From the sequence record MH383160: a stretch of 64,000 nucleotides of DNA, one strand, 5' to 3'. The DNA comes from Escherichia phage UB. This document shows positions 1 through 64,000 of the stretch, piece by piece. A program made the position numbers and the translations under genes. The notes under the pieces are model-generated. The model was not told where the DNA came from. It made no database searches and worked only from the letters and a program-made list of their open reading frames with translations. Within the stretch, counting starts at the first letter, position 1; the number at the start of each line of letters is the position of its first letter.

Positions 1-303
1 TAAATCATTGAACTCATGTGATGCAGTTTGAACTTTAATTTCTTTGAAGTTATTGGTTATACAACCGGAATAAATATTTCGGTGCAACTCTCTGTACAAC
101 GCAGCATAATCTATGAATTTTGCTTTAGGGTTAAAATCAAGAACACTTTCACCTTTATATGACAATCGGTGGAACGCCGAGAACATAGTCACTTCCCACG
201 GTTGCTTAATATCTAGCTCAGTAATATCAATATTATTGGACAGAAGAACCGTAAAAATCTCACCAATCTTTAATAGTAACTTAGTACGTGCTAGTACTGT
301 CAT
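1..303 (-). CDS. hypothetical protein (partial, C-terminus beyond window start)
   Basis: ATG at 303, open frame of 101 codons to window edge, continues minus-strand gene chain; absent from ORF track because no stop in window. Confidence 0.4.
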   Translation of the reverse strand, partial: MTVLARTKLLLKIGEIFTVLLSNNIDITELDIKQPWEVTMFSAFHRLSYKGESVLDFNPKAKFIDYAALYRELHRNIYSGCITNNFKEIKVQTASHEFNDL

Positions 304-314
304 AGGTTCAATCA

Positions 315-728
315 TTATACACCTTCATATTCATCAAGGAAATCTTCGATGATCATTTCAGCTTCATCCATATGCATCGCATCAACTTCAATAATACGAA
401 TTTTAGATGTATCCCAAATCATAAAGCTAGGAACATTGTCTGGCTCGTAATCATTTTTGTACTGAACAGCATCATAACCTTGAGCCGTGCAATTCTCAAT
501 AAGTGAACGCCACTCATCATCACTGCCTAAATCTTCACACAGAAGCACGTTATCAACATCAACTTCTAAGGTATGCAAGTATACTGTACATGCGTCAACA
601 ACGTTTAGTGGGCTTCTCAGCTTGCGTAAGGCAGCTTCCAAAGCACTGTGTTTACCTCCCATATGAAGTCCACCATACGGGATATAAAAGTTATCAATTT
701 TTACAGTACTCGCATGATACAGTTTCAT
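315..728 (-). CDS. hypothetical protein
   Basis: ORF track 137 aa; AGGAA 8 nt upstream of ATG; in minus-strand chain. Confidence 0.55.
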   Translation of the reverse strand: MKLYHASTVKIDNFYIPYGGLHMGGKHSALEAALRKLRSPLNVVDACTVYLHTLEVDVDNVLLCEDLGSDDEWRSLIENCTAQGYDAVQYKNDYEPDNVPSFMIWDTSKIRIIEVDAMHMDEAEMIIEDFLDEYEGV

Positions 729-737
729 ATTTCATTC

Positions 738-1322
738 CTATTTCAGTACTTTAGTCAATGCTTTCACAGCGGTTTCGAGTTGAGCATAGTCGTTAATTGT
801 AAGGTAATGAATACCATGTGCATTCATTTCAGCATCTATTTTACTATATAAATCAAACATGTCAAGGATATGATTGTATGCATATGAAGTATTTGAAACA
901 CACAATTCTTGGAACAAACGTTCTTCCAAGTCATTCACAACTTCACCATGAATGTCAAGTACTACACCATCTTTGTAAGTATAGTATTCTTCACTCCACT
1001 CTTCAGAAAGTCGGAACAGTAACGGATTCCCGCCGAACACTTCCATGTCATAGGAATTTATCTCACTAAGTAGTGTTTCACCTGGTTCTGGTGTGAAGTC
1101 GAAATATGCGAGTGTTGAACCATCATAGTCCTTGAGTGATATACCAGTATGATTTAAGCTTACTTCACCATAATTATTATTCTTGAACTTAATTTTGATA
1201 TTAATCTCAATGTATTTTATTGTCTCATCATCACTGAAATTGTAATCAATTTTATACTTTTCCCAAAGAAGTTTGATATCTTTGAAGTACTTTAATTTAC
1301 TTTCAATTTCTTTAAAGTCCAT
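738..1322 (-). CDS. FQ-motif family protein (hypothetical)
   Basis: ORF track 194 aa; motif ERLFQELCVS. Confidence 0.6.
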   Translation of the reverse strand: MDFKEIESKLKYFKDIKLLWEKYKIDYNFSDDETIKYIEINIKIKFKNNNYGEVSLNHTGISLKDYDGSTLAYFDFTPEPGETLLSEINSYDMEVFGGNPLLFRLSEEWSEEYYTYKDGVVLDIHGEVVNDLEERLFQELCVSNTSYAYNHILDMFDLYSKIDAEMNAHGIHYLTINDYAQLETAVKALTKVLK

Positions 1323-1914
1323 CTGGAACCACCATTTCTTGAATGTGCTTACATTTTATATTTCCCATATTAGTATGCAATATAAGGGTGTGATTACGCA
1401 ATGATTTTACTTTATAGCACTCATTGAGTACTGAAATAATTCCCCATAACTCTTCTACACTAATAGTGATAGGTTCACTTGTACTCAGTTGCATTAGTGC
1501 TGCTTCAACATCATCTTTGTTATTAATAGTGAACTGAATTCCTCTTTTGAGAATTTTAGTTTTTGGATTGTATTCAGCTAATACATCACCTTCTGGATAA
1601 CCCTCATGAAGTAATAATGTTGTTTCAAAATCACCGCAGTTGAAGTTAATTTCATCATAATCAGGTACACAAATGTTTCCTTCCCCGTACTCATTAGGTT
1701 CAGATTCTAGTGTTAAAATACGCTGAGTCTCATTGCTCAGGATGATAGAATCATTCCAGTACTGGGTAGTGAATGCTCTACGTTTCTTTTGAAAGCACAT
1801 ACTCGACATTGACCCATACTTCTTGTATATGGACTTCTTGAACTCAATAGCAGCAGGAGCCACCTTGATAACTTCACGAATTAAGTCAATAGCTTCTTGA
1901 TAACTTTTTCTCAT
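1312..1914 (-). CDS. hypothetical protein
   Basis: ORF track 200 aa; overlaps neighbours by a few nt in chain. Confidence 0.55.
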   Translation of the reverse strand: MRKSYQEAIDLIREVIKVAPAAIEFKKSIYKKYGSMSSMCFQKKRRAFTTQYWNDSIILSNETQRILTLESEPNEYGEGNICVPDYDEINFNCGDFETTLLLHEGYPEGDVLAEYNPKTKILKRGIQFTINNKDDVEAALMQLSTSEPITISVEELWGIISVLNECYKVKSLRNHTLILHTNMGNIKCKHIQEMVVPDGL

Positions 1915-2462
1915 TTATCGTATCCATATAAAATATGATCTAGTGTACTTTGGACTTCTTCATGAAAGAATGAAGGGTAAACTTGTATTAATTTATCTTT
2001 AAGTTCAAGGGAATGGCATAGTTCTAATGTTTTGTAACAATCCTCGTACTGTGCCAGTACATGCAATGTACTTAACTGAAAATGTTGTTCTTCGGAGTAC
2101 AATAAATCATAAACCATATTATCGGATAAAAGATTAGATTTGATTGAAGGATCAAGTACTGTCTGATGGTGACCAACCCAAAAGATAGCTTTGGAGTTAA
2201 TGTTATTACAACCCCATCCTTTCCCCATCTTTTGGTGAATAGCAAATACACAGGAATCATACAAATTAATGTTCAGACGTTCTTCGTCTGCATGGATAGT
2301 TACACCATCAATAGATAGTGTATATTTGAAATCCATAGCCCCCTCACTTCGTGCACGGGAACTAAAGACGAGATATCGATGAATTATGGTATTGATTTTA
2401 TCTGCCCATCCTTCAACACATTTGGATGCACATAATGTAAAAAGATCATGATTGTAGTTCAT
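1911..2462 (-). CDS. FQ-motif family protein (hypothetical)
   Basis: ORF track 183 aa; motif EEQHFQLSTLH; RBS AAGGAGA upstream. Confidence 0.65.
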   Translation of the reverse strand: MNYNHDLFTLCASKCVEGWADKINTIIHRYLVFSSRARSEGAMDFKYTLSIDGVTIHADEERLNINLYDSCVFAIHQKMGKGWGCNNINSKAIFWVGHHQTVLDPSIKSNLLSDNMVYDLLYSEEQHFQLSTLHVLAQYEDCYKTLELCHSLELKDKLIQVYPSFFHEEVQSTLDHILYGYDK

Positions 2463-2491
2463 AAAATTCTCCTTGAGAACAATGTATCATA

Positions 2492-2517
2492 CAAAAAAAC
2501 CAGAGTCAACCCCTGGT
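2492..2517 (-). terminator. intrinsic terminator
   Basis: minus-strand hairpin ACCAG-loop-CTGGT followed by U7 run, just after stop of 2524..3105. Confidence 0.45.
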
Positions 2518-2523
2518 ACAAAT

Positions 2524-3105
2524 TTAATCCATCATAAGTGGGATGATTGCCCATATCTTTTTCATAATCATATCTTCAGTAAAAACAAATGTTTTAGGAG
2601 CAGTATATGATATTGACACACCAAATGGAAGTTTGATTGCATCATCAATTATATTATGAATATCAAACCATGTTTTAACATAATCATATGGTGGAAGTTC
2701 ATGAATTGTACTTAACTGAAAGTAATGTTCTTCACCAAAATCATTATATTCAATTTCACAAATTTTAGTGAATTGTTGATTCCATTTAGATATAATACTA
2801 TTTTTATTATTGTACATAGTAGTTCTATGCATAAAACCATTTTTGCTAGTATGATTTGATATTATGTTTTCTTCAATGTCAGTATCTATTTTAAAATTCA
2901 TATCAAAGTTGTAGTACGGACTCGAAGATTCTTTGAATTTTAAATGTAAATTGCGATTGTTATTAATTTCAATTTCAATACAAAACACATCTGAATCAAA
3001 ACGATTAAACTTGTAATCGTTATCTTCCGGTAGATTCTGTATTTTTTTCATAATACTAAGCATAGGGTGTACTACACTTTTAATAAAATCATTTGTTATT
3101 TTCAT
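2524..3105 (-). CDS. FQ-motif family protein (hypothetical)
   Basis: ORF track 193 aa; motif EEHYFQLSTIH. Confidence 0.65.
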   Translation of the reverse strand: MKITNDFIKSVVHPMLSIMKKIQNLPEDNDYKFNRFDSDVFCIEIEINNNRNLHLKFKESSSPYYNFDMNFKIDTDIEENIISNHTSKNGFMHRTTMYNNKNSIISKWNQQFTKICEIEYNDFGEEHYFQLSTIHELPPYDYVKTWFDIHNIIDDAIKLPFGVSISYTAPKTFVFTEDMIMKKIWAIIPLMMD

Positions 3106-3598
3106 AGTATTCCTTTAGAACTTTATATGATTCAACAATACTATCTTGTGTATAATTTGAACTATATACAACAGCACTTGTTTTAGTTGACCATAGATAT
3201 GACATAAAGGTTATAACACTACTACATGGACTTAATGTATTGTTTTGAAATTCAATTTCTTCAATGTTATCAGTACTGGTATAGATGAATTGGAAAGTAT
3301 CTCGTTTCTGATTCGATACCGAAACTAAAGTGCAATCAGTATAAGGGTTGTATATAAATGTCTCATTACTAATTGAACTATCATTAGTATATGAAGGTTT
3401 GGGAATATAAATCAAACGCATGATATCACGTTCAAGACCTGACTTATTACTTTCCACCAAAGAAATCATATCTATAATTGTCATATGTTCAACACTGACA
3501 TGGAACTTTTTGTTTAGAATTACATCTTTTGGAGAATTTTTATATGAAGACAAAATCTCATACATCTCAACCAATTCGCGTGCATTTAATAAACTCAT
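3089..3598 (-). CDS. FQ-motif family protein, divergent (hypothetical)
   Basis: ORF track 169 aa; motif EEIEFQNNTLS. Confidence 0.55.
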   Translation of the reverse strand: MSLLNARELVEMYEILSSYKNSPKDVILNKKFHVSVEHMTIIDMISLVESNKSGLERDIMRLIYIPKPSYTNDSSISNETFIYNPYTDCTLVSVSNQKRDTFQFIYTSTDNIEEIEFQNNTLSPCSSVITFMSYLWSTKTSAVVYSSNYTQDSIVESYKVLKEYYENNK

Positions 3599-4023
3599 AT
3601 TTTGTCTCTTAATGAAAGAATATCCTTAGTATAAACTGAAACAGAAATATGATTATATTTCATCATTAATTTATACACATAAGAAGCTAGTACTAAATCG
3701 TAAATTAATTTAGTATTATATAGTACTTGGTATTGTAACGCAAGTGAATCAATATCATCTTTACTTTCAATATCCAGAAATGTACCAAAAATTGTAGTAC
3801 CGTAGAGATGAAAAGTGGAATTAATGCAATCAATGCATTCATTGTCCAACAGAGTAGATGATGATGCCCTCGGTGAATCCCAAATAGTCACTGCGTGTAT
3901 GCCCTCAACGAACAAATCTATCCATATTTTGTGTCGTTGTCTTTTTTTTGTTTTATAATTTTCTGGATTTGAAAGTGTAGTTTCAATTATATCCCATATG
4001 TACAAACAATCATCTCTTGTCAT
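3595..4023 (-). CDS. hypothetical protein
   Basis: ORF track 142 aa; 4-nt overlaps with neighbours. Confidence 0.55.
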   Translation of the reverse strand: MTRDDCLYIWDIIETTLSNPENYKTKKRQRHKIWIDLFVEGIHAVTIWDSPRASSSTLLDNECIDCINSTFHLYGTTIFGTFLDIESKDDIDSLALQYQVLYNTKLIYDLVLASYVYKLMMKYNHISVSVYTKDILSLRDKI

Positions 4024-4601
4024 TATAGCACCTTATCCATTGCTGCATTTAATGCTTTTAAACGATCTACATTCAAATTATTGAAGATGTATGTTCCTAA
4101 CATGTGGAAATCGAACTGGTACTTTTTGTATTCATGATAAATTAAACTACAAAAAATAACAGTACTAAGAACCTCTTCAGGTATAACAGTGCTCATCTGG
4201 AACAGTTCTTCTTCAACTGTACTTGATTCTGGATTGATAGATTTTAACACATACTCTTCATCACCGAATAGTACTTTAATATTATATAAAACACCAATAG
4301 TACTAATATGGAATGGGTGGTGTGAAAAACTTCCATCATCCTTAATTTGTATATCGGTTCTAATCTCACACTCTTGATTACTTTTATTTTTATTTTTTAC
4401 AATACAAATATTTCTAGCCCCAGAAATAGTAAGAATACCGTGATCGTAATATTCATTGGACCAACATTTAGATGAAATTGCTACATCACGGATGAGGTAT
4501 TGTTTTTCAATTTCTTTCGCACTACTAACAATTGATAACATTTTTGTACTGATATCATATAATAACTGATGGCGTTCTGTCATATAACTATAAGCGTTCA
4601 T
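4023..4601 (-). CDS. FQ-motif family protein (hypothetical)
   Basis: ORF track 192 aa; motif EEELFQMSTVI. Confidence 0.65.
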   Translation of the reverse strand: MNAYSYMTERHQLLYDISTKMLSIVSSAKEIEKQYLIRDVAISSKCWSNEYYDHGILTISGARNICIVKNKNKSNQECEIRTDIQIKDDGSFSHHPFHISTIGVLYNIKVLFGDEEYVLKSINPESSTVEEELFQMSTVIPEEVLSTVIFCSLIYHEYKKYQFDFHMLGTYIFNNLNVDRLKALNAAMDKVL

Positions 4602-5172
4602 ATTTTTCCTTAACCGATTCTATATTTTGAAGTAGTGTATTCAGAACATCAGTCTTGTAATTGATAAAATCATTGTACATAACTAGTTCACCACAATCAA
4701 GAACTTTTGCAGTATCGTAACAAAGCATTAAGTACTCGAATTCTTTGTAATTGTCCAACAATGATTTCTGGAAAATGAATGCATCTCGAATATCTTCACT
4801 TTGGTCTAATTCTGGTGGAACATCCAACCCAATAAAACCATCATCTTCACTGAAATCAGATTCTACAATTTTATTCATTTTTTCATGTAATGCATTCGCA
4901 AATACCATATTAGAAGAAATAGAACCAATACGTTCACGATTTCTGGATGTGCGAATGTACATAGTAATCGTATCCCATGAACTTTTAATTTTTTTAGAAA
5001 ATTCATAAGTTTTATATACATCCAACTGAACTGATCCAAAACGATGTTTGGATTTGTTTTCAATTTTCAGTCGATAATCATCAAATTCAACAATTTCTGT
5101 AATGTCATGAATCTCTGAAAGTTCTGCAATGTCATGCATGAGTCTCAAAATTTTAGTTCTGATATGGTTCAT
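4588..5172 (-). CDS. FQ-motif family protein (hypothetical)
   Basis: ORF track 194 aa; motif DAFIFQKSLLD. Confidence 0.6.
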   Translation of the reverse strand: MNHIRTKILRLMHDIAELSEIHDITEIVEFDDYRLKIENKSKHRFGSVQLDVYKTYEFSKKIKSSWDTITMYIRTSRNRERIGSISSNMVFANALHEKMNKIVESDFSEDDGFIGLDVPPELDQSEDIRDAFIFQKSLLDNYKEFEYLMLCYDTAKVLDCGELVMYNDFINYKTDVLNTLLQNIESVKEKYERL

Positions 5173-5735
5173 TGTGCATCCTCGAATTTAACAGGTACAT
5201 GTTCATTAATGAAATTCTTAAGAGCCTGTACTAAATCCTCTAATTCTTTTGTACTGTATTTTAAAATAGTTTTAAAGTGAATCAAATCTTTTCTTTCCAT
5301 GATCTTTGGAATTTTATATGCTAACTCTAAACAGCGTACAGTACTGGCATCATACAAAAGGTTTGCGTTGAACATTAGCACATTGTATTCATCAGATGAA
5401 ATTTTATAATTATATGTATCAATCACTTCATGTGTGTATAAATTCTTATACACAATTTTATTCTCACTGAAGTTTGAGCAAACACACAGATAATCGTTGT
5501 AAAATGAAGAACGATAATCTTGTTTACGTTGTACATCTGCTATGATTTGTAATACTGTATATTTTTCTTCAGAATCCAACTCAATGTTAGCATAACTGCT
5601 CGCAGTTTCAGATACAAGGATATTGATGTTATATTTCTCATTAACTTTAATGTACTGGCGTGAACCAGTATCAGGAATGAACTTAAAACAATGCTTCAGA
5701 AGTAAGGTAACTTCTTTAATTAATTCAGTACTCAT
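5169..5735 (-). CDS. FQ-motif family protein, divergent (hypothetical)
   Basis: ORF track 188 aa; RBS AGGAG 5 nt upstream; degenerate motif DEYNVLMFNANLLYD. Confidence 0.55.
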   Translation of the reverse strand: MSTELIKEVTLLLKHCFKFIPDTGSRQYIKVNEKYNINILVSETASSYANIELDSEEKYTVLQIIADVQRKQDYRSSFYNDYLCVCSNFSENKIVYKNLYTHEVIDTYNYKISSDEYNVLMFNANLLYDASTVRCLELAYKIPKIMERKDLIHFKTILKYSTKELEDLVQALKNFINEHVPVKFEDAQ

Positions 5736-5762
5736 ATCTTCTCCTGTCCTCTATTAAAAGCG

Positions 5763-5791
5763 ATTATAACACATCTAAATGCTACTGTAAA
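5763..5791 (-). promoter_or_regulatory. sigma70-like promoter
   Basis: minus strand TTTACA-N17-TATAAT with TG extension, between terminator and RBS of 5169..5735. Confidence 0.5.
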
Positions 5792-5799
5792 GACATAAA

Positions 5800-5822
5800 C
5801 ACAAAAAGACCCATAAGGGTCT
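5800..5822 (-). terminator. intrinsic terminator
   Basis: hairpin AGACCC-ATAA-GGGTCT directly after stop of 5823..6389, U-rich tail on minus strand (T-run also on plus strand). Confidence 0.5.
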
Positions 5823-6389
5823 TTATTTTGGTAAAACACTGTCAATGTACGCTAGAGCTTCATCTCCGAGGTACGTTCCATCTATTGTTATGTAATAGTT
5901 CATGGGAATATCACACCCAACCTTCTCATAAATTTTCATACATGATATCACATCTTCATCACAAATGGTACTCAATTGAAAAAGTACTTCATCAGTTAAA
6001 GGTACGATATCATGTTTAGATATAGGATTGGTATTTTCATTTAAAACAATATCAAACAAGTTGGGAGTATTCTTTGACGAAATGTAACGATGCTTACTAC
6101 GAATTACCATTCTCGATAGTGAAATACTGGAACTCCATCTTGGATCAACATCTTCATATGATAACGATATTAACATCTCGTGAAAATCTTGGAATTTCAT
6201 TGATGCATAATATGTTTTTTCCTCACCGTACATTCCAAATGATTTGAATTCAATGTCACCTATATTGTGTGTATCACTGGCACTATTCACGAAATTTAAC
6301 AGACTATTGATTAGTCTGATTAGAATATCATCTTTATCCATTCTTAAATAACTCCAAGTGCATGTCGTATAAATCTCTGAAGTCTTCAT
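5823..6389 (-). CDS. FQ-motif family protein (hypothetical)
   Basis: ORF track 188 aa; motif DEVLFQLSTIC; start may instead be internal ATG at 6341. Confidence 0.6.
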   Translation of the reverse strand: MKTSEIYTTCTWSYLRMDKDDILIRLINSLLNFVNSASDTHNIGDIEFKSFGMYGEEKTYYASMKFQDFHEMLISLSYEDVDPRWSSSISLSRMVIRSKHRYISSKNTPNLFDIVLNENTNPISKHDIVPLTDEVLFQLSTICDEDVISCMKIYEKVGCDIPMNYYITIDGTYLGDEALAYIDSVLPK

Positions 6390-6897
6390 AGAAATCTTTT
6401 TCTTCCAGAATATCCTTTAAACTAGGAAACTCTTCCATAATTTCTTCTATATCCGATTCTATGAAAAACCCTGATGGATTATCGTAGTTTTGTAACAGAT
6501 AACTGAAAGTAATAATGTAAAGAAGTTCATTAGGATCGTGAATTAAACTTAGCTGGAACATAGCTGATTCTAAATCGGATTCAGTACTAAGATCAACCCA
6601 ACGTGAATTTCTATAATCAATTCGTACTTGACTTGTATTTGGATTCCATGTGAAGCAATGTGTACCAATATGACCTATACAACCAACCCTTGTACTGTCT
6701 CCGGTATCAACACTGATATCAACAAATAGTTCAACACTGATATCGGATGATGTTACACGACCTTTTTTCAGAAATAAATCATTATCCTTACGAAATTGTT
6801 TGGATGAAAGAGTGTCAATGATGCACATCAATGTTTTTGCAAATGCAACACAATGACGAAATTCAAGCCTATGAAATTGGTAATCATTGATATTCAT
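6334..6897 (-). CDS. FQ-motif family protein (hypothetical)
   Basis: ORF track 187 aa; motif ESAMFQLSLIHD. Confidence 0.65.
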   Translation of the reverse strand: MNINDYQFHRLEFRHCVAFAKTLMCIIDTLSSKQFRKDNDLFLKKGRVTSSDISVELFVDISVDTGDSTRVGCIGHIGTHCFTWNPNTSQVRIDYRNSRWVDLSTESDLESAMFQLSLIHDPNELLYIITFSYLLQNYDNPSGFFIESDIEEIMEEFPSLKDILEEKDFYEDFRDLYDMHLELFKNG

Positions 6898-7436
6898 AAT
6901 TCAACCCCCAATATTTTATCAGCAATTGATATAACCTTATCATTGAATACATTACCAATCTCAATCCTTATATACATAGCAGGTGGAATCTTTCCTTGTA
7001 GTGAATAATATGTTTGTATACCTAAGTACTCATTATCTGATAATGAAAATTTGATTCTCTCCATATCAATGTCTGTTACTGGTAAATCAATCATTTCATA
7101 ATGGTAGTCAACGTTTTCAGTGTATATTTTATCGAAGTAATTTGAATAATCACTACTAATATAGATGCTATCATCACGAATAATCACTTTATAATCAGAA
7201 GGTTCAAATTTATCTTTAGAAGAAAAGAATGCATCATCTATCTTCTCTTCTCTTATACCGAATAACATTTTACCATCATATTTTACATCAAGAATACTAC
7301 CTAGTATATTAATGGTACAATGCTCATCAATATTATGACGTAAAGAACGAGTCTTGTATTTTGGGTTAATGAAAATTTTCATTAATTTTATACAAATGTC
7401 AGTAATGCATTTTACATTCTCATTTTCTATGTACAT
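6894..7436 (-). CDS. hypothetical protein
   Basis: ORF track 180 aa; 4-nt overlap coupling. Confidence 0.55.
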   Translation of the reverse strand: MYIENENVKCITDICIKLMKIFINPKYKTRSLRHNIDEHCTINILGSILDVKYDGKMLFGIREEKIDDAFFSSKDKFEPSDYKVIIRDDSIYISSDYSNYFDKIYTENVDYHYEMIDLPVTDIDMERIKFSLSDNEYLGIQTYYSLQGKIPPAMYIRIEIGNVFNDKVISIADKILGVEL

Positions 7437-7914
7437 TAAAAGCCCTCTTTAATTCTTTTACATTTTTAATGAATACTTTCATTGCAGAAATCTCAAAAGA
7501 TAATGTATTAAATTTGCAGTACTTTTTAAAGTACGACATTATGAATAACATTTTGAGTTCTTTTTCTGTGTAAATTAAACTATTTTGAAAGTAACTTTCT
7601 TCTGATAAATCATCAAGAAACGGATATAAAACTCCATTTGTTCTCAAGAACATGATACCTTCACTCCATGATCTAAATGAAAGGTAATCAGTCTTACCAC
7701 ATTCATATAAGGAGTTTATCATTCCATCAATCATTAAGGAGAACTCAATACTGTATCCTAATCTTTCACACTTGTATCTCTTATCTTCTTTCTTTGTAAT
7801 TACGAAGTGATGACCCAGTGAGTCTTTGTTATCGAAAATGAAATCAACTGTCTCTAAACACTCCTTAGCGAACTTCATAGTTTCTCTGTACTTTCGGTTC
7901 ATTAGTCTCTCCAA
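7420..7914 (-). CDS. FQ-motif family protein (hypothetical)
   Basis: ORF track 164 aa; motif EESYFQNSLIY. Confidence 0.65.
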   Translation of the reverse strand: MERLMNRKYRETMKFAKECLETVDFIFDNKDSLGHHFVITKKEDKRYKCERLGYSIEFSLMIDGMINSLYECGKTDYLSFRSWSEGIMFLRTNGVLYPFLDDLSEESYFQNSLIYTEKELKMLFIMSYFKKYCKFNTLSFEISAMKVFIKNVKELKRAFNVHRK

Positions 7915-8315
7915 ACTTTACCAGGGAAGTGTTTCTCGTAGTACTCATCATCACTTAACATATAATCAGGAGTTTCTACTTCTATGGTTTTGAAGATTGT
8001 TTCTGGAATGTGTGTGACTTTATTGGGTTGTACTTTATGTTCGCGTAAAACCTTCTGTATCGCTCCTAGACGTTGTAAATCGATACATGTAGGAAAGACT
8101 AAGCTGTACTGAAATAGCTCGTCGGGGGTCATTATAGACACATCCTTAGCTTGTTTGATTTTATTGTTGGCATCAATGAATATATCAAATCCTTGTACAG
8201 CATTATAGCTTACATAGGTTGTTTTATTTTTGTCAATAGGAGCACTTAAACGATATCCATATACCCCGTGTTGGTCAACAATGCATCGTTGCATAATTTT
8301 AATCATTTCGAACAT
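7902..8315 (-). CDS. FQ-motif family protein (hypothetical)
   Basis: ORF track 137 aa; motif PDELFQYSLVF. Confidence 0.65.
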   Translation of the reverse strand: MFEMIKIMQRCIVDQHGVYGYRLSAPIDKNKTTYVSYNAVQGFDIFIDANNKIKQAKDVSIMTPDELFQYSLVFPTCIDLQRLGAIQKVLREHKVQPNKVTHIPETIFKTIEVETPDYMLSDDEYYEKHFPGKVWRD

Positions 8316-8661
8316 AATTTACCTCGTATGTGTTATAATTCCACGCTTTAACACTATCCATTTGTATATCCTGAACTTCATGGAAATATTTAAGTACCTT
8401 CTGGTATTCCATTATTTCATATACATCTTCAGTATTGACAGTGCTCTCCTGAAACAATTCCTCTTCTGATAAAGTACTATAATCCGGGATTTTTATTTCA
8501 GAATATATCTCATTCATATATGAATCATTTTGGTAAATCTGTAGATAAAACTGATTATATTCAGGGATATAGGTTACGAAATGGTTCTTGTTGAATTCAT
8601 ATCTTGAAGCAAAGCATTCATTGCCATCCGTCATGTACTGAATTGTTTTCTTATTTTGCAT
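8299..8661 (-). CDS. FQ-motif family protein (hypothetical)
   Basis: ORF track 120 aa; motif EEELFQESTVN. Confidence 0.65.
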   Translation of the reverse strand: MQNKKTIQYMTDGNECFASRYEFNKNHFVTYIPEYNQFYLQIYQNDSYMNEIYSEIKIPDYSTLSEEELFQESTVNTEDVYEIMEYQKVLKYFHEVQDIQMDSVKAWNYNTYEVNYVRND

Positions 8662-9121
8662 TCAAATAATCCACGCATTTATAGTAGACTGCTAAATCTA
8701 AAAAGAATCGTTGATTGTATTTGTAATGATTAAGTAGTGCACCATAAAATAACATAGCATTAAGTACTTTTACATCATGAATACAAGAACCCTGAAAGTA
8801 CATTTCCTCTGACATGAAGACTAAATCATTATACGGAACAAATACTGCTTCTCTAAATGTATCAATATTAATCTTCAAATCAGACCCAGGGCAATATGAA
8901 ATGTATTCGGCTTTGTAATGAAAGTCATTATCATCAAAGTACTCCGCGTAGATTTGATTACCTCTACCATTAGTAAATGCTAGTCTTCCTTTAGATGAAC
9001 TGAACTCATCGTATTGAAACATACCACCAAAAGGCTTAGGACTTCTGAACTCCTTTGCAATGCGATAGATATTTTCTGTAAATTCTAAAACACCATAGTA
9101 ATCATATTCTGTAGTAATCAT
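8651..9121 (-). CDS. FQ-motif family protein (hypothetical)
   Basis: ORF track 156 aa; motif EEMYFQGSCIHD. Confidence 0.65.
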   Translation of the reverse strand: MITTEYDYYGVLEFTENIYRIAKEFRSPKPFGGMFQYDEFSSSKGRLAFTNGRGNQIYAEYFDDNDFHYKAEYISYCPGSDLKINIDTFREAVFVPYNDLVFMSEEMYFQGSCIHDVKVLNAMLFYGALLNHYKYNQRFFLDLAVYYKCVDYLNAK

Positions 9122-9594
9122 AAACCATTTTTCTCCAGGTACTCAATAATACAATCGACATTGTTCAGGTCCAAGTAGAAATGATCACTATCGGAATTTA
9201 GTTCATTTTTAAGGGCTGTTAAAATCACTGAACTGAAAACAATCCTCTCTGGATACACAGTACTGTACTGGAAGAACTCTTCTTCAGTGTTAATTACAAT
9301 CGTATTAAATGCTTCATTTATAAGAAGATGATTGTAGTATTTGAAATTATCTGAACTTGGAAAATGGTATGAAATAAAATCACCACTTGGTACTTCATCA
9401 AGTACTCTAATGCTACAAGTTGATTCATCTGAACTATAGAGTAACCCATCCATAAAGGAAAGGTATCCATTTCGTTTAATAACTTTATGTTCCCCCACGG
9501 AAAAATCTTCAGTAACATTCGCAAGGAATTTATAAACCCTGATAATGTCTTTTGCTATTTTTTGTGCATTGCTAAATGATAGGTCTTTGGACAT
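9118..9594 (-). CDS. FQ-motif family protein (hypothetical)
   Basis: ORF track 158 aa; motif EEEFFQYSTVY. Confidence 0.65.
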   Translation of the reverse strand: MSKDLSFSNAQKIAKDIIRVYKFLANVTEDFSVGEHKVIKRNGYLSFMDGLLYSSDESTCSIRVLDEVPSGDFISYHFPSSDNFKYYNHLLINEAFNTIVINTEEEFFQYSTVYPERIVFSSVILTALKNELNSDSDHFYLDLNNVDCIIEYLEKNGL

Positions 9595-9627
9595 TGTGAT
9601 ATAACCCTTTACAATTAATATAAAGAG

Positions 9628-9658
9628 ATTATATCACAAAGAATCGGAGGGTGTCAAG
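9628..9658 (-). promoter_or_regulatory. sigma70-like promoter (consensus hexamers)
   Basis: minus strand TTGACA-N18-TATAAT in 59-bp gap upstream of 9118..9594; -35 overlaps stop of upstream gene. Confidence 0.55.
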
Positions 9659-10190
9659 ATGGGTTGCGAAGTTCTACCATTTCTTTCCAAACTAATTGGT
9701 AATCTTCTAAGTCCAGATAGAAGTCTTCATTCCAGTGCTCATGAAAGTACTTATACATGAATAGAACTCCTAAATCGTATGCAGGAAACAATAATGATAG
9801 TTGAAAGTAGTATTCCTGATTTAAAACTATATCAATGAACTCTAATGTACGTATGCCACCTTTCGATGAACGTATCTCAATGTGTGAGGTATCCTTTATA
9901 CTGTAACACATGAAACCGCCTCTGAATTCTGGATCATATTCACATTCGAACTGCTCACTGTTGTTATAGAAATCTCTCCCACTTTCTTTATCTTTCGGTC
10001 TACGTACTGATACATGAATATTGTTATCACGGTACATTGAACGATTTAGTATTTTCAAACATTTGAACTTATTTTCTTTAATGAACTTGATAATATCAAT
10101 TATATCTTGTGCAGTACTGATAGCTGATTCGAATGTATCCAACTTAAGATGATTATATTGTGTTCCATTGTTCATTTTTTCATCTAACAT
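9654..10190 (-). CDS. FQ-motif family protein (hypothetical)
   Basis: ORF track ORF trimmed to internal ATG (10190) preceded by GAGGT RBS; motif QEYYFQLSLLF. Confidence 0.6.
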   Translation of the reverse strand: MLDEKMNNGTQYNHLKLDTFESAISTAQDIIDIIKFIKENKFKCLKILNRSMYRDNNIHVSVRRPKDKESGRDFYNNSEQFECEYDPEFRGGFMCYSIKDTSHIEIRSSKGGIRTLEFIDIVLNQEYYFQLSLLFPAYDLGVLFMYKYFHEHWNEDFYLDLEDYQLVWKEMVELRNPS

Positions 10191-10197
10191 ATAAACC

Positions 10198-10533
10198 TCA
10201 TAATTCATACATTTTTGATTTGAACTGCATATGACCACCTATTTCACATGGATAACAATTCATAATTTTGTTCAATAAAATCTGGTATTTTTTAATAACT
10301 TCTATATCAATTTTTATATTACTATTAAAAACTAATGATTCTTGAAATAATTCACCCTCGTCAAGTGAAGTAAAATCATTTATCTTCAACGGTATATTGT
10401 TGCATCGCAAGGAGAATGTATTTTCATCACGAATTAAAGTATAGAAATCATTATGTTTTTTATTATAATCAAATTTCACAAGTAGTAGTTTAATATGAGT
10501 AGCGTACATTACTTTCACTAATTCAGTCTTCAT
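10198..10533 (-). CDS. FQ-motif family protein (hypothetical)
   Basis: ORF track 111 aa; motif EGELFQESLVF. Confidence 0.65.
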   Translation of the reverse strand: MKTELVKVMYATHIKLLLVKFDYNKKHNDFYTLIRDENTFSLRCNNIPLKINDFTSLDEGELFQESLVFNSNIKIDIEVIKKYQILLNKIMNCYPCEIGGHMQFKSKMYEL

Positions 10534-10885
10534 AACGGAATAAAATTCTCCTGTACTGCTCCGGTCCAGTACTCAATCTCTTCACTGGATAATTATCAAA
10601 GATTCTTTTCATTTCTTTCTGGATTAAACATAAGAAATCAAAGTTACAATCGTACTTATTATCCCATACTAAACTTTCTTGGAATAACTCATCCTCTTGC
10701 ATTAGTGTAGTGTCAATTACATCTTCACGAACATAGCTATATACTTCATAGCTCTTGAAGCCATCTTCTGATAATTCTAATTCATATGCCGCCATATCAA
10801 ACATATCATCATGGTTTGTCTTCAATGATATTAAACAAGTAACTAATTTTTTAGTTGTATAGTATGTAATACTTAATGTGTTCAT
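10523..10885 (-). CDS. FQ-motif family protein (hypothetical)
   Basis: ORF track 120 aa; motif EDELFQESLVWD. Confidence 0.65.
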   Translation of the reverse strand: MNTLSITYYTTKKLVTCLISLKTNHDDMFDMAAYELELSEDGFKSYEVYSYVREDVIDTTLMQEDELFQESLVWDNKYDCNFDFLCLIQKEMKRIFDNYPVKRLSTGPEQYRRILFRYED

Positions 10886-10890
10886 TTGTT

Positions 10891-11493
10891 TTATACCTCA
10901 GTATAAAGCTTACAATAGCTTTCATCAAAATCACAAACACTTCTCAAGTACTGACACAGGTCAGTAAAAATATTTACATTTGCTATATATACATTATCAA
11001 ATTCTACTCGTTGAAAGAATGTATGCATAGAATTTGTAATATATCTCATTGCAGATTCACGTTCCATCGTTAAATCATTTGTGAACATTGCATCTTCATC
11101 AGTACTGACTAATTCAATATCAAATGATTGCATATATGGAATACTCTTTCCTAGGGCATAACTATCACCATATGATGCTTCTACTGCACCTTTAGAATAC
11201 ACCAATTGATATAAGTCCGAAATAGGGTTATAAAACGTGCGGCAAATTGAGGAACATAATTTATTATTCATCCAATAGAAAACCCTATTTGAATTACCGT
11301 CAAATGCTATACGCAATCCATCACCATCTAGAGTAATAATCCCATCCAGCATAAAAGAGAACTGAACTAATGCTTTTTCTAAGTCCATTCTTTTGTGATA
11401 AATGATTTCTTGCATATAGATAATATCATTTACTAATTTCTTAAAAAACAAATGCACATCTGCACTACAACATTTATTTGCATTTATTGGCAT
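10891..11493 (-). CDS. FQ-motif family protein, divergent (hypothetical)
   Basis: ORF track 200 aa; degenerate motif DEDAMFTNDLTM. Confidence 0.55.
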   Translation of the reverse strand: MPINANKCCSADVHLFFKKLVNDIIYMQEIIYHKRMDLEKALVQFSFMLDGIITLDGDGLRIAFDGNSNRVFYWMNNKLCSSICRTFYNPISDLYQLVYSKGAVEASYGDSYALGKSIPYMQSFDIELVSTDEDAMFTNDLTMERESAMRYITNSMHTFFQRVEFDNVYIANVNIFTDLCQYLRSVCDFDESYCKLYTEV

Positions 11494-12044
11494 AATAGTT
11501 CCTTATACATATTATGTACTTTACAAATCTCATTATAGTATTTCATATCAATATCATTTGTATTAAAAACGGAAACAGACAATACCGCTAAATCATCAAT
11601 GAAGTAATTATTATCGGCGTACTCTTTTAACTTATTGAACATATAGATGCATTTTATACTTAATTCATCATGCAACACACTGTTCTGAAAAATATTCTCT
11701 TCAGTATTAGGAGATAAGTAATCTTCAATTATATACGATAAACTACTATCGCAATCTTTATAGATTGAAATTGATGGATGTAATGTGTCATACATTACAC
11801 TAAACAGATCACCGTCATATGTGGATATTAAACTATTATTGGAAACAGTAGGATGATAATATTTCAGTACTGAAAACTTTGAACAATCAGTGCAGTAAAA
11901 ATGATCCATCCCTCGACGACTTTCGTATGAGAATAGTTTACTTGTATATTCAATCCCTTTGGTGCGACGGATTGTTTCATGCATTTCTGCACATTGCATT
12001 AAAATTACCATACGTTCAAACGCAAGATCTAAATCATCGTACAT
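11484..12044 (-). CDS. FQ-motif family protein (hypothetical)
   Basis: ORF track 186 aa; motif EENIFQNSVLHD. Confidence 0.65.
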   Translation of the reverse strand: MYDDLDLAFERMVILMQCAEMHETIRRTKGIEYTSKLFSYESRRGMDHFYCTDCSKFSVLKYYHPTVSNNSLISTYDGDLFSVMYDTLHPSISIYKDCDSSLSYIIEDYLSPNTEENIFQNSVLHDELSIKCIYMFNKLKEYADNNYFIDDLAVLSVSVFNTNDIDMKYYNEICKVHNMYKELLCQ

Positions 12045-12225
12045 AACGGATATCCTTCTTCAACGAATTAATATATTCCAAAATAACTTGTTCCTGATAT
12101 TGAGTTCCCAAGTACATCAGGACTTTCAACTCTTTGAATTCAGTACTATATGAGTCTGTTTGCATCATTCTAGTAGAATATATATTGAATAGTTTAGCAA
12201 TGTCATTTTGGTCTATTATTTTCAT
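12034..12225 (-). CDS. LGT-QE family small protein (hypothetical)
   Basis: ORF track 63 aa; core YLGTQYQEQ. Confidence 0.55.
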   Translation of the reverse strand: MKIIDQNDIAKLFNIYSTRMMQTDSYSTEFKELKVLMYLGTQYQEQVILEYINSLKKDIRYVR

Positions 12226-12421
12226 ATATTCTCTTCTGGATTAGTTCCTGTAAGTGCTGAATATAACCCTTCATTGCAACATCCTGTTTGTTAGAGCCAA
12301 CGAAGAACAAGAGCTTAAAGTCATGGTAATCCATTTTTGGTTTAGTAGTGAACCATATGTCCCACACTGCACTCACAGTTCTCATGTATTCAATTCGATT
12401 AAATGTTTTTGAATACTTCAT
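12203..12421 (-). CDS. LGT-QE family small protein, divergent (hypothetical)
   Basis: ORF track 72 aa; core FVGSNKQDV. Confidence 0.5.
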   Translation of the reverse strand: MKYSKTFNRIEYMRTVSAVWDIWFTTKPKMDYHDFKLLFFVGSNKQDVAMKGYIQHLQELIQKRIYENNRPK

Positions 12422-12935
12422 CGATGTTCATCGCCAATAAGTTAATATACAAATTACTGTTAAATGCTATCTGCAATTCCATATAGAACTGAATGATAGC
12501 ATAGTCAGGGTCAGTACACGATAGTTGAAAGCACTGTTCTTCAAATGAATTGTAATTGTACTTAGGGATGTGAATTTCACGCTTCAAATCAGGTTGACCC
12601 CACTTCATCGCGTACACACCAATGTTATTGTTCTTTTTCCTTTTCTTAAATGTTAATTGTTGAATATTTCCTGCGTCATCCAGGAAAATAGTATTATTCG
12701 ACACAGGTGCACCAATAGAAAACAATGATGTATCAATTACGTGTGTCGCACGCACCTCACACTTCTGGAATGCCCCAGTACCCTGTAATACATAATGAAA
12801 ATTGTACTTCTCATTAACAACAGTACTAGGATCGATTAAACCAGTACTGCATTTTTTGAGTACTGGTACAATGGTGCGAATCTTTTTTGATAAATCTTGT
12901 AATGCATCAAAGTCATTGATGTTAACTTTCATCAC
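12399..12935 (-). CDS. FQ-motif family protein (hypothetical)
   Basis: ORF track 178 aa; motif EEQCFQLSCTD. Confidence 0.6.
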   Translation of the reverse strand: MMKVNINDFDALQDLSKKIRTIVPVLKKCSTGLIDPSTVVNEKYNFHYVLQGTGAFQKCEVRATHVIDTSLFSIGAPVSNNTIFLDDAGNIQQLTFKKRKKNNNIGVYAMKWGQPDLKREIHIPKYNYNSFEEQCFQLSCTDPDYAIIQFYMELQIAFNSNLYINLLAMNIDEVFKNI

Positions 12936-13381
12936 TCGAATGTAGCCTCTTCAGTAGTAACAAAATTGGTTAGTGTATCCAGTTCAGCAGTGTCAAGATA
13001 AAATACATCTAGTACAGATTTCTGATATATTACACTGAATGTGCATAGATTGTCAAGTGTTCCTTGTTCATAAACAGTACTACCCTGGAAGTACCCTTCT
13101 TCAGTACTCAGGGATAAAATATCTGAAATTTTAAAAGATTCTTCAGTTGCATGTCTTTCTATATTAACTATATTGCCGTTTCGGTTCAATGAAATATAAT
13201 CGTATGCTAACTCAATTAGACTATAATTATCCGCATTAGTGTCAAATAAAGCGACAATTTTTCGTCTCAATCTCTCATCGTGATCATGGTTTTCATCAGC
13301 TAAGTATTCAGGATTTTCTTTGAAGAATTTAACGACGCGTAGAATATCATTTGCTTTCTTGATTGCACTTTCGTAACTCAT
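12932..13381 (-). CDS. FQ-motif family protein (hypothetical)
   Basis: ORF track 149 aa; motif EEGYFQGSTVY. Confidence 0.65.
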   Translation of the reverse strand: MSYESAIKKANDILRVVKFFKENPEYLADENHDHDERLRRKIVALFDTNADNYSLIELAYDYISLNRNGNIVNIERHATEESFKISDILSLSTEEGYFQGSTVYEQGTLDNLCTFSVIYQKSVLDVFYLDTAELDTLTNFVTTEEATFE

Positions 13382-13686
13382 AATAATTCAACCACTCCAT
13401 CTCTAAAGTACATATAACTACCACCATTGGATACTGTGAATTCTATTGTCCCCAATAATATATTATATTTTTTTATTTCACATGTAGTACTTGTAGTGTA
13501 AGGCTCACCATCTCCTAAGTACATTGACATATGACATAGAACTTTTCTACCAGCATATTTCTCTTCAAACGATTGTTCAAAACTATGCATAATTTGATTT
13601 AAAGCTGAAATGTAATTAATAAAGTCAGGTATTTCTGTCAATGAATTATAAACCGTACAAAGTGAATCAAATTCATTTTTAGTCAT
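13378..13686 (-). CDS. hypothetical protein
   Basis: ORF track 102 aa; 4-nt overlap with upstream gene. Confidence 0.5.
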   Translation of the reverse strand: MTKNEFDSLCTVYNSLTEIPDFINYISALNQIMHSFEQSFEEKYAGRKVLCHMSMYLGDGEPYTTSTTCEIKKYNILLGTIEFTVSNGGSYMYFRDGVVELL

Positions 13687-14000
13687 TATATTTCTATCTC
13701 AATGTAATCCTGTGTGATTAAATAATCCCAATGATACTTCACCTGCTTTTGTAATTCAATTAACGTAAAGAAGTTGATCGATTTATCCCATACGAGCGAT
13801 TCCTGGAAAATAAATGATTCATGTTCATCGTAATAATCACACTCTAAAAAATCAGGTATATATTCACTATCGTGAATGTATTCAACAAACGAACTAGCTT
13901 GGCATTTCTTTACTACTAGTAATAATGAATTATCATGATCAAACAGATACAATAAACTAATTTCACCAGGGACGTACTGAACACTGAATAAGTTTTTCAT
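13686..14000 (-). CDS. FQ-motif family protein (hypothetical)
   Basis: ORF track 104 aa; motif ESFIFQESLVWD. Confidence 0.65.
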   Translation of the reverse strand: MKNLFSVQYVPGEISLLYLFDHDNSLLLVVKKCQASSFVEYIHDSEYIPDFLECDYYDEHESFIFQESLVWDKSINFFTLIELQKQVKYHWDYLITQDYIEIEI

Positions 14001-14449
14001 TCTATACCTTCTGGATCTTTACGAAGTTCTTCGAAATCCAAATAAAATCGAGGACAGTTAACACTCTTTAAGTACCACATAATAACTAATGCTTCAAGTA
14101 CTTCATCATCGTAAACAGTACTGTTTTGGAAGTAATACTCTTCACTATCCCACGGACCTTCCAGTACTTCATAATTCAAAATTAATGGTTTTTTGCGATT
14201 AATAAAACGAATGCTACCATTTTCAACATAACTAATAAATTCTGCATCTCTATTGTATTCAGAAAACGATATAGGACTATTGGAATTCAACCCAAGAATA
14301 ACCCTTACACCAACGGAGTTATTATACATTTCATCCTTGTAGTAGTTGCCGTTCTCGGCTTTGTACACTTCTTTGAACTTTCCTGCCTTTATATCGTCAA
14401 AGTATCCATGTAGTTCTTTTGCTTTTTCAAGAGCACTTTGTAATGACAT
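13997..14449 (-). CDS. FQ-motif family protein, MSLQSALEKAK subgroup
   Basis: ORF track 150 aa; GPWDSEEYYFQNSTVYD...IMWYLKS; one of 5 tandem paralogs. Confidence 0.7.
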   Translation of the reverse strand: MSLQSALEKAKELHGYFDDIKAGKFKEVYKAENGNYYKDEMYNNSVGVRVILGLNSNSPISFSEYNRDAEFISYVENGSIRFINRKKPLILNYEVLEGPWDSEEYYFQNSTVYDDEVLEALVIMWYLKSVNCPRFYLDFEELRKDPEGIE

Positions 14450-14915
14450 TACCTTCTCCTACAGTATTCTCTACATATTCATAATCAAAATAGAAACTAC
14501 TGGAGTCAATACTTTTGAAATACCACATAATTACAATAACATCTAATTCTTCTTCATTGTACAACGTACTATTCTGGAAGTAATATTCTTCACTATCCCA
14601 CGGTCCTTCCAGTACTGAATAAGGAATGATAGTGTCATCAGCATCACTATCTGTGTTGTAGATGGTAATATCTTCATTACGGCAATAACTAATGTACTGA
14701 TTGTACATATGATATTCACAGTTATCACTGTCACCAGTATCAGTGTGCAGTACTAATGTTTCTGCACATATCTCGGACTCGTCATAATCGTCACGGTCTT
14801 TTACAAAAAATTCAGTATCAGATGTTTTATACACCCCAGGTACTGAACCTTCCTGTACCATAATCATGTACTCATGAATCTTCTTTGCTTCTTTCAATGC
14901 ACTTTGTAACGACAT
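14427..14915 (-). CDS. FQ-motif family protein, MSLQSALEKAK subgroup
   Basis: ORF track 162 aa; GPWDSEEYYFQNSTLYN...IMWYFKS. Confidence 0.7.
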   Translation of the reverse strand: MSLQSALKEAKKIHEYMIMVQEGSVPGVYKTSDTEFFVKDRDDYDESEICAETLVLHTDTGDSDNCEYHMYNQYISYCRNEDITIYNTDSDADDTIIPYSVLEGPWDSEEYYFQNSTLYNEEELDVIVIMWYFKSIDSSSFYFDYEYVENTVGEGNVITKCS

Positions 14916-15358
14916 TACAAATCCCCTGTACTTAAATATTCACATGCTCCCCAGTCAAGAAAAAATGGTTCAAACTTCAATTCCTTAAAGTACCACAAAA
15001 CAACCAAGGAATCAAGCATTTCTTGGTTAAAAATAAGACTCTGTTGGAAGTAATACTCTTCAGTACCCCACGGGCCATCAAGTACCCCGAAGTCAACAGG
15101 TGTATTTGATGTGTCAAACGTAATCTTAGTACCTGGAATATATACAAAAAAACTAGTATATTGACTACATGAAGAGTACTGTATAGTATTGTCTTTATCC
15201 TGTCCCATAAGTAAAATATCATCAGAGTATGTCTTTATACCTGATAGATAATACTCATCACCAAATGCACTTACTTTATCACCATAGAACCCACTTTTTA
15301 TGTTATCGTGGAAGTGATGTATTCTGTGTGCTAGTTCAAGTGCACTTGCTAAACTCAT
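14915..15358 (-). CDS. FQ-motif family protein, MSLQSALEKAK subgroup
   Basis: ORF track 147 aa; GPWGTEEYYFQQSLIFN...VLWYFKE. Confidence 0.7.
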   Translation of the reverse strand: MSLASALELAHRIHHFHDNIKSGFYGDKVSAFGDEYYLSGIKTYSDDILLMGQDKDNTIQYSSCSQYTSFFVYIPGTKITFDTSNTPVDFGVLDGPWGTEEYYFQQSLIFNQEMLDSLVVLWYFKELKFEPFFLDWGACEYLSTGDL

Positions 15359-15825
15359 ATATCCTCTTTAATAACTCGTAGTAGATCCAAGTCCAAATAG
15401 AAGCTAGGACAATCTGTATTATTAAAGTACCACAGAATGACAAGCTTGTCAAGTACATCTTCCTCGTAGATAGTATTCTGCTGGAAGTAGTACTCTTCAC
15501 TTCCCCAGTCATTATCCAGTACTGAATACGGAAGATGTTTCTCTGCTGCACCAGATATAATGTCAGAATCTTGTATTAAAATATCAGCATCACGACAGAA
15601 GTACATGTAATTATCTTCCAAATTAACATCACACCCATTGAGTGTTGTTTCAGAAGAATCTAAGTTTTCTTCATACATGTGAATGTACTCACTACTGTCA
15701 TCGTATCTCATTCGACAATAAGATTTACCTTCCTTGAATAGATATCCATTAAGACAATTTGCTACAATTTCTTTGCTGCATAAATCAATTAACTTCGCAA
15801 TCTCTAATGCTCTTTCTAAACTCAT
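15355..15825 (-). CDS. FQ-motif family protein, MSLQSALEKAK subgroup
   Basis: ORF track 156 aa; NDWGSEEYYFQQNTIYE...ILWYFNN. Confidence 0.7.
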   Translation of the reverse strand: MSLERALEIAKLIDLCSKEIVANCLNGYLFKEGKSYCRMRYDDSSEYIHMYEENLDSSETTLNGCDVNLEDNYMYFCRDADILIQDSDIISGAAEKHLPYSVLDNDWGSEEYYFQQNTIYEEDVLDKLVILWYFNNTDCPSFYLDLDLLRVIKEDI

Positions 15826-15826
15826 T

Positions 15827-16318
15827 TCAACCCCTGTTAATACCGTTATCTACAGTTTTCTTTACGTATTTGTAATCGAAATAGAAGTTCCCAGAACCAA
15901 TACTTTTAAAGTACCACATAATTATAATAACATCAAGTACTTCATTATCATATACAGTACTTTGTTGGAAGTAATACTCTTCACTATCCCACGGACCTTC
16001 CAGTACTTCACTCGGAATTATAATGTCATTGGAATCGCTGTCAGTACTGTTGATGGTATCTGTATCATTAATATAGACCATGTACTCATTATGCATATTA
16101 ATGAAGCATTCATAATCATTAGGGTCGGTATCTAGTATGCACGTTTCTGTATCCAGTACGCACGTTTCTGTATCTGAGCAGTCATTATAAAGGAGGTTAT
16201 CCGGTACATAATATTGAGTACTTGTGTCTTTGAAAACACCGTAAACTGAACCTTCTTTTGCCATATTCATGTACTCATGAATCTTCTTTGCTTTTTCCAA
16301 TGAACTCTGTAATGTCAT
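15827..16318 (-). CDS. FQ-motif family protein, MSLQSALEKAK subgroup
   Basis: ORF track 163 aa; GPWDSEEYYFQQSTVYD...IMWYFKS; internal short tandem repeat ETCVLDTETCILDT. Confidence 0.7.
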   Translation of the reverse strand: MTLQSSLEKAKKIHEYMNMAKEGSVYGVFKDTSTQYYVPDNLLYNDCSDTETCVLDTETCILDTDPNDYECFINMHNEYMVYINDTDTINSTDSDSNDIIIPSEVLEGPWDSEEYYFQQSTVYDNEVLDVIIIMWYFKSIGSGNFYFDYKYVKKTVDNGINRG

Positions 16319-16327
16319 TTTATAATC

Positions 16328-16687
16328 TCATATATTGAAATAATAATTATTCGTTCTTGATGGGGATGGATTAAATACGTTTTCTTTTTCAAATCTCTTC
16401 ATTTCATTTTGCAAAGAAACCATTTCTTCAAATGTACAGGAGTACTTATTCTTATCAAACACTAATGCAGCCTGAAATAGTTCGCCATCGTCCAGTACTG
16501 TATAATCTATAAGACTCTCAGATTCATAGTCATAGTCGTCATGTGATACATGAATAAATTTAAAACAAGAATCTTTGTAATGCATATATAAACTCAACTC
16601 ATGTTCCGAGTCGCCCTTAATAAGATTACAGCACAAGTCCCATCCTTTAGGTAACTTATAATAGTACATAGAATAATCATATGTCAT
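16328..16687 (-). CDS. FQ-motif family protein, ELFQxxLVFDK subgroup
   Basis: ORF track 119 aa; DGELFQAALVFDKNKYSCTFEEM. Confidence 0.7.
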   Translation of the reverse strand: MTYDYSMYYYKLPKGWDLCCNLIKGDSEHELSLYMHYKDSCFKFIHVSHDDYDYESESLIDYTVLDDGELFQAALVFDKNKYSCTFEEMVSLQNEMKRFEKENVFNPSPSRTNNYYFNI

Positions 16688-17043
16688 TCTTGAATTCCTA
16701 AATTGAATTTGTATTCTTGATTAATACTTGCATTGGGTTTATGCAAAGCAGCATACTCTTTCATTTCATTTTGTATTGCAATAACTTCTTCAAATGTACA
16801 CAAGTACTTCTTATCAAATACTAATGATTCTTGGAATAGTTCTGCGGTATCCATTAATGTATAGTCCGGCATATCTTGGTGTGGATACTGTAATGAACTG
16901 TAATCAATGAATGTAAATTTACCCTGAGTGTAATGAATATACTCATTCGCACTGTGCATTAAATCACCTTTGTTTAAATTACAAAAGTACTGATAACTGT
17001 GCTTGAAAGTATGTACTGATATTAAAAAATCAAATTCCATCAC
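16684..17043 (-). CDS. FQ-motif family protein, ELFQxxLVFDK subgroup
   Basis: ORF track 119 aa; TAELFQESLVFDKKYLCTFEEV. Confidence 0.7.
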   Translation of the reverse strand: MMEFDFLISVHTFKHSYQYFCNLNKGDLMHSANEYIHYTQGKFTFIDYSSLQYPHQDMPDYTLMDTAELFQESLVFDKKYLCTFEEVIAIQNEMKEYAALHKPNASINQEYKFNLGIQE

Positions 17044-17417
17044 TCTTCTCCTAGATTAAAAAATTTCCAGAAATCGGCCTCACCAGTACTGCACCAGATA
17101 TCTATACATTCCCTGTGAATACATTTAATTCTACGCTGTAATTCAATCATCTCTTCTAATGTACAGATGTACTTCTTATCAAATACTAATGCCTCCTGGA
17201 ACAGTGCAGCATCATCAAGTACTGTATAGTCCGGCATCTCGATAGATATCCCATGAAACCCAGTACTAAAATCCATCAAATAAAAGTCAGCATTCCAGTA
17301 CTTTAAAATCTTGTCCCTAGCGTAGTTTAAATCACCCTTGTATAAGTTAGAGTGCGTAACTAACTCACCAGTGTACATCCATGTCCTTGCACAAAATTCA
17401 TTATATTTTATTTCCAT
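17040..17417 (-). CDS. FQ-motif family protein, ELFQxxLVFDK subgroup
   Basis: ORF track ORF trimmed to ATG 17417 (MEIKYNEF) by length comparison with the two paralogs; DAALFQEALVFDKKYICTLEEM. Confidence 0.6.
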   Translation of the reverse strand: MEIKYNEFCARTWMYTGELVTHSNLYKGDLNYARDKILKYWNADFYLMDFSTGFHGISIEMPDYTVLDDAALFQEALVFDKKYICTLEEMIELQRRIKCIHRECIDIWCSTGEADFWKFFNLGEE

Positions 17418-17614
17418 CTTAATCTCTACTATAATTAATAAGGTAAACTCCAATATAAGGAGCACGTTGCGGGGGCGGGGTATTTTTTGTTTCAGGAAAC
17501 ATGAACTGTACTCTGAAAAACACAATATAAAACTTTATATTAAACATATACCTTAGCATGTTTTTCAGCGGAAATTTTTTTGACCCCCCTGCGGCCTGTA
17601 AAAATGAAACGTCT

Positions 17615-17824
17615 CTATTTATTCAGCCTAGAAAGCTTGATTTCTTCAATCCTTTTCATCGCACAAAGCCTTCGACTCGTCATCTCGTATAAATTCAATA
17701 CTCGGTGTACCGTATTATCTACACTCTGAACCAAATATGTATCCTTCAAAATCAAATCCATCATGTATTCAAAACCCTTAATACTATGCGAACTTAACAC
17801 TTCCGGCTCTTCAAACGTAATCAT
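17615..17824 (-). CDS. hypothetical protein
   Basis: ORF track 69 aa. Confidence 0.45.
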   Translation of the reverse strand: MITFEEPEVLSSHSIKGFEYMMDLILKDTYLVQSVDNTVHRVLNLYEMTSRRLCAMKRIEEIKLSRLNK

Positions 17825-18041
17825 AATTCCAATCCCCTATCCCATCTAACCTTCTAAGATATCTTGCGTAAATTATTTCGAAATATCTGTGCAACGAAAT
17901 TACGGATTGCTCATAATCATCATTCCTGTACATTGTGCATGTAAGAAAATCATTTAACCCAAAATCTAAACTGCACTTGAACTTCTCCTTTGCAATATCA
18001 CTATTACTTGCACTTTTCATAATAAACCCTTTGTACCGCAT
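17811..18041 (-). CDS. hypothetical protein
   Basis: ORF track 76 aa. Confidence 0.45.
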   Translation of the reverse strand: MRYKGFIMKSASNSDIAKEKFKCSLDFGLNDFLTCTMYRNDDYEQSVISLHRYFEIIYARYLRRLDGIGDWNYDYV

Positions 18042-18174
18042 TGGTGTACTGTGAACTCAGCACCACTAATAGGTAATCTATATTGTAAGCACGATTTCCT
18101 CGTTGACTAGCACGGCTGGAATAAAGAATATTATCCACATATGTATTGAACTGATCTTCAAATAACTCTTTCAT
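18004..18174 (-). CDS. small hypothetical protein
   Basis: 56-codon ORF (MKELFEDQFN...) filling the 18042-18195 gap; below ORF-track length cutoff; weak RBS. Confidence 0.3.
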   Translation of the reverse strand: MKELFEDQFNTYVDNILYSSRASQRGNRAYNIDYLLVVLSSQYTNAVQRVYYEKCK

Positions 18175-18195
18175 CAGCATTATCCCATCACATAA

Positions 18196-18747
18196 TCATA
18201 CATTAACAACTTTATCGATGTAATCTTCTAACATATCAATATATCTGGTATTGGTTCTAACTAAAAGGTATGCAAATCCAGAGAACTCATGTGTATAATG
18301 CTTTACAGCGTACATACAACGAAGCTTATCATTGTCATACATTGTACTGTACTGAAACAAACTCTCGTCTGATAGCTCTAATAACGCTTGGGCTTCACTT
18401 CTCGTGAACTTCATAGGGTCATGTACTGCATCACAAAAACAAACCTGTGTCTCGCTATTGAAACCCTGTGATAGATATATACCTTCACACTCTGAACGCA
18501 CCGATACTGCATTATAACTATGTGTTGCCCCCATCATATCTGAACTCAAAACTAAAATCAACCCATTTTTATTTTTAATCAACAAATCTGACTTAAGGGA
18601 TTTGATCTCCGTATGGGAAATATCACCAAATCTTCCTGGGACTTCAAACTTATCAACGTTGTATACAATCTTTTGTACTTGCTCTTTTAAACGCTTAATT
18701 GCACTTCTGTCTTTTTCTAATGTATCTAATAAACTCATTGAACTCAT
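18196..18747 (-). CDS. FQ-motif family protein (hypothetical)
   Basis: ORF track ORF trimmed to internal ATG 18747 with AAGGA RBS; motif DESLFQYSTMYD. Confidence 0.6.
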   Translation of the reverse strand: MSSMSLLDTLEKDRSAIKRLKEQVQKIVYNVDKFEVPGRFGDISHTEIKSLKSDLLIKNKNGLILVLSSDMMGATHSYNAVSVRSECEGIYLSQGFNSETQVCFCDAVHDPMKFTRSEAQALLELSDESLFQYSTMYDNDKLRCMYAVKHYTHEFSGFAYLLVRTNTRYIDMLEDYIDKVVNV

Positions 18748-18757
18748 TGTGCTTTCC

Positions 18758-19102
18758 TTACATATTTGTACCGAACAAAACGGAACTTTGAATGCCATTA
18801 ATCGACACTTCATGTACATATATATTTTGTCTGAACAAAGGAACTAATTGAACTAAACTCGTTTGCATAATAATATGCATATGTACATTGTCATATGCCG
18901 TTTCGTATTGGAAACGTGCAGCTTCATCTTCTATGAAATTCGGAACTTGGACTGGATTCTCAAAATTTGTCCTTGTACTGAACTGTACATCATTGTCCTG
19001 TACCTTAATACCATATGAATTATCATTGTTATCAACTACATCAAATTCAATTAAACTACCATCTTTACTGACGTTTACTATATAAACCGAAAATCGACTC
19101 AT
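18758..19102 (-). CDS. FQ-motif family protein, divergent (hypothetical)
   Basis: ORF track 114 aa; motif DEAARFQYETAYD. Confidence 0.55.
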   Translation of the reverse strand: MSRFSVYIVNVSKDGSLIEFDVVDNNDNSYGIKVQDNDVQFSTRTNFENPVQVPNFIEDEAARFQYETAYDNVHMHIIMQTSLVQLVPLFRQNIYVHEVSINGIQSSVLFGTNM

Positions 19103-19614
19103 AAACCTATTTCCTCTAAATCTTTGACAAATGTATCATAATCCGATAATGACAAAAATATGTCTGTACTGATGTTTTGACGTAATGTATTAAACAAATT
19201 ATGTACCTGTAATAAATCAGGTGCATAAATCAGGGATTGCTGGAAATACGATTCTTCTGTATCTAATATATCCCTGCACTCAATTTCACGAACTCGTTGG
19301 TATATTGAATTTAATAATACATTTTCATCTTTGAGCATTGGAAGGTATCGGATGTACATGTGCTCCATCAACTCATCCTGGATTGAACCCCTGAACTGCA
19401 ACACGTATTCAAAACACATCACTACATCTTGTAGGTAATTGGCACTGTAATTATTGCTGTAAACAATCTTATGACTTCTGAACTCATCATCATTTCTGAA
19501 CCAATTGTCACCTACTTTGGTGTACTTATGACTAAGCTTCCCATCCTCCAACGCTCGAATGAACTTCATAATGTTAATTGCAAAATCATATGAATGATGC
19601 TTGTGTTGATGCAT
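19099..19614 (-). CDS. FQ-motif family protein (hypothetical)
   Basis: ORF track ORF trimmed to ATG 19614 with GAGGT RBS 6 nt upstream; motif EESYFQQSLIY. Confidence 0.65.
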   Translation of the reverse strand: MHQHKHHSYDFAINIMKFIRALEDGKLSHKYTKVGDNWFRNDDEFRSHKIVYSNNYSANYLQDVVMCFEYVLQFRGSIQDELMEHMYIRYLPMLKDENVLLNSIYQRVREIECRDILDTEESYFQQSLIYAPDLLQVHNLFNTLRQNISTDIFLSLSDYDTFVKDLEEIGL

Positions 19615-19621
19615 TTTTACC

Positions 19622-19816
19622 TCAATTCTGTCCGAAAAAATAACCAAAATGTTTAAAGCAAGAAAGCATTACTATGTTCATCACTCTATCATCAAATTCA
19701 TCTTGTGTTTCTGCACATAATGTTTCACAGATATTCAAATGTAATAATTCAAGCTGGAAACTGTCGGTGAACCAATCAAACTTACGGTATTTTTGTTTAA
19801 CATCAACTGTAAGCAT
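19622..19816 (-). CDS. hypothetical protein
   Basis: ORF track 64 aa; abuts neighbours. Confidence 0.45.
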   Translation of the reverse strand: MLTVDVKQKYRKFDWFTDSFQLELLHLNICETLCAETQDEFDDRVMNIVMLSCFKHFGYFFGQN

Positions 19817-19817
19817 A

Positions 19818-20441
19818 CTATATATCCAACCCTTTTACAACATCTACGAAATGTTCAAACACTTCTTTTGAAAAATAACCACCTTCACAAAAAAGCATAC
19901 TAAACGGTGGCAGCATGTCCGATAACTCTTTAGCTAAATTGATTTCTGCTCTTAACTCTTGAACATCAATGATATCATGTACTAAAGATAATTGAAACAT
20001 GAATGCATCTACATCTTCATTCATTTCTGAATTGTAATATAACTCTTCAGGGAATTTGTCGGTTTCGTAATAATAAAAAACTTTATTGTTGAACACACCA
20101 CTAATAGGAACATCATTTTCATCTTTCTTTGAAATGTTTGTTTCCCATGACTCTATATTATTAGGAACAAAAAAATCATAGGCTGACTTTGAACCCTGTA
20201 CTGAATCCAACTTTATTCCATAATATTCCGTATCCATGTATTTCTGCTGTAATGTAATACCACGTGTACTGACATTCACTTGGAATATATCATCTTTATC
20301 TGGAACACTAAATGGAATACATAACACTGAATTCTCAGGGTATTTGGCAATGAATGCATCCAGCACTTTATTAAGCACTGGAATGGCAATTTTACTGTAC
20401 TGCATCAAATCATACATTTTAATTCTGGTCATATCATTCAC
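19818..20441 (-). CDS. FQ-motif family protein (hypothetical)
   Basis: ORF track 207 aa; motif DAFMFQLSLVHD. Confidence 0.65.
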   Translation of the reverse strand: MNDMTRIKMYDLMQYSKIAIPVLNKVLDAFIAKYPENSVLCIPFSVPDKDDIFQVNVSTRGITLQQKYMDTEYYGIKLDSVQGSKSAYDFFVPNNIESWETNISKKDENDVPISGVFNNKVFYYYETDKFPEELYYNSEMNEDVDAFMFQLSLVHDIIDVQELRAEINLAKELSDMLPPFSMLFCEGGYFSKEVFEHFVDVVKGLDI

Positions 20442-20973
20442 CTGTGTATGTTTTCACCCTTAGCGATTCAAAATCCCATACATCACTGATTGTACCATTG
20501 TGCCTGTAATCATAATATTCTACTAATACATTATACAATAACTTCAACGATACAAATTCATGATTCCACGGAGCTTTATTGTCATGAACACATTTGGTGA
20601 TATAAGGTATAATATATAAACTAAACAACACTAATGGTGAATGTATACATTGCATTTGAAAATATTCTTCTTCTTGCATACAATGTTCAGGAATAATTAG
20701 ATCATAATGTGTCTCAAATAAATGTAAACCTATTGTGGTTTTTTTCGTATCACATGCGTACCATATTGTACTATCCGAAATAAATGGAATGATACCATTA
20801 TTGTTTGCAATGTACATCATATGGTAAGAGCGATTTGTCTTGTTAAATATCTCGATACTTTCGATATTACTACAAATCATGTATTCAAGGCAATCAATGA
20901 TCTTATCTTTAAATGTACCAATTTCATTGAATGACATTGCTTTCTGTACTTTTGATACTGTTGTACTGCTCAT
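20434..20973 (-). CDS. FQ-motif family protein (hypothetical)
   Basis: ORF track 179 aa; motif EEEYFQMQCIH. Confidence 0.65.
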   Translation of the reverse strand: MSSTTVSKVQKAMSFNEIGTFKDKIIDCLEYMICSNIESIEIFNKTNRSYHMMYIANNNGIIPFISDSTIWYACDTKKTTIGLHLFETHYDLIIPEHCMQEEEYFQMQCIHSPLVLFSLYIIPYITKCVHDNKAPWNHEFVSLKLLYNVLVEYYDYRHNGTISDVWDFESLRVKTYTGE

Positions 20974-21512
20974 ATGTTCTCCTTAAAAAAATCCAAATAC
21001 TCTTCATTGAAAGCATATGTATCATCTTTTTTGTTATGCACCACATAATCATAAAGAGCTATGAATGCAGGGATTATGATCTTACATGATTTATTATTGT
21101 ATTTGTACTGCTCCAAATCAACGGTGTTCAATTTAGCAATAAGCATAGCAGCAAAGATATCTTCATGGCGGTGTACTGTGCTGTACTGAAAATACTCATC
21201 CTCTCCAATATCGGGATGATATAACGGTATAACCAAATTATTACGAATTGACATTTTATATTTTTGTAATGCAGCTAAATGCATGAACCACAATCTATCT
21301 TCATGGAAAGATGGAAAAATAATTTTGTCTGTGCTAATAAAAATTTCTTCATTTCGATTATTTGTCACAAGAGGTGCATACATTTTAATTTTTGCAGATT
21401 TAATAATTAAATTAAAAATATAATGAATCTTATGAACTGCACTTGATGCATCTTCGTATGTACTTGGGATTATGAAACTCACTATATGTTCTCCTTTAAA
21501 ATGAATACACAT
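20970..21512 (-). CDS. FQ-motif family protein (hypothetical)
   Basis: ORF track 180 aa; motif EDEYFQYSTVH; true start may be GTG at 21482 after AAAGGAG RBS because ATG 21512 lies inside the promoter -10. Confidence 0.6.
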   Translation of the reverse strand: MCIHFKGEHIVSFIIPSTYEDASSAVHKIHYIFNLIIKSAKIKMYAPLVTNNRNEEIFISTDKIIFPSFHEDRLWFMHLAALQKYKMSIRNNLVIPLYHPDIGEDEYFQYSTVHRHEDIFAAMLIAKLNTVDLEQYKYNNKSCKIIIPAFIALYDYVVHNKKDDTYAFNEEYLDFFKENI

Positions 21513-21539
21513 GATAACAGCTTTGGTCTTCTATGTCAA
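21511..21539 (-). promoter_or_regulatory. sigma70-like promoter
   Basis: minus strand TTGACA-N17-TATCAT immediately downstream of terminator. Confidence 0.45.
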
Positions 21540-21544
21540 TACCA

Positions 21545-21586
21545 AAACGAAAAAAGCCCATATCTTACGATACAGGCGTTATGGGC
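21545..21586 (-). terminator. intrinsic terminator
   Basis: minus strand hairpin GCCCAT-19 nt loop-ATGGGC followed by UUUUUUCGUUUU; overlaps stop of 21565..22071. Confidence 0.5.
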
Positions 21587-22071
21587 ATGTTGATTTGAAT
21601 TTCATTGTACAAATCATCAATATATAGACATGAAAAAAATACACTATCTTGTACTATATTGTTGTGATAAAGCATTTTAAATACTACATAAAAAAATAAA
21701 TCAATATCATCGTGGACTAAATTCTGCTGGAACCACCACTCGTCTGTTAAATCTTGTGCATTAAAATCATCAGGAACTTCAATGAACGACATATCACAAT
21801 CTTCTTTGTACTCAAACCACATGTCGTCATTCGGATAACGTTCATGCTTCTCTGGGTAACAATTGCTGGGATTAAATGTTAAAATATTAAACCCCGTAGA
21901 GCAACGTTCTTTATTTAAAAATGTATTATTCCATACCTGATATTTTTCACCAACATCAAGCTCTTCTGTTACTGATTTTATTGCACATAATGTACTGTAT
22001 ATTGTTTCTATCTTGTGAACATATTTAAATGCAGCATCTAAGCTGAACTCTAAATCATACATGTACTGCAT
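21565..22071 (-). CDS. FQ-motif family protein (hypothetical)
   Basis: ORF track 168 aa; motif DEWWFQQNLVHD. Confidence 0.65.
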   Translation of the reverse strand: MQYMYDLEFSLDAAFKYVHKIETIYSTLCAIKSVTEELDVGEKYQVWNNTFLNKERCSTGFNILTFNPSNCYPEKHERYPNDDMWFEYKEDCDMSFIEVPDDFNAQDLTDEWWFQQNLVHDDIDLFFYVVFKMLYHNNIVQDSVFFSCLYIDDLYNEIQINMPITPVS

Positions 22072-22391
22072 AAAATTACCTCAACTAAAGCAAGGACTGT
22101 ATTGAATTCCACTATACTTGTAATTCCTTGAAGGTACATGTACTTTGCTACTACATATTTCTGTACTAAATTATAATTATTAAATTCCTCAAAATTGTAA
22201 TTTAGAACATAATCTGTACTCAAAAATATCTTATGCATCTCTAATGCACTTTGATAATACGCGTACAACTCACGGATATCAATACTGGTTAAATTATATT
22301 GTTCATATCTATGATACGGGATGGCTTCAATTTCAATACTATAAAACCATTCTCTTAACTTATTAATATCAAATGTATTATTCAGCTTCAT
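22050..22391 (-). CDS. hypothetical protein
   Basis: ORF track 113 aa. Confidence 0.5.
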   Translation of the reverse strand: MKLNNTFDINKLREWFYSIEIEAIPYHRYEQYNLTSIDIRELYAYYQSALEMHKIFLSTDYVLNYNFEEFNNYNLVQKYVVAKYMYLQGITSIVEFNTVLALVEVILCSTCMI

Positions 22392-22944
22392 AACTCAATA
22401 CCTCCATTAAACACTCATACACACCGTCAATCGCATAAGCACAAAAATTGAAATTAATTTTGTGATTCTTGTGTAATGGACTATTGTGTACTGTACTCAT
22501 TATGACATTATAAAATAACAAACGCACTGGTACAAGCATTGAACCTTGGAAAAATTCTTCCTCTGATTTATATGTATTGTACTCTATTGCGTTGTTCGTT
22601 TCTTTATCATATGTTACCATTACTAACGGGGCATTTTTATTATACCATGCGTACTCTAAATCATTCTTTCCAATAACAGAACCAGGTGCGAAATCCAAAA
22701 GACCAATAACACTACGGGCATTTGGTATATCTGGTGTATTGAATCGTTTATCAAAATGACTCGTGCACGCAATATATGTATTGTACTTCGATGGAATAAT
22801 ACCAATACATTTGTGGAAATGACGCTTGTGATATTTCTGGGCATTATATAAGGCTGCAACAATACAAGCTAACTTTTGTCCCATAAGGATGGCATTAGCG
22901 TAGGTGTACTGAATTTCATTGCTGGTATGGTACTTCGAGGTCAT
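22378..22944 (-). CDS. FQ-motif family protein (hypothetical)
   Basis: ORF track 188 aa; motif EEEFFQGSMLV. Confidence 0.65.
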   Translation of the reverse strand: MTSKYHTSNEIQYTYANAILMGQKLACIVAALYNAQKYHKRHFHKCIGIIPSKYNTYIACTSHFDKRFNTPDIPNARSVIGLLDFAPGSVIGKNDLEYAWYNKNAPLVMVTYDKETNNAIEYNTYKSEEEFFQGSMLVPVRLLFYNVIMSTVHNSPLHKNHKINFNFCAYAIDGVYECLMEVLSYEAE

Positions 22945-23227
22945 AATATTTCCTTTGCCATATCATGGGCTTAAAATCAATAACAGCTTTCTGTATCTTT
23001 TTTAATAATAAGACATCATAACCACCCGTGTCAATCACTAATTGCTGTTGGAACAATTCTTCATCGGATAATGTATTGAAATCTACAAAATAATCTGTAA
23101 CTATCGAATCATTTAAATGTGCCATGTACCAACCTGAACTTCTTGAATAAATCAAATTCCACCCATCGTCATCATCTTCTAATTCAACATAAATCATATC
23201 TGGGGTATACATCATTTTATACTTCAT
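22916..23227 (-). CDS. FQ-motif family protein (hypothetical)
   Basis: ORF track 103 aa; motif DEELFQQQLVID. Confidence 0.65.
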   Translation of the reverse strand: MKYKMMYTPDMIYVELEDDDDGWNLIYSRSSGWYMAHLNDSIVTDYFVDFNTLSDEELFQQQLVIDTGGYDVLLLKKIQKAVIDFKPMIWQRKYYDLEVPYQQ

Positions 23228-23765
23228 AACTATATCCTTGCATTAATAAATCATAAACTACATGGACTAAATTTAATTGAATATAAAATTTTAAACCTTT
23301 AATTAATGAATTCAAATGCATTGTACTGAATAACATTAGATACATCATCTCATGCGGTTTTGTGATTAATGATTTTTGAAATACTTCAGCTTCATCATAA
23401 GGGTCTATGAACTGAAATTTGTCTTCATCATAATTTGTATTGGAATGCTGATATATAAAATAATCATCATTGGTATTGTACCACAAATATCCTTCGAATC
23501 CTGTACTAACATCTTTGGTCAATGGGGATGCTGATACTGGATTTGAACTGATTAATGCACCTACATCAACAATCCCCGTTGTATCATATTCGATTTCAAC
23601 ATCAATATCAATGTATTTCCTTGCGATATCTGCGTTTATGGACAAATATAAACTACCACCTGTCCTCTGACTCAGGATTCCATCTATCTGCGATATAGGA
23701 TGGTTGTTATTGAGGATAAGCATTATTGTACTTATCTTGTGTGCTAATAACTCTATCTCATTCAT
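23217..23765 (-). CDS. FQ-motif family protein (hypothetical)
   Basis: ORF track 182 aa; motif EAEVFQKSLIT. Confidence 0.65.
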   Translation of the reverse strand: MNEIELLAHKISTIMLILNNNHPISQIDGILSQRTGGSLYLSINADIARKYIDIDVEIEYDTTGIVDVGALISSNPVSASPLTKDVSTGFEGYLWYNTNDDYFIYQHSNTNYDEDKFQFIDPYDEAEVFQKSLITKPHEMMYLMLFSTMHLNSLIKGLKFYIQLNLVHVVYDLLMQGYSYEV

Positions 23766-23965
23766 AATTTACCTATCGATGGATACCTAGGATTTGTAGG
23801 ATGTAAAATCCTGTCCTGTACTGAAAGGTGCTCAAATGTAATTAAACTCAAATAATAATCGTAATTATCAATACCACCCTTCAAATGTATATTGTAATAC
23901 ATCTTAATACTATCTAATAATGAATCCTGTAATGCATTTAATGTTATCGTATTAATCTTTTGCAT
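23762..23965 (-). CDS. hypothetical protein
   Basis: ORF track 67 aa. Confidence 0.45.
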   Translation of the reverse strand: MQKINTITLNALQDSLLDSIKMYYNIHLKGGIDNYDYYLSLITFEHLSVQDRILHPTNPRYPSIGKL

Positions 23966-24171
23966 TAATGTTCTTCTCTTAAAAATCGTTTGATAGCATA
24001 ATCTAAATAAAATTCATAACACATGCTATCTCTGTTCTTTATCCATATTTTGTAATCGGATTTTATATTACTCAACAAATAATTTGTATTAATTGTGTAA
24101 TAATCCAAACGACCTAATCGTGCCATTTGATAGGATACTCCGTTCCATTTATTGTATAAGATATAATCCAT
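23965..24171 (-). CDS. hypothetical protein
   Basis: ORF track 68 aa; start may be internal ATG. Confidence 0.4.
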   Translation of the reverse strand: MDYILYNKWNGVSYQMARLGRLDYYTINTNYLLSNIKSDYKIWIKNRDSMCYEFYLDYAIKRFLREEH

Positions 24172-24524
24172 CCGTAATGAATAGGACTATTCTTTTCTCC
24201 TTTAGGAATAAAATATAAAGATGTACTGGGGTTATAACTGAATAAATCGTTGTTACCAAATGTAAAATGCGATAACTCAATTTTCCTTGTACCTGTACTT
24301 GGACGAAGAGCATTCTTAACACCGAAGACTGTACCTTGATATTTCTCGGAAAATTCAAACAATACATCTGTAATTAAATCACGAAACTCCGCATGTATGG
24401 TTTCAAAAAAATCTATATTACACGATGTTTTAATATCCTTGAACTCATTATAAAAAGCATGTCTTGTATTCAAAAGAAATATTACTTTTTTAAGATCCTG
24501 AACTATTTCTGGATTCATATTCAT
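24114..24524 (-). CDS. hypothetical protein
   Basis: ORF track 136 aa. Confidence 0.5.
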   Translation of the reverse strand: MNMNPEIVQDLKKVIFLLNTRHAFYNEFKDIKTSCNIDFFETIHAEFRDLITDVLFEFSEKYQGTVFGVKNALRPSTGTRKIELSHFTFGNNDLFSYNPSTSLYFIPKGEKNSPIHYGWIISYTINGTEYPIKWHD

Positions 24525-24756
24525 TTATCTCATTCTGTAACTTAAGCATCAAAATTTGCATATTAATTTTTTGTAAAAGGTGCTTGATAAATTTCTGTGC
24601 CATTTCTTCTTGTTCTTTTGTACCAAGATAAAATAACAGATTAAATTCTGATAATCGCAAAGAAAAATCTTCATCACCACCCTTTAAACAAAAATCCCTG
24701 TACTTTGTAGCGTACAAATATTGGTTTACCTTTTTATAATACCCTGTGTTTTGCAT
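24490..24756 (-). CDS. LGT-QE family small protein (hypothetical)
   Basis: ORF track 88 aa; core YLGTKEQEE. Confidence 0.55.
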   Translation of the reverse strand: MQNTGYYKKVNQYLYATKYRDFCLKGGDEDFSLRLSEFNLLFYLGTKEQEEMAQKFIKHLLQKINMQILMLKLQNEINEYESRNSSGS

Positions 24757-24944
24757 ACTATCTCCGTTCGCAACGAATTTATATAATAATGAACAAATTG
24801 TTCTTGTGAACGTGTTCCAAGAAAAATAAACATATCAAACTCTGTTGTTTTTAAATTCAATGCATCTTTTGTAAAATTCCTGTTGAATTCCCTGTACTTT
24901 TGGGTCTTCCATTCTTGATTAATTGTCTTGTATATCGATTTCAA
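24726..24944 (-). CDS. LGT-QE family small protein (hypothetical)
   Basis: ORF track 72 aa; core FLGTRSQEQ. Confidence 0.55.
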   Translation of the reverse strand: MKSIYKTINQEWKTQKYREFNRNFTKDALNLKTTEFDMFIFLGTRSQEQFVHYYINSLRTEIVCKTQGIIKR

Positions 24945-25239
24945 TGATTCTCCCTGACATACCTTGTATTAGCTTATCATACATATCGAGCATCACTTTT
25001 TGAATATTAATTAGTACTGGCATCGTGCAAATATCAATGTCGTATACTAAGCTGTACTGGAATAATTCATCTTCCTGCATTTGTACTAAATTAGGTAAAA
25101 GATAATTGTCTGCCTCTTCATCCTGGTACTTGAAATGCATAACACCATCCTTTTTGTACAAAAGAATGTCAATATCACCTAACTCTTCTGCATAACCAAA
25201 AATACATATACTCGATGTTTTTGCTATATTAAATTTCAT
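24919..25239 (-). CDS. FQ-motif family protein (hypothetical)
   Basis: ORF track 106 aa; motif EDELFQYSLVYD. Confidence 0.65.
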   Translation of the reverse strand: MKFNIAKTSSICIFGYAEELGDIDILLYKKDGVMHFKYQDEEADNYLLPNLVQMQEDELFQYSLVYDIDICTMPVLINIQKVMLDMYDKLIQGMSGRIIEIDIQDN

Positions 25240-26045
25240 GATTTATATTGTTCCTTAAAAACACCACAATGATAATTTTTATTGTATTGTGTAATACTAT
25301 AATCACACGGCATTGTCCCGCACGAAGCTCTGTGTTTTAAACGTTCCAATACCTTATCGTAATCTTTACTGAAAATGCCATTTTCATTGGGCGTAGCAAT
25401 CATTAATGCTTGCTCATATAAATCTTTTGTTCTTGTTGAACCATGCGAATGTTTGTTAAAATAAAATACATATTCAACTTCCCAATTACTTCTTAAATAG
25501 GATATTCCGTAATTGATAATCATATAATAATGTAAATCCTTGTAATAATTGAATGTCTTATCTGTATTAATCAAAATATATGAAGAACTATCATTGTCCT
25601 TAATAACAAATAAACGACCAATCTTATTTTCTTTATCTTTAACTAATTGTCTAATTTCATCACCTTCTTCAAATTTACGATGCACTTCAATTACAGATTT
25701 AGCAATCCCAGTCTGTACTAAAGATTCATATGTTGCGTACATAAAATCACTTACATGACCTAAACCAACATCTTCTTTTCTTGGTGTCTCTGTTGTATTG
25801 ACAAACATATTCAATAACTTTTGAATTGAAAAATCAGTACTGCAATCTTTATTAATTTTAATTTTTTCTCGAATCTCTTCCTTTAATGCATTAATATATT
25901 GCTCTTGTGCTGCTTCCTGATAATTTGTACCAAGATATAAACTCAAGGCAACTGAACCTTTGTAAGATGCTGATTTCTTTAAATCACCAGAACTAAATTT
26001 TTTCATAATCAAATTGGTTGCTTCAGATTCTGTTAAAAATTTCAT
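25236..26045 (-). CDS. fusion protein: N-terminal LGT-QE module plus ~200 aa C-terminal domain with Cys/His cluster (hypothetical)
   Basis: ORF track 269 aa; N-terminus LYLGTNYQEAAQEQYINALKEEI; C-terminus contains CGTMPCDYS...YHCG. Confidence 0.6.
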   Translation of the reverse strand: MKFLTESEATNLIMKKFSSGDLKKSASYKGSVALSLYLGTNYQEAAQEQYINALKEEIREKIKINKDCSTDFSIQKLLNMFVNTTETPRKEDVGLGHVSDFMYATYESLVQTGIAKSVIEVHRKFEEGDEIRQLVKDKENKIGRLFVIKDNDSSSYILINTDKTFNYYKDLHYYMIINYGISYLRSNWEVEYVFYFNKHSHGSTRTKDLYEQALMIATPNENGIFSKDYDKVLERLKHRASCGTMPCDYSITQYNKNYHCGVFKEQYKS

Positions 26046-26153
26046 ATCATTGTACCTTATCTTAAAATTGAATAGGTAAACATGTTAACACTATTCAAAT
26101 GGAGTGTCAACATTGATCTTCATTCTGTGAATATTAAATTTCATATTATTCTC

Positions 26154-26486
26154 TTATATATTGAATTCACATACGTGTTGAACAAAATTCTTTGGAAGAT
26201 GACAATGTGCAATCATCTGCTGTTGCACTTTCTTCATATCTTCTAATGTAAAACCTAAAGAATCATCGTGTACTAACATGTACTGAAACTCTTCTTCTTC
26301 AGAGATAGAACATAAATTCGGTACTGAAATTGTTTTTGTTTTTCTTGCACCTAATTTCCAATGAAAAGAATTATTGCATTTTCTGTACTCAAATATCTTC
26401 AACCCAGCACCTCTATTAAAATCAGCTACTACAATGTAACATGAATTCTTACGTACAATACAATTAAATTTACGCATTATCTCCAC
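26154..26486 (-). CDS. FQ-motif family protein (hypothetical)
   Basis: ORF track 110 aa; motif EEEEFQYMLVHD. Confidence 0.65.
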   Translation of the reverse strand: MEIMRKFNCIVRKNSCYIVVADFNRGAGLKIFEYRKCNNSFHWKLGARKTKTISVPNLCSISEEEEFQYMLVHDDSLGFTLEDMKKVQQQMIAHCHLPKNFVQHVCEFNI

Positions 26487-26722
26487 CTCTCTCCGTCATC
26501 GCAAGAGTACTGGTACGTTGTCGTTAGGGTAGGGACCATGTTGGTAATGGGCATATTATTAACAATAACCGTAACAGGCATAAGAATCGTCTCTACTCTA
26601 CTCTGTCCTGTCCTTGTGCAATTCATCTTTTGCATTTCATCTGAATCCATGAAATACAATACAAATGGTGCAATCCCAAGAACAATACACAAGACGATAA
26701 GGAAATTTAAAAAATTTAACAT
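26477..26722 (-). CDS. small putative membrane protein
   Basis: ORF track 81 aa; hydrophobic N-terminus FLNFLIVLCIVLGIAPFVLYF; AGGGT RBS. Confidence 0.45.
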   Translation of the reverse strand: MLNFLNFLIVLCIVLGIAPFVLYFMDSDEMQKMNCTRTGQSRVETILMPVTVIVNNMPITNMVPTLTTTYQYSCDDGERWR

Positions 26723-26751
26723 AATTTTTACCCTATGATTAACGTTAGTGT

Positions 26752-26780
26752 ACTATATCAGTAATGAAAAGTACTGTCAA
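26752..26780 (-). promoter_or_regulatory. sigma70-like promoter
   Basis: minus strand TTGACA-N17-TATAGT in gap upstream of 26477..26722. Confidence 0.5.
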
Positions 26781-26781
26781 G

Positions 26782-27177
26782 CTAGTACTGCACTGTTCTA
26801 ATGAAAGTACCTTTACTCATGGATTTAAGCTTATGAACCTCTTCCTGCATACCCTTAATTAACCCTAAAGGTATAGGTAAATCATGTACTAAGCTGTACT
26901 GAAAGTATTCTTCTTCAGATAAAGTACTAACATCTGGGACTCCAATTTTAGTTAGATAATCTTGATGTGTTGACCAATAAATTATATCTTCAGTACTATT
27001 GTACTCCCCATATACTGAACAATATTGATGAATATCTTTCCTGTACCCTTGAGCAATAAAGAACTTATCTACTGCATTACCAGCATTAATAGAATTCACT
27101 TCTATTGTCACAGTACTTGAGCTTGTATAACTCTTAATATTATCAGTACTCAATAATGTGTTCTTCATAATCACCAT
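26782..27177 (-). CDS. FQ-motif family protein (hypothetical)
   Basis: ORF track 131 aa; motif EEEYFQYSLVHD. Confidence 0.65.
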   Translation of the reverse strand: MVIMKNTLLSTDNIKSYTSSSTVTIEVNSINAGNAVDKFFIAQGYRKDIHQYCSVYGEYNSTEDIIYWSTHQDYLTKIGVPDVSTLSEEEYFQYSLVHDLPIPLGLIKGMQEEVHKLKSMSKGTFIRTVQY

Positions 27178-27487
27178 TAGGCTCCTGTTTAGATTCTTTC
27201 ATTAGTACTATCATCTTATGTACTAATGGCATAGGAAACTCTAAATCCCATACTAATGATTCCTGAAAGTATTCTTCTTCAGATAAAGTACTTAAATCTT
27301 TAATATCAACGTGCTTGTATATTTTATTTTCGTAATTAACAAATGATATATATAAATCACTAACATAAGAATCATAGGTAATTGTGAATGGCTTACCCTT
27401 GTAATCCATTACATCTCTACATAGACTACTTTTGATATATGTATGTTCAAATGATTTATATACCTTGAGTTGTATATTAGTTTTCAT
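27143..27487 (-). CDS. FQ-motif family protein (hypothetical)
   Basis: ORF track 114 aa; motif EEEYFQESLVWD. Confidence 0.65.
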   Translation of the reverse strand: MKTNIQLKVYKSFEHTYIKSSLCRDVMDYKGKPFTITYDSYVSDLYISFVNYENKIYKHVDIKDLSTLSEEEYFQESLVWDLEFPMPLVHKMIVLMKESKQEPNGDYEEHIIEY

Positions 27488-27752
27488 ATTTCTCTTTATT
27501 AGCTTGTTTTGTTTTATGGTGAATTAAATCTATTAATGTAATCAAGTACAACGTCAAATAGTACTCTTGTTGATCTGTACCTAATGATACAAAGAACTTG
27601 TGCTCATAGATTAAAACCTGTTTCTCTTCAAATGGACATTTAATCCTCTGTATAGGCTTAAGTAAATGATAGTACTTATTAAATCTATGATACATTTCTA
27701 GTTCTGTCAGTACTTTCATATTAAACACGTACTCCATTAGCAGTAGCATCAC
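27477..27752 (-). CDS. LGT-QE family small protein (hypothetical)
   Basis: ORF track 91 aa; core SLGTDQQEYY. Confidence 0.55.
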   Translation of the reverse strand: MMLLLMEYVFNMKVLTELEMYHRFNKYYHLLKPIQRIKCPFEEKQVLIYEHKFFVSLGTDQQEYYLTLYLITLIDLIHHKTKQANKEKYEN

Positions 27753-27942
27753 GTAAAGCTGTCAAATACTTCTGTACTGCTTGCTCTTGTTTATTTGTAC
27801 CTAAAAGTATATACATCCATAATTCACTGTAATGTACATCTTCTGTATAAGGGTTGTTGTAACTTTTTGATAATATAGCATCAAATTCAGATGCATGAAC
27901 CCTTGTGAACTTAAGAATATCTTGTTGTGTTATGATTCTCAT
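27721..27942 (-). CDS. LGT-QE family small protein (hypothetical)
   Basis: ORF track 73 aa; core LLGTNKQEQ. Confidence 0.55.
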   Translation of the reverse strand: MRIITQQDILKFTRVHASEFDAILSKSYNNPYTEDVHYSELWMYILLGTNKQEQAVQKYLTALRDATANGVRV

Positions 27943-28154
27943 ATCTTTTCCTGTACAATCTGTATAAGAATACCTATGTGTGAATTAACAGTTCTCTCTT
28001 GATGCTGTGTTCCTAAGAGTGTCAGTACTATCATATCTGAACGCAAAAGATTTTTTTCAAGTTCACTTATATCAGTTCTTGAATCAAGTGCCATATATTT
28101 GTGATTATTCTTCCTGAATAGTGCCAAGTACTCTTGATTTGATATTTCCTTCAT
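27939..28154 (-). CDS. LGT-QE family small protein (hypothetical)
   Basis: ORF track 71 aa; core LLGTQHQER. Confidence 0.55.
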   Translation of the reverse strand: MKEISNQEYLALFRKNNHKYMALDSRTDISELEKNLLRSDMIVLTLLGTQHQERTVNSHIGILIQIVQEKI

Positions 28155-28372
28155 AGTTTATTCCTGATGCCATTTAAAAGTGCTCTAATATGCTCATTGA
28201 CAAATCGCTCTTGGGAATCTGTTCCTAGAGTGAGTAGCAATCTTAAATCTGAACTTTTGATGTGATATTCTAAATCATTATTTGATTCTTGCATCAGTTT
28301 CTTAAAGGATGAGAAGTTTGCAGCCATTAGTTCAATGTATTCTGCTGTTCCTAGTGGTTTGTGTGTTGACAT
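28151..28372 (-). CDS. LGT-QE family small protein (hypothetical)
   Basis: ORF track 73 aa; core TLGTDSQER. Confidence 0.55.
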   Translation of the reverse strand: MSTHKPLGTAEYIELMAANFSSFKKLMQESNNDLEYHIKSSDLRLLLTLGTDSQERFVNEHIRALLNGIRNKL

Positions 28373-28584
28373 TTGAGTTGTATTACCCTTTTGAGTGTAT
28401 TAATGTAATTATACACATTGGCTTCTTGATAGTTTGTTCCTAGAGTAGCTTGAACATAGATTTCATTTAACTTAATAATTTTATCAGTATCTGGTAGTTT
28501 TGATGTGTTAATGGCAAATAACTTCAAAAACAGTCCATTTAAGATTGTTAGGTATTCTTCGTCGGTAATGATTCGCATTTGCAT
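28351..28584 (-). CDS. LGT-QE family small protein (hypothetical)
   Basis: ORF track 77 aa; core IYVQATLGTNYQEA; near-identical to next gene. Confidence 0.55.
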   Translation of the reverse strand: MQMRIITDEEYLTILNGLFLKLFAINTSKLPDTDKIIKLNEIYVQATLGTNYQEANVYNYINTLKRVIQLKCQHTNH

Positions 28585-28796
28585 TGGATAAACCTTTTTA
28601 GTTCTTTGATGTAATCATTAATATTGCATTCTTGGTAGTTAGTTCCCAGTGTAGCTTGAACATAGATTTCACTTACTAGAATACTTATTTCATCATCTGG
28701 TAATTTCATGCTTTTTGTTATAAACAACTTTAGAATTAAACTACTTAATAGTTGGTTGTATTCTGTGGGTGAAATGATTTTCATTTTCATTTGCAT
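28548..28796 (-). CDS. LGT-QE family small protein (hypothetical)
   Basis: ORF track 82 aa; core IYVQATLGTNYQEC. Confidence 0.55.
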   Translation of the reverse strand: MQMKMKIISPTEYNQLLSSLILKLFITKSMKLPDDEISILVSEIYVQATLGTNYQECNINDYIKELKRFIQCKCESLPTKNT

Positions 28797-29002
28797 TTTC
28801 TCAGTACTGATTCTTTAAGTTCATTGATGTAGTCCTCAACGAATTGTTCTTGTAGGTTTGTTCCGAGATATAACAGTACTCTTAAATCTGCTCTAAGTAC
28901 TTCTTTGTCATCTTCATCTATATCAGACAGTGTTATGTTTAAGAATTTACTTGAATTCTCTACAAGTAATATTACTTCTTCACCTTCTCTTAAAATTTTC
29001 AT
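28787..29002 (-). CDS. LGT-QE family small protein (hypothetical)
   Basis: ORF track 71 aa; core YLGTNLQEQ. Confidence 0.55.
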   Translation of the reverse strand: MKILREGEEVILLVENSSKFLNITLSDIDEDDKEVLRADLRVLLYLGTNLQEQFVEDYINELKESVLRKCK

Positions 29003-29208
29003 AATCTTAGTGCTTTCCTCGACAGTAGGTACAGGTAACGTTCAGTGCATTGTTCTTGATAGTTTGTTCCTAATAAATGAACTAAATGTTGTTCAGCTAT
29101 AGAAAGCTGCTTGTCTTCATAACAAGCGTATCGTTGTTTCCTATGGTATTCTTTATTGATAACATCAAGGATGATAACACCGTATTCGTCATCTGTCAAG
29201 TGTTTCAT
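28999..29208 (-). CDS. LGT-QE family small protein (hypothetical)
   Basis: ORF track 69 aa; core LLGTNYQEQ. Confidence 0.55.
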   Translation of the reverse strand: MKHLTDDEYGVIILDVINKEYHRKQRYACYEDKQLSIAEQHLVHLLGTNYQEQCTERYLYLLSRKALRL

Positions 29209-29446
29209 GCTTTTTTCTTTTTCTTATATGTTTAGTTAAAAGGTATATTAGTTTTCTGATGTATTCTTCCTGATAGTTTGTTCCTAAGAGTGCAAGAAGT
29301 TTTGCTTCAACTAAAGCTAATTGACGTTCTTCGAATGTGTGTTCCAGTATGTACTTGGGGTTTGATTTTTTAGCGTAAGCACTATTAGTCTTCATTACAA
29401 TCTTATGATATTCATTAGCTGTTAGGATTTTTAAATACTTGATCAT
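29189..29446 (-). CDS. LGT-QE family small protein (hypothetical)
   Basis: ORF track 85 aa; core LLGTNYQEE. Confidence 0.55.
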   Translation of the reverse strand: MIKYLKILTANEYHKIVMKTNSAYAKKSNPKYILEHTFEERQLALVEAKLLALLGTNYQEEYIRKLIYLLTKHIRKRKKHETLDR

Positions 29447-29666
29447 GTATCTTTTCCTTTATAGAGAATTTAAGATATCGAAGCATACTTTCAATGTAAT
29501 ACTCTTGTCTGTCAGTGCCAAGAAAGTACATGAGTTGAATGTATAAAACTTCTGCACTCCTTTCCGCTGGAGACTTGTTTGTGTCGTTTGGAAGTTGATT
29601 TGTATGTTTTCTTGATTTAATTAGTCGTTCTTTTAACTCATCGTCTGTTAAGTATTTCATTTTCAT
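29415..29666 (-). CDS. LGT-QE family small protein (hypothetical)
   Basis: ORF track 83 aa; core PAERSAEVL...FLGTDRQEY. Confidence 0.55.
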   Translation of the reverse strand: MKMKYLTDDELKERLIKSRKHTNQLPNDTNKSPAERSAEVLYIQLMYFLGTDRQEYYIESMLRYLKFSIKEKIHDQVFKNPNS

Positions 29667-29892
29667 TTACTTTTTCCTTAATAGTAATTTTAAGATATCT
29701 AATCATACGTGCAACATATTCCTCTTGTCTATCAGTTCCCAGAAGATATGGTAGTGATTGGAATAATACTTCTGCACTCCTTTCTGCTGGGGTTTGGTTT
29801 AGGTCAATTGGACGTTTATTGGTATATCTCTTGGCACGAACTAATCTCTCGACGTATTCATTATAGGTTAAGTATATCATTTCATTTTGCAT
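29638..29892 (-). CDS. LGT-QE family small protein (hypothetical)
   Basis: ORF track 84 aa; core LLGTDRQEE. Confidence 0.55.
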   Translation of the reverse strand: MQNEMIYLTYNEYVERLVRAKRYTNKRPIDLNQTPAERSAEVLFQSLPYLLGTDRQEEYVARMIRYLKITIKEKVNENEILNRR

Positions 29893-30118
29893 TTACTTTT
29901 TCCTTAATAGTAATTTTGAGATATTTAATTATACGTTCAATGTGATACTCTTGCCTATCAGTTCCAAGAAGGTATGGTAATCTTTGGAATAAAACTTCCG
30001 CACTCCTTTCTGCTGGGGTTTGATTTGTGTTGTGAGGAAGTTTATTTGTAAGTCTTTTGGATTTATCTAGTCTTTCTGTTAACTCATCATGTGTTAAGTA
30101 TATCATTTCATTTTGCAT
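29882..30118 (-). CDS. LGT-QE family small protein (hypothetical)
   Basis: ORF track 78 aa; core LLGTDRQEY. Confidence 0.55.
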   Translation of the reverse strand: MQNEMIYLTHDELTERLDKSKRLTNKLPHNTNQTPAERSAEVLFQRLPYLLGTDRQEYHIERIIKYLKITIKEKVNAK

Positions 30119-30345
30119 TTAATGTTCCTTACGTAAATTGTCTGGATTAAACAATCAATCCAAGTTTGAATATATTGGTTTTGATACTGTGTGCCTAAGA
30201 GACTCTGCATTTTAAACTCTGCTTCAAGTTCATATCTCTTTTCTATAGAAAAGCTCAAATGACCATATTCTTTATCGTATCTTCTCAGTGCTTCCCCAAT
30301 TCTATTAAATCTTTCTGCTAATCTGATGTTATTCACAATATTCAT
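30103..30345 (-). CDS. LGT-QE family small protein (hypothetical)
   Basis: ORF track 80 aa; core LLGTQYQNQ. Confidence 0.55.
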   Translation of the reverse strand: MNIVNNIRLAERFNRIGEALRRYDKEYGHLSFSIEKRYELEAEFKMQSLLGTQYQNQYIQTWIDCLIQTIYVRNIKCKMK

Positions 30346-30632
30346 CGATCAGTATACCTCAGTGGTTGGGTCATTTGATAAAAGTACAGCTTACCTTTGA
30401 TTTCCAGTAGTAACTCCGCGATTAAGCGATTTACTTCTGTATCTTGATAGTTTGTTCCTAAGAATACACCCATCTTTAACTCACGCATCATAATCATTTT
30501 CTTACTGTGTTGGATTTCTGGGTTGTGATAAATTGTATTACGTTTGTGCGTAATTTTTGTCATACGCTCGGTATATTCATCTTTACTTAAATTGATCATT
30601 TGCATGTTAATTACCCTTACATTTATTTTCAA
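30342..30632 (-). CDS. LGT-QE family small protein (hypothetical)
   Basis: ORF track 96 aa; core FLGTNYQDT. Confidence 0.55.
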   Translation of the reverse strand: MKINVRVINMQMINLSKDEYTERMTKITHKRNTIYHNPEIQHSKKMIMMRELKMGVFLGTNYQDTEVNRLIAELLLEIKGKLYFYQMTQPLRYTDR

Positions 30633-30837
30633 TACTATTCATGAGTTCTATAAGATAGTTTTCTACCTTACCTTCCTGATAGTTAGTCCCTAGGAAGTTG
30701 CACAACACGGCTTCTATGATTTTGATTTTCCTGATATCAGGCTTCAATCTTTTGTTATTGAATATTTGAATCCTTATATCTCTGGATGCATTTAAACGTT
30801 TTTGATATTCATGGTAAGTTAAATGAATCATTTTCAT
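30607..30837 (-). CDS. LGT-QE family small protein (hypothetical)
   Basis: ORF track 76 aa; core FLGTNYQEG. Confidence 0.55.
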   Translation of the reverse strand: MKMIHLTYHEYQKRLNASRDIRIQIFNNKRLKPDIRKIKIIEAVLCNFLGTNYQEGKVENYLIELMNSIENKCKGN

Positions 30838-31052
30838 TTACGTTTAACCTCTCGCTGGAGGGCATCAATTAACATCAGTACAGCATTCTCTTGATAGTTT
30901 GTTCCTAAGACTGAAAGCATCTTTATCTCATTTACTAAAATCAACTTCTTTGAGGGTTCAATAATGTGACTATCATAAACGGCCTTACGTGCTGGATAAG
31001 TTTTCGCCAGTATAACATAAAATTCGTCTTTACTTAAATTAATCATTTGCAT
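30834..31052 (-). CDS. LGT-QE family small protein (hypothetical)
   Basis: ORF track 72 aa; core VLGTNYQEN. Confidence 0.55.
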   Translation of the reverse strand: MQMINLSKDEFYVILAKTYPARKAVYDSHIIEPSKKLILVNEIKMLSVLGTNYQENAVLMLIDALQREVKRK

Positions 31053-31261
31053 TTACTTTTAACCTCTTTCTGTAGAGCGTCAATCCATAGATCTACATAC
31101 ATTTGTTGATAGTTTGTGCCTAAGAGTGCACCTACATAGAGTTCAGTTACTAGTGCGTGCTTAAGGTTAGCTTGGATGCTCTTATCGCTTGATATCATTC
31201 TCCTTCTGCTTCCACATGTTTTCAGGAGTCTGATGTATTCAAAGCCTTGTAAATTTCTCAT
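31043..31261 (-). CDS. LGT-QE family small protein (hypothetical)
   Basis: ORF track 72 aa; core LLGTNYQQM. Confidence 0.55.
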   Translation of the reverse strand: MRNLQGFEYIRLLKTCGSRRRMISSDKSIQANLKHALVTELYVGALLGTNYQQMYVDLWIDALQKEVKSKCK

Positions 31262-31473
31262 ATTTTGGATACCACCTTGTTACGTAAGGAACTTAATAAT
31301 ACGTCAGTGTAGATGTTTTGATAGTTTGTCCCTACGAATACACCCAACTTCATTTCAGCTATTATAACACATTTGTCCTCTTGTGCAATAGATTTGTTTA
31401 ACACAATACTATACACTTTTGATTTGATAGTTTGTAACCTCCAATGATACTGATACTCATTAAGGATTATCAT
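31258..31473 (-). CDS. LGT-QE family small protein (hypothetical)
   Basis: ORF track 71 aa; core FVGTNYQNI. Confidence 0.55.
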   Translation of the reverse strand: MIILNEYQYHWRLQTIKSKVYSIVLNKSIAQEDKCVIIAEMKLGVFVGTNYQNIYTDVLLSSLRNKVVSKI

Positions 31474-31708
31474 TCTCTTTCCTCCAGATTTCGGTTCTCA
31501 TGTGTTGGCAGTGTGCTTCGATGAACATATCTATTGATTTGGCAATTGCGTTTTTATCAGTGCCTGTCATCAGTACAAGCATCTCGGCCTCACAGTGAAG
31601 TAAACGCATGATATCATAGGGTAATATTTCAGATACAGTGTCATAGTGTTTCTGTGCCAGTGTCTGCAATAGTTTACAATACATTTTGTGATTTAGTCTT
31701 TGTCGCAT
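31460..31708 (-). CDS. LGT-QE family small protein, divergent (hypothetical)
   Basis: ORF track 82 aa; core LMTGTDKNAI. Confidence 0.5.
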   Translation of the reverse strand: MRQRLNHKMYCKLLQTLAQKHYDTVSEILPYDIMRLLHCEAEMLVLMTGTDKNAIAKSIDMFIEAHCQHMRTEIWRKENDNP

Positions 31709-31965
31709 TGTTTATTCCATTCTTTTTTGGCCTTGATGGTTTTATATTGGATTTGGTTTCTTAATGCTGATAAGTATCGTTGAATGAACAGATCTTGATA
31801 GTTTGTTCCAATGAATTTCATAAGATAAAGTTCACCGTTGATAACATCCACTTCAGGTGCACCATATAAGGCATTGTTTTTTCTAAGGGCATGGATTAAA
31901 GAGAATAGGGCAGTTTGATACTCAACTCCTGATAAAGTCTTCATGTTTTGTGAGCAAATAATCAT
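31693..31965 (-). CDS. LGT-QE family small protein (hypothetical)
   Basis: ORF track 90 aa; core FIGTNYQDL. Confidence 0.55.
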   Translation of the reverse strand: MIICSQNMKTLSGVEYQTALFSLIHALRKNNALYGAPEVDVINGELYLMKFIGTNYQDLFIQRYLSALRNQIQYKTIKAKKEWNKQCDKD

Positions 31966-32179
31966 CTAGTTTATCCTGTATAACATTCGTTAATTGTTCG
32001 ATATATTCTGTGCAAAACTTATCTTGATATTGAGTCCCCATAAAGTACAGCAACCATAGCTCATTAACTTTAGCTCGCATTTGGTTCCATGTAAGGCTGG
32101 GGTCACCGTAGACTATCCTTGTGATGGGGGTTAGTTTACGAATTATAGTTTCAAATTCATCATCAGTTAAGTGTTTCAT
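31922..32179 (-). CDS. LGT-QE family small protein (hypothetical)
   Basis: ORF track 85 aa; core FMGTQYQDK. Confidence 0.55.
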   Translation of the reverse strand: MKHLTDDEFETIIRKLTPITRIVYGDPSLTWNQMRAKVNELWLLYFMGTQYQDKFCTEYIEQLTNVIQDKLDDYLLTKHEDFIRS

Positions 32180-32394
32180 TTACATTTGTCCCTTATTAGA
32201 TCAGTGAGGGCAACTATGTGTGCAACAACATACTCTTCCTGAAAGTTCGTCCCCAGTACAGCCATCATGCGTATATCGGTGGTGTTTATCCTGTGTTCCC
32301 TTACACATAAACCTTCTGTGTGAGGAAGTGTAAAATATTTGTTTATTGCAGCAACGATAATTTTATTCTTCTCGGAGTTACTTAAATGTTTCAT
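32176..32394 (-). CDS. LGT-QE family small protein (hypothetical)
   Basis: ORF track 72 aa; core VLGTNFQEE. Confidence 0.55.
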   Translation of the reverse strand: MKHLSNSEKNKIIVAAINKYFTLPHTEGLCVREHRINTTDIRMMAVLGTNFQEEYVVAHIVALTDLIRDKCK

Positions 32395-32603
32395 AGTTTA
32401 CTCCTGATATAATTCTGAAGTGCAATTAAGTATTCCCCTACATAATACACCTGAAAGTCTGTATCAAGGAATGCACCCATAAGTAAATCTTTTTCTAATA
32501 CCCTTGATAAGTTAAGGTCTGCATTTGAAAGGTATATAAGTAAGATTTCACCCTGTGCGGAATTGAAACGTTTCTTATATTCTTCTGATGTTAAAAAAAT
32601 CAT
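32391..32603 (-). CDS. LGT-QE family small protein (hypothetical)
   Basis: ORF track 70 aa; core FLDTDFQVY. Confidence 0.5.
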   Translation of the reverse strand: MIFLTSEEYKKRFNSAQGEILLIYLSNADLNLSRVLEKDLLMGAFLDTDFQVYYVGEYLIALQNYIRSKL

Positions 32604-32815
32604 AATTTGCTCCTGATATATTTCTCAAGAGATGACAAATACTTTTCCTCATAATACTTCTGATAGTCTGTTCCTAAGAATGCACCCAATAGTATATCAT
32701 TTTCCAATACCTCGGCTAAGTTTAAATCAGAAGTCTCTTCGTATATTATGAGGATTTCAAGTTGTCTGGCAGCGATGCGTTCAGTATATTGATATGAGTT
32801 TTCTATAATAATCAT
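32600..32815 (-). CDS. LGT-QE family small protein (hypothetical)
   Basis: ORF track 71 aa; core FLGTDYQKY. Confidence 0.55.
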   Translation of the reverse strand: MIIIENSYQYTERIAARQLEILIIYEETSDLNLAEVLENDILLGAFLGTDYQKYYEEKYLSSLEKYIRSKL

Positions 32816-33021
32816 AGTTTACTCTTAATATCTTCTATTAAAAATCGAATCCATTCTTCAACATAATCTTCCTGATGGTTTGTGTTCAGTACAGCCAACA
32901 TGCGGATCTCTGCTCTTGCAACTTCAATTTCAGTTTTAGGAAGGTCTTTGCTGATATCCACCATTAAGTCCATGTATTTCAAGATAAGACCGTATGATTG
33001 GGTTCGTGTTATAGTTTTCAT
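32812..33021 (-). CDS. LGT-QE family small protein (hypothetical)
   Basis: ORF track 69 aa; core VLNTNHQED. Confidence 0.5.
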   Translation of the reverse strand: MKTITRTQSYGLILKYMDLMVDISKDLPKTEIEVARAEIRMLAVLNTNHQEDYVEEWIRFLIEDIKSKL

Positions 33022-33218
33022 TGTTTCCTCGTGGACAATATTTTATTTTTCAATGTATCCATATATTGAATCACCCATCTTTCCTGATAGTTAGTTCCCA
33101 AAGTAATCAAAAGGTATAACTCCATTCGTTCTACGTGTGTGTCTGTATTATAAATCTTTGTGAAGTTTTTACGTAACAGTGATTGATATTCTTCTTTATT
33201 TAAAATACGCATTTTCAT
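33018..33218 (-). CDS. LGT-QE family small protein (hypothetical)
   Basis: ORF track 66 aa; core TLGTNYQER. Confidence 0.55.
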   Translation of the reverse strand: MKMRILNKEEYQSLLRKNFTKIYNTDTHVERMELYLLITLGTNYQERWVIQYMDTLKNKILSTRKQ

Positions 33219-33412
33219 AGTTTACTCGTTATATCTTCAATTAAATACCAAATCCAATCGTTGACATACCTTTCCTGAAAGTTAGTTCCAATGAATAGTG
33301 CCATAATTAATTCACGCTTATAGGCAATACCACGGTCATGGGACTTATACATTATCATAGCCATGTTATTGATAAGTCTTTCGTGGTGCTGTTCTTTAGT
33401 TAAAATACGCAT
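33215..33412 (-). CDS. LGT-QE family small protein (hypothetical)
   Basis: ORF track 65 aa; core FIGTNFQER; first gene of the array. Confidence 0.55.
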   Translation of the reverse strand: MRILTKEQHHERLINNMAMIMYKSHDRGIAYKRELIMALFIGTNFQERYVNDWIWYLIEDITSKL

Positions 33413-33661
33413 AGGGACTCCATTAAAAATAATATCAATCCTATAATATACGATTCGTATAAAAAATCAATAACATTTTATTCGTAATACCCCTTTATCG
33501 AAGTCGCTAAGGTTACCCGCCCTTTAGCCCCCTACGCATTTTGCCATAGTCCAATCCCTTTTATTTCAAAAAAGTCAAGGGATTACCTATGCATTTTTTT
33601 AACGCATAATTTTAAAAACGCCTTGACTTTTTTCTGAATCAGTACTAGATCCCTTTACGCA
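33413..33661 (-). promoter_or_regulatory. non-coding control region upstream of the LGT-QE array
   Basis: 249-bp gap with 13-bp inverted repeat AAAAAAGTCAAGG / CCTTGACTTTTTT (33567..33633), four CTACGCATT-like repeats and a candidate TTGATT-N16-TATTAT promoter. Confidence 0.3.
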
Positions 33662-33871
33662 TTAATCCTTCGTTACGCTAACGATTATCTGTGTATCCCC
33701 GTAGTCCTGCCATACTTCCACGCCATCGGTCGCCCTGGTTAGTCGTGCTGTCATCTGCTTAATGGTCTTAGGCTTTAGTGGAACCTGTTGCAGTACTGTA
33801 CGCATAGCATCATTGACGTTATCATGTACGCCTGCAATAGTACCTAGAACGCTGTATACTGTATAGAACAT
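33662..33871 (-). CDS. hypothetical protein
   Basis: ORF track 69 aa; AGGAG RBS 9 nt upstream. Confidence 0.55.
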   Translation of the reverse strand: MFYTVYSVLGTIAGVHDNVNDAMRTVLQQVPLKPKTIKQMTARLTRATDGVEVWQDYGDTQIIVSVTKD

Positions 33872-33896
33872 ATGTATGTACTCCTGATATAGTTAA

Positions 33897-33914
33897 GGCC
33901 GCTAGAGAGCGGCC
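33897..33914 (-). other. intercistronic GC hairpin
   Basis: perfect 7-bp stem GGCCGCT-AGAG-AGCGGCC between 33940..34341 and 33662..33871, no adjacent U-run. Confidence 0.4.
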
Positions 33915-33939
33915 TATGATGTTTGGTGATGTGTATTGC

Positions 33940-34341
33940 TTACAGCCCTAAGATAGTACGTGCTTCGTTACGTTCCGTACACAGCTGCATGATGTGAGCA
34001 AGTAAGTCCTTGCTAATGTATCCGGTGTTCATAGCTTCACGAATAGATACATCATAAGCACCGAACCCCGTGCGAACGATACGCACATCATTCAGGTTAG
34101 TATTATAGATACCGCCGAGATCAACGGCTTCGAATACTACATCAACAGAATATTCATTGTTGCCATCGTGGAAGTTTTCCAGTGCAATAGTATTGGATAC
34201 CGCCCAACGTTTGCAGTTTCCAATGATGCGGCACTGTTCCGGTTGGATAGTGCCATTACTTACAGCGTACTCCAGTGCATCTTTACCAAAAGTCCGAGCC
34301 AGTACTAAAACGTCAGCGAAGGAAGTGATTGAGAAGGTCAT
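33940..34341 (-). CDS. hypothetical protein
   Basis: ORF track ORF trimmed to ATG 34341 (MTFSITSF) with TAAGGAG RBS; the upstream 21 codons are translated promoter/5'UTR. Confidence 0.6.
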   Translation of the reverse strand: MTFSITSFADVLVLARTFGKDALEYAVSNGTIQPEQCRIIGNCKRWAVSNTIALENFHDGNNEYSVDVVFEAVDLGGIYNTNLNDVRIVRTGFGAYDVSIREAMNTGYISKDLLAHIMQLCTERNEARTILGL

Positions 34342-34395
34342 GATAAAACTCCTTAATTTAGGAGGGAGAACCATTTCCCCCTCTCTATGTAAAAC

Positions 34396-34423
34396 ATTAT
34401 ACATGAATCTAAGTACTATGCAA
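34396..34423 (-). promoter_or_regulatory. sigma70-like promoter
   Basis: minus strand TTGCAT-N16-TATAAT, then 5'UTR hairpin and RBS. Confidence 0.55.
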
Positions 34424-34430
34424 GTACTTT

Positions 34431-34763
34431 TTACATTTTGATACCTGGATTCAGGTAGCGGTGAGATCCATATTCTGGATCGGTTTCGGTCCAGTACTGT
34501 AAATCAATAGTGCCTTTAGCGTTAATCTTGTCTACCAGCTTATTCATCTTAGCGTATACTACATCGGCATCGATGCGTTTAAAGCCAGTAGCTTTAGTGA
34601 AGTAGTAGTGATTTGCTTCACTATCATTGAGGATATACCGAGCACCGTTTGCAGTCTGTGCGATAATGATTGAGTATTCTACTTCACGATCCAGTCCGTC
34701 GATGAATACAGATGAAACATTGGTACGGATGAAAGCTTTAACGATAGCGATTGAAGTACTCAT
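34431..34763 (-). CDS. hypothetical protein
   Basis: ORF track 110 aa; AGGAG RBS 7 nt upstream. Confidence 0.6.
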   Translation of the reverse strand: MSTSIAIVKAFIRTNVSSVFIDGLDREVEYSIIIAQTANGARYILNDSEANHYYFTKATGFKRIDADVVYAKMNKLVDKINAKGTIDLQYWTETDPEYGSHRYLNPGIKM

Positions 34764-34816
34764 TTTGAATCTCCTAACTTTGTGGGCCGTCGCACCATTG
34801 CCGCCCTACGAGATAC

Positions 34817-34845
34817 ATTATCGCAGTACTGATATACTTTGTCAA
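34817..34845 (-). promoter_or_regulatory. sigma70-like promoter
   Basis: minus strand TTGACA-N17-GATAAT. Confidence 0.5.
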
Positions 34846-34924
34846 TACTTTTTTATTAATAGTTTTAGTTCCACCAGCAGATAGTTACTCACCGTTATTA
34901 ACTATATATTTTGGATACACCTAT

Positions 34925-34938
34925 GCACCCTGTGGGCT
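34925..34938. repeat. conserved intergenic box GCACCC-N3-GGGCT
   Basis: gcaccctgtgggct; same box recurs at 37178, 40450, 42807, 44471, 50403 and reversed at 48367, 52116. Confidence 0.5.
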
Positions 34939-34968
34939 AGTTTTTGTCTATGCGTATATAATAGCAAA

Positions 34969-34997
34969 GGGACTGACCGGAGTCAATCCTTTTTTTA
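34969..34997. terminator. intrinsic terminator hairpin (plus-strand geometry, possibly bidirectional)
   Basis: GGGACTGAC-CGGA-GTCAATCC followed by T8 on plus strand; ends minus-strand gene 35008..35208. Confidence 0.5.
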
Positions 34998-35007
34998 TTC
35001 TTTTTTG

Positions 35008-35208
35008 TTAGATGATTCTCCAATCATCAACGATCATGGTAAGATACCGAACCAGTGATTCGAGTGATTCGTGTTCTCGATAGTCTGCCGCTCCACCAGC
35101 GGTACAAGTACAGCCGATTACGCCGTTTTGTAGTTCCTGGATCTTTACGTCGATCTGGTTGGCTTTAGCTTCTTTCAGTACTTCAACCAGGGCGATAGCG
35201 ATAGACAT
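35008..35208 (-). CDS. hypothetical protein
   Basis: ORF track 66 aa; GGAG RBS. Confidence 0.55.
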   Translation of the reverse strand: MSIAIALVEVLKEAKANQIDVKIQELQNGVIGCTCTAGGAADYREHESLESLVRYLTMIVDDWRII

Positions 35209-35263
35209 AATGTTTTACTCCAAACTATTGGCGGGAGAACTATTCCCCCGCTCTATGTAAAAC

Positions 35264-35291
35264 ATTATACATTACTGGTTAGTACTGTCAA
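35264..35291 (-). promoter_or_regulatory. sigma70-like promoter
   Basis: minus strand TTGACA-N16-TATAAT followed by hairpin GCGGGGGAATAGTTCTCCCGC. Confidence 0.55.
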
Positions 35292-35298
35292 ATAGTTT

Positions 35299-35556
35299 TT
35301 ATGAAATATCTTCGATGTAGTCGGCCCATTTCATTTTTTCAGTACTGTCAATGGCTACCGGATTATTTGGATCAAACCATTCACCATCCCCGCAATACAT
35401 ACCCACGGCAACGGTTTTATAGCCATCCTGGGCAGTACTCCACGACATAGCACGATAGATATGGCCTTTAACTGGTTGCAGTACTGGTAACGTTTTATGG
35501 TCTTCTACGTAGGCCATAGCTTGAGGATTTACCCGATATTGTGTGAATTGTTCCAT
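35299..35556 (-). CDS. hypothetical protein
   Basis: ORF track 85 aa; AGGGG RBS. Confidence 0.6.
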   Translation of the reverse strand: MEQFTQYRVNPQAMAYVEDHKTLPVLQPVKGHIYRAMSWSTAQDGYKTVAVGMYCGDGEWFDPNNPVAIDSTEKMKWADYIEDIS

Positions 35557-35584
35557 TATGTTTCCCCTTGTTGTTAGTAAAGTT

Positions 35585-35613
35585 ATTACATCAGTACTAT
35601 CAAGCTATGTCAA
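35585..35613 (-). promoter_or_regulatory. sigma70-like promoter
   Basis: minus strand TTGACA-N17-TGTAAT. Confidence 0.45.
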
Positions 35614-35632
35614 TAGTACTGAAATAAAACTT

Positions 35633-35857
35633 TTAGATTAGATTATTGATGCCGTTGATGGTAGACTCGCTTTCTTCTTTCTCCCATTGGCGGTAGTACT
35701 TCCATGCTTCATGATATGTGGCGATTAGTTCATCTTTTTGATCCTGAGTACATGCCAGTACTGAATCACTGTAAGCGGTGTTATAGATAGAATCAAATGA
35801 TTTCTTATCTGCCGCCAGGTTTACTACTGCCCGGATCAGGTCATCGTGATTAGCCAT
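35633..35857 (-). CDS. hypothetical protein
   Basis: ORF track ORF trimmed to ATG 35857 (MANHDDLIRAV) with AAGGAG RBS. Confidence 0.55.
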   Translation of the reverse strand: MANHDDLIRAVVNLAADKKSFDSIYNTAYSDSVLACTQDQKDELIATYHEAWKYYRQWEKEESESTINGINNLI

Positions 35858-35905
35858 CGTATTACTCCTTATTAGTGGGGGAGGATATCTCCCCCTATGC
35901 AAAAC

Positions 35906-35933
35906 ATTATACTTTGTTTTAGTTATTATGCAA
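35906..35933 (-). promoter_or_regulatory. sigma70-like promoter
   Basis: minus strand TTGCAT-N16-TATAAT; hairpin GGGGGAGATATCCTCCCCC in 5'UTR. Confidence 0.55.
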
Positions 35934-36189
35934 GTACTTTTTTCATATAAACATTAAATTCTACACCGCCGTAACCTTCTACGATGATATGTTTTGCGTT
36001 ATCACGTTTGCACATAGTGAAACCGTTGTTGATATGTTCTGCATTTTCCAGGGATACATCACCGATTGCAGCACATACGGCACTAATAACAGTATTCCGC
36101 AAAGTACTGGTATCATTAGCGGTCATAGTAGTTTGCAGTACTACGTTGTCGTATACGTGTGCATTGATAGTGATTTCGATAGTGTTCAT
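35926..36189 (-). CDS. hypothetical protein
   Basis: ORF track 87 aa; AGGAG RBS. Confidence 0.6.
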   Translation of the reverse strand: MNTIEITINAHVYDNVVLQTTMTANDTSTLRNTVISAVCAAIGDVSLENAEHINNGFTMCKRDNAKHIIVEGYGGVEFNVYMKKVLA

Positions 36190-36240
36190 GGTGTATCTCC
36201 TGGACTAGCGGGAGAACTATTCCCCCGCTCTATGTAAAAC

Positions 36241-36268
36241 ATTATACGTTAATCTAACTACAATGCAA
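36241..36268 (-). promoter_or_regulatory. sigma70-like promoter
   Basis: minus strand TTGCAT-N16-TATAAT. Confidence 0.55.
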
Positions 36269-36275
36269 GTACTTT

Positions 36276-36467
36276 TTAAATTTTATTTCCGATATAGTCC
36301 GGCCTGTTCTTTTCGGTCATACGCTTAAGCATTTTTTGCATATGGCTTATTGCTTGTAGTGTATCCTCTTCCAGGGATGAATCGAGATAATCAGGATCAT
36401 TCTTTACCTTGCAATGATTATGATAGCGTAGTACTGCCAGTACTTTTTTAACTTCTTCAACTGTCAT
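36276..36467 (-). CDS. hypothetical protein
   Basis: ORF track 63 aa; 4-nt overlap with upstream gene. Confidence 0.5.
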   Translation of the reverse strand: MTVEEVKKVLAVLRYHNHCKVKNDPDYLDSSLEEDTLQAISHMQKMLKRMTEKNRPDYIGNKI

Positions 36468-36736
36468 AATAAGTACTCCACTTCGTTAGCTTTCAGGTTA
36501 GTATCAATCATCAGTGGTTTTTTGTAGTCCACAAAACGATTAGTTTTCTCGATGGCGAATCCCATATAATCCAGCTTACTTACCGTGCATTCATTCTTAA
36601 AAACTTCTTTCGCTGCATTGATGGCTGATTCAATTGATAACCGACCATCTAAGTTAATGTTTCCAAATGATCCACCAGCAGAAGTAGGATTACCGTTCAT
36701 ATCTTTAATGATCATAGTAGCGGAGTAGCTAGACAT
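36464..36736 (-). CDS. hypothetical protein
   Basis: ORF track 90 aa. Confidence 0.6.
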   Translation of the reverse strand: MSSYSATMIIKDMNGNPTSAGGSFGNINLDGRLSIESAINAAKEVFKNECTVSKLDYMGFAIEKTNRFVDYKKPLMIDTNLKANEVEYLL

Positions 36737-36789
36737 AATTTTGTTTCCTTTTATTGGTGGGGAGAACTATTCTCCCCTTGATGTAAACT

Positions 36790-36817
36790 ATTATACAGTA
36801 CTGATATACTTTGTCAA
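36790..36817 (-). promoter_or_regulatory. sigma70-like promoter
   Basis: minus strand TTGACA-N16-TATAAT; hairpin GGGGAGAATAGTTCTCCCC in 5'UTR. Confidence 0.55.
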
Positions 36818-36820
36818 TAC

Positions 36821-43994: not shown

Positions 43995-44336
43995 TTATTC
44001 GAAATCTTCTGGACCGGACTGATAATCATCTTCACCGTATGCACTTTCTAACCGCTCACCAGTGTAATCATCAGTTAAGCTATCATCCTCATAGTTCACG
44101 TCTACGCCTGTGATGTAAAACTGGCTATCGTCTGGATCATTGAAATTAATTTTTTGGATGTTTACAATAACTGTATTGATGCCCAGGACACCGCCATCAG
44201 CCGTTACAAAGTACTGATAGTTTTCACAACCGCCTGAATTGAAACCGTAATTAATTTCGGCCCGACCATCATTTAAACGCAGTGCCTGGGCAATGATTTC
44301 ATTTTCAAAGTTAGATTGAGCAATTGAGATAGTCAT
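43995..44336 (-). CDS. hypothetical acidic protein
   Basis: ORF track 113 aa; AAGGAA RBS. Confidence 0.6.
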   Translation of the reverse strand: MTISIAQSNFENEIIAQALRLNDGRAEINYGFNSGGCENYQYFVTADGGVLGINTVIVNIQKINFNDPDDSQFYITGVDVNYEDDSLTDDYTGERLESAYGEDDYQSGPEDFE

Positions 44337-44387
44337 GATTCGTTTCCTTATTACCAGGGGAAACCGTTTCCCCTTGCGATGTAAAAC

Positions 44388-44415
44388 ATTATACGCTTAT
44401 TGAGATAGTTTGCAA
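44388..44415 (-). promoter_or_regulatory. sigma70-like promoter
   Basis: minus strand TTGCAA-N16-TATAAT. Confidence 0.5.
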
Positions 44416-44470
44416 GTACTTTTTAAAAATAGTTTTCAGTACTCAAACATTATACAATAGATACACTCCT

Positions 44471-44484
44471 GCACCCTGTGGGCT
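44471..44484. repeat. conserved intergenic box GCACCC-N3-GGGCT
   Basis: gcaccctgtgggct. Confidence 0.5.
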
Positions 44485-44520
44485 AGTGAGCTATCTCTCA
44501 ATGAATATATAATAGCAAAC

Positions 44521-44548
44521 TGGCTGACCGAAGTCAACCACTTTTTCA
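44521..44548. terminator. terminator-like hairpin
   Basis: TGGCTGAC-CGAA-GTCAACCA (one mismatch) followed by T-run; overlaps stop of 44546..44683. Confidence 0.4.
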
Positions 44549-44683
44549 TTTATTTTTAGCTTTTAGAATCGCCGCCTTTCGCGTCATGCCTTGCTTGATG
44601 TACTCATTTACTTTCGCTTTTTTAGCGTTTACCTTGTCTGCTTTCGTTTTAGGAGTACTGTAAATTATACCGTTAGGATTCAT
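44546..44683 (-). CDS. small basic hypothetical protein
   Basis: 45-aa Lys-rich ORF (MNPNGIIYSTPKTKADK...); below ORF-track cutoff. Confidence 0.4.
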   Translation of the reverse strand: MNPNGIIYSTPKTKADKVNAKKAKVNEYIKQGMTRKAAILKAKNK

Positions 44684-44773
44684 TTAAATCACCATAAAGA
44701 ATAGATAGGTTACTAACAATGCCGCGATCATTGCACCGACCAGGGCCGAACTGTAATAAGCTAATGATTTCAT
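44684..44773 (-). CDS. putative small hydrophobic (membrane) peptide
   Basis: 29-aa ORF MKSLAYYSSALVGAMIAALLVTYLFFMVI; ATGA overlap with upstream gene. Confidence 0.35.
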   Translation of the reverse strand: MKSLAYYSSALVGAMIAALLVTYLFFMVI

Positions 44774-44922
44774 TTTTTAGCCTGAAAATAATGTTTAATT
44801 TGAGCGGCGGTCAGTGCACAATTACGCAGGAAGTTTTCTGTATAACTGCGTCGAGTACTGAAAGAAAATTGACCTTTACCGTTCCCGATAGTAACATCAA
44901 ACCGAGCATTATATTGTTTCAT
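44770..44922 (-). CDS. hypothetical protein
   Basis: ORF track ORF trimmed to ATG 44922 (MKQYNARF) with AGGAGA RBS. Confidence 0.5.
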   Translation of the reverse strand: MKQYNARFDVTIGNGKGQFSFSTRRSYTENFLRNCALTAAQIKHYFQAKK

Positions 44923-44972
44923 TTTGTTTCTCCTGTTCTTGGGGAGAATCATTTCTCCCCTTCATGTAAACT

Positions 44973-45000
44973 ATTATACAGTACTAAAAACTAATTGCAA
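44973..45000 (-). promoter_or_regulatory. sigma70-like promoter
   Basis: minus strand TTGCAA-N16-TATAAT; hairpin GGGGAGAAATGATTCTCCCC. Confidence 0.5.
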
Positions 45001-45003
45001 GTA

Positions 45004-45150
45004 TTATTTTTTAGATTTACGTAAACTTTCTACCATCTCAGGAGTAAGCCCCAGCGGGTAGGAAACCACTTCATCCACAAAACGCAAAGGGAATACCCCA
45101 TCTAAAGTTGAACGTGCTTTCTTATTAGTACTCTTTTTTGATGCTTTCAT
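45004..45150 (-). CDS. small hypothetical protein
   Basis: 48-aa ORF (MKASKKSTNKKAR...) with AAGGAA RBS. Confidence 0.4.
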   Translation of the reverse strand: MKASKKSTNKKARSTLDGVFPLRFVDEVVSYPLGLTPEMVESLRKSKK

Positions 45151-45201
45151 TTCATATTCCTTAATTAGTGGGGAGAACTATTTCTCCACTTCATGTAAAC
45201 T

Positions 45202-45229
45202 ATTATACAGTACTAAAAACTAATTGCAA
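45202..45229 (-). promoter_or_regulatory. sigma70-like promoter
   Basis: minus strand TTGCAA-N16-TATAAT. Confidence 0.5.
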
Positions 45230-45429
45230 GTATTATTTTCTAAAAAATGTTTGTATGCTGAATCAACCACTCTTTCGATAACATACGCTAACGGCACGTA
45301 TCCAACTACATGACTACAATAAAAAGGACTACGATTAGAATCATCGTATGCAAATACTTTTTCAGGATCTGCATCAATCACATACATATTAACCTTTAAG
45401 ATGTCGATCTTATCCTGTACAGTAAGCAT
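45220..45429 (-). CDS. hypothetical protein
   Basis: ORF track 69 aa. Confidence 0.55.
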   Translation of the reverse strand: MLTVQDKIDILKVNMYVIDADPEKVFAYDDSNRSPFYCSHVVGYVPLAYVIERVVDSAYKHFLENNTCN

Positions 45430-45434
45430 ATTAA

Positions 45435-45707
45435 TTAACCTTTTAAGTACTGGCTTAAGTAGTCTTTTTGATCTTCGGTGATTGCAGTCATCTTCCCTAG
45501 TACTGGGTTGATGATATAATCCCCTGTAACGTCCTGTGACGCATTCTCAGGGTGTTTAACGGCTGGGGTAGCCATAGCCATTGCCTGGACTTGTTCGACG
45601 CTGTAACGCTCATAAAGGCGGCATTCTTCCGGTGTTAACATAGCATCAGTACGCTTCATCGGTTTAATGATGCTTTCGATCTCATTCAGTACTTGATTAA
45701 CGTTCAT
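45435..45707 (-). CDS. hypothetical protein
   Basis: ORF track 90 aa. Confidence 0.6.
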   Translation of the reverse strand: MNVNQVLNEIESIIKPMKRTDAMLTPEECRLYERYSVEQVQAMAMATPAVKHPENASQDVTGDYIINPVLGKMTAITEDQKDYLSQYLKG

Positions 45708-45758
45708 GGTATAATCCCCAATATAAGCGGCCTAAAACGACCGCTAACGATGTTTTGA

Positions 45759-46028
45759 TTAATAGGTGTAAGGTTGACGCTCAAACAATGATTGCACGTT
45801 GTACGCCCCGCTAATGGGCTTTGCTGGCAAATCGATTTTATATTGTTCACGCTTAAAGATAATAAAACGGCAATTGTTTTTAACATCAAAATTGATTGAA
45901 CGTTCCAGGAGTTTTCCATCGTGCACAAATACAAGATAACCGCTTGGTACTTGTTTTGTAGTACTGGTTGCAACCATAGACCGACGAACATGAGTACCTG
46001 CATCGATTAAAGTACTGATATTTTTCAT
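45759..46028 (-). CDS. hypothetical protein
   Basis: ORF track 89 aa; AAGGAA RBS and promoter module upstream; preferred over overlapping frame 45704..46003. Confidence 0.55.
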   Translation of the reverse strand: MKNISTLIDAGTHVRRSMVATSTTKQVPSGYLVFVHDGKLLERSINFDVKNNCRFIIFKREQYKIDLPAKPISGAYNVQSLFERQPYTY

Positions 46029-46059
46029 TTTAGTTTCCTTAGTTGTCTTGATAAAATCT

Positions 46060-46088
46060 ATTATGCCAGTACTATCAAACTATGTCAA
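46060..46088 (-). promoter_or_regulatory. sigma70-like promoter
   Basis: minus strand TTGACA-N17-CATAAT. Confidence 0.5.
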
Positions 46089-46107
46089 TAGTACTGTGAT
46101 AATATTT

Positions 46108-46251
46108 TTACTTACTTTTTGCTTTCTTAATTGCTTCCACCTGGTCGGCCCATTCTTTACCCCATACTTGTAAATTATAATGGTACTGGCAAAGAGCAAC
46201 GCCCCGCTTTAAACCAGTAATAGATTTTTTACCACATTGACAAGTTTTCAT
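46108..46251 (-). CDS. small hypothetical protein with CxC...CxxH
   Basis: 47-aa ORF MKTCQCGKK...CQYH; AAGGAA RBS. Confidence 0.4.
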   Translation of the reverse strand: MKTCQCGKKSITGLKRGVALCQYHYNLQVWGKEWADQVEAIKKAKSK

Positions 46252-46300
46252 ATTAGTTTCCTTGTAGTGGGGAGAATCATTTCTCCCCTTGATGTAATGT

Positions 46301-46328
46301 ATTATACTTTATTCGATTTACTTTGCAA
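46301..46328 (-). promoter_or_regulatory. sigma70-like promoter
   Basis: minus strand TTGCAA-N16-TATAAT. Confidence 0.5.
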
Positions 46329-46336
46329 GTACTTTT

Positions 46337-46564
46337 TTAATTTAATTCATCCAGGCAAAGGATACGCTCAACGCCCAAATCAGTTAAACTAATGGTCGGC
46401 ACTTGATAGGTTTCAATGTATGCTACAGTTGCCCACTGACCGAACTCATTAACGGCCCAGGTATTCATTGCATTTTGCAATTCCGCACCTGCCTTGTTAG
46501 TAATGACTGCAACTACTTGTTCGTTGCCAGTAGTACCAGATACGCGAGTAATGATAATAGCCAT
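46337..46564 (-). CDS. hypothetical protein
   Basis: ORF trimmed to ATG 46564 (MAIIITRVSG) with AAGGAA RBS; upstream codons are translated 5'UTR. Confidence 0.55.
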   Translation of the reverse strand: MAIIITRVSGTTGNEQVVAVITNKAGAELQNAMNTWAVNEFGQWATVAYIETYQVPTISLTDLGVERILCLDELN

Positions 46565-46619
46565 TGTTTTGATTCCTTTGATTTGGAAGGAGAACCGTTT
46601 TCCCCTCTCGATGTAAAAC

Positions 46620-46647
46620 ATTATACGCTAATCTATTAATCATGCAA
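46620..46647 (-). promoter_or_regulatory. sigma70-like promoter
   Basis: minus strand TTGCAT-N16-TATAAT. Confidence 0.55.
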
Positions 46648-46799
46648 GTACTTTTTATTACTTTTTGCAAAATACTTTAAACGCTCTCAATCGCATTCTA
46701 ACGACCTTAACGCCACCAGCTAGGGCGATGTATCAGATAATCAGTTTAATGCGTTAGAATCGATTATAGGCGGTGCTAGTGGACTGGAATACTATAGAC

Positions 46800-46827
46800 A
46801 CAAAAAAGCCCACTGTTTAAGGTGGGC
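46800..46827 (-). terminator. intrinsic terminator
   Basis: minus strand hairpin AGCCCAC-CTTAAACA-GTGGGCT followed by U6; after stop of 46850..47332. Confidence 0.6.
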
Positions 46828-46849
46828 TATTGATTCAGTACTTTAATTG

Positions 46850-47332
46850 TTATGCTTCAACTTTGCGATGAGCTTCGATCCATTCCTCGCGAGTCATACC
46901 GCTTTCTTTGATAGCGTCCAGTACTACCGCAATGCAGTTACCGCGTACAGGAATCAAATGTTCTTCACCGTTATCAAGTACTACAGTAACACGTTCTTGA
47001 ATCCATTTTTTAGGTTTAGATTCTGGCTTATCTTCACCATACTTAACCGCCAGGGCTTTATGTGCCATTTCTACAACTACTTCCAGATCCAATCCAGACA
47101 CTGCCGCCTGGATACTGTCAATTGTTGCTTGCAGTTCGGCTTCACGGGCTTTTTTCTGTTCTTCCAGTTCTGCTACCTTTTTGGCTTGTAATTCTTTCGC
47201 TTCACTGTACGCAATGTTAAAATTGTTGCGTACTGCTTTCATGGTATCGTTATCCAGGTCAGCCAGCAATTCAGCAGCAATAACAGTATCGTTTGAAATC
47301 AGTGCTTTCAGGAATGATTTTACATTAGCCAT
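46850..47332 (-). CDS. hypothetical protein (Lys/Glu-rich, likely coiled coil)
   Basis: ORF trimmed to ATG 47332 (MANVKSFL) with GAGGAT RBS. Confidence 0.6.
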   Translation of the reverse strand: MANVKSFLKALISNDTVIAAELLADLDNDTMKAVRNNFNIAYSEAKELQAKKVAELEEQKKAREAELQATIDSIQAAVSGLDLEVVVEMAHKALAVKYGEDKPESKPKKWIQERVTVVLDNGEEHLIPVRGNCIAVVLDAIKESGMTREEWIEAHRKVEA

Positions 47333-47455
47333 TTTATAAATCCTCAATTAAAGTTTAGTTTACGTTTATTAGTGTATCAAAGTTTTTTTGACGTGTCCAG
47401 TTTTTCGTTCGACTTACTGGCGGTCTACTTAGTGCTCCCCGTCTTGATGTAATAC

Positions 47456-47483
47456 ATTCTACGCCTTTTTGCGGTATTGTCAA
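47456..47483 (-). promoter_or_regulatory. sigma70-like promoter
   Basis: minus strand TTGACA-N16-TAGAAT; ~110-nt leader. Confidence 0.45.
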
Positions 47484-47534
47484 CTACTTTTTTAAAACTA
47501 TTTTCAAAGTATCTCAGTACTACAATACTACAAA

Positions 47535-47564
47535 AATAAAAAAGCCCACTGTTTAAGGTGGGCT
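47535..47564 (-). terminator. intrinsic terminator
   Basis: second copy of AGCCCAC...GTGGGCT hairpin followed by U-rich run; after stop of 47582..47881. Confidence 0.6.
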
Positions 47565-47581
47565 AGTGATTCAGTACTATA

Positions 47582-47881
47582 TTATAAACAGTTAATTACT
47601 CCGGTGTGCGTTACTTTCTCAGTATCCATAACCGTGACCGATCCACGCTTAGTACTTGCATCATAATAAATTGTTGTGCTACCGTTTTCGTCTTCTTCAT
47701 GGAACGGGCCGTTTTTAAATGCTTCTGGTTGGATCTCTAAATCCTTTAAAACAATCTCGCCCGTACTTTCATTGGTCATCGCAACAGTGCACTGAATGAA
47801 TTTTTCACTACTCACATCTAACGACGCATTAACAGCGAAAGAGGAAACAGATAAAGCCAGGGCGATGATTGCAATTTTCAT
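47582..47881 (-). CDS. putative secreted protein with N-terminal signal peptide
   Basis: ORF track 99 aa; MKIAIIALALSVSSFAVNA-SLD signal-peptide-like N-terminus; AAGGAT RBS. Confidence 0.6.
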   Translation of the reverse strand: MKIAIIALALSVSSFAVNASLDVSSEKFIQCTVAMTNESTGEIVLKDLEIQPEAFKNGPFHEEDENGSTTIYYDASTKRGSVTVMDTEKVTHTGVINCL

Positions 47882-47932
47882 TTGATTATCCTTAGTTACT
47901 AGGGGGAACCTCTCCCCCGTGCTATGTAAAAT

Positions 47933-47960
47933 ATTATACAGTACTAAAAACTAATTGCAA
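47933..47960 (-). promoter_or_regulatory. sigma70-like promoter
   Basis: minus strand TTGCAA-N16-TATAAT. Confidence 0.55.
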
Positions 47961-47965
47961 GTACT

Positions 47966-48202
47966 TTATGATTTTTTATAAAACATTTCGGCAGTGATAT
48001 TTTTACCCGTTGGTTGTACTTTATCCAGAATTTTTTGATGCCCAGGCCGTCCAAATGAATATGATCCGTAAACCGTAAACCAGTAGTTACCCTCAGTGTT
48101 TACATGTACAGCACAATAGGGAACGCCCCGCGATTCATCACTAGTAAAGTGTGCTACCGTTCCCGTTACATTCGAAGTCGTTGATTTGATTTGTTCAAGC
48201 AT
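47966..48202 (-). CDS. hypothetical protein
   Basis: ORF track 78 aa; AAGGAA RBS. Confidence 0.55.
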   Translation of the reverse strand: MLEQIKSTTSNVTGTVAHFTSDESRGVPYCAVHVNTEGNYWFTVYGSYSFGRPGHQKILDKVQPTGKNITAEMFYKKS

Positions 48203-48249
48203 TTTCTTATTCCTTAGTTACCAGGGGAACCGCTCCCCCTATGCAAAAC

Positions 48250-48277
48250 ATTATACGCGTTTAAAAACTAATAGCAA
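48250..48277 (-). promoter_or_regulatory. sigma70-like promoter
   Basis: minus strand TTGCTA-N16-TATAAT. Confidence 0.5.
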
Positions 48278-48310
48278 GTATTTTAATAAAAAGTATTTGA
48301 AAAATAATTG

Positions 48311-48339
48311 TTGACAACTGCATCCAGTACTGGCATAAT
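48311..48339 (+). promoter_or_regulatory. sigma70-like promoter on plus strand (divergent)
   Basis: plus strand TTGACA-N17-CATAAT; no plus-strand ORF downstream. Confidence 0.4.
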
Positions 48340-48345
48340 ACTTAT

Positions 48346-48453
48346 ATAAAGACGATACAGTCACTAACCCACAGGGTGCCGAGATCCGTCTATTAAATGA
48401 TTCAGTACTGAAAAAGTAACGGGGAGTTATTATCTCCCCGCGTTGTTATTTGG
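48346..48453 (+). ncRNA. candidate small non-coding RNA
   Basis: ~105 nt between plus-strand promoter and hairpin GGGGAG-TTATTA-CTCCCC (48421..48439) with U-rich tail; contains ACCCACAGGGTGC box; no ORF. Confidence 0.3.
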
Positions 48454-48667
48454 TAAGGTATAAACAGAAGTCACCTTTATTTGCTACGCCGCCAGTGTAA
48501 CGCGATGAATAGTTAGAAATATCTTGTACTTCTGCTATTACCAGTGTATCATCATTCATTTCGTCGCAGAAGCAAACGGCTGGATCTTTAACGCCGATAT
48601 TGTCGGCATGTTCCCGCATAGATTTAACCAGTGCTTCCAGTTGAGAAAGAGTAGTGATATTAGCCAT
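48446..48667 (-). CDS. hypothetical protein
   Basis: ORF trimmed to ATG 48667 (MANITTLSQ) with GAGGAA RBS. Confidence 0.55.
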   Translation of the reverse strand: MANITTLSQLEALVKSMREHADNIGVKDPAVCFCDEMNDDTLVIAEVQDISNYSSRYTGGVANKGDFCLYLTK

Positions 48668-48717
48668 TGTATTTTCCTCATTACCAGGGAGAACCATTTC
48701 TCCCCTCTATGTAAAAC

Positions 48718-48745
48718 ATTATACAGTACTAAAAACTAATTGCAA
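48718..48745 (-). promoter_or_regulatory. sigma70-like promoter
   Basis: minus strand TTGCAA-N16-TATAAT. Confidence 0.55.
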
Positions 48746-48752
48746 GTACTTT

Positions 48753-48941
48753 TTAATTAAATTCCATAAAATCATTCTCAACGTGCACAACAATCTGATT
48801 ATTTTTAAAGTCCGCAGAAAACTCAATACAATCATATACTGCTTTTTCTGTTACCATACTATGAGTACCAATCGGATTAATAGGGGATTGAATTGTTTCA
48901 ATCTCGTTACCTTGTTCATTAACAATTAAAATATTAAACAT
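48753..48941 (-). CDS. hypothetical protein
   Basis: ORF track 62 aa; AGGAG RBS. Confidence 0.55.
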   Translation of the reverse strand: MFNILIVNEQGNEIETIQSPINPIGTHSMVTEKAVYDCIEFSADFKNNQIVVHVENDFMEFN

Positions 48942-48978
48942 AACTTTTACTCCTGATAGTGTTTACCTGATATAAAGT

Positions 48979-49006
48979 ATTATACGCCTTTATTGCTTAG
49001 TGTCCA
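48979..49006 (-). promoter_or_regulatory. sigma70-like promoter
   Basis: minus strand TGGACA-N16-TATAAT. Confidence 0.45.
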
Positions 49007-49203
49007 GTACTTTTTAAAACATAATCAAAGACACTTCTCACATCATTGATCATCGCCTGGCGGTTAGCAGGTAAAGCATCAGGATCACCACTATCCCAAG
49101 CCTGTATGAAGCCTCCAAGCTCTGAATAAACTTTATTACGCAATCCGATTAACTGTAATTCTTTTTCTTCAAGCTCTTTGATACGTTCAATTAAATCACT
49201 CAT
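48997..49203 (-). CDS. hypothetical protein
   Basis: ORF trimmed to ATG 49203 (MSDLIERIKELEEKE) with AAGGAT RBS. Confidence 0.55.
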   Translation of the reverse strand: MSDLIERIKELEEKELQLIGLRNKVYSELGGFIQAWDSGDPDALPANRQAMINDVRSVFDYVLKSTGH

Positions 49204-49220
49204 TAGATAATCCTTAGTAC

Positions 49221-49508
49221 TTAACTGTAAGATCCGCAACGGTCGCAGTAGTGCCCGTCTTCCTCGTCATCGTCAACGAATTGCCCGACGAAATGATCTA
49301 CTTTCGCTTTCAGGTTATTATAATCGTTTTCTACTTCCTTTAATCGTTCCTGGTAGTATTCCAGTGCCTCAAGATACGCCGCCTCAGCAGTTTTTGCACG
49401 CATAGCTAAATTCATGCCACGCGATTCATCATAAAGCCAATAACCATCAGTGCACTGGCTAATAGATAATGACTTGCTTAATACTGTATAGCTAATTACT
49501 TTGCTCAT
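49221..49508 (-). CDS. hypothetical protein
   Basis: ORF trimmed to ATG 49508 (MSKVISYTVL) with GAGGAA RBS; C-terminal HYCDRCGSYS. Confidence 0.55.
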   Translation of the reverse strand: MSKVISYTVLSKSLSISQCTDGYWLYDESRGMNLAMRAKTAEAAYLEALEYYQERLKEVENDYNNLKAKVDHFVGQFVDDDEEDGHYCDRCGSYS

Positions 49509-49526
49509 TAGATATTCCTCAGTAAA

Positions 49527-49546
49527 GGCGGGAACCATTCCCCGCC
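49527..49546 (-). other. intercistronic GC hairpin
   Basis: GGCGGG-N8-CCCGCC between 49564..50175 and 49221..49508; no promoter in this gap. Confidence 0.4.
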
Positions 49547-49563
49547 ATTATCTCAGTACTAAA

Positions 49564-50175
49564 TTAATATGCGATTGATTCTACTACGCCATCAATAACA
49601 TTGAATTGATACTCGTTACCCTCGATCAGTGCCGTGATGTTCTCAGTAGTGAATTGATCCTCATATGCATTCTCTAAATCACGGTACAACTTGCGGGATA
49701 ATTCACGAATAGTTTCAGTGAGTAGTTCCTCAAGCTCATTAACTAACGTTTCTTGTTTTGCGGTTAAATCAGTGTAAGCCGATTCAATGTACCCGCTTAC
49801 AGTATTCTCATGCGAGTAGTGGGAGTGAGAACGCTTTACACTCATCGGCAAATCATCTTCATTCAGCAGGTGACGGATTGAGCGATACTTAGTTAATGCT
49901 CTTACCTTGCGTAAAAACTTCACTGCGTCAACGTGGTCAGTACTGATTGATGCACCGTCACCTTGCGACCAAAAACCACTGAATCGTAAATCTGCGTCAT
50001 TAATGCCATATTCCGGTAGTACTGTTTCTTTATAGTATTCAATTTCACTTTCAGAAAAATAATCATCGTTTAAGTTTTTTTCACGTTCCCGAACCAGTTC
50101 GATAGCTGACGTTTGTTGTTCTGCGTTCAATTCAGAAAAAGCCATAACATAAGTAGTAGTAGTGATAGTTTTCAT
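49564..50175 (-). CDS. hypothetical acidic protein
   Basis: ORF track 203 aa; GAGGGT RBS. Confidence 0.6.
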   Translation of the reverse strand: MKTITTTTYVMAFSELNAEQQTSAIELVREREKNLNDDYFSESEIEYYKETVLPEYGINDADLRFSGFWSQGDGASISTDHVDAVKFLRKVRALTKYRSIRHLLNEDDLPMSVKRSHSHYSHENTVSGYIESAYTDLTAKQETLVNELEELLTETIRELSRKLYRDLENAYEDQFTTENITALIEGNEYQFNVIDGVVESIAY

Positions 50176-50207
50176 TTTGTAACCCTCATTCAGTAGTTGA
50201 TGTAAGT

Positions 50208-50235
50208 ATTATACGCTTTTAAAAACAATTGTCAA
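50208..50235 (-). promoter_or_regulatory. sigma70-like promoter
   Basis: minus strand TTGACA-N16-TATAAT. Confidence 0.55.
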
Positions 50236-50317
50236 ACTATTTTATCAGGGGAGTTTTTCGTGTGCCTTACTCCTGGGCTACTTAACGGGGAGTTACTTAT
50301 TTCGTCCCCCGTCCTGA
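50236..50317 (-). repeat. ~80-nt structured non-coding unit between tandem promoters (copy 2)
   Basis: near-identical to 40277..40358, with the same flanking promoter arrangement. Confidence 0.4.
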
Positions 50318-50325
50318 TGTAAAAC

Positions 50326-50353
50326 ATTATACGCCTTTAAACATAGTTTGCAA
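50326..50353 (-). promoter_or_regulatory. sigma70-like promoter
   Basis: minus strand TTGCAA-N16-TATAAT. Confidence 0.5.
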
Positions 50354-50402
50354 GTACTTTTTGAAAAATAGTTTTTAATCACTTTTATATAGATACACTC
50401 CC

Positions 50403-50416
50403 GCACCCTATGGGCT
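50403..50416. repeat. conserved intergenic box GCACCC-N3-GGGCT
   Basis: gcaccctatgggct; here followed by a different hairpin CCGGCTT-N17-AAGCCGG (50429..50459). Confidence 0.45.
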
Positions 50417-50476
50417 ATCGCCTTGTGTCCGGCTTGTAAGTATTATCTCACTAAGCCGGATAATGGTCAAGTACTT

Positions 50477-50743
50477 TTATTCAAGTACTGCTATCTTTTT
50501 AGTACTGTACACAGTAACACGGTTGCCCTTGCGGTCGTGCTTTATTTCTACCACTCGACGCGATACACTATCAGGACTTTTTAACGCCGATAACCAGTAC
50601 TGTAAGGATCTGGCTGTACTTTGCTTTACTACCGCCCAACGTTTACCACGTTCCGATTGCACGCCCATATCTTTAAACGTTGCCCCGTCCTGGCGAGCGG
50701 CGATCCGAGCTTGTTCACGCGTTGCAAAGTATATAATATTCAT
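50477..50743 (-). CDS. hypothetical protein, FATRE...HDRKGNRVTVYS paralog
   Basis: ORF trimmed to ATG 50743 (MNIIYFATREQARIAARQDGATFKDMG); paralog of 38767..39162. Confidence 0.55.
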   Translation of the reverse strand: MNIIYFATREQARIAARQDGATFKDMGVQSERGKRWAVVKQSTARSLQYWLSALKSPDSVSRRVVEIKHDRKGNRVTVYSTKKIAVLE

Positions 50744-50825
50744 GCTGTTATCCCATCGTTGATGTATGAATAAAATCCTATTATAAAGTACTATCACCGT
50801 GCAATAGTACTTTAAATAAATTCTA

Positions 50826-51065
50826 TTACATTCCAACCATTGCAGCACGGATCGCCGTAGTGCTATATTTGAATCCGTCCGGCGTTTTATCTTGTCCAGT
50901 CTGTTCTAAAAATAGCATCATATGACGGGCCGCATCATTGCGATTAGTGTTAGCGGCAATAAAGTCCTGGGCCAACCGGTATAATGATTCATCGTTATTA
51001 ATCCAAAGGCTTACATTCCATTGAGTTTTGTTAGCGTGACCTAAGAACATTTTTGATTTAGCCAT
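50826..51065 (-). CDS. hypothetical protein
   Basis: ORF track 79 aa; GAGGAT RBS. Confidence 0.55.
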   Translation of the reverse strand: MAKSKMFLGHANKTQWNVSLWINNDESLYRLAQDFIAANTNRNDAARHMMLFLEQTGQDKTPDGFKYSTTAIRAAMVGM

Positions 51066-51120
51066 TTTTAAATCCTCGTTTGATTTGAGGCGGGAATAGT
51101 TCCCGCTCTCGATGTAAAGT

Positions 51121-51148
51121 ATTATACGCTATTTGTTAGTACTGTCAA
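51121..51148 (-). promoter_or_regulatory. sigma70-like promoter
   Basis: minus strand TTGACA-N16-TATAAT. Confidence 0.55.
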
Positions 51149-51163
51149 ACTACTTTTTAAAAC

Positions 51164-51526
51164 TTATTCGTAAATCTTGCCACTGTCAGCCCATACCAGG
51201 AAACGAGGCATATTATCCCATGCATCTTGTTTTAAATTTAAACCGTGTAATACTTCTGTACTTTCCATTCCTGGTACTGGTTTACTATACACCGCGAACA
51301 ATTCACCCATATACTGATAAGCCATCGTTAAATCACTTGCGATCATCTTATGGATCATCGCATCAAGCATCACGGTAGCGGCGTATTGTTCACGCTTAAG
51401 CGGTAACATTGCAATAAGTTCCCGATAAGCTGAAATGTGAATTTTTACCGTTTCTGCCGGAAGATCTTTCATCTCGTCGCGGAAGTTAACCAGGTTAGCA
51501 ATAATTTTATTGATTTGAGTAGCCAT
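51164..51526 (-). CDS. hypothetical protein
   Basis: ORF trimmed to ATG 51526 (MATQINKIIANL); first gene of the early-like block. Confidence 0.6.
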   Translation of the reverse strand: MATQINKIIANLVNFRDEMKDLPAETVKIHISAYRELIAMLPLKREQYAATVMLDAMIHKMIASDLTMAYQYMGELFAVYSKPVPGMESTEVLHGLNLKQDAWDNMPRFLVWADSGKIYE

Positions 51527-51581
51527 CGTTTTAATCTCTCTTAAAGTGTAGCGGGAAGTGTTCCCGCTCTCGATGTAAAAC

Positions 51582-51609
51582 ATTCTACACCTTTCCCAAT
51601 ACTTTGCAA
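51582..51609 (-). promoter_or_regulatory. sigma70-like promoter
   Basis: minus strand TTGCAA-N16-TAGAAT. Confidence 0.5.
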
Positions 51610-51845
51610 GTACTTTCTACAAATACTTTTAAAATAGTTTTCTTTCTATATAGGAGTACTATCATTCAGTACTGCTACACTAGAATCAATCAACCAAATC
51701 ACTACTATACCCCATAAAACGGCCTCAGACGCATTCTAACGCATTAATACACCTAAGCTATACATTTGCACCGCCACCAGCTAACCAGGGCTTTACGATG
51801 CGTTTAAACGCGTTAAATTATTTTCAATTATTTTGTTTTTTGCTA

Positions 51846-51873
51846 TTGACTCAGTACTAAAAAAGCGTATAAT
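51846..51873 (+). promoter_or_regulatory. sigma70-like promoter on plus strand
   Basis: plus strand TTGACT-N16-TATAAT, directed toward the iteron region; no ORF downstream. Confidence 0.4.
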
Positions 51874-52061
51874 TACTACATAGACGCGAGAAAGCGGATA
51901 TCCCAAGGGGTGCGGAATTGTGCCCAAAATTCAAGATATAAAAAAAAGGATACACTCCCGCACCCTAGCAGGTCAAAGCACTTTCTCAGTACTGAATCAT
52001 AGTACCATAGTACGCCCCAGGATGGCAAGCAAATTAATTAAAACTTTTTTCATCCAGGGTA

Positions 52062-52089
52062 TTGCTTTATTTTTCCAGTACTGTATAAT
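52062..52089 (+). promoter_or_regulatory. sigma70-like promoter on plus strand
   Basis: plus strand TTGCTT-N16-TATAAT followed by AGCCCACCGGGTGC box (52116..52129). Confidence 0.4.
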
Positions 52090-52187
52090 AGTTTCATCAA
52101 GTCGAGAAAGACTATAGCCCACCGGGTGCATAGTTACGCCCAAAATTTCAGTACTAGATTATTTTTTAAAAATATTCATCCAGGCGG

Positions 52188-52216
52188 TTGACATTGCCCC
52201 CAGTTTATTAGATAAT
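52188..52216 (+). promoter_or_regulatory. sigma70-like promoter on plus strand
   Basis: plus strand TTGACA-N17-GATAAT immediately upstream of the iteron-like repeats. Confidence 0.4.
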
Positions 52217-52312
52217 GATTCCAGATTCAGAAAAATCTAACTCCAGATACTGCGGGGAAACTATCCCCACGCGGTAGGGGAACTATTGGAAAAAAACAAA
52301 ATAAAATTTTGA

Positions 52313-52500
52313 TTTAGCCGTCTATACTTCCAGACGTGTAACCATCTAGCCGTTTAGCCGTCCAAACGTCTAGCCATACAGCCATCCAGAAATCTAGCCG
52401 TTTAGCCGTCTAGATAGATAGCCATCTTTACTTCCAGACTTCTGGAGGGCTAGACATATCTACGTCCAAAATCCATCCAGGGTAACTACGCCCAAAATCC
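52313..52500. repeat. iteron-like direct repeat array (candidate replication origin or protein-binding array)
   Basis: TAGCCGT x5 and TAGCCAT x2; 19-mer ATCTAGCCGTTTAGCCGTC repeated at 52344 and 52392 (48-bp period); CCAGA motifs; non-coding. Confidence 0.45.
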
Positions 52501-52622
52501 GTCAGTACTATACCATAGATCTATCTTTTGAAAGGGAGTATTCAGTACTGCCACAATAGCCCTCACTGTTACTGTAGGAGGATGAAGACTATCATGTAGT
52601 ACTGAATACTGTTAGAGGGAAC

Positions 52623-52642
52623 CCACCAGCTTGTGCTGGTGG
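52623..52642. other. strong GC hairpin
   Basis: perfect 8-bp stem CCACCAGC-TTGT-GCTGGTGG, no U-run. Confidence 0.4.
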
Positions 52643-52826
52643 CATAATGCTTTAGATTAAAATCAGTACTAATACCATTCTGTTAATATCAGTACTGTTA
52701 TTACGATTTTCATATGAGGTTCAAAAAGATGTACCACCACAGGAGGAACTATCTTTTCTGTACTGTCTCACGACAGGAGGTAGAGTAAATGAATTGTTCG
52801 CAGCAACTCATCTCTCTATGTAGAAC

Positions 52827-52854
52827 ATTATACAGTACTGAATCATAATGTCAA
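52827..52854 (-). promoter_or_regulatory. sigma70-like promoter
   Basis: minus strand TTGACA-N16-TATAAT, directed leftward into the non-coding iteron region. Confidence 0.45.
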
Positions 52855-53492
52855 TAGCTTTCTTTCATTATTCAGTACTGATATTCTTGAGAACTACCCG
52901 ACTACAAACATCATTATATCCCACAAATCATAAACGTCCCAACGTAAATTTCAACTTTCGAAGATCCAACTTTTATTTCATAGGTACTCCAAAATTTTTA
53001 GGATCGAGATTTAGGATGGAGTACTAACCAACTTTTTGCTGGAGCCTCAAGGGGTAATGGAATTTTACCCCGAAGGGTAAAGGGGTAATTGAAATTAAGG
53101 TGAAAGTAATAATTCAGTACTAATCATTGCGTGATTACTTTTGATTACATTTGATGTAATTTGAAAAATGGAAAAGGAGCTTGGAAACTACAAAGTACGG
53201 CAGACTTCCTCTGCCTACTTAGTGGCATATTAGTACTGAATCATTCACACACATTTCCGTGCATTCTTGAGCAATCTTGTCTATACTAATCAGTACTGAA
53301 TCATATATAATCATTCTGTGATTCTACGGTGCTCATATAAATGTTTATATATGATTACTTATGACTACCTATGATTACGGGGTTTAGCCTGGGGAGAATC
53401 CTAGTGATCGCATTTGTCCAGGCTGAATTTTAACAATTCGCCTGTACATAAAGGTTGTTCACTAGGAGCTTCCCCTGTCTACTTGTGTTTAA

Positions 53493-53693
53493 TTACTTCC
53501 TATATATAAGCATTAAGATATAGTAGTACTGATTGTACTGTACATTCTCTTTAATATTATAAGGGTCTATAGCAATCTCGGTACATCTGTTAAATGCATA
53601 TCTATTAAATGCCAGTGGAATTATAGATCTAATCCATACTTGTTCATTTTCTTTTAGTTTACTTATATAGAAGTTTTTATACTCTTTATGCAT
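53493..53693 (-). CDS. MHKEYY family small protein (hypothetical)
   Basis: ORF track 66 aa; MHKEYKNFY...YYILMLIYRK. Confidence 0.55.
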   Translation of the reverse strand: MHKEYKNFYISKLKENEQVWIRSIIPLAFNRYAFNRCTEIAIDPYNIKENVQYNQYYYILMLIYRK

Positions 53694-53706
53694 AGTATTA
53701 TGTCTA

Positions 53707-53889
53707 TTAATATGATAGTACTAGTGTTAGTACTGAGCACAATTTTTCTTTATAGTTCTTAGGGTATATAGAATCTTTTATGCACTCATTGAAGTGCCAT
53801 AGGTATAATCTTGGGTCGCATTCTTTATATATTCTTACGGGGACGAATGTTAGTTTTCTTATATAGAATTCTTTATGTTCTTTATTCAT
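53707..53889 (-). CDS. MHKEYY family small protein (hypothetical)
   Basis: ORF track 60 aa; MNKEHKEFY... Confidence 0.55.
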   Translation of the reverse strand: MNKEHKEFYIRKLTFVPVRIYKECDPRLYLWHFNECIKDSIYPKNYKEKLCSVLTLVLSY

Positions 53890-53890
53890 A

Positions 53891-54079
53891 TTAGTACCTG
53901 AATATAAGTAGGATTATGTTATAGTACTGGTTAGTACTGCAATGATTCTCTATACATCGATTAACAGTTATGGAATAGCTATATCTGGCGTAAGCATTAT
54001 CCAGCGGGATTTTACATTGAGCACTTAGAGAAAGTACAGTAGGTAGTGTATTCAAATAGAAGTCTTTGTAATTATTCAT
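53891..54079 (-). CDS. MHKEYY family small protein (hypothetical)
   Basis: ORF track 62 aa; MNNYKDFY...YNIILLIFRY. Confidence 0.55.
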   Translation of the reverse strand: MNNYKDFYLNTLPTVLSLSAQCKIPLDNAYARYSYSITVNRCIENHCSTNQYYNIILLIFRY

Positions 54080-54281
54080 ACAGGAATAGTATACCTATGA
54101 TGCCGGAGTACAGGTTAGTACTGTTACCATCTTCATTTGCGTTTAAAGTCATTTGAATACAATTATTGTAGCATACTCTGCCGAAATATGTATTAGTACT
54201 TAAAGGTGGTGTAGTCCTTAGAAACATTTGTTCTGAGGGGCTTATGTATTTGGAGTAGAATTCTTTATGTTCTTTATTCAT
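54072..54281 (-). CDS. MHKEYY family small protein (hypothetical)
   Basis: ORF track 69 aa; MNKEHKEFY...; near-duplicate of 57255..57464. Confidence 0.55.
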   Translation of the reverse strand: MNKEHKEFYSKYISPSEQMFLRTTPPLSTNTYFGRVCYNNCIQMTLNANEDGNSTNLYSGIIGILFLYE

Positions 54282-54286
54282 ATTAG

Positions 54287-54472
54287 TTAGTGTCTGTATA
54301 TAAGTAATAGTAAGAATACGTACTGCACATCTTCATCTTTAGTATTGAGTACTGTACGTATTGCGTCATGGAACAAGAATATAGTACTTGGGTCATGAAA
54401 ATTTAAAGGGGTTCTGGGTACGGCACATTTGTAGTTCCCTTTAACAAATTGTGTGTAGTATTCTCTATGCAT
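54287..54472 (-). CDS. MHKEYY family small protein (hypothetical)
   Basis: ORF track 61 aa; MHREYY...LLLLIYRH. Confidence 0.55.
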   Translation of the reverse strand: MHREYYTQFVKGNYKCAVPRTPLNFHDPSTIFLFHDAIRTVLNTKDEDVQYVFLLLLIYRH

Positions 54473-54473
54473 A

Positions 54474-54659
54474 TTAGTACCTATATATTAGGGCGAGAAT
54501 GTAGTACAATTCATATGGAATGTAATTTGGGGTGATCGCACACTGTGTATGGTAAATGAATTGTTCGGTATTTTTCTTATCCTTGATATCTATTGGGATT
54601 TGTGGTATAAGCATTTGGGAGTTTAGATCGAGATGGCTTAAGTAGAATTCTTTATGCAT
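54474..54659 (-). CDS. MHKEYY family small protein (hypothetical)
   Basis: ORF track 61 aa; MHKEFY...YYILALIYRY. Confidence 0.55.
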   Translation of the reverse strand: MHKEFYLSHLDLNSQMLIPQIPIDIKDKKNTEQFIYHTQCAITPNYIPYELYYILALIYRY

Positions 54660-54668
54660 ATTGTTCTC

Positions 54669-54857
54669 TTAGAATACGAAAGCTAGGTACAGGGTATGAT
54701 ACAGTACTCGATGATAGCTGTCAAAATCTAGTATACATGCTTTAGTACACATAGTAAAATACACTTTATCATTTTGTGCATTGATACCGCGAGGTTTATC
54801 TAATAGATTAGTTCTGAGGTACATTGGGAAATATTTTGTGTAGTATTCTTTATGCAT
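54669..54857 (-). CDS. MHKEYY family small protein (hypothetical)
   Basis: ORF track ORF trimmed to ATG 54857 (MHKEYYTKYFPMYL). Confidence 0.55.
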   Translation of the reverse strand: MHKEYYTKYFPMYLRTNLLDKPRGINAQNDKVYFTMCTKACILDFDSYHRVLYHTLYLAFVF

Positions 54858-54858
54858 G

Positions 54859-55041
54859 TTAGTACCTGAATATAAGTAGGATAGTGTTATATAGCTGGTC
54901 ATAACTACTACTATTTTCTATACTTCGTTCTATGCAGTTATTGAATCCAAGTACTGCCAAATCGTTATCCAGAGGGACTTTATATCTGGCGTAGTGTTCA
55001 AAAATGCTGGGGAGAAATTGTTTGTAGTATTCTTTGTGCAT
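54859..55041 (-). CDS. MHKEYY family small protein (hypothetical)
   Basis: ORF track 60 aa; MHKEYYKQF...YNTILLIFRY. Confidence 0.55.
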   Translation of the reverse strand: MHKEYYKQFLPSIFEHYARYKVPLDNDLAVLGFNNCIERSIENSSSYDQLYNTILLIFRY

Positions 55042-55051
55042 ATTGTTCTCT

Positions 55052-55240
55052 TTAGTACTTGAATATTAGGGCGAGGATGTAATACAGTTTATATGTTCTA
55101 TCCTCGTACATTAGGGTGTACTTAGTACATTCTTGGAACATTGTTTTTGCGTCATCTTTTATGCCCAATGTAACGTTTGGTATAAGGCTTTGTAGATACA
55201 TTGGGAGTTTCTCTATGTAGTATTCTTTATAGTTGTTCAT
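55052..55240 (-). CDS. MHKEYY family small protein (hypothetical)
   Basis: ORF track 62 aa; MNNYKEYYIEKLPMYL...YYILALIFKY. Confidence 0.55.
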   Translation of the reverse strand: MNNYKEYYIEKLPMYLQSLIPNVTLGIKDDAKTMFQECTKYTLMYEDRTYKLYYILALIFKY

Positions 55241-55248
55241 ATTATGTG

Positions 55249-55428
55249 TTATTTCGTGAAAACAAGGGTTAGTACTGCATAGTACAAGTCATACGTATCT
55301 TTAGGGTTAATAGCACCTTTAATACATTCTTTCATTAATTCATTATAGATAATTTTAGTACTGAAGGTATTGGATGTTACTATATCGGAATTAAGGTACG
55401 ACAAGTAGAATTCTTTATGTTTGTGCAT
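55249..55428 (-). CDS. MHKEYY family small protein (hypothetical)
   Basis: 59-aa ORF MHKHKEFYLSYL...YYAVLTLVFTK; below ORF-track cutoff. Confidence 0.45.
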   Translation of the reverse strand: MHKHKEFYLSYLNSDIVTSNTFSTKIIYNELMKECIKGAINPKDTYDLYYAVLTLVFTK

Positions 55429-55429
55429 A

Positions 55430-55615
55430 TTAGTACTTATATATTAGTAAAAGGATGTGATACAGTACTCGATTATAGTCTTCAATATATATCGAGGATT
55501 TAGTGCACTGAATGAAGTAGTCTTTTTCGTAGTTTTTTTCTATACCCAATGGTTCTGTTGGTAGAAGGTGTTGGAGATACATTGGGAGTTTCTCTATGTA
55601 GTATTCTTTATGCAT
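55430..55615 (-). CDS. MHKEYY family small protein (hypothetical)
   Basis: ORF track ORF trimmed to ATG 55615 (MHKEYYIEKLPMYL). Confidence 0.55.
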   Translation of the reverse strand: MHKEYYIEKLPMYLQHLLPTEPLGIEKNYEKDYFIQCTKSSIYIEDYNRVLYHILLLIYKY

Positions 55616-56273
55616 AGTTTGTAATATACGTAATGAGGTGATGCATTTTCTTATTAGTACTGATAATTTCCTGTACATGTTTTGTCAGATTGTACGCGTT
55701 TTTATAGAGTACTGGATTATCGATTACAGTACTGTACATGAATAGTTCTTCTTCCTGTAGTTCTTTGTGTTCTAGTTCTTTGAGGAATTGCAGTACTGTA
55801 TCAGTTTCGTCAGTAGGTTGTGCTTGCCAGAAGTGCATTTTCTCGTGTACTTTTTCTGATCCTACGTAGTATCCATCACCGATTTGGAATTGAGCACTAC
55901 TGATATCATTTGGTGTATTACAATTCACGAATAGGTATACGTTTCCATAAGAGATATTCAAAACACACGGGATACCATTTAACTGTATAGTTAAGCCGAA
56001 ATATACGTTTTTTATATTTTTAGTACTAGTATTAGTACTCAATACTTTTAAATCAGTATTATAGATATTCGCATAATCAATAGAGATATTATTTTTCTTC
56101 AAGTACGATTTGAGGTTCTTAGATACGAGAACTGTACTGAATTTATCCTTTTTATTTCGTTTCTTTAGTACATTAGGGTGATAAGTATATGAAGATGTAA
56201 CTGATTCTGCTTGAATACTGTTGAGGTACTTAAAGTGCTTAAGGTATTGTTTACTGTGTGCATTAAGTTTCAT
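55608..56273 (-). CDS. FQ-motif family protein (hypothetical), outlier copy inside MHKEYY array
   Basis: ORF track 221 aa; motif EEELFMYSTVID. Confidence 0.6.
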   Translation of the reverse strand: MKLNAHSKQYLKHFKYLNSIQAESVTSSYTYHPNVLKKRNKKDKFSTVLVSKNLKSYLKKNNISIDYANIYNTDLKVLSTNTSTKNIKNVYFGLTIQLNGIPCVLNISYGNVYLFVNCNTPNDISSAQFQIGDGYYVGSEKVHEKMHFWQAQPTDETDTVLQFLKELEHKELQEEELFMYSTVIDNPVLYKNAYNLTKHVQEIISTNKKMHHLITYITNYA

Positions 56274-56283
56274 TTGGTTTCCT

Positions 56284-56463
56284 TTATATAGATGCCAGGG
56301 CGAGGATTTCCCTGTAGGGATTATCTTGTGTTAGTACAGAATAAATGCAGCTATTGAGATTAATATTTTTAGTACTTTTTGTTCCTAGTTTGTAGTAATC
56401 AACGAATGTGTCGTACATGAAACGGTCTTTTATGGTTATACGTTCTATATAGAATTGTTGCAT
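56284..56463 (-). CDS. MHKEYY family small protein, divergent (hypothetical)
   Basis: 59-aa ORF MQQFYIERITIKDRF...; below ORF-track cutoff. Confidence 0.4.
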   Translation of the reverse strand: MQQFYIERITIKDRFMYDTFVDYYKLGTKSTKNINLNSCIYSVLTQDNPYREILALASI

Positions 56464-56471
56464 AGTATTCC

Positions 56472-56654
56472 TTATATAGAGATTAGTTTCATTACTTCTC
56501 TGTATGTGTACTTTTCGTTTTGTGCATCTCTTGTGACGACATATAGGAAGGTGTGTTTATCTTTTTTGTTCCCGCAATTGTAGAAAATATTGAACTTATT
56601 GAAGTTGAATCTTTCGGCGTGTTGTAGTTTAGTTAAATAGAATTCTATGTTCAT
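56472..56654 (-). CDS. MHKEYY family small protein, divergent (hypothetical)
   Basis: ORF track 60 aa; MNIEFYLTKL...KYTYREVMKLISI. Confidence 0.5.
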   Translation of the reverse strand: MNIEFYLTKLQHAERFNFNKFNIFYNCGNKKDKHTFLYVVTRDAQNEKYTYREVMKLISI

Positions 56655-56662
56655 TTTATTCC

Positions 56663-56848
56663 TTACATTTCAATAAGTTTAAGTACTGCTCGGTACGTGT
56701 ACTTAGTTGTCAGTGCTTCTTTAATAGAAACACAGAAGTAATGTTTTTTGTCTCTTATACTGCCGCGTTTGTAGTACCACACATGGGAGTTGTGACTGTA
56801 CTTGTCTCTGTCGGATAGTTGTTGGTAGTAGTAGCTTATATGATTCAT
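56663..56848 (-). CDS. MHKEYY family small protein, divergent (hypothetical)
   Basis: ORF track 61 aa; ...KYTYRAVLKLIEM. Confidence 0.5.
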   Translation of the reverse strand: MNHISYYYQQLSDRDKYSHNSHVWYYKRGSIRDKKHYFCVSIKEALTTKYTYRAVLKLIEM

Positions 56849-57057
56849 TATAATGTAATTAGCCTTACTATATTAAAGTACTCGGTTCCTGGTGTACCTT
56901 GTAGTATATTACGCACGACATTTTTTTGGTGCTGGATGATTGCTGAAGGTGCGGTTCTTTTTAGTTTTTTTAAAGTACTGAATTCTTGTTTAAGTATGAA
57001 CTGTACATCTTTAGGGAGAATATCTATGTAGTACTGATGAATGTTTGTAGTTTTCAT
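56848..57057 (-). CDS. MHKEYY family small protein, divergent (hypothetical)
   Basis: ORF track 69 aa; MKTTNIHQYYIDILP... Confidence 0.5.
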   Translation of the reverse strand: MKTTNIHQYYIDILPKDVQFILKQEFSTLKKLKRTAPSAIIQHQKNVVRNILQGTPGTEYFNIVRLITL

Positions 57058-57067
57058 ATAGCACCTT

Positions 57068-57262
57068 TTAGAACTTAAAGATGAGGTTCAGGATAGAGCG
57101 GTACTTAGTTTCAGGGAACTGATGTTCTATTGCATAACGTGTCGCCATCCTGAAATCGTAATTGTAATATAGATTATCCTTTCTCATAGGTGGTGCTAAA
57201 GAGAATGATAGCTGGTCTTGCTTGTGTAGTTTACTACCATAGAAATCTTTATGATTATTCAT
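57068..57262 (-). CDS. MHKEYY family small protein (hypothetical)
   Basis: ORF track 64 aa; MNNHKDFY...LNLIFKF. Confidence 0.55.
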   Translation of the reverse strand: MNNHKDFYGSKLHKQDQLSFSLAPPMRKDNLYYNYDFRMATRYAIEHQFPETKYRSILNLIFKF

Positions 57263-57464
57263 AGAAGTAGATTAGTCCTATTAAACCTGAGTACATAATA
57301 TTTTTGTTATTGCATTCGATTGCTTCTAGAGTACTACGTATACAATTATTAAAGCAATCTCTACCGAATTGAGTATTGGTACTTACAGGTGATACACTCC
57401 TTAGAAACAATTGTTCTTCGTTGCTAAGGTATTTGGTGTAGAATTCTTTATGTTCAGTATTCAT
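57255..57464 (-). CDS. MHKEYY family small protein (hypothetical)
   Basis: ORF track 69 aa; MNTEHKEFYTKYLS... Confidence 0.55.
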   Translation of the reverse strand: MNTEHKEFYTKYLSNEEQLFLRSVSPVSTNTQFGRDCFNNCIRSTLEAIECNNKNIMYSGLIGLIYFYE

Positions 57465-57465
57465 A

Positions 57466-57669
57466 TTAGTACTCGATTAATAGGGTAAGGATGTAATAGT
57501 ATTGCATACATTCTACCCCTTGTAAAGCATTTCTTATGTTATTATTCCTGTACGAGTTCAGGAGTTTAGGGCTACGTTTGAGGTGTTTGAAATTAGTTTG
57601 TGTATGCAGTAGGCTTTCACGTAGACCTTTTGTTGGTAGTGCATCGATGTAGTACTGTTCGATATTCAT
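57466..57669 (-). CDS. MHKEYY family small protein, divergent (hypothetical)
   Basis: ORF track 67 aa; MNIEQYYIDALP...YYYILTLLIEY. Confidence 0.5.
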   Translation of the reverse strand: MNIEQYYIDALPTKGLRESLLHTQTNFKHLKRSPKLLNSYRNNNIRNALQGVECMQYYYILTLLIEY

Positions 57670-57893
57670 ATAGATAGCAGTACTAAGATTTTTGATAATT
57701 GTTTATTGCTATCCCCGCAGATGTTGCTGTGTAAAATACTCACAATGAGGGTATCAATTGCATTGTTCATCATAAGGGTGCATCCTGGACTATTATAATT
57801 TTTTAGCTCAATTAGCCACGAACTATCCGAGAGAAATTCCCCGTACTCTAGTTCATTTAGAGTATTGAGGTAGTACTTAAGAGTATTTGTCAT
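57666..57893 (-). CDS. MHKEYY family small protein, divergent (hypothetical)
   Basis: ORF track 75 aa; first gene of array; AAGGAG RBS. Confidence 0.5.
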   Translation of the reverse strand: MTNTLKYYLNTLNELEYGEFLSDSSWLIELKNYNSPGCTLMMNNAIDTLIVSILHSNICGDSNKQLSKILVLLSI

Positions 57894-57908
57894 GTGTAGT
57901 TCTCCTTA

Positions 57909-57937
57909 TATTCCTTCTATAGTACACCAGTACTGAA
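57909..57937 (-). promoter_or_regulatory. sigma70-like promoter for the MHKEYY array
   Basis: minus strand TTGACA-N17-TACTAT in the divergent intergenic region. Confidence 0.45.
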
Positions 57938-57964
57938 AGGATGTCAAGGGTTTTCTTTATGGGG

Positions 57965-57979
57965 TAAATATGATATAAT
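57965..57979 (+). promoter_or_regulatory. -10-only promoter-like element (candidate late-type promoter)
   Basis: TAAATATGATATAAT followed by GAATAAGGAGG RBS; no -35 match. Confidence 0.35.
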
Positions 57980-57995
57980 GAATAAGGAGGGAAAT

Positions 57996-59132
57996 ATGTT
58001 ACCTTTTGCAAGAATGATGAATTATGGGAACGTAGCACCAGATAAACTAAAAATACGTGATATTGTTGCAGGTGCTAATTCATTATTACTAATAACAGAG
58101 GATAATGAATTATGGGTGCGTGGTAATAATGCGTATGGCAAATTAGGTATAGGAACTGATACTATAGTGAATGTAACCGAGTGGACTAAAGTTAGAGATG
58201 ATGTTAAGTTTGCTTGTGCTAGTAATTTAGTATGCGTTGTATTAACTGTAGATAATAAAATTTTATACTGTGGTGATGAATGGTTTGAATCTGGTGGTTC
58301 GACAAGTTCTAAAGTTGTTACATGGAAAGATGTTACGACACAATTTAGTGCAGTGAATCTAAGCACAGTTCGTGAAATGAAAATAACTTATTATTGTGTA
58401 GGATTACTTACAAATGATAATAGATTATATGCTAAAGGATATGATAATAACCAATCATTTGGTGGTTCAACAAGCAAAGTTAATGCTGTATTAGTTGCGT
58501 CAAATGTTTCAAAATTCTACACTTCTCTATCTGGTACTATATATTCTAGTACTACTGGTGGTTACTATCGCTGTGGTATAAGCAATACTGGAGCATTGGG
58601 TACTAGCACAAATTTAACTTCTTATAATTTGTACTCTGCTCCCGAATTTGCATCCGAATGTGCAGTTGGTATGTCAACATTAAACTCTGGTATATTATAT
58701 TATGATACTAATGGTATCACTAGATATGTTATAGCAGGTCAAAATAGAAATTATCAACTAGGTAATTCTTCTTCAAATACCACAAACGTATATTCGTATA
58801 CAGAATTAACCGGATATAGAGGCAGGTTTAGGGATTTGTGGAGTGATATGAATAACTCTGTTCTTTCTTTTGCTATAAGCACAGATGGCAATACTTTATA
58901 TTATGCTGGTACTAACAATACACTATCTTCTGGTGATCCTGGTGTTGAATATTCATCTGCATTCAAAGAAGTACCACACGGGTTTAATGATATAACAAAG
59001 GCGGCATCGTTAGCATATCTATCTATAGTGCAAGATTCAACGGGATGGTATTATTCTGGAAATGCAACTACGTTATATGGTTTGCCATCGAGTGGTGAAT
59101 TTATACCATTACCATTACCAACATTAATTTAA
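57996..59132 (+). CDS. RCC1-like repeat (beta-propeller) protein, MLPFARM paralog family
   Basis: ORF trimmed to ATG 57996 after AAGGAGG; repeats GNNAYGKLGIG, GYDNNQSFGG, GQNRNYQLGN. Confidence 0.6.
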   Translation: MLPFARMMNYGNVAPDKLKIRDIVAGANSLLLITEDNELWVRGNNAYGKLGIGTDTIVNVTEWTKVRDDVKFACASNLVCVVLTVDNKILYCGDEWFESGGSTSSKVVTWKDVTTQFSAVNLSTVREMKITYYCVGLLTNDNRLYAKGYDNNQSFGGSTSKVNAVLVASNVSKFYTSLSGTIYSSTTGGYYRCGISNTGALGTSTNLTSYNLYSAPEFASECAVGMSTLNSGILYYDTNGITRYVIAGQNRNYQLGNSSSNTTNVYSYTELTGYRGRFRDLWSDMNNSVLSFAISTDGNTLYYAGTNNTLSSGDPGVEYSSAFKEVPHGFNDITKAASLAYLSIVQDSTGWYYSGNATTLYGLPSSGEFIPLPLPTLI

Positions 59133-59138
59133 ATATAG

Positions 59139-59169
59139 GCCAGTACTTGATACTGGCTTTCTTTTTTTT
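59139..59169 (+). terminator. intrinsic terminator
   Basis: GCCAGTA-CTTGA-TACTGGC then T-rich run. Confidence 0.6.
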
Positions 59170-59172
59170 GTA

Positions 59173-59188
59173 TTAAATATAGTATAAT
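59173..59188 (+). promoter_or_regulatory. -10-only promoter-like element
   Basis: conserved TTAAATATAGTATAAT immediately before GAATAAGGAGG. Confidence 0.35.
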
Positions 59189-59204
59189 GAATAAGGAGGG
59201 ATTT

Positions 59205-60314
59205 ATGTTACCTTTTGGAAGAATGGTTAAGTACGGAAATATTGTACCTGGTCCTAAAAATATAATTAAAGTTGGTGCTTCTACACAAGGTCAATTCTTA
59301 TTGACTGATTCACATGATTTATATTACATAGGTAGAAATCAAGGTGGTGAATCTGGAAATGGTAATACCAACACGGTATCTTCATGGATATTAGTAAGTG
59401 CAGATGTTTCTAATTTTTTCGTGGGTGATCGTACACTTGTTATTATTAAAAATGATAATACTATATGGACATCAGGTCAAACGTACTGGTTCTCATCTTC
59501 TACAACTACTTCTTACAGTACTGTATTAGTTGAAAGGACTAGTTGGTTTACCACGGCTATACCAGTAAGTGAGATTGCTAATATTGTATGTACAAATGGT
59601 TTAATATTTGTACTTAGCACTAATTCAGTACTCTATGGTGCAGGAGATAATGGATATCGTGGTTCTTTGGGTATTGGTTCATCATCAATTTATACATTAA
59701 CTCAATGTGCTACGAACGTTCGTAAAGTAATGACAAATGCGAATGATAGTATGTATCTTACATTAGATAATAAGCTATATAGTTCTGGATGGAATAGTAG
59801 TGGGCAGCATGGTACGGGGAACCAAACACAAATTAATACTTGGGGATTACGTAGTTCTGGTGTAATCGATGCAGCAATTGGTGGTAATGCATTAAATTAC
59901 TATAATGGTACATCATATTTCGTATGTGGTCAAACTCCAAACTTTCTTAGTTCAGGTACGACTACATTCCGTGCAGTTCCTGTAAGTACTTTGCCTAATA
60001 GTTCTCCGTTGTTTATGACGAATTCACCTGCATTAAATACTGCTACACAAATGGTAATTACTAGTACATATCAGAAGGGTGTTGGGGCGAACCGTGGTTT
60101 GGGATTAAACAATTCTCAAACTGGTGCTATATATAGTGCTACCAATTTACAATTACCCGTTGAAGTTAGTGAGATTAGGGATGTTCTTTTTAGTGATGGT
60201 TTGACATCGATATTAACCAAAAATGGAGATGTGTATAGTACTGGATCGTATTACGCCATTCCAGGTGCAATCGAGGATGTTGCAGTCTTTACTAAAATTG
60301 ATTTACCAAAATAA
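59205..60314 (+). CDS. RCC1-like repeat protein, MLPFGRM paralog family
   Basis: ORF trimmed to ATG 59205; repeats GDNGYRGSLGIG, GWNSSGQHGTG. Confidence 0.6.
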   Translation: MLPFGRMVKYGNIVPGPKNIIKVGASTQGQFLLTDSHDLYYIGRNQGGESGNGNTNTVSSWILVSADVSNFFVGDRTLVIIKNDNTIWTSGQTYWFSSSTTTSYSTVLVERTSWFTTAIPVSEIANIVCTNGLIFVLSTNSVLYGAGDNGYRGSLGIGSSSIYTLTQCATNVRKVMTNANDSMYLTLDNKLYSSGWNSSGQHGTGNQTQINTWGLRSSGVIDAAIGGNALNYYNGTSYFVCGQTPNFLSSGTTTFRAVPVSTLPNSSPLFMTNSPALNTATQMVITSTYQKGVGANRGLGLNNSQTGAIYSATNLQLPVEVSEIRDVLFSDGLTSILTKNGDVYSTGSYYAIPGAIEDVAVFTKIDLPK

Positions 60315-60320
60315 CATAAT

Positions 60321-60350
60321 GCCAGTACTTGATACTGGCTTTTATTTTTT
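60321..60350 (+). terminator. intrinsic terminator
   Basis: GCCAGTA-CTTGA-TACTGGC then TTTTATTTTTT. Confidence 0.6.
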
Positions 60351-60352
60351 GA

Positions 60353-60368
60353 TTAAATATAGTATAAT
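60353..60368 (+). promoter_or_regulatory. -10-only promoter-like element
   Basis: TTAAATATAGTATAAT before RBS. Confidence 0.35.
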
Positions 60369-60384
60369 GAATAAAGGAGGAATT

Positions 60385-61572
60385 ATGTTACCTTTTGCAA
60401 GAATGGTTAAGTACGGGAATAAAGTCATTCCATATGTTCCCAATTTTACTAAATTAGTCACCCCAGCAGTTGGTTATTCATTTACATGCACAATGCTGCT
60501 GGATGTAAATGGATCAGTGTGGGCTATGGGTCTTCAGAATGGTGGAATTTTTGGGTTAGGGAATACTACACAGGTTACTGAATGGACAAAAATATATAGC
60601 AATGTTAAAGATTTTTGGTGCAGTACAGGGAATGGGTTTTGTCTAATACGAACAAATGATGATAGATTCTTTTATAGTGGTTTAGATAAATGGCTAGGTA
60701 ATAATACAACAAATACTGTAACAACATTCACTGAATGTACGAGTTATTTTACACAATTTGGTATTTCAAAAATCAAAGAGATATATGTAGGTCTTGATTA
60801 TGCTTTGATTTTAGGTACTGATAATAGTTTATATTTGTTAGGTGATAATAAAAATTCAAAGTTTGGTTTAAACACTGCATCATATTTTAATAAATTTACA
60901 TTTTTAGTCGATAATGTTAAAAAATTCTGTTCATCCATCACACCCTCTAACTGGATTATTAAACTAGATAATACAATATGGCGTACTGGGACAACATCTC
61001 ATGGAACGTTGGGAAATGGAGTTCAAAACACATATATATTTCCTTGGGTTCAATATAAGGGCACACCTGTTACCGAAGCTATAGACGTTTTTTGTAGTGC
61101 GAGTTATATTGGTATTATAACTAAAGGTACACCAGAATCATGTCCTATGTATACAATGGGCTATCAAGCTGATGGTCAGTTGGGTAATAATACTACAGCA
61201 GGGGGTTATAAATTAACGCCAACGTTATCGAAAACCGTTCCAGATGATAGTGAATTCATTCGAATTGAAAACATCTCATCCCGTGGCCTGGTATATTATA
61301 GCTCTGGTAAAATTTATAGTACTGGTTATAATAACAATGGTCAATTGGCAAATAACAGTACAATTAATTCTGGTTCATTTGTTGAAGCAATTTTACCTGA
61401 TGGTGTTAATTTTAAGAAAAGTGAATCACTTGTAGCTGGGAACGATGCAACGTTGTATATGTACATTAATAATAAATTATACTACGCGGGGAAATCCCCT
61501 GATAATATTTCAGCAAGTAGTTCATCTGTCATGAAAGAGTTCCCACTTCCAACAATCAATGCCAGTACTTGA
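60385..61572 (+). CDS. RCC1-like repeat protein, MLPFARM paralog family
   Basis: ORF-track ORF 60223..61572 trimmed to ATG 60385 after AAAGGAGG; repeats GLQNGGIFGLGN, GYQADGQLGNN, GYNNNGQLANN. Confidence 0.6.
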   Translation: MLPFARMVKYGNKVIPYVPNFTKLVTPAVGYSFTCTMLLDVNGSVWAMGLQNGGIFGLGNTTQVTEWTKIYSNVKDFWCSTGNGFCLIRTNDDRFFYSGLDKWLGNNTTNTVTTFTECTSYFTQFGISKIKEIYVGLDYALILGTDNSLYLLGDNKNSKFGLNTASYFNKFTFLVDNVKKFCSSITPSNWIIKLDNTIWRTGTTSHGTLGNGVQNTYIFPWVQYKGTPVTEAIDVFCSASYIGIITKGTPESCPMYTMGYQADGQLGNNTTAGGYKLTPTLSKTVPDDSEFIRIENISSRGLVYYSSGKIYSTGYNNNGQLANNSTINSGSFVEAILPDGVNFKKSESLVAGNDATLYMYINNKLYYAGKSPDNISASSSSVMKEFPLPTINAST

Positions 61573-61590
61573 TACTGGTATTCTTATTTG
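61561..61590 (+). terminator. intrinsic terminator
   Basis: CCAGTA-CTTGA-TACTGG then T-rich run; overlaps stop codon. Confidence 0.55.
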
Positions 61591-61592
61591 TA

Positions 61593-61608
61593 TTAAATAT
61601 AGTATAAT
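61593..61608 (+). promoter_or_regulatory. -10-only promoter-like element
   Basis: TTAAATATAGTATAAT before RBS. Confidence 0.35.
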
Positions 61609-61624
61609 GAATAAAGGAGGAATT

Positions 61625-62812
61625 ATGTTACCTTTTGCAAGAATGATGAATTATGGGAATATTGTGCCTGTACCACTACAAATTAAGAAAATAATACCAA
61701 CTGATACTGATGTTGTTGTACTTTATACTGATGGTCAACTATACGCACGAGGAAATAATGCTTTTGGGAAGTTTGGAAGAGGCAACAACACTGCATTAAG
61801 AACATGGACATTAATTAGAGAAAACGTTAACGATTTCTGGATCACACAAGGAACTTTGTTAGTTCAAGATAATGACTTAAATTATTACTATTGTGGATAT
61901 GGTGATCATATTGGTTTACCAAGTAGTACTACTACGTTTTTAAGTTATAACCAATATATTGAAAATTTGTTCACGCAAAGTTCAAGTACTTCAATTAAAC
62001 AGATGTATGCAGGTACTACGTGGTTTACTTTCTTAATGGATAATAATACAATATGGAGTACTGGTTGGAGTGGGGGTAAACAATTCGCTGATGGTACGGG
62101 TAGTACTCAACAAATAACAGATGGATCATTTGTAAAAGCTGTCACGCCTGATGTTGATATTGCACAAATACAGTCAACAAATAACTGTGTAATGTTTTTT
62201 GATACACAAAATAATTTATATATTGGTGGTGGTACGTCAGGTATAAGTACTAGTACTACATGGACTTCATATAATGAATATACTTTATATAAACCAAGTA
62301 CAACATACACAAAAACGTTACAATACACTGGATGCTCAAGTGGTGCAGTCAGTGCTTTGGTTGAGAATCCAAGTACTGGTGCACGTCAGTTTCTAGTTGG
62401 TGGTTTAGCGAATAATGGTGCATGGGGCAACAATACCACAACCAGTTCAGCACTTGCTGTATTAGGGAGCAATAGTACGACATTACCACCCGGTACTTTG
62501 TATTCAATTCATACTGGATACCCAACACAATCTAGTATACTAGTTACGAGTACTGGTGTATATGCAACTGGTTTAAATGCGAGTAGTTATGCTGGCTCTT
62601 TGGGTGTAGGTTCTAATGTTACTATTGGTAAATTTACTGCATGTCCAATGCCTACACAAATAACATATTCTATGTATGATAAAATAAAAATATATAGAGG
62701 TTCATATCGTACATTTCTAACTGATATGAAAAATATATATTCAACCGGAACTTATGATGATGGTGGTCCTAGTACAACTAGATATGTACTAGATACACCC
62801 CGTCAATTATAA
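61625..62812 (+). CDS. RCC1-like repeat protein, MLPFARM paralog family
   Basis: ORF-track ORF trimmed to ATG 61625; repeat GNNAFGKFGRGN. Confidence 0.6.
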   Translation: MLPFARMMNYGNIVPVPLQIKKIIPTDTDVVVLYTDGQLYARGNNAFGKFGRGNNTALRTWTLIRENVNDFWITQGTLLVQDNDLNYYYCGYGDHIGLPSSTTTFLSYNQYIENLFTQSSSTSIKQMYAGTTWFTFLMDNNTIWSTGWSGGKQFADGTGSTQQITDGSFVKAVTPDVDIAQIQSTNNCVMFFDTQNNLYIGGGTSGISTSTTWTSYNEYTLYKPSTTYTKTLQYTGCSSGAVSALVENPSTGARQFLVGGLANNGAWGNNTTTSSALAVLGSNSTTLPPGTLYSIHTGYPTQSSILVTSTGVYATGLNASSYAGSLGVGSNVTIGKFTACPMPTQITYSMYDKIKIYRGSYRTFLTDMKNIYSTGTYDDGGPSTTRYVLDTPRQL

Positions 62813-62818
62813 TATAAT

Positions 62819-62849
62819 AGCCAGTACTCAGTACTGGCTTTCTTATTTG
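62819..62849 (+). terminator. intrinsic terminator
   Basis: 9-bp stem AGCCAGTAC-TCA-GTACTGGCT then T-rich run. Confidence 0.6.
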
Positions 62850-62851
62850 TA

Positions 62852-62867
62852 TTAAATATAGTATAAT
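62852..62867 (+). promoter_or_regulatory. -10-only promoter-like element
   Basis: TTAAATATAGTATAAT before RBS. Confidence 0.35.
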
Positions 62868-62883
62868 GAATAAAGGAGGAAGT

Positions 62884-63621
62884 ATGTTACCTTTTGGAAG
62901 AATGGTAAAGTACGGGAATAAAATTGAATATAAGCCAGATGGTGAACAATTAATCACGACAATAGGAACAACACAATTTACAGTTCCTGCTGGCGTTACC
63001 GAAATATCAGTATGTGTTATTTCGCCGGGTGGTCAACGTGGTGCTGGTGGCGGCTTATCGTGGCGTAATAATATTCCGGTTACTAGTGGTGAGTACTTAA
63101 GTGTTTCTCTTACACATCCCAACACTACTACACCAGTTGAAAACGGTTTATATCGTGGAACTGAAAAACTATGTGTTAGCTTCACTGGTGAATATAGGGT
63201 TGGTGGACTAGGTGGGAAAGCTGCTAACGCTATTAATGATGGTGGTGGTAATGGGGGCAACGCTGGTGTAAGTGGTGGTGCAGTCATTGGTGGTGGTGCT
63301 GGTGGCTACACTGGTAAAGGTGGTAACGGAGATGCAATCACTGGTGAAAATGGTGCTGGCGGCGGCGGTGGTGGTGGTGCATTCTATAATACCTCGTTCA
63401 TTGGTACGGGTGGTGGTACTGGTATCATTGTTCAAGGTGCTAATGGTATTGGCGGTAGATACGATGGTTCATATAATGGTGGTGCTGGTAGTGGTGGTGC
63501 TGGTAAGATGTATGGTGGTGGTGGTAGTATATGGGATAATTTTTCTTATACGGCTGCTGGTGGTGGTGCTGTGCGAATAATATGGGGACGTGGGAGATAT
63601 TATCCTAACAATTCAGTCTAA
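62884..63621 (+). CDS. MLPFGRM-family protein with glycine-rich C-terminal region
   Basis: ORF trimmed to ATG 62884; shared N-terminus MLPFGRMVKYGN; C-terminal 150 aa about half Gly (GGGAGGYTGKGGNGD..., GGGGGGGAF...). Confidence 0.55.
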   Translation: MLPFGRMVKYGNKIEYKPDGEQLITTIGTTQFTVPAGVTEISVCVISPGGQRGAGGGLSWRNNIPVTSGEYLSVSLTHPNTTTPVENGLYRGTEKLCVSFTGEYRVGGLGGKAANAINDGGGNGGNAGVSGGAVIGGGAGGYTGKGGNGDAITGENGAGGGGGGGAFYNTSFIGTGGGTGIIVQGANGIGGRYDGSYNGGAGSGGAGKMYGGGGSIWDNFSYTAAGGGAVRIIWGRGRYYPNNSV

Positions 63622-63628
63622 AATATAG

Positions 63629-63658
63629 GCCAGTACTTGATACTGGCTTTCTTATTTG
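63629..63658 (+). terminator. intrinsic terminator
   Basis: GCCAGTA-CTTGA-TACTGGC then T-rich run. Confidence 0.6.
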
Positions 63659-63660
63659 TA

Positions 63661-63676
63661 TTAAATATAGTATAAT
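63661..63676 (+). promoter_or_regulatory. -10-only promoter-like element
   Basis: TTAAATATAGTATAAT before RBS. Confidence 0.35.
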
Positions 63677-63693
63677 GAATAAGGAGGGGAATT

Positions 63694-64000
63694 ATGTTAC
63701 CTTTTGCAAGAATGGTTAAGTACGGGAATATAGCACCAGTTCCAGTAGTTCCTACAATAAAAGATTTTAAGATTGGCTTTTCACATGAAGTGTTATTGGA
63801 CAGTGCAGGTGATGCATGGGGTATTGGATACAATACAGATGGGCAGTTAGGCTTTTTGGATGCAAATACCAATTCACTAGGTGTGTGGTCTAAGATATAT
63901 ACTGATGTTCGATTAATTGGAGTTACTGCTAGATATACAGTGGTAGTTACTAATAATAATAGAATCCTTTACGCAGGAAATAACTTAATTTCTAGTACTA
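63694..64000 (+). CDS. RCC1-like repeat protein, MLPFARM paralog family (partial, continues beyond window end)
   Basis: ATG 63694 after AAGGAGGG; MLPFARMVKYGN...GYNTDGQLGF; no stop in window so absent from ORF track. Confidence 0.5.
   Translation, partial: MLPFARMVKYGNIAPVPVVPTIKDFKIGFSHEVLLDSAGDAWGIGYNTDGQLGFLDANTNSLGVWSKIYTDVRLIGVTARYTVVVTNNNRILYAGNNLISST

Follow-up and report, generated by a model that had tools for sequence, protein, structure and literature searches.

What keeps the palindrome AGTACT far above its chance frequency in the DNA of a giant E. coli phage, and what might it be for? The window, by which we mean the whole 64-kb stretch analysed here, derives from an E. coli jumbo phage of the Asteriusvirus type and carries the motif throughout:

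1–64,000, unstranded: 262 copies of AGTACT with the soft consensus (TT)C-AGTACT-G(AA), dispersed over coding and non-coding DNA.

Dinucleotide-preserving shuffles gave only 18.7 ± 4.2 copies (maximum 26), so the excess is 14-fold. The Markov expectation was 19 copies at order 1, 48 at order 2, and 108 at order 3; AGTACT was the top 6-mer whichever background model was used, ranking first among the 4096 hexamers at order 3 (z = 14.9). At order 4 the expectation rises to 225 copies, but the 5-mers AGTAC and GTACT on which this model rests are themselves inflated by the motif. When synonymous codons were shuffled within each ORF, with protein sequence and codon usage held constant, 57.9 ± 5.7 copies were obtained (maximum 72), as compared to the 185 present in ORFs. 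By reading frame, the copies number 68, 44, and 70, and the other 80 are non-coding or lie at ORF edges. The excess also holds for the whole genome of EC22.5-2, where there are 913 copies against 101 expected (9-fold, z = 81).

The sequence-only reading, which put the chance frequency correctly at ~0.3 per kb, had proposed that the motif is enriched; the excess persists under dinucleotide and codon controls and is stronger than claimed. A recount agrees with its five sites at 12.0–13.1 kb, while its statement that nearly every line of 33–53 kb carries one is overstated (123 sites per 20 kb, or ~1 per 160 nt). It had also described the Ser-Thr of the FQxST motif as frequently AGT-ACT. This is the case in only 4 of 12 instances, although the bias is real across all Ser-Thr dipeptides outside the two AGTACT-free gaps described below (62 of 109, 16 expected).

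The motif extends beyond its six bases. Non-coding DNA and reading frames 0 and 2 show a symmetric preference for C at −1 and G at +1, whereas in frame 1, with the +1 base in the second position of a codon, G(+1) falls to just 25%. The preference is therefore not a coding artefact, the frame-1 G(+1) being constrained by coding. The word CAGTACTG occurs 50 times in the window, and taken in full, the consensus forms a soft palindrome of 12 bp, TTCAGTACTGAA (TTCAGT|ACTGAA). This perfect palindrome is also the commonest 12-mer in two genera, with 16 and 31 copies against ~3 expected. A restriction-modification site with a strict 6-bp target would not normally show such graded, operator-like flanks.

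Purifying selection acts on the sites, also where they are synonymous or non-coding. Divergence is 2.6% within AGTACT and 6.4% in the flanks; for third codon positions the corresponding values are 2.6% and 9.9%, and for non-coding DNA 3.5% and 8.1%, so that the motif is conserved ~2.5–4 times better than flanks or synonymous positions. All six positions are conserved, not one alone. In comparison with TH47, which is ~16% diverged in the compared block, 72% of the sites are retained (35% expected).

An 8–12-fold excess was found in every relative sampled, including phages of Klebsiella, Cronobacter, Salmonella, Yersinia, Erwinia, and Xanthomonas. AGTACT ranks first among the 6-mers of GAP32, Munch, fHe-Yen9-04, XaC1 (a Xanthomonas phage), and Hallingskeid, as well as of a RaK2-type Klebsiella phage genome (945 copies, 80 expected). 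Seen with at least six host genera, the excess is thus a trait of the lineage that does not depend on the host, and it suggests that the reader would be encoded by the phage. Together with purifying selection, this distribution bears out the core of the earlier proposal, that an enriched palindrome implies a positive role, one exerted at the DNA level.

The sites are spaced more evenly than at random (CV 0.78–0.91 against 0.99). Stretches free of AGTACT do not exceed 2.1 kb, two special blocks excepted, and no short-range periodicity was found. In a sample of host DNA the motif occurs at 0.06 per kb; it is ~40 times denser in phage DNA and ~100 times denser in the terminal repeats. Two regions of the window illustrate its distribution:

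33,641–57,900, minus strand: densest zone, 159 sites (6.5 per kb), an early-gene region of small genes with ~38 sigma-70-type promoters.
57,978–63,621, plus strand: gene region with RCC1-repeat paralogues, 3.8 AGTACT per kb.

Since the plus-strand region is also rich in AGTACT, the excess is independent of gene orientation. The inner edge of the densest zone (~33.5 kb) coincides with the inner boundary of a ~21-kb direct terminal repeat: the terminal repeat of fEgEco12 is 20,993 bp, its position 20,993 maps to ~33.5 kb of the window, and the last fEgEco12 AGTACT lies 136 bp inside that boundary. Density is highest in the early region in both E. coli and Klebsiella phages. The higher density of the terminal repeat could reflect weaker coding constraint, as it is 72% coding and its genes are tiny.

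Within this region, AGTACT is present in 26 of the 38 promoter-like sites at 33.6–54.7 kb, confirming that the motif sits in promoter spacers and beside −35 hexamers. It does so in three fixed registers, the surrounding spacers being otherwise variable: agtactGTATAAT, directly upstream of the −10 hexamer (17 promoters), TTGACagtact (5 promoters), and agtacTTGCAA (~8 more). The first two are exemplified by:

39,909–39,936, minus strand: early promoter TTGACA-N16-TATAAT, with AGTACT at 39,916–39,921 directly upstream of the −10 hexamer.
42,257–42,284, minus strand: early promoter with AGTACT (42,274–42,279) fused to the −35 hexamer.

Stress on promoters and terminators is nevertheless misleading. 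Genome-wide, ~85% of the sites lie inside genes, at 2.2 per kb and with every large structural gene included, and no positional peak relative to gene starts was found outside the early region; AGTACT as a promoter element per se was rejected. The suggested placement in terminator stems is weak, as one of 28 terminator-like hairpins has the motif, though GCCAGTACT occurs 12 times.

AGTACT is wholly absent from 17,303–25,012 and from 28,902–33,640, two gaps that the sequence-only reading missed. They and the DNA around them comprise:

28,902–33,640, minus strand: gap 2, 4.7 kb with zero AGTACT and only 9 GTAC, a tandem paralogue array.
25,013–28,901, minus strand: mixed zone with 19 AGTACT and 12 sense-strand AGTACA.
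17,371–25,012, minus strand: gap 1, an ACT-free block of 7,643 nt with 0 sense-strand ACT against ~151 expected.
17,420–17,615, minus strand: intergenic region of ~200 nt at the 3′ edge of the ACT-free block, with the window's only sense-strand ATAAATA, a late-promoter-like word.

Gap 2 begins directly at the inner boundary of the terminal repeat, and its array is drawn from a 21-member gene family encoding proteins of 65–96 aa. In gap 1, AGTACT is impossible because the sense strand is without any ACT. The one-base variant AGTACA substitutes for it at equal density: its 40 copies are spread over all three reading frames, share the C(−1)/G(+1) preference, and show 62% conservation against 32% expected. 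That the variant is maintained and conserved indicates that partial sites are still valuable, as expected for binding energy.

The ACT ban is separate from the AGTACT trait, since it hits ACT in any context and is absent from RaK2-type phages with the same excess; the ACT-free block is conserved in EC22.5-2 and TH47. Sense-strand ACT is already scarce from ~26.4 kb downstream, within the mixed zone, and the 5′ edge of this sparse zone falls within a gene. Transcripts without one trinucleotide are the signature expected of immunity to a three-nucleotide ribonuclease such as MazF, and no ribonuclease specific to ACU only is known. Like ACA-less, MazF-resistant mRNAs, the block wholly lacks one trinucleotide in all frames and on the sense strand only. 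However, MazF-SEA cuts UACG as well and ChpB cuts ACA and ACG as well (PMC10864209, PMC12151602), and these extra targets are abundant in the block. A DNA-level cause, e.g., a strand free of priming sites, is also compatible with the block.

The site of SlmA, the E. coli nucleoid occlusion protein (GTgAGTACTcAC), likewise has an AGTACT core within a 12-bp palindrome, and its reader is a dimeric helix-turn-helix protein. Its flanks are GT...AC, while those of the phage motif are TTC...GAA. A SlmA site was rejected: GT...AC flanks occur 36 and 38 times against ~55 expected, and one of the 913 sites is a full SlmA site. Chi (GCTGGTGG), KOPS, and DNA uptake sequences resemble AGTACT in being over-represented, dispersed, maintained by selection, and genome-covering, and they let a DNA-processing machine separate its own from foreign DNA. 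Those words are asymmetric and strand-skewed, whereas AGTACT is palindromic, orientation-free, and without a known cognate machine. HIP1 (GCGATCGC) of cyanobacteria contains GATC and CGATCG, known methylation sites, whereas no methylation is known for AGTACT. AGTACT passes the same kinds of test as HIP1. HIP1, however, belongs to a cellular phylum rather than a virus lineage, is a strict 8-mer rather than a 6-bp core with soft flanks, and shows a 15–300-fold rather than ~10-fold excess; its periodicity of 10–90 kb is beyond the reach of a 350-kb phage genome. For HIP1, no peptide, RNA, or gene-regulation role was found and its function is not established (PMC5861425). The AGTACT phages, unlike the HIP1 case, purge many other palindromes simultaneously.

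For many palindromes this purging is complete: in EC22.5-2, 15 six-base palindromes stand at 0 copies and GCGC is also purged. A restriction-type palindrome at 900 copies in the same genomes therefore cannot be neutral. AGTACT is the hexamer of ScaI/Eco255I, and these genomes show classic avoidance of many other sites, yet AGTACT is enriched 10-fold rather than avoided. In contrast, coliphage ALITA avoids it (0 copies, 8 expected). A strict 6-bp enzyme such as ScaI would not impose the flank preferences seen here, and no ScaI-like enzyme or cognate methyltransferase was identified.

Our preferred reading, to which we give roughly even chances, is that AGTACT is a site kept by selection for a putative lineage-specific, phage-encoded dimeric reader of double-stranded DNA that marks phage DNA. 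The motif TTCAGT|ACTGAA is kept dense and fairly even genome-wide throughout the RaK2/Asteriusvirus/Mimasvirus/Eneladusvirus jumbo-phage lineage, and a symmetric reader, whether a DNA-binding protein or an enzyme acting on DNA, would recognise it. Because the site is ~40 times denser than in the host, such a reader would selectively cover or mark the DNA of the phage. The terminal repeats, which bear the early genes, probably enter the cell first, if T5 and T7 are a guide. Selection would act on site number and coverage, fitting the motif in where other constraints permit, i.e., in synonymous codons, promoter spacers, and −35 hexamer overlaps. Among the three mechanisms offered by the sequence-only reading, a putative binding site for a phage factor fits best, given the symmetric soft flanks and the lineage-wide, host-independent trait. 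We infer that a protein reader exists, that the phage encodes it, and that its purpose is distinction of self from host DNA, or protection or organisation of phage DNA; it is the density contrast and the distribution that suggest self-marking. Pfam detected no DNA-binding domain among 29 distinct window proteins, and no reader was identified there. A nuclease beside the Dam-family gene, considered as a candidate, is a sporadic homing endonuclease.

An unlikely alternative, and one compatible with the preferred reading in that a methyltransferase could be the reader or one reader, is that AGTACT is the target of a phage DNA methyltransferase, with the methylated sites acting as an epigenetic signal that could distinguish strands, set timing, or confer immunity to ScaI/Eco255I-type restriction. 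A possible modifier is a conserved small Dam-family PF05869 methyltransferase (173 aa in a relative, 64% identity in the RaK2-type genome). Since the clade purges other palindromes, 900 unprotected ScaI-type sites would be a liability, and the even coverage resembles the use of GATC by Dam/MutH. Methylation by itself, however, accounts for tolerance of AGTACT, not for a 10-fold excess, and type II methyltransferases seldom have sites with soft 12-bp flanks. PF05869 is a family found in many phages, and no specificity could be derived for it; 10 enzymes, a set without ScaI, all cut fEgEco12 DNA normally. The clade's C5-methyltransferase makes 5mCpG in RaK2 (PMC3622015) and does not track AGTACT, as a phage with a 51%-identical homologue has zero copies. 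A signal in replication, repair, or recombination would account for the even coverage just as well; it could be a preferred priming site, a nick site by which strands are told apart, or a palindromic Chi-like signal read by a helicase-nuclease in either orientation. The under-dispersed spacing, short maximum gaps, and genome-wide spread agree with this, as does the density peak in the terminal regions of the genome, which also hold clusters of E. coli Chi sites (9 on one strand of the terminal repeat). Chi itself is enriched in these phages, with 28 copies in EC22.5-2, where a composition estimate predicts ~2, and 20 copies in the Klebsiella genome (1.8 expected). Known primase sites are trinucleotides, though, known Chi sites are asymmetric and act on one strand, and a block of ~8 kb without a full site is tolerated, so we regard such a signal as rather improbable.

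No more probable is an operator in early sigma-70 promoters, through which a phage regulator would switch them on or off and for which intragenic sites would be secondary sinks or roadblocks. The fixed registers overlapping the core promoter and the dense early region favour it; the predominance of intragenic sites does not, and the registers share promoter bases (CA of TTGACA, CTG before TATAAT), as packing would yield. CTG before TATAAT occurs in T5 early promoters too, and many AGTACT-bearing promoters are duplicated cassettes. Very improbable, in our view, is a signal that acts in RNA as AGUACU, a processing/RNase or binding site for which the DNA palindrome is incidental. In the sole place where the motif changes, the change is strand-specific relative to transcription (sense AGTACA, no ACT), half of the coding sites read as AGU-ACU codons, and a phage tRNA-Ser has the anticodon ACU. 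Against this, the dyad symmetry of the flanks is perfect out to ±3, enrichment is equal on either gene strand and extends to promoter DNA upstream of transcription starts, and the strand-specific ban targets ACT generally rather than the hexamer. Barely tenable is the absence of any function, with the excess arising from a very-short-patch-like mutational or repair bias or from codon or dipeptide preference. Biased repair is known to inflate certain words in E. coli, and AGT and ACT are common codons here. Such repair predicts strong, precursor-specific depletion of neighbours, whereas 8 of 9 one-mismatch neighbours are above expectation (ratios 1.2–2.15), with AGGACT/AGTCCT modestly low (0.61). 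Mutation bias was rejected on this basis, together with the conservation of all positions and the survival of the excess under the codon shuffle. The excess is equally present in non-coding DNA, its spacing is more regular than chance, and in one block the motif is actively kept out while selection favours its variant; this reading is thus largely refuted already.

Giant phages that purge palindromes keep AGTACT at ~10 times chance, which looks like a deliberate mark on their own DNA.

AGTACT occurs 262 times in the window, as against 18.7 ± 4.2 (maximum 26) in dinucleotide-preserving shuffles, and it ranks first among hexamers under an order-3 Markov model (108 expected, z = 14.9), which bears out the over-representation that the sequence-only reading had estimated by eye. 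An order-4 model expects 225 copies, an unfair null because it is made from AGTAC and GTACT, words that the motif itself inflates. The enrichment also persists with codon composition controlled: the strictest control, a synonymous-codon shuffle in which protein sequence and codon usage are held constant in each ORF, gave 57.9 ± 5.7 copies vs. 185 observed, and a codon or dipeptide artefact is ruled out by it. AGT-ACT encodes 62 of the 109 Ser-Thr dipeptides outside two AGTACT-free gaps (16 expected), every reading frame is represented (68/44/70 sites), and the density in non-coding DNA is twice that in coding DNA (7.2 vs. 3.4 per kb). Very-short-patch-type biased repair was likewise rejected, as there is no strong precursor-specific depletion of neighbour words; eight of nine one-mismatch neighbour pairs lie above expectation (ratios 1.2-2.15), only AGGACT/AGTCCT is modestly low (0.61), and the deamination precursors AGTATT/AATACT stand at a ratio of 1.23. 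A neutral bias is essentially excluded as the source of the excess.

Megablast assigns the window to the Asteriusvirus group, E. coli jumbo phages of ~350 kb that include PBECO4, 121Q, G17, phAPEC6, SP27, E9.1, and fEgEco12 (92-96% identity). In the independently sequenced EC22.5-2 (350 kb), AGTACT is again the first-ranked hexamer, with 913 copies vs. 101 expected (z = 81), and the complete genome of a RaK2-type Klebsiella phage holds 945 vs. 80 expected. It is also the first hexamer, in 8-12-fold excess, in 25-kb samples of Cronobacter GAP32, Salmonella Munch, Yersinia fHe-Yen9-04, Erwinia Hallingskeid, and Xanthomonas XaC1. Since the excess is found across relatives of different hosts, it is a trait of the phage lineage, not of the host. 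A sample of E. coli K-12 has 0.06 copies per kb, and the motif is ~40 times denser in phage DNA than in the host, or ~100 times in the early region. Lineage-specific variants of the motif were also seen: XaC1 is enriched in sense-strand GGTACT (45 vs. 5), and Hallingskeid has 12 copies of CGTACG, which has 0 in every other sampled relative.

The sites are conserved beyond their surroundings. Between the window and EC22.5-2 (93% identity overall), divergence is 2.6% in the motif and 6.4% in the flanks (Fisher p = 5e-10), with 2.6% vs. 9.9% at third codon positions and 3.5% vs. 8.1% in non-coding DNA; against phage TH47, ~16% diverged in the block compared, 43 of 60 sites (72%) are retained vs. 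35% expected. Synonymous opportunities for AGTACT are actually taken at 24-76% everywhere, most in the early region. Of seven regions from two genomes, six show a site spacing more regular than random (Poisson; CV 0.78-0.91 vs. 0.99 ± 0.05-0.10), and the longest AGTACT-free gaps are shorter than chance; no periodicity, helical or codon, appears at distances up to 130 bp. We conclude that AGTACT is held at high, even density by selection across the whole jumbo-phage lineage.

AGTACT forms the centre of a longer, soft palindrome of 12 bp. The flank preference is symmetric, with C at -1 in 40-47% and G at +1 in 47-57% of the sites in frames 0 and 2 and in non-coding DNA; at frame-1 sites, where +1 is the second position of a codon, G(+1) is at 25%. 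G(-1) and C(+1) are generally disfavoured, and apart from C(-1)/G(+1) the flanks hold little information, almost none past +/-3. The perfect palindrome TTCAGTACTGAA is the most frequent 12-mer in two genera (16 and 31 copies vs. ~3 expected, computed from flank independence). A piece of a longer repeat is ruled out by these near-empty outer flanks and by the top 12-mer, with only 10 copies among 261 window sites. LexA-box or spacing-dependent composite sites were rejected as well, there being no preferred spacing save in duplicated promoter cassettes. Identity with the SlmA-binding site is also ruled out: SlmA-type flanks (GT at -3/-2, AC at +2/+3) are not enriched, occurring at 36 and 38 of the 913 EC22.5-2 sites vs. 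~55 expected per side, and 1 full site only is present.

Within the window, AGTACT is densest at 33.6-57.9 kb (6.5 per kb), a zone crowded with consensus sigma-70 promoters, 13 of which are exact TTGACA-N16/17-TATAAT. The placement at promoters that had been read from the sequence stood up to a positional check: 26 of 38 early promoter-like sites contain the motif, in three registers fixed to the -35/-10 (agtactGTATAAT, TTGACagtact, and agtacTTGCAA). These fixed registers speak for an early-promoter operator, a less likely or complementary explanation of the motif. Every register shares AGTACT bases with the promoter consensus, a pattern that the filling of any free position explains no worse than a dedicated operator would. 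Nor is the motif confined to promoter regions, as 775 of the 913 EC22.5-2 sites fall within ORFs, where the density is an even 2.2 per kb of coding sequence with every large structural gene included, and no peak relative to start codons is present in that whole genome outside the early region. Terminator stems, which had been proposed as a further location, proved not to be a main one, with the motif in 1 of 28 hairpins. A promoter fragment gave no match in E. coli genomes.

The direct terminal repeats of fEgEco12 are 20,993 bp long (PMC13070987), and their inner boundary maps to ~33.5 kb of the window, exactly at the end of the dense zone. The homologous early region of the Klebsiella phage is likewise the density peak (~8 per kb). 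The gene layout and the repeated elements of the window are as follows.

1-57.9 kb, minus strand: small genes, nearly all in this orientation
From 57.98 kb, plus strand: RCC1-repeat paralogue family
59139, 60321, 61561, 62820, and 63629: GCCAGTACT, a conserved gene-junction element containing AGTACT, a few bases past each RCC1-repeat paralogue stop codon
34963-34989, 37221-37251, 40488-40518, and 44514-44540, minus strand: repeated element with a -35 hexamer within a G+C-rich hairpin (AAAGGGATTGACTCCGGTCAGTCCCTTT), then TATTAT
34871, 35093, 36672, 40423, 41691, 43154, 46713, 51774, and 52623, minus strand: Chi (GCTGGTGG)
52635, 63043, 63298, and 63556, plus strand: Chi (GCTGGTGG)

The promoters of the hairpin element are without AGTACT, and the element looks like a joint terminator and promoter cassette. 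Chi of E. coli is strongly over-represented: the window has 13 copies, EC22.5-2 has 28 vs. ~2 by our own composition estimate, and the Klebsiella phage has 20 vs. 1.8. Nine copies lie in a single orientation within the terminal repeat, which suggests that the cluster guards the genome end against RecBCD. The most depleted hexamers of the whole window and of EC22.5-2 are TAAATA and TATTTA (21 and 7 in the window vs. 70 and 55 expected), and no TATAAATA was found in the window; the depletion fits an avoidance of spurious T4-type late promoters (ATAAATA), which were described for CBB and GAP32 (PMC5259590).

The largest AGTACT-free intervals of EC22.5-2 measure 8.3 and 5.0 kb, the third being 2.1 kb, and the window contains both of the large ones. 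They correspond to the following features.

17371-25012, and EC22.5-2 (our sequence entry L002) 58328-66539, also in TH47, sense strand minus: ACT-free block of 7.6-8.2 kb, ~20 genes of unknown function (gap 1)
25236-33412, minus strand: paralogous gene array, proteins of 65-96 aa and one of 269 aa, PHROG 4148, directly inside the inner boundary of the terminal repeat

The second gap (28,902-33,640) is a tandem array of a 21-member paralogue family encoding proteins of 65-96 aa. The frequency of GTAC was judged ordinary for this gap, and the array at 25236-33412 almost GTAC-free. The gap is most simply explained by a founder effect, in which a unit that had no motif was expanded; exclusion of the motif by selection could also have emptied the interval.

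Gap 1 lacks AGTACT because its sense strand bans the trinucleotide ACT completely. Over 17,371-25,012 (7,643 nt) there are 0 sense-strand ACT vs. ~151 expected, in all codon phases and across several genes; TACT stands at 0 vs. 79 expected, the Thr codon ACT at 0% vs. 42% in the neighbouring block, and AGT occurs at its usual frequency on that strand. When all 64 trinucleotides were scanned along both strands of the 350-kb genome, no second interval of this kind came up (score 159 vs. 25 for the next best). The block has the same edges in EC22.5-2 and equivalent ones in TH47. GTAC is as dense here as elsewhere, but as sense-strand AGTACA (40 copies), which is found in every reading frame and has the C/G flanks seen at AGTACT; the density of AGTACW, 5.2 per kb, is equal to that of the adjoining normal block. 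An assembly or base-calling artefact is ruled out for the AGTACA block by its presence, with unchanged edges, in independently sequenced isolates and in TH47 (17% diverged), where 62% of the variant sites are retained vs. 32% expected and none has turned into AGTACT. Selection still acts on the best one-base variant that the ban permits, which shows that partial sites have value, as a binding-energy model predicts. The ACT-free block, conserved in Asteriusvirus, is absent from the RaK2-type genome and is therefore an independent, Asteriusvirus-specific constraint atop the AGTACT pressure.

The block may encode ACU-free mRNAs immune to a ribonuclease. It resembles ACA-less-type ribonuclease-resistant transcripts in that one trinucleotide is wholly missing, from the sense strand only; of the endoribonuclease specificities found in a literature search, UACG/UACU for MazF-SEA and ACD for ChpB (PMC10864209, PMC12151602), none fits, ACG and ACA being abundant in the block. 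Alternatively, the block may represent a DNA strand kept free of a priming or nicking site.

GCGC is missing from the window, from EC22.5-2 (0 vs. 180 expected in 350 kb), and from all seven relatives, which cover six host genera, while the host has 6.8 per kb. Its absence suggests continuing lethal selection, e.g., by a phage-encoded GCGC-specific nuclease. Fifteen six-base palindromes also have zero copies in the whole genome of EC22.5-2, with 16-48 expected, and the same zeros hold in the window.

Zero-copy palindromes, EC22.5-2: CCATGG, CTGCAG, GCATGC, GGATCC, GGTACC, GTCGAC, GAGCTC, CTCGAG, GCTAGC, CGTACG, TGGCCA, TCCGGA, AGGCCT, AGCGCT, and TGCGCA

The set takes in the sites of NcoI, PstI, SphI, BamHI, KpnI, SalI, SacI, XhoI, and NheI. 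The zero set of the Klebsiella phage differs (GGTACC 44, CCATGG 21, and GGATCC 15 copies). Given this wholesale removal of palindromes, 900 copies of the ScaI-type AGTACT cannot be neutral.

No tRNA genes were found within the 64-kb window. EC22.5-2 encodes tRNAs for Thr(UGU), Ser(UGA), Arg(UCU), Gly(UCC), Asn, and Met, together with a further Ser tRNA, whose anticodon is an uncommon one, GCU being the usual reader of AGY codons.

EC22.5-2 (sequence entry L007) 19489-19580: tRNA-Ser (anticodon ACU), whose only cognate codon is AGU, which encodes Ser in the motif

Among the searched proteins of both gaps and the early region, Pfam and PHROG gave no DNA-binding domain, and the genes were annotated as of unknown function except for a GNAT acetyltransferase. 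The clade has a compact C5-methyltransferase that is similar along its whole length to the catalytic domain of DNMT3; the enzymes of the E. coli and Erwinia phages share 78% identity. Its product in RaK2 is 5mCpG (PMC3622015), and phage ALITA has a 51%-identical homologue and zero AGTACT; on both grounds the enzyme is ruled out as the reader of the motif. A small Dam-family (PF05869) methyltransferase is also conserved in the clade; the distribution of its homologues, which outside the clade are at most 43% identical, gave no indication of its specificity.

EC22.5-2 (sequence entry L002) 91151-92454: Dam-family (PF05869) methyltransferase gene, with a 4-bp overlap with a CapR zinc-ribbon gene

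By eye, the C-terminus of the CapR protein resembles a T5orf172/GIY-YIG nuclease; Pfam matches CapR and DUF723 domains only. Found at >=99% identity in 2 records only, this gene looks like a homing endonuclease inserted beside the methyltransferase, and its sporadic occurrence rules it out as a restriction partner.

The best-supported mechanism, which we hold with moderate confidence, is recognition by a phage-encoded reader of double-stranded DNA. Such a reader would be lineage-specific and symmetric, and would mark phage DNA through its AGTACT sites. Site-specific methylation of AGTACT is less likely or complementary, with the clade-conserved Dam-family enzyme as the candidate. Ten enzymes, ScaI not among them, digest fEgEco12 DNA normally, so there is no global hypermodification (PMC13070987). 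A replication, repair, or recombination signal is likewise less likely or complementary; the sites are spread evenly over the genome, but Chi-like guide words are asymmetric with strand skew, whereas AGTACT is a palindrome with symmetric flanks. The same grade applies to AGTACT acting as an RNA-level signal.

Recognition by a phage-encoded reader may be part of a broader scheme, unlikely as a joint claim, in which these jumbo phages tell their own from host DNA by sequence words, not base modification, with AGTACT as self, GCGC as non-self, and mRNAs free of ACU. The ~900 AGTACT would then be a positive 'self' mark, through which a phage protein protects, organises, or licenses phage DNA, and GCGC (0 in 350 kb, ~7 per kb in the host) would serve as the 'non-self' word that a phage weapon attacks in host DNA. 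For the ~20 Asteriusvirus genes by the terminal repeat, ACU-free mRNAs would survive an ACU-directed ribonuclease, of phage or host, that destroys other transcripts.

The closest known phenomenon to the AGTACT excess is HIP1, the highly iterated palindrome of cyanobacteria, a problem called unresolved after 20 years (PMC5861425). Like HIP1, AGTACT shows at least a 10-fold genome-wide excess over composition-based expectation (913 vs. 101 being counted as such), conservation beyond background within and between ORFs, and no peptide, codon, or gene-regulation explanation. HIP1 also has a 10-90 kb periodic distribution along the chromosome, a scale for which a 350-kb phage genome is too short. 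In the searchable literature on these phages, we found no description of the AGTACT excess, the GCGC absence, or the ACT-free block.

Phage genomes are known for avoiding palindromes. AGTACT is the opposite, a palindrome of the restriction type under positive selection and hyper-abundant throughout the lineage, and its excess implies an undiscovered sequence reader in a widespread 350-kb phage group, whose hosts include Escherichia, Salmonella, Klebsiella, Cronobacter, Yersinia, Erwinia, and Xanthomonas and some members of which have been proposed for therapy. The absence of GCGC, the palindrome removal, the Chi clustering, the tRNA-Ser(ACU), and foremost the 7.6-kb ACT-free block are independent and testable clues to the way in which DNA or RNA of the phage is distinguished from that of the host. 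With a small genome, a culturable phage, and recodable sites, the system offers a tractable viral counterpart to HIP1.

Follow-up and report, generated by a model that had tools for sequence, protein, structure and literature searches.

The 64-kb stretch of Escherichia phage UB DNA analysed here (record MH383160, positions 1 to 64,000, hereafter the window) raises a simple question: what are so many small genes for, when hardly any of them resembles a known one? An initial annotation, made from the letters alone, had counted about 165 ORFs, recognised no hallmark gene, and described the window as an accessory region dominated by four expanded families.

Gene content of the window

The count was right: we find 174 ORFs of at least 40 aa, 165 of them on the minus strand up to 57.9 kb, the plus strand from 57,978 being occupied by the RCC1-like array (Table 1). 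Coding density is about 90%, nearly all on one strand. Most ORFs might have turned out, once databases were searched, to belong to known families; this did not happen, as Pfam names about 11 of the 174 (about 6%) and NCBIfam two. At E<0.005, none of the 65 ORFs between 1 and 27.5 kb matched Pfam. Between 27.5 and 64 kb the complete list of matches comprises RCC1 (4-5 ORFs), GNAT, zf-dksA_traR, ParE_like, DUF7247, DUF7249 and a sub-threshold protein-kinase match. The NCBIfam matches are TraR/DksA and a weak GNAT, with no others, and nearly all ORFs fall in PHROG families of unknown function, RCC1 excepted. PADLOC, run on 27.5-64 kb, gave a single weak PD-T4-6 match (3e-4), somewhere in the half that also holds the kinase-like ORF. 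Homology searches of the window found no polymerase, terminase or capsid gene, no tRNA was found, and Rfam gave no matches. In annotated relatives almost all of these genes are labelled 'hypothetical protein'.

Table 1. Features of the window (positions 1 to 64,000; strand "." where none applies).
Feature	Position	Strand	Characteristics
Fam1 region, 36 paralogs among ~25 unrelated ORFans	738-27,487	-	motif [ST][ED]E[ED][LY]FQx[ST][LT][VI]
Fam2 main tandem array, 26 of 31 copies	27,477-33,412	-	~72 aa each, LGTNYQE motif, predicted four-helix model
Remaining Fam2 copies	12,034-12,421 and 24,490-26,045
Direct terminal repeat (DTR), ~20 kb, one collapsed copy	33,510-53,219	-	fEgEco12 termini by alignment
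Kinase-like ORF, 213 aa	37,263-37,904	-	RDxxKxxN and DYG motifs; Pfam Pkinase E=0.0027, 17.6 bits, below cutoff 31.7
ParE-like toxin-domain ORF, 84 aa	38,451-38,705	-	PF24732, E=6.4e-11, 42.5 bits (cutoff 24.4)
GNAT acetyltransferase ORF, 118 aa	41,871-42,227	-	PF00583, E=4e-9, 37.2 bits (cutoff 20.7)
TraR/DksA-family C4 zinc-finger ORF, 85 aa	42,291-42,548	-	PF01258, 36.8 bits (cutoff 24.9)
DUF7249 ORF, 79 aa	50,826-51,065	-	77-87% nucleotide identity with rV5-like and phAPEC8-like coliphages
ORF-poor outer DTR end	51,600-53,219	.	physical left end in fEgEco12; predicted promoters on both strands
Fam3 array, 19 copies of ~60 aa	53,493-57,893	-	HKEFY...Y..IL.LI; one Fam1 member inserted at 55,608-56,273
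RCC1-like beta-propeller array, 5 paralogs, divergent, cut by window end	57,978-63,621	+	PF25390, PF13540, PF00415

The window belongs to an Asteriusvirus

Nucleotide comparison gave 95-98% identity to the Asteriusvirus genomes PBECO4, CRJP21 and G17 over 1-44 kb, and a patchy 90-94% over 44-64 kb; the match to PBECO4 is 97.8% over positions 95-20,000 and about 95% over 20-40.5 kb. The ICTV genus criterion is a nucleotide identity to PBECO4 above 70% genome-wide, with a species cut-off of 95%; our comparison covers the 64-kb window, within which identity lies above the genus threshold. By its sequence, then, the replicon is an Asteriusvirus, that is a jumbo coliphage of the PBECO4/121Q group. 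One Fam2 protein shows 100% identity to a protein of Escherichia phage UB. The matching genomes measure 348-386 kb, and the initial suggestion that this pattern points to a jumbo phage proved correct. Near-identical DNA is already present in public genomes, and what we mainly find is the usual dark matter of a jumbo phage.

The Asteriusvirus relatives (PBECO4, 121Q, phAPEC6, G17, CRJP21, fEgEco12) agree with the window in gene order, in the end bases of the terminal repeat and in the four families. Alleles are mosaic among them, with single genes 31-79% identical or absent from one relative: ORF g30103 is 44% identical in PBECO4 and 99% identical in fEgEco12, and no full-length counterpart of the 269-aa ORF at 25,236-26,045 was found in either of these two phages.

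The centre of the window is a long direct terminal repeat

Position 1 of fEgEco12 aligns to window position 53,219, and the end of its DTR (20,993) to 33,510. Both PhageTerm and restriction digestion had confirmed these termini in fEgEco12 (PMC13070987), and the CRJP21 record begins at the same base, 53,219. The interval is a long DTR, as judged from boundaries transferred by homology from fEgEco12. The DTR of Sharanji is 20.7 kb long; for UE-S1 one paper gives 8.3 kb, a value disputed by the authors of fEgEco12 (PMC13070987), and the authors of UE-S1 term Asteriusvirus ends 'long-ended T5 type'.

About 54 small minus-strand ORFs fill the repeat, separated by promoter-bearing intergenic regions of 60-250 bp. 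Its G+C content is 0.36-0.41, versus 0.29-0.35 in the flanks. One flank holds Fam2 and Fam1, the opposite one Fam3 and the RCC1-like array. The initial description holds as to the ORFan content but missed this organisation: rather than a random accessory island, we see a terminal repeat with conserved multigene arrays on either side.

At the outer end of the repeat, the first 1,688 bp of fEgEco12 carry no annotated gene, and an 8-nt unit, TAGCCGTC, is repeated 12 times in tandem at 52,315-52,413. The palindrome AGTACT, 12-fold over-represented, reaches 9.9 per kb in this outer end (51,600-53,219). It is unusually conserved, occupies fixed positions in the predicted early promoters, and is also scattered across coding sequence in every frame.

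Promoters and leader hairpins

A search for the pattern TTGACA-N16-18-TATAAT, near-consensus being defined as at least 10 matches out of 12, detected on the coding strand of the DTR 13 perfect sigma-70 sites, 7 with 11/12 and 18 with 10/12 matches, or 36 non-redundant sites. The perfect sites of the DTR have spacers of N16 or N17. By our own arithmetic about 0.03 such sites are expected there from base composition, and the other 44 kb of the window contain only one. For 26 of the 54 ORFs a sigma-70 site is found 10-150 nt upstream, and A-rich, UP-like tracts accompany the predicted promoters. The 45-nt segments 3′ of the -10 box have a mean predicted folding energy of -8.4 kcal/mol, compared to -5.8 kcal/mol for random 45-mers of the DTR (p=0.003). 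Variants in the stems are compensatory, and many promoters thus appear to be followed by a 5′ leader hairpin. A cluster of strong promoters for the host sigma factor ahead of small genes is the arrangement by which a host-takeover region may be recognised, and it is the one that the DTR sequence appears to present.

Products of the repeat that can be named

A functional hint was obtained for 4-5 of the about 54 DTR products. The kinase-, GNAT-, TraR- and RCC1-like resemblances of the initial annotation, claimed there as weak hints, could each be located and hold at that level. All 52 weak PDB sequence matches of the kinase-like ORF are protein kinases, and the alignment spans the catalytic loop and the DFG motif, just past which the protein ends. 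The TraR/DksA ORF matches NCBIfam PRK11019 (E=1.4e-22), and its translation holds CLDC...CMYCITC, that is CxxC...CxxC with four zinc-binding cysteines. For the ParE-like ORF no PDB sequence match was found, and its neighbours at 38,767-39,171 and 38,179-38,454 have no Pfam match.

Three multigene families confined to a phage lineage

The four expanded families noticed initially are real, and together account for 91 ORFs: 36 in Fam1, 31 in Fam2, 19 in Fam3 and 5 in the RCC1-like family. Fam1 proteins (103-221 aa) are acidic, with a net charge of -4.3 per 100 aa and an invariant F-Q pair, and are encoded in a densely packed region in which stop and start codons frequently overlap. Their structure is modelled with confidence, and the model found no fold match in the PDB; several paralogs with the Fam1 fold are found in distant Rak2-like phages, RaK2 and GAP32 included. 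For many Fam1 orthologs, isolates obtained on different continents and from different hosts agree at 100% identity. Fam3 proteins lack a predicted transmembrane segment.

Profile searches through 5.8 billion proteins and 1.84 billion representatives returned only Asteriusvirus-type proteins and metagenomic contigs, and for Fam3 matches were limited to Asteriusvirus-type contigs. Fold searches, together with PADLOC on 27.5-64 kb, gave no functional lead for Fam1, Fam2 or Fam3.

The arrays show the pattern by which tandem duplication is recognised, diverged paralogs in tandem with recent duplicates among them, such as a Fam2 triplication at 29,452-30,121 (TRF period of 226 bp, 3 copies, 74% match). 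Tandem duplication has been proposed as a route of jumbo-genome growth, with an array of more than 30 genes in 121Q as an example (Hua et al. 2017). That array is probably Fam2, and both it and the RCC1-like array were already known from the literature. Copy number is nearly fixed among relatives (36 Fam1 copies versus 35 in PBECO4, 31 Fam2 copies versus 32 in PBECO4, 19 Fam3 copies in both the window and WPEC3), and this speaks against an arms-race 'accordion' still in progress.

The RCC1-like array and the virion

RCC1 repeats are recognised by Pfam in four ORFs (PF25390, 3.8e-28; PF13540, 6e-8; PF00415, 1e-9), and phrog_4219, 'regulator of chromosome condensation', matches five. The paralogs are 25-34% identical among themselves, and the syntenic gp549-551 of phAPEC6 are only 23-35% identical to them in their longer alignments. 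This is the sole visibly variable family, with 5 copies in the window, whose end cuts the array, versus 11 in phAPEC6 and 14 or more in WPEC3. Mass spectrometry of virions of the close relative phAPEC6 detected RCC1-like paralogs (PMC7247149, Table 1), a qualification to the absence of hallmark genes, which holds by homology. The 62 proteins of that virion proteome include RCC1-like products at gp549/551 and gp003-010, and none within gp348-gp548 (PMC7247149), the interval that holds Fam1, Fam2 and Fam3. By homology, the RCC1-like genes of the window belong to this virion-associated family. The labels 'RCC1' and 'DNA condensation' are inherited from eukaryotic RCC1, and a role on chromatin or as a Ran-GEF is putative.

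A candidate host-takeover region at the joined ends

The homology-based repeat boundaries, the promoter array, the paralogy, the selection described below and the lack of homologs lead us to infer when these genes may be expressed and what they may act upon. In our favoured explanation, which we hold to be probable, the window spans the joined ends of a ~350-kb PBECO4/121Q-type E. coli jumbo phage, the DTR is an immediate-early module driven by host sigma-70, and Fam1-3 are early or delayed-early effectors absent from the virion. Host RNA polymerase would read the DTR from the ~36 predicted promoters, each serving between one and three small genes, and a stable 5′ stem-loop would open many of the transcripts. 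Takeover of the host would involve the TraR/DksA-type regulator, a presumed binder of the secondary channel of RNA polymerase, and the Ser/Thr-kinase-like protein, the GNAT acetyltransferase and the ParE-like toxin would be suited to the same task. In the orientation of fEgEco12, the left repeat would be followed by operon-like arrays of Fam2 and Fam1 running in the same direction; Fam3 would precede the right repeat, with the divergent array of RCC1-like virion proteins upstream of it. The families would have been born by old tandem duplication and maintained by purifying selection within this phage lineage only, and could be diversified binders or inhibitors of host factors.

Two alternatives deny the arrays a function as proteins. 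That the small ORFs are largely not genes, and the region mostly non-coding or regulatory DNA, would fit their shortness (40-90 aa), the restriction of their homologs to the lineage and the truly ORF-poor, repeat-rich segment at 51.6-53.2 kb. Yet the high coding density almost entirely on one strand, the conservation of paralog motifs at the protein level and the confident AF2 models argue otherwise, as does codon-level purifying selection in every group (dN/dS 0.16-0.37 overall; pooled values 0.16-0.18 for the DTR, 0.17-0.26 for Fam1, 0.33-0.36 for Fam2, 0.37 for Fam3 and 0.24 for RCC1). On sequence and predicted structure the ORFs are real genes, and the contrary is hardly credible. The same selection, the intact ORFs and the confident models make it improbable that the arrays are neutral 'filler', piled up by duplication after capsid enlargement, an idea which follows the ratchet of Hua et al. 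(2017) and their 121Q example and draws on our failure to assign the arrays a function; copy number and order are moreover conserved among relatives, and the Fam1 fold recurs in distant Rak2-like phages.

The other two accept that the arrays are functional. Packaging of Fam1-3 as internal or ejected virion proteins, for instance as components of the uncharacterised capsid inner body that 121Q and phAPEC6 possess, might be suggested by the adjoining virion-associated RCC1-like proteins of phAPEC6, but is very improbable given the phAPEC6 proteome and the location of the genes behind predicted sigma-70 promoters, without T4-late-type motifs. An anti-defence arsenal, in which each paralog would meet a different immunity protein or allele, would refine the host-takeover explanation rather than replace it. 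The proteins are small and soluble, in Fam1 acidic, diversified around a small conserved core and encoded beside the early region; evolution is faster in Fam2 and Fam3 than in the genes of the DTR (dN/dS 0.33-0.37 vs 0.16), and alleles are mosaic between strains, as for g30103. However, they lack similarity to known defence or anti-defence proteins, PADLOC on 27.5-64 kb giving one weak kinase-type match and fold searches being uninformative; copy number is stable across relatives, and Fam1 orthologs that are identical across hosts and continents are unlike typical arms-race genes. We therefore regard this refinement as possible but tentative.

A bolder proposal, which we consider doubtful, would go beyond host takeover by the DTR and Fam1-3: Fam1 would be a fold without solved relative, present in at least 36 paralogs per genome in Rak2-like jumbo phages only, Fam1-3 a new class of early-effector repertoire around a terminal repeat, and AGTACT a lineage-wide site for a phage factor. 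If so, a factor binding or marking AGTACT might switch off early transcription or distinguish phage from host DNA.

Comparison with known systems

The host-takeover module of SPO1 is reported by Stewart et al. (1998) to lie in a 13-kb terminal redundancy. Both SPO1 and the window pack some two dozen small genes or more into a long direct terminal repeat, with mostly ORFan products, and a gene or small group of genes behind each strong early promoter for host RNA polymerase, the early timing being a prediction here. SPO1 differs in its host, its sigma factor and the absence of large flanking paralog arrays; the repeat in the window is 20 kb long with about 54 ORFs, and no sequence similarity or shared Pfam/PHROG function was found between the two. 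T5 carries its pre-early region, with small host-shutoff genes and very strong sigma-70 promoters, in a 10-kb long terminal repeat; common to both phages are a non-permuted genome and long direct terminal repeats with small genes behind strong, here predicted, sigma-70 promoters. Of the two-step DNA transfer of T5 the window shows no sign. Homologs of SPO1 gp37-60 and of T5 A1, A2 and dmp were not found in Pfam, NCBIfam or function-annotated PHROG searches, and the resemblance to SPO1 and T5 is architectural only. Poxviruses and ASFV have terminal multigene families whose copy number varies strongly between strains. They resemble the window in having large, diverged tandem families near the genome ends, whose products are non-structural and either unknown in function or involved in host interaction, but copy number is nearly fixed among the relatives of the window.

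Closer at hand, diverged tandem paralog arrays like those of the window occur in phage G and 121Q (Hua et al. 2017). In vB_PcaM_CBB, of the same wider Rak2-like lineage as our phage, RpoD-like promoters with UP elements cluster among short hypothetical ORFs and extend into a 22-kb terminal repeat, a region proposed to act in early expression and host takeover (PMC5259590). That genome has 18 such promoters in all and 22 paralogous ORFs, whereas in the window the repeat by itself has ~36 predicted promoters and the four families comprise 91 ORFs.

Replicon identity and assignment of a terminal repeat

The window was compared by megablast with 50,697 phage records, and the matches were, at high identity, Asteriusvirus jumbo coliphages with genomes of 348-386 kb. 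Positions 1-20 kb share 97-98% identity with CRJP21, PBECO4 and BF17, and positions 20-44 kb about 95% with G17, phAPEC6 and PBECO4; from 44 to 64 kb the matches are patchy, at 90-94% identity with WPEC3/5, G17 and phAPEC6. The initial annotation had supposed a jumbo-type phage from the pattern of the genes, and in view of this high identity to Asteriusvirus genomes the supposition was correct.

Asteriusviruses have direct terminal repeats of 20-21 kb. The repeat of fEgEco12 was confirmed by PhageTerm and restriction mapping (PMC13070987), and that of Sharanji measures 20,668 bp. Window position 53,219 aligns to position 1 of fEgEco12 and position 33,510 to the end of its repeat (20,993), and the CRJP21 record starts at window position 53,219 too. 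Because these ends map there, the segment 33,510-53,219 is, judging from the alignments, one collapsed copy of the terminal repeat. Exactly this segment differs from its flanks in G+C content (0.36-0.41 versus 0.29-0.35); its genes are separated by spacers of 60-250 bp, and the flank genes overlap. In the orientation of fEgEco12, the left end of the genome reads as a 1.7-kb ORF-poor segment followed by the repeat genes, Fam2 and Fam1 (two of the paralog families described below), all rightward, and the other end as the RCC1-like genes, on the opposite strand, and Fam3, leading into the right repeat.

The outermost 1.6 kb of the repeat (51,600-53,219) is poor in ORFs and has promoters on both strands, including a perfect one at 52,854 that is followed by no ORF, as well as a degenerate 8-nt tandem repeat (TAGCCGTC x12) at 52,315-52,413. 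Lying at the physical end of the genome, the segment is a candidate for a role in packaging or replication, or as a source of non-coding RNA. At the boundary between the repeat and the Fam3 array (about 53,000-54,000), GC skew flips from about -0.1 to +0.2 with the coding strand unchanged, and AT skew is strongly negative in the Fam2 and Fam3 arrays (-0.16 to -0.23).

A dense array of promoters and putative leader elements in the repeat

The coding strand of the repeat has 13 perfect TTGACA-N16/17-TATAAT sites, 7 sites with 11/12 and 18 with 10/12 matches, which leaves 36 sigma-70 sites once overlaps are removed. By our own arithmetic about 0.03 perfect sites are expected from base composition, and the other 44 kb of the window hold a single one. 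A-rich tracts precede the sites, and such a site lies 10-150 nt ahead of 26 of the 54 repeat ORFs. About 17 sites then carry a G+C-rich hairpin of 7-9 bp, placed some 7 nt past a conserved ACAT downstream of the -10 box. The stems vary with compensatory changes (e.g. GGGGAGAA/TTCTCCCC, GAGGGGAA/TTCCCCTC, GCGGGAA/TTCCCGC), and segments downstream of the -10 box fold more stably than random repeat segments (mean of -8.4 versus -5.8 kcal/mol, p=0.003). Since they lack T-runs, the hairpins are probably stem-loops of mRNA 5′ leaders rather than terminators. Coordinates of these and other features are collected in the table.

A longer element, CACTAGCCCAYAGGGTGCAT(A/G)AGTGTATCT, occurs eight times, each copy 25-35 nt downstream of a promoter of its own, and the copies on the minus strand lie directly upstream of a second promoter. 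They may represent small RNAs, leaders of tandem promoters or sites at which proteins bind. At four promoters the -35 box (TTGACT) falls within an 8-12-bp hairpin, AAAGGGATTGACTCCGGTCAGTCCCTTT, which looks like a terminator overlapping the promoter.

Features of the window
Feature	Position	Strand	Remarks
Fam1	2.5-27.5 kb, plus one at 55.6 kb		36 members, 103-221 aa
Marginal Fam1 candidate	19,818-20,441		E=2.7e-4
Marginal Fam1 candidate	1,911-2,462		E=1e-3
Fam2	27.5-33.4 kb		31 members, ~72 aa, LGTNYQE motif; mostly one array
Fam3	53.5-57.9 kb		19 members, ~60 aa
RCC1-like	58.0-63.6 kb		five paralogs
Kinase-like	37,263-37,904	-	sub-threshold Pfam; RDxxKxxN and DYG motifs
ParE-like	38,451-38,705	-	Pfam
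DUF7247	41,252-41,575		Pfam
GNAT	41,871-42,227		Pfam
TraR (zf-dksA_traR)	42,291-42,548		Pfam
DUF7249	50,826-51,065		Pfam
Leader hairpins, GGGGAGAAnnnTTCTCCCC and compensatory variants	~17 in 35,200-51,120; e.g. 43,919-43,937, 36,756-36,774, 41,184-41,203	-	
Element CACTAGCCCAYAGGGTGCAT(A/G)AGTGTATCT, six copies	34,936; 37,189; 40,461; 42,818; 44,482; 50,414	-	
Element CACTAGCCCAYAGGGTGCAT(A/G)AGTGTATCT, two copies	48,368; 52,118	+	
Promoters with -35 box in hairpin	34,970-34,989; 37,224-37,251; 40,491-40,518; 44,521-40	-	

On these features, the repeat resembles an immediate-early module driven by sigma-70. By analogy, its architecture would be that of early regions dependent on the host polymerase: SPO1 has its host-takeover module in the terminal redundancy and T5 its pre-early genes in the terminal repeat, and the arrangement seen here matches both. 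The few repeat products that can be named, a TraR/DksA zinc finger, a kinase-like protein, a GNAT acetyltransferase and a ParE-like toxin domain, would fit an early role; members of the TraR/DksA family bind the secondary channel of RNA polymerase. In the related phage CBB, a promoter cluster of the same kind was proposed as a mark of early or host-takeover genes (PMC5259590).

Gene content

ORF calling with a minimum of 40 aa gave 174 ORFs, 165 of them on the minus strand, up to 57.9 kb; a plus-strand array begins at 57,978, and about 90% of the sequence is coding. Pfam gave no match at E<0.005 for any of the 65 ORFs in 1-27.5 kb. Among the 109 ORFs of 27.5-64 kb, RCC1 families were found in 4-5, the GNAT, zf-dksA_traR, ParE_like, DUF7247 and DUF7249 families in one each, and a kinase match fell below threshold. 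NCBIfam recognised just two proteins, TraR/DksA and, weakly, GNAT, and PADLOC, run on 27.5-64 kb, gave one weak kinase-type match. PHROGs placed nearly all ORFs in families, every one of "unknown function" except RCC1. The window contains no tRNAs, and no Rfam families at gathering thresholds; at E≤1, one chance miRNA match was all that Rfam returned in the repeat. Annotation of the relatives is no richer: all 117 features of the corresponding PBECO4 RefSeq stretch are "hypothetical protein", as are those of the other relatives almost throughout, and 83% of phAPEC6 genes are without known function.

The initial annotation had reported that hardly any gene could be named, apart from kinase-, GNAT-, TraR- and RCC1-like hints. 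Each hint has now been located, the kinase one below threshold, and the lack of nameable genes stands, with Pfam, NCBIfam and PHROGs naming few ORFs and the databases not assigning most of them to known families. The observation is therefore confirmed and its interpretation supported. It is a finding typical for jumbo phages, and near-identical sequence was already public.

Several genes of the repeat deserve comment. fEgEco12 labels small ones "protein spackle", "tail fiber protein" and "pro-lysogenic factor". The first label was rejected, its counterpart here (47,582-47,881) being without Pfam or PHROGs support, and so was the last, the gene being the right-repeat copy of a left-repeat "DksA-like zinc finger", i.e. 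the TraR/DksA ORF. The ParE-like gene has no recognisable antitoxin in its surroundings (37,263-39,171, minus strand). Downstream of it come two paralogous ORFs of about 95 aa, each with an internal-looking promoter, and then the kinase-like gene; the ORF upstream of it (38,767-39,171) has a paralog at 50,477-50,848. Several repeat genes have 77-89% nucleotide identity with genes of rV5-like and phAPEC8-like coliphages. Those in 50,826-51,165 (including the DUF7249 gene), 43,695-43,901 and 36,276-36,467 are shared at this level with unrelated coliphages of 135-155 kb (rV5-like, phAPEC8-like and Justusliebigvirus), and such sequence similarity points to recent horizontal exchange of early genes.

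Four paralog families around the repeat

BLASTP followed by iterated HMM clustering of the 174 ORFs gave four families, as had been noticed at the outset, and these account for 91 ORFs. Members of Fam1 have little in common beyond the motif [ST][ED]E[ED][LY]FQx[ST][LT][VI], in which the F is invariant and the Q nearly so. Profile comparison with the other ORFs of about 190 aa enlarged this family by only two marginal candidates. A 221-aa Fam1 member with the variant motif EELFMYS lies inside the Fam3 array (55,608-56,273, minus strand). A 269-aa ORF (25,236-26,045, minus strand) carries a Fam2 domain; neither PBECO4 nor fEgEco12 has an ortholog of its full length, the similarity being limited to 25% of the ORF (31-36% identity).

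Copy numbers are nearly those of the relatives (36 versus 35 for Fam1, 31 versus 32 for Fam2, 19 versus 19 for Fam3), and most genes have orthologs with more than 90% identity, with mosaic alleles scattered among them. One Fam2 protein is 100% identical to one of Escherichia phage UB, in which further members are present. In profile searches of 5.8 billion proteins, all matches were Asteriusvirus-type. When 1.84 billion representatives were scanned exhaustively by HMM, only 153 proteins came up, and ten of these, sampled across the ranking, were from Asteriusvirus-type or metagenomic contigs.

The RCC1-like array differs in its variability. The DNA flanking it (array at 57,978-63,621) is more than 90% identical to phAPEC6, and its genes share only 23-35% identity, over their longer alignments, with the syntenic phAPEC6 genes (348,957-352,535). 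The array is the region's most variable part, and its hypervariability is possibly linked to host range.

What maintains the families

With orthologs from PBECO4, fEgEco12 and WPEC3 as reference, pooled dN/dS (Nei-Gojobori) was below 1 in all groups: 0.16-0.18 for the repeat genes, 0.17-0.26 for Fam1, 0.33-0.36 for Fam2, 0.37 for Fam3 and 0.24 for the RCC1-like genes. AlphaFold models built on the paralog alignments were confident. Fam2 is predicted to be a four-helix bundle (pLDDT 96.8), and Fam1 (pLDDT 85, pTM 0.80) to have an N-terminal helix, a beta-sheet domain and a helical C-terminal part bearing the motif. Fold searches gave no functional lead for either: Fam1 had no match in the PDB, and Fam2 matched generic helical bundles only. 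In a viral structure library, Fam1 matched uncharacterised proteins of 121Q and SP27 and, with TM-scores of about 0.5-0.7, several proteins each in Klebsiella phage RaK2 and Cronobacter phage GAP32 and single ones in Serratia phage BF and Yersinia phage fHe-Yen9-04. In view of these model-based matches, the Fam1 fold appears to belong to an old multigene family shared across the Rak2-like lineage as a whole.

The Fam1 core, S-E-E-Y-Y-F-Q-N-S (e.g. residues 102-111 of the ORF at 13,997-14,449), resembles a TEV/3C protease site (SEEYYFQ/NS against ENLYFQ/S). This is probably a coincidence: the motif forms a short helix (residues 103-109, pLDDT 97-98) in the most confident part of the model, and no 3C-like protease was found in the window.

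Proteome data bear on whether the products are structural. Wagemans et al. described eleven RCC1-like genes in phAPEC6, whose virion proteome of 62 proteins includes the RCC1-like gp003, 005, 006, 007, 009, 010, 549 and 551, and none encoded between gp348 and gp548. Since its proteins are in phAPEC6 virions, and gp549 is syntenic with window 57,978-59,132, the RCC1-like family is one associated with virions; the repeat genes, Fam1, Fam2 and Fam3 appear to be non-structural. The earlier statement that no hallmark gene was recognised is qualified by this family.

Three other explanations of the arrays, that the ORFs are spurious, that the families are neutral filler, or that they are packaged internal proteins, are contradicted, the selection, proteome and structure results speaking against them. 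We conclude that the families are old and maintained, and are neither neutral filler nor a currently expanding or contracting "accordion". That they form an anti-defence arsenal would be a refinement of the early-module reading proposed above, and both the stable copy number and the 100% identity of many Fam1 orthologs speak against an arms race now under way.

Tandem arrays and terminal repeats were already in the literature. New are the reading of the central 19.7 kb as terminal repeat, a dense array of sigma-70 promoters and leader hairpins within it, the placing of the families around it, evidence that these ORFans are selected genes, a Fam1 fold without solved relative, and the AGTACT signature described below. 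Three lineage-specific families under purifying selection, one of them without structural relative, lie directly beside the repeat. The functions of the region's genes are ones that we infer; the result is a map that makes these unannotated ORFs, organised around a 20-kb terminal repeat, testable and shows experimenters where to seek host-takeover and anti-defence functions in a phage group now proposed as therapy against pathogenic E. coli.

AGTACT enrichment and palindrome avoidance

Hexamer usage may reveal DNA regulation or protection in these phages, through the enrichment of AGTACT and the avoidance of GC-rich palindromes. AGTACT occurs 262 times in the whole window against about 22 expected (12-fold), most densely in 33,510-57,950, and CAGTACTG has 50 copies against less than 1 expected. 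AGTACT is not confined to one reading frame (73/45/73 across the three) and is found in intergenic DNA too; non-coding sequence has 10.8 copies per kb and coding sequence 3.3. Among the 36 repeat promoters, 16 have it at a fixed position of the spacer (-19/-20), and in 6-7 it is fused to the -35 box. Relative to fEgEco12, 89% of its copies are kept, versus 73% for all hexamers. It is, with the overlapping form CAGTAC/GTACTG, among the top over-represented hexamers in two comparison regions, a PBECO4 core region (6.5-fold) and a structural region of Klebsiella phage RaK2 (6.9-fold). A literature search on AGTACT or CAGTACTG in phages found nothing relevant. AGTACT is also the core of the E. coli SlmA-binding site, GTGAGTACTCAC; this candidate was rejected, the preferred flanks being C-AGTACT-G and not G-AGTACT-C.

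Of the 64 palindromic hexamers, 25 are absent from the whole window. Among the palindromes with four G/C, 17 of 24 are missing, against 2% of the non-palindromes of that composition, which is the classic signature of restriction-site avoidance. GC-rich palindromic hexamers are strongly avoided both in the window and in PBECO4 200-250 kb.

Follow-up and report, generated by a model that had tools for sequence, protein, structure and literature searches.

The window considered here is the whole 64,000-nucleotide stretch of Escherichia phage UB (sequence record MH383160) that was analysed. Across about 27 kb of it, roughly 8% of a 350-kb RaK2-like jumbo phage genome, runs an array of small genes that share the motif [ST]-E-E-x-x-F-Q-x-S-[LT] and for which the name FQ family was coined in this analysis. 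The array is made up of short forms and long forms, the latter having an N-terminal helix and FYLD at the C-terminus, and for 36% of members the best match is encoded no more than two genes away (permutation p<1e-4). Eight adjacent members, five long and three short, make up the two sub-clusters studied here; an ORF check found all eight on the minus strand at the coordinates below.

738..27487, minus strand: FQ-family array, about 42 co-oriented, tightly packed ORFs of 103-207 aa, with a few unrelated ORFs interspersed
13997..14449, minus strand: g13997, long-form FQ family, 150 aa, phrog_9317; net charge -10; no counterpart in phage A4
14427..14915, minus strand: g14427, long form, 162 aa, phrog_9317; net charge -26
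14915..15358, minus strand: g14915, long form, 147 aa, phrog_9317; A4 ortholog 95% identical
15355..15825, minus strand: g15355, long form, 156 aa, phrog_9317; orthologs in A4 (92%) and Turkey5 (61%)
15827..16318, minus strand: g15827, long form, 163 aa, phrog_9317; AlphaFold2 model with pLDDT 86.7 and pTM 0.82
16128..16174, minus strand, inside g15827: tandem duplication of 21 nt, 2.2 copies, 92% match, encoding ETCVLDT/ETCILDT
16328..16687, minus strand: g16328, short-form FQ family, 119 aa, phrog_15629
16684..17043, minus strand: g16684, short form, 118 or 119 aa (ATG at 17040 or GTG at 17043), phrog_15629; AlphaFold2 model with pLDDT 86.3 and pTM 0.82
16958..17042, minus strand: 85-nt stretch forming the 5' end of g16684; single copy in the window, twice in BF17, G17 and 121Q
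17040..17417, minus strand: g17040, short form, 125 aa from ATG 17417, phrog_15629
35264..52854, minus strand: 12 perfect sigma-70 promoters (TTGACA-N16-TATAAT), upstream of the array in the direction of transcription

Families, motif and gene boundaries

The same proteins had already been clustered automatically in PHROGs, with function "unknown". The five long genes match the phrog_9317 HMM over about positions 1-158 of 160 (E ~1e-55 to 1e-66), and the three short genes match phrog_15629 over about positions 1-121 of 121 (E ~1e-54 to 1e-60); weak links lead to phrog_12674, phrog_13866 and phrog_34017, all likewise of unknown function. PHROGs splits the array into many families and does not capture the FQ motif, the array structure or the link to Klebsiella phage RaK2. 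In the literature searched we found no description of the FQ family, its motif or its sub-clusters; papers on the clade give a general statement only. The start of g17040 is annotated at ATG 17417 in phage G17, whereas BF17 and 121Q use the downstream ATG 17378, giving 112 aa.

Long and short forms are linked mainly by a 29-column match over the motif (hhalign probability 89%) and by a similar order of predicted secondary structures; outside the motif their homology is putative. The motif itself was considered as a DNA-level recombination or regulatory site and rejected, as codon use over the 42 members is balanced (TTT:TTC 21:21 and CAA:CAG 18:24), placing the constraint at the level of the protein. 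An Rfam scan of 12-30 kb returned zero matches, and the 200-nt intergenic region upstream of g17040 folded with z = +0.36, hence no RNA structure is indicated there.

The array in related phages

At the nucleotide level the window is 93-99% identical to the PBECO4/121Q/BF17 group of Asteriusvirus jumbo coliphages, and 35 Asteriusvirus genomes match it at 80-99%. In a simple neighbour-joining tree each of the five long genes pairs with its own 121Q ortholog at 100% bootstrap, the bipartition of the sub-families reaching just 40-44%. Four of the five also have orthologs in A4, and g15355 has one in Turkey5, a phage with three long and two short members that are arranged differently. Window and 121Q orthologs are under purifying selection, with a pooled dN/dS of 0.21 (0.05-0.37 across 11 genes).

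RaK2, which belongs to the same phage clade, carries a syntenic and homologous array (ORF412-440) of at least 26 motif-bearing ORFs, 18 of which match the family HMM, and the same methylase and cytidyltransferase genes lie downstream of the array as in the window. Nine reciprocal-best pairs join the two arrays, five of them collinear (g8651, g6334, g4023, g3089 and g2524). An exhaustive profile search gathered 160 representative clusters, every one of small proteins. A word-indexed homolog search returned solely Asteriusvirus-type proteins, and a scan of IMG/VR with the five-gene sub-family returned only 121Q itself. One metagenomic contig (L007) holds at least 20 family members and has zero nucleotide matches to cultured phages.

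Gain or loss can be read at the short genes. The two copies of the 85-nt stretch in BF17, G17 and 121Q flank a segment of 529 bp (longer in 121Q) that the window lacks, and which encodes a further family member of 123 aa (MKKEIRIQ...) along with a shortened g16684 copy. Among close relatives the segment is present in at least seven phages and absent from at least 11. Position 17043 is a mosaic junction, identity to BF17 being 99.8% on its low-coordinate side and 93.7% on its high side.

Similarity, age and mode of copying

The earlier note had singled out these five and three genes within the array as tandem duplicates, and to that extent it is supported. Within the sub-clusters, blastp alignments are full-length and score 73-166 bits (E 1e-21 to 1e-56), against at most 49 bits for any other pair in the array; they span 87-161 residues, so that the likeness is not limited to the motif. 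At the DNA level a 145-nt block recurs in five copies that are 67-78% identical, and a block of 218 nt reaches 77%. Tandem duplication is supported in that the sets are adjacent, co-oriented and by far the most alike in the array, that PHROGs groups them as two families, and that RaK2 has a single reciprocal-best counterpart of the five-gene set. The internal short direct repeat described for 15827..16318 proved to be the 21-nt tandem duplication, which is present in the window, BF17, 121Q and G17 and single-copy in A4. The shared strings are looser than had been proposed. The common N-terminus of the long genes holds as a consensus but not as an exact string, the actual sequences being MSLQSALEKAKELH, MSLQSALKEAKKIH, MSLASALELAHRIH, MSLERALEIAKLID and MTLQSSLEKAKKIH; GPWDSEEYYFQ(N/Q)ST matches exactly in three long genes, with GPWGTEEYYFQQSL and NDWGSEEYYFQQNT in the remaining two; and MPDYT occurs in two of the short genes, the third having LIDYT.

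The same note had called the duplication recent, and the checks of pairwise nucleotide identity and synonymous divergence speak against this. Paralogs within the sub-clusters are 28-58% identical in amino acids and 47-69% in nucleotides, whereas orthologs are 85-100% identical over most of the genus; even g14427 and its closest paralog, g15827, share only 58% of amino acids and 69% of nucleotides, with a dS of 1.4. For whole genes the paralog dS is at least 0.9 in every pair and ranges up to infinity, a saturation from which no absolute date can be drawn. If the sub-clusters were recent tandem duplicates, their likeness would reflect the short time since copying, and it is true that these genes are adjacent and the most alike in the array, and that copy number at exactly this spot differs among close phages. 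However, even in the best-aligned conserved blocks the paralog dS is 0.6-1.95, against 0.19 pooled for the orthologs of the window and 121Q. Across the genus each copy can be matched to an ortholog of its own, with one-to-one orthologs in 121Q and, for the genes named above, in A4 and Turkey5, and tblastn finds five places per genome in nearly all of the 35 Asteriusvirus records. We consider recent duplication very improbable. Judged by sequence divergence, the copying behind the sub-clusters is ancient, not recent.

Two further explanations accept old copies and account for the likeness differently. It could be that the sub-clusters are at least as old as the other parts of the array and are alike through stronger constraint and slower evolution, as the low ortholog dN/dS of some members (g14427, 0.05) might suggest; since dS is saturated, relative ages cannot be read from it, which also counts for this explanation. 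Nevertheless, the five long genes have just one reciprocal-best partner in RaK2 and the three short genes practically none, while other members of the array retain collinear orthologs there, a pattern that points to lineage-specific expansion; the ortholog dN of sub-cluster genes is overall not unusually low, and g14427 is merely 60% identical to its positional ortholog in A4. Equal age thus seems improbable to us, and the sub-clusters are the youngest branches of the FQ array. Gene conversion, which the earlier note offered as an alternative to recent duplication, is hardly more than hinted at: ongoing or episodic conversion of short tracts would homogenise the N-terminal and FQ-motif segments of old paralogs. 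In keeping with this, g13997 and g15827 share an exact run of 46 nt in which 16 synonymous codons in a row are identical; g15827 also has a 27-nt run at the N-terminus in common with g14427; most pairs have more identical codons than codon usage predicts (in one case 37, where 25.7 are expected); and GAAGAGTATTACTTCCAA is common to three of the five paralogs. Yet the runs test on synonymous codons gave nominal p=0.010 and 0.016 in two of the 13 pairs, neither significant after correction, and the 46-nt stretch has diverged separately in its two 121Q copies, which carry two and three different changes. Moreover, across the family the motif shows no preference at synonymous sites, and position-specific codon bias (TAC 12 against TAT 3 before F) could account for part of the excess. 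Within one genome the paralogs resemble each other much less than orthologs from different genomes do, and we think conversion unlikely, though less so than the two explanations above.

The reading we favour, with a probability of about 0.7, is that the FQ array evolves as a birth-and-death multigene family in which the eight genes are two old sub-families. The array has tandem co-oriented paralogs, orthologs that are retained alongside gains, losses and remnants, and purifying selection. Local tandem duplication in the Asteriusvirus lineage, after its split from the lineage of Klebsiella RaK2 and before the PBECO4/121Q/A4 radiation, produced the five long-form and three short-form copies, which then diverged to synonymous saturation while purifying selection kept them as separate genes. 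Turnover of the array continues, with homologous recombination at short paralogous repeats adding or removing members, slippage duplicating short tracts and exchange between phages giving rise to mosaic junctions.

Protein properties and a possible role

The proteins of the family are acidic, with a median pI of 4.7 and a median net charge of -9. Scans of all eight against Pfam, NCBIfam and PADLOC gave nothing above threshold, the best being DUF6051 at a sub-threshold E of 0.07. In the three family alignments F and Q alone are conserved throughout the family (in 90-100% of members), and no candidate catalytic residue is. In the predicted structures a variable beta-sheet region appears to precede a conserved helix in each protein, and this helix would bear the motif's F and Q together with an S/T-E-E cap; long forms would have in addition a conserved helix at the N-terminus and an FYLD strand at the C-terminus. 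No solved-structure neighbour was found for the AlphaFold2 models of g15827 and g16684, and their structural neighbours in BFVD are uncharacterised proteins of 121Q, RaK2, GAP32, Yersinia fHe-Yen9 phages and Serratia phage BF.

Could the proteins instead be virion or decoration components, enzymes, or substrates of a Q-specific protease that reads the YFQ/LFQ motif? TEV-type sites follow the pattern E-x-x-Y-x-Q-G/S, which EEGYFQG in g12932 and EEMYFQG in g8651 fit; these two E-x-x-Y-F-Q-G sites call for caution in expression work. However, the position following Q is free to vary (N, Q, L, E, Y, G, M, K or A), and the motif is modelled inside a helix of the fold and not in an exposed linker. 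Phages of the 121Q and phAPEC6 type are "hairy", bearing hair-like fibres (PMC7824862, PMC7247149), which would suit a virion component, but the virion proteome of phAPEC6 (Table 1) contains zero family members and has a gap from gp347 to gp549, into which the g15827 ortholog, gp442c, falls. With F and Q alone conserved, an enzyme is no better supported, and we give this group of explanations very little credence.

Some of the sigma-70 promoters have the -35 box within a hairpin. No strong promoter was found inside 12-19 kb, and promoter-like sites over 12-30 kb are not enriched relative to shuffles, a few 11/12 sites falling inside the array; early timing is therefore read from position. We tentatively suggest, at somewhat below even odds, that the proteins are non-structural, non-enzymatic, mostly acidic and cytoplasmic, that they are made early or delayed-early by host RNA polymerase, and that the variable region of each binds its own host or defence target while the FQ helix forms the folding core. 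A role as early host-takeover or anti-defence binders is one that we infer.

Several known systems offer comparison. African swine fever virus (MGF110/360/505) and poxviruses (K3L amplification) have multigene families or 'genomic accordions' with host-interaction roles. Like the FQ array, these comprise co-oriented tandem diverged paralogs with copy-number differences between isolates and birth-and-death; unlike them, the FQ family is borne by bacteriophages and shares no sequence or fold kinship with them, and the array lacks the recent near-identical copies that define an active accordion. T4-type hyperplastic regions reportedly hold small early ORFs and promoter-stem-loop cassettes. Small co-oriented genes downstream of strong sigma-70 promoters and mosaicism between phages are common to both, but the T4-type ORFs are mostly unrelated, whereas the FQ array is one family with its promoter cluster outside. 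Finally, the roughly 35 zinc-ribbon copies in Bacillus phage G are a lineage-specific expansion (Iyer et al. 2021, PMC7824862), and here too one small domain has been amplified to dozens of copies in one jumbo genome. In contrast to the zinc ribbons, the FQ fold is predicted to be alpha/beta, has no metal ligands or solved-structure neighbour, and belongs to an expansion that spans genera.

Because the copying is ancient rather than recent, the sub-clusters are ordinary old tandem paralogs, and it is the parent family that is more notable: an array conserved in at least two genera, under purifying selection, with confidently predicted structures that have neither a solved neighbour nor an annotation. 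A broader and still more tentative possibility is that the FQ array represents an undescribed, clade-wide arsenal of the RaK2-like jumbo phages (Asteriusvirus, Alcyoneusvirus, probably Mimasvirus and Eneladusvirus, and uncultured relatives). It would comprise dozens of small acidic proteins of a new fold, in which the FQ helix scaffolds a hypervariable sheet and each copy neutralises a different host factor or defence system, evolving by birth-and-death as the ASFV and poxvirus families do; the two sub-clusters would be its latest expansions and mark the site of recent selection in coliphages. Should the proteins prove to bind specific targets, the array would offer a ready collection of inhibitors of host or defence functions and would parallel, in a bacterial virus, the multigene families found in giant eukaryotic viruses; the coliphage-specific five- and three-gene expansions would then be the first candidates.

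Diverged tandem paralogs

The eight ORFs that an earlier note on this DNA had singled out in the FQ family, whose members are small acidic proteins with a shared FQ motif, are present: five adjacent genes of the long form (g13997, g14427, g14915, g15355 and g15827; 13997-16318) and three of the short form (g16328, g16684 and g17040; 16328-17417). The peptide patterns quoted for them are real, although the strings are consensus strings and not exact matches. In pairwise blastp of the 42 family members in the window, pairs within the five-gene set scored 83-166 bits across 139-161 residues and pairs within the three-gene set 73-82 bits across 87-119 residues, whereas all remaining pairs scored 49 bits or less; the similarity is therefore not confined to the motif. 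PHROGs assigns the five-gene set to phrog_9317 and the three-gene set to phrog_15629, and at the DNA level a 145-nt block occurs in five copies at 67-78% identity. The internal repeat of g15827 (ETCVLDT/ETCILDT), likewise described before, is a 21-nt tandem duplication at 16128-16174, common to phages BF17, 121Q and G17 and single-copy in phage A4.

The earlier note attributed the two sub-clusters to recent tandem duplication or gene conversion. Tandem duplication is right, but it was not recent: dS between paralogs runs from 0.9 to unmeasurable, compared with a pooled dS of 0.19 (dN/dS 0.21) between the window and the 121Q orthologs of the same genes. Codon alignments within the sub-clusters gave identities of 28-58% for amino acids and 47-69% for nucleotides. 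Between paralogs, synonymous differences made up a proportion of 0.52-0.76, and dS was still 0.6-1.95 when only the N-terminal and C-terminal blocks that align well were used, these being NG86 estimates, which are unreliable at saturation. At 58%, the two closest copies, g14427 and g15827, differ roughly as much as do orthologs between the window and phage Turkey5 (56-61%). Using tblastn, g14427 matched five places in nearly every genome. Detailed analysis covered seven related loci. In simple neighbour-joining trees each five-gene member paired with its own 121Q ortholog with 100% bootstrap. Four of the five long genes are also represented by orthologs in A4, a divergent phage, and Turkey5 holds an ortholog of g15355.

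Old, short conversion events between paralogs may have occurred, and some signal exists locally: g13997 and g15827 have a 46-nt exact run in common, over EVLEGPWDSEEYYFQ, and g14427 and g15827 one of 27 nt at the N-terminus. In 121Q the 46-nt stretch bears different substitutions in its two copies, and a runs test on synonymous codons only gave nominal p values of 0.010 and 0.016 in two of 13 pairs, neither significant after correction. In the 42 members F and Q are each encoded evenly by their two codons (TTT:TTC 21:21; CAA:CAG 18:24), so the motif is constrained at the protein level. The genes show no concerted evolution, since orthologs resemble one another far more closely than paralogs do. 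Gene conversion is unproven.

The FQ array and its relatives

The motif [ST]-E-E-x-x-F-Q-x-S-[LT] is carried by 42 co-oriented ORFs between 738 and 27487. HMMs of the long and short members cross-matched members left out of each model and, over about 140 kb of phage sequence, matched the FQ array only, bar one weak match just downstream. Neighbours in the array are mutual best matches above chance (p<1e-4). The 3.5-kb region of the eight genes is matched at 80-99% nucleotide identity by 35 records, all from Asteriusvirus jumbo phages of Escherichia or Salmonella, including PBECO4, 121Q, BF17, G17 and phAPEC6, and every gene under the match is annotated as 'hypothetical protein'.

Klebsiella phage RaK2, of another genus, has a syntenic array (ORF412-440) with the same methylase and cytidyltransferase genes downstream; the motif is present in at least 26 of its ORFs, 18 of which match the HMMs. 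Given this synteny and nine reciprocal-best pairs, five of them collinear, most of the array is older than the genus split. RaK2 has one counterpart for the five-gene sub-cluster and essentially none for the three short genes; judged from these comparisons, the two sub-clusters are later, Asteriusvirus-specific expansions. An exhaustive profile search returned 160 clusters at 50% identity. Among them is an uncultured phage contig (JGI metagenome 3300007747, 108.9 kb), on which at least 20 FQ-family genes follow one another at 5.5-19 kb of the locus. At the nucleotide level it matched none of the cultured phages in the collection, which indicates that the family reaches beyond known genera. General remarks on the many paralogs of RaK2-like phages have been published (PMC3622015, PMC5259590); we found no published account of the FQ family, in literature coverage that was incomplete, so that this absence is not proof.

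A second, smaller set of related ORFs within the array, recognised by eye only in ORF translations, shares L(Y/S)LGT(N/Q)YQE...YI(N)xLK near the N-terminus:

12034-12225, minus strand, second-set ORF of 63 aa
25236-26045, minus strand, second-set ORF of 269 aa
27477-27752, minus strand, second-set ORF of 91 aa

Recombination and gene turnover

A search for recombination breakpoints, as the earlier note had proposed, yielded a junction at 17043 and a repeat-flanked segment. An additional segment of 529 bp, or longer in the case of 121Q, lies between g16684 and g17040 in BF17, G17, 121Q and at least four others; it contains one more family member (123 aa) together with a truncated second copy of the opening 27 codons of g16684. 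Direct repeats of 85 bp, 96.5% identical in BF17, lie on either side of it. In the window, in PBECO4 and in at least nine others the repeat is single-copy and the segment is absent.

Window 16958-17043 versus BF17 (locus L001) 4462-5075, presence/absence polymorphism

Identity to BF17 steps from 99.8% below position 17043 to 93.7% above it, which marks this position as a mosaic junction from inter-phage recombination. Adjacent genes vary in dS to 121Q from 0.08 to 0.32. Phage A4 lacks g13997 and its neighbouring genes are arranged differently. In Turkey5, three long members are interleaved with two short ones. Against window 14427-16318, amino-acid identity in A4 is 95% for g14915, 92% for g15355, 81% for g15827 and 60% for g14427; such a spread suggests either mosaic exchange or rates that vary greatly inside the sub-cluster.

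Transcriptional setting and the encoded proteins

From about 1 to 53 kb, every gene of the window is on the minus strand; near 54 kb the coding strand changes and the GC skew flips. RNA-repair and nucleotide-metabolism genes lie downstream of the FQ array. Past about 57 kb (window ~53-64 kb), the plus-strand genes correspond to PBECO4 'RCC1' repeat proteins and, judged by genome position, appear to be the proteins annotated in phAPEC6 as virion-associated 'DNA condensation proteins' (gp549, gp551, gp003-010).

Upstream of the array and on the same strand, 12 perfect sigma-70 consensus promoters (TTGACA-N16-TATAAT) cluster at 35264-52854, where 0.05 would be expected by chance. Most have AGTACTGTATAAT, an extended -10, in common, and they are surrounded by tiny ORFs (50-100 aa) with intergenic gaps; the stretch has the appearance of a dense early-promoter region. 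A 20-nt palindromic element, GGATTGACTCCGGTCAGTCC, recurs identically at three places; it forms hairpins of 8-12 bp with a TTGACT -35 box within the stem, followed by a TATTAT -10, and is presumably similar to the promoter-early stem-loop cassettes known from T4-type phages:

34970-34989, minus strand, GGATTGACTCCGGTCAGTCC element
37228-37247, minus strand, GGATTGACTCCGGTCAGTCC element
40495-40514, minus strand, GGATTGACTCCGGTCAGTCC element

Intergenic gaps are few in the array; one of them holds both of the following, at 21511-21577, which suggests that the array is split into several transcription units:

21577-21556, minus strand, terminator-like hairpin of 9 bp, then TTTTTT
21539-21511, minus strand, promoter-like site matching 11/12 with an extended -10, directly after the hairpin

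FQ proteins had no match in Pfam, NCBIfam or PADLOC. Confident AlphaFold2 models of the long form (pLDDT 86.7, pTM 0.82) and the short form (pLDDT 86.3, pTM 0.82) predict, respectively, an N-terminal helix, five or six strands, motif helix, long helix, strand and final helix, and five strands, motif helix, long helix and strand. Their significant structural neighbours are only uncharacterised proteins, from phages 121Q, RaK2, GAP32, Yersinia fHe-Yen9 and Serratia phage BF. The long and short profiles align over the motif only (hhalign probability 89%, 29 columns), within which S/T-E-E looks like a helix cap. Family-wide, F and Q alone are conserved (invariant in two of three family alignments, >90% in the third), which argues against an enzyme. 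The proteins are acidic (median pI 4.7; net charge -10 to -26 in the five-gene set), and no family member is in the phAPEC6 virion proteome. We infer that they are putative non-structural, non-enzymatic early or delayed-early binding proteins.

Two members, EEGYFQG at 12932-13381 and EEMYFQG at 8651-9121, fit the TEV-protease pattern E-x-x-Y-x-Q-G/S, and many others contain LFQ, which occurs in the HRV-3C site. Such fits are probably coincidental, given that the position following Q shows no constraint and that the models place the motif within a helix; the TEV-like sequences nevertheless matter to users of TEV-cleavable tags on FQ proteins. As a finding, the two sub-clusters are ordinary. The FQ family as a whole is of moderate interest, as an uncharacterised clade-wide expansion.
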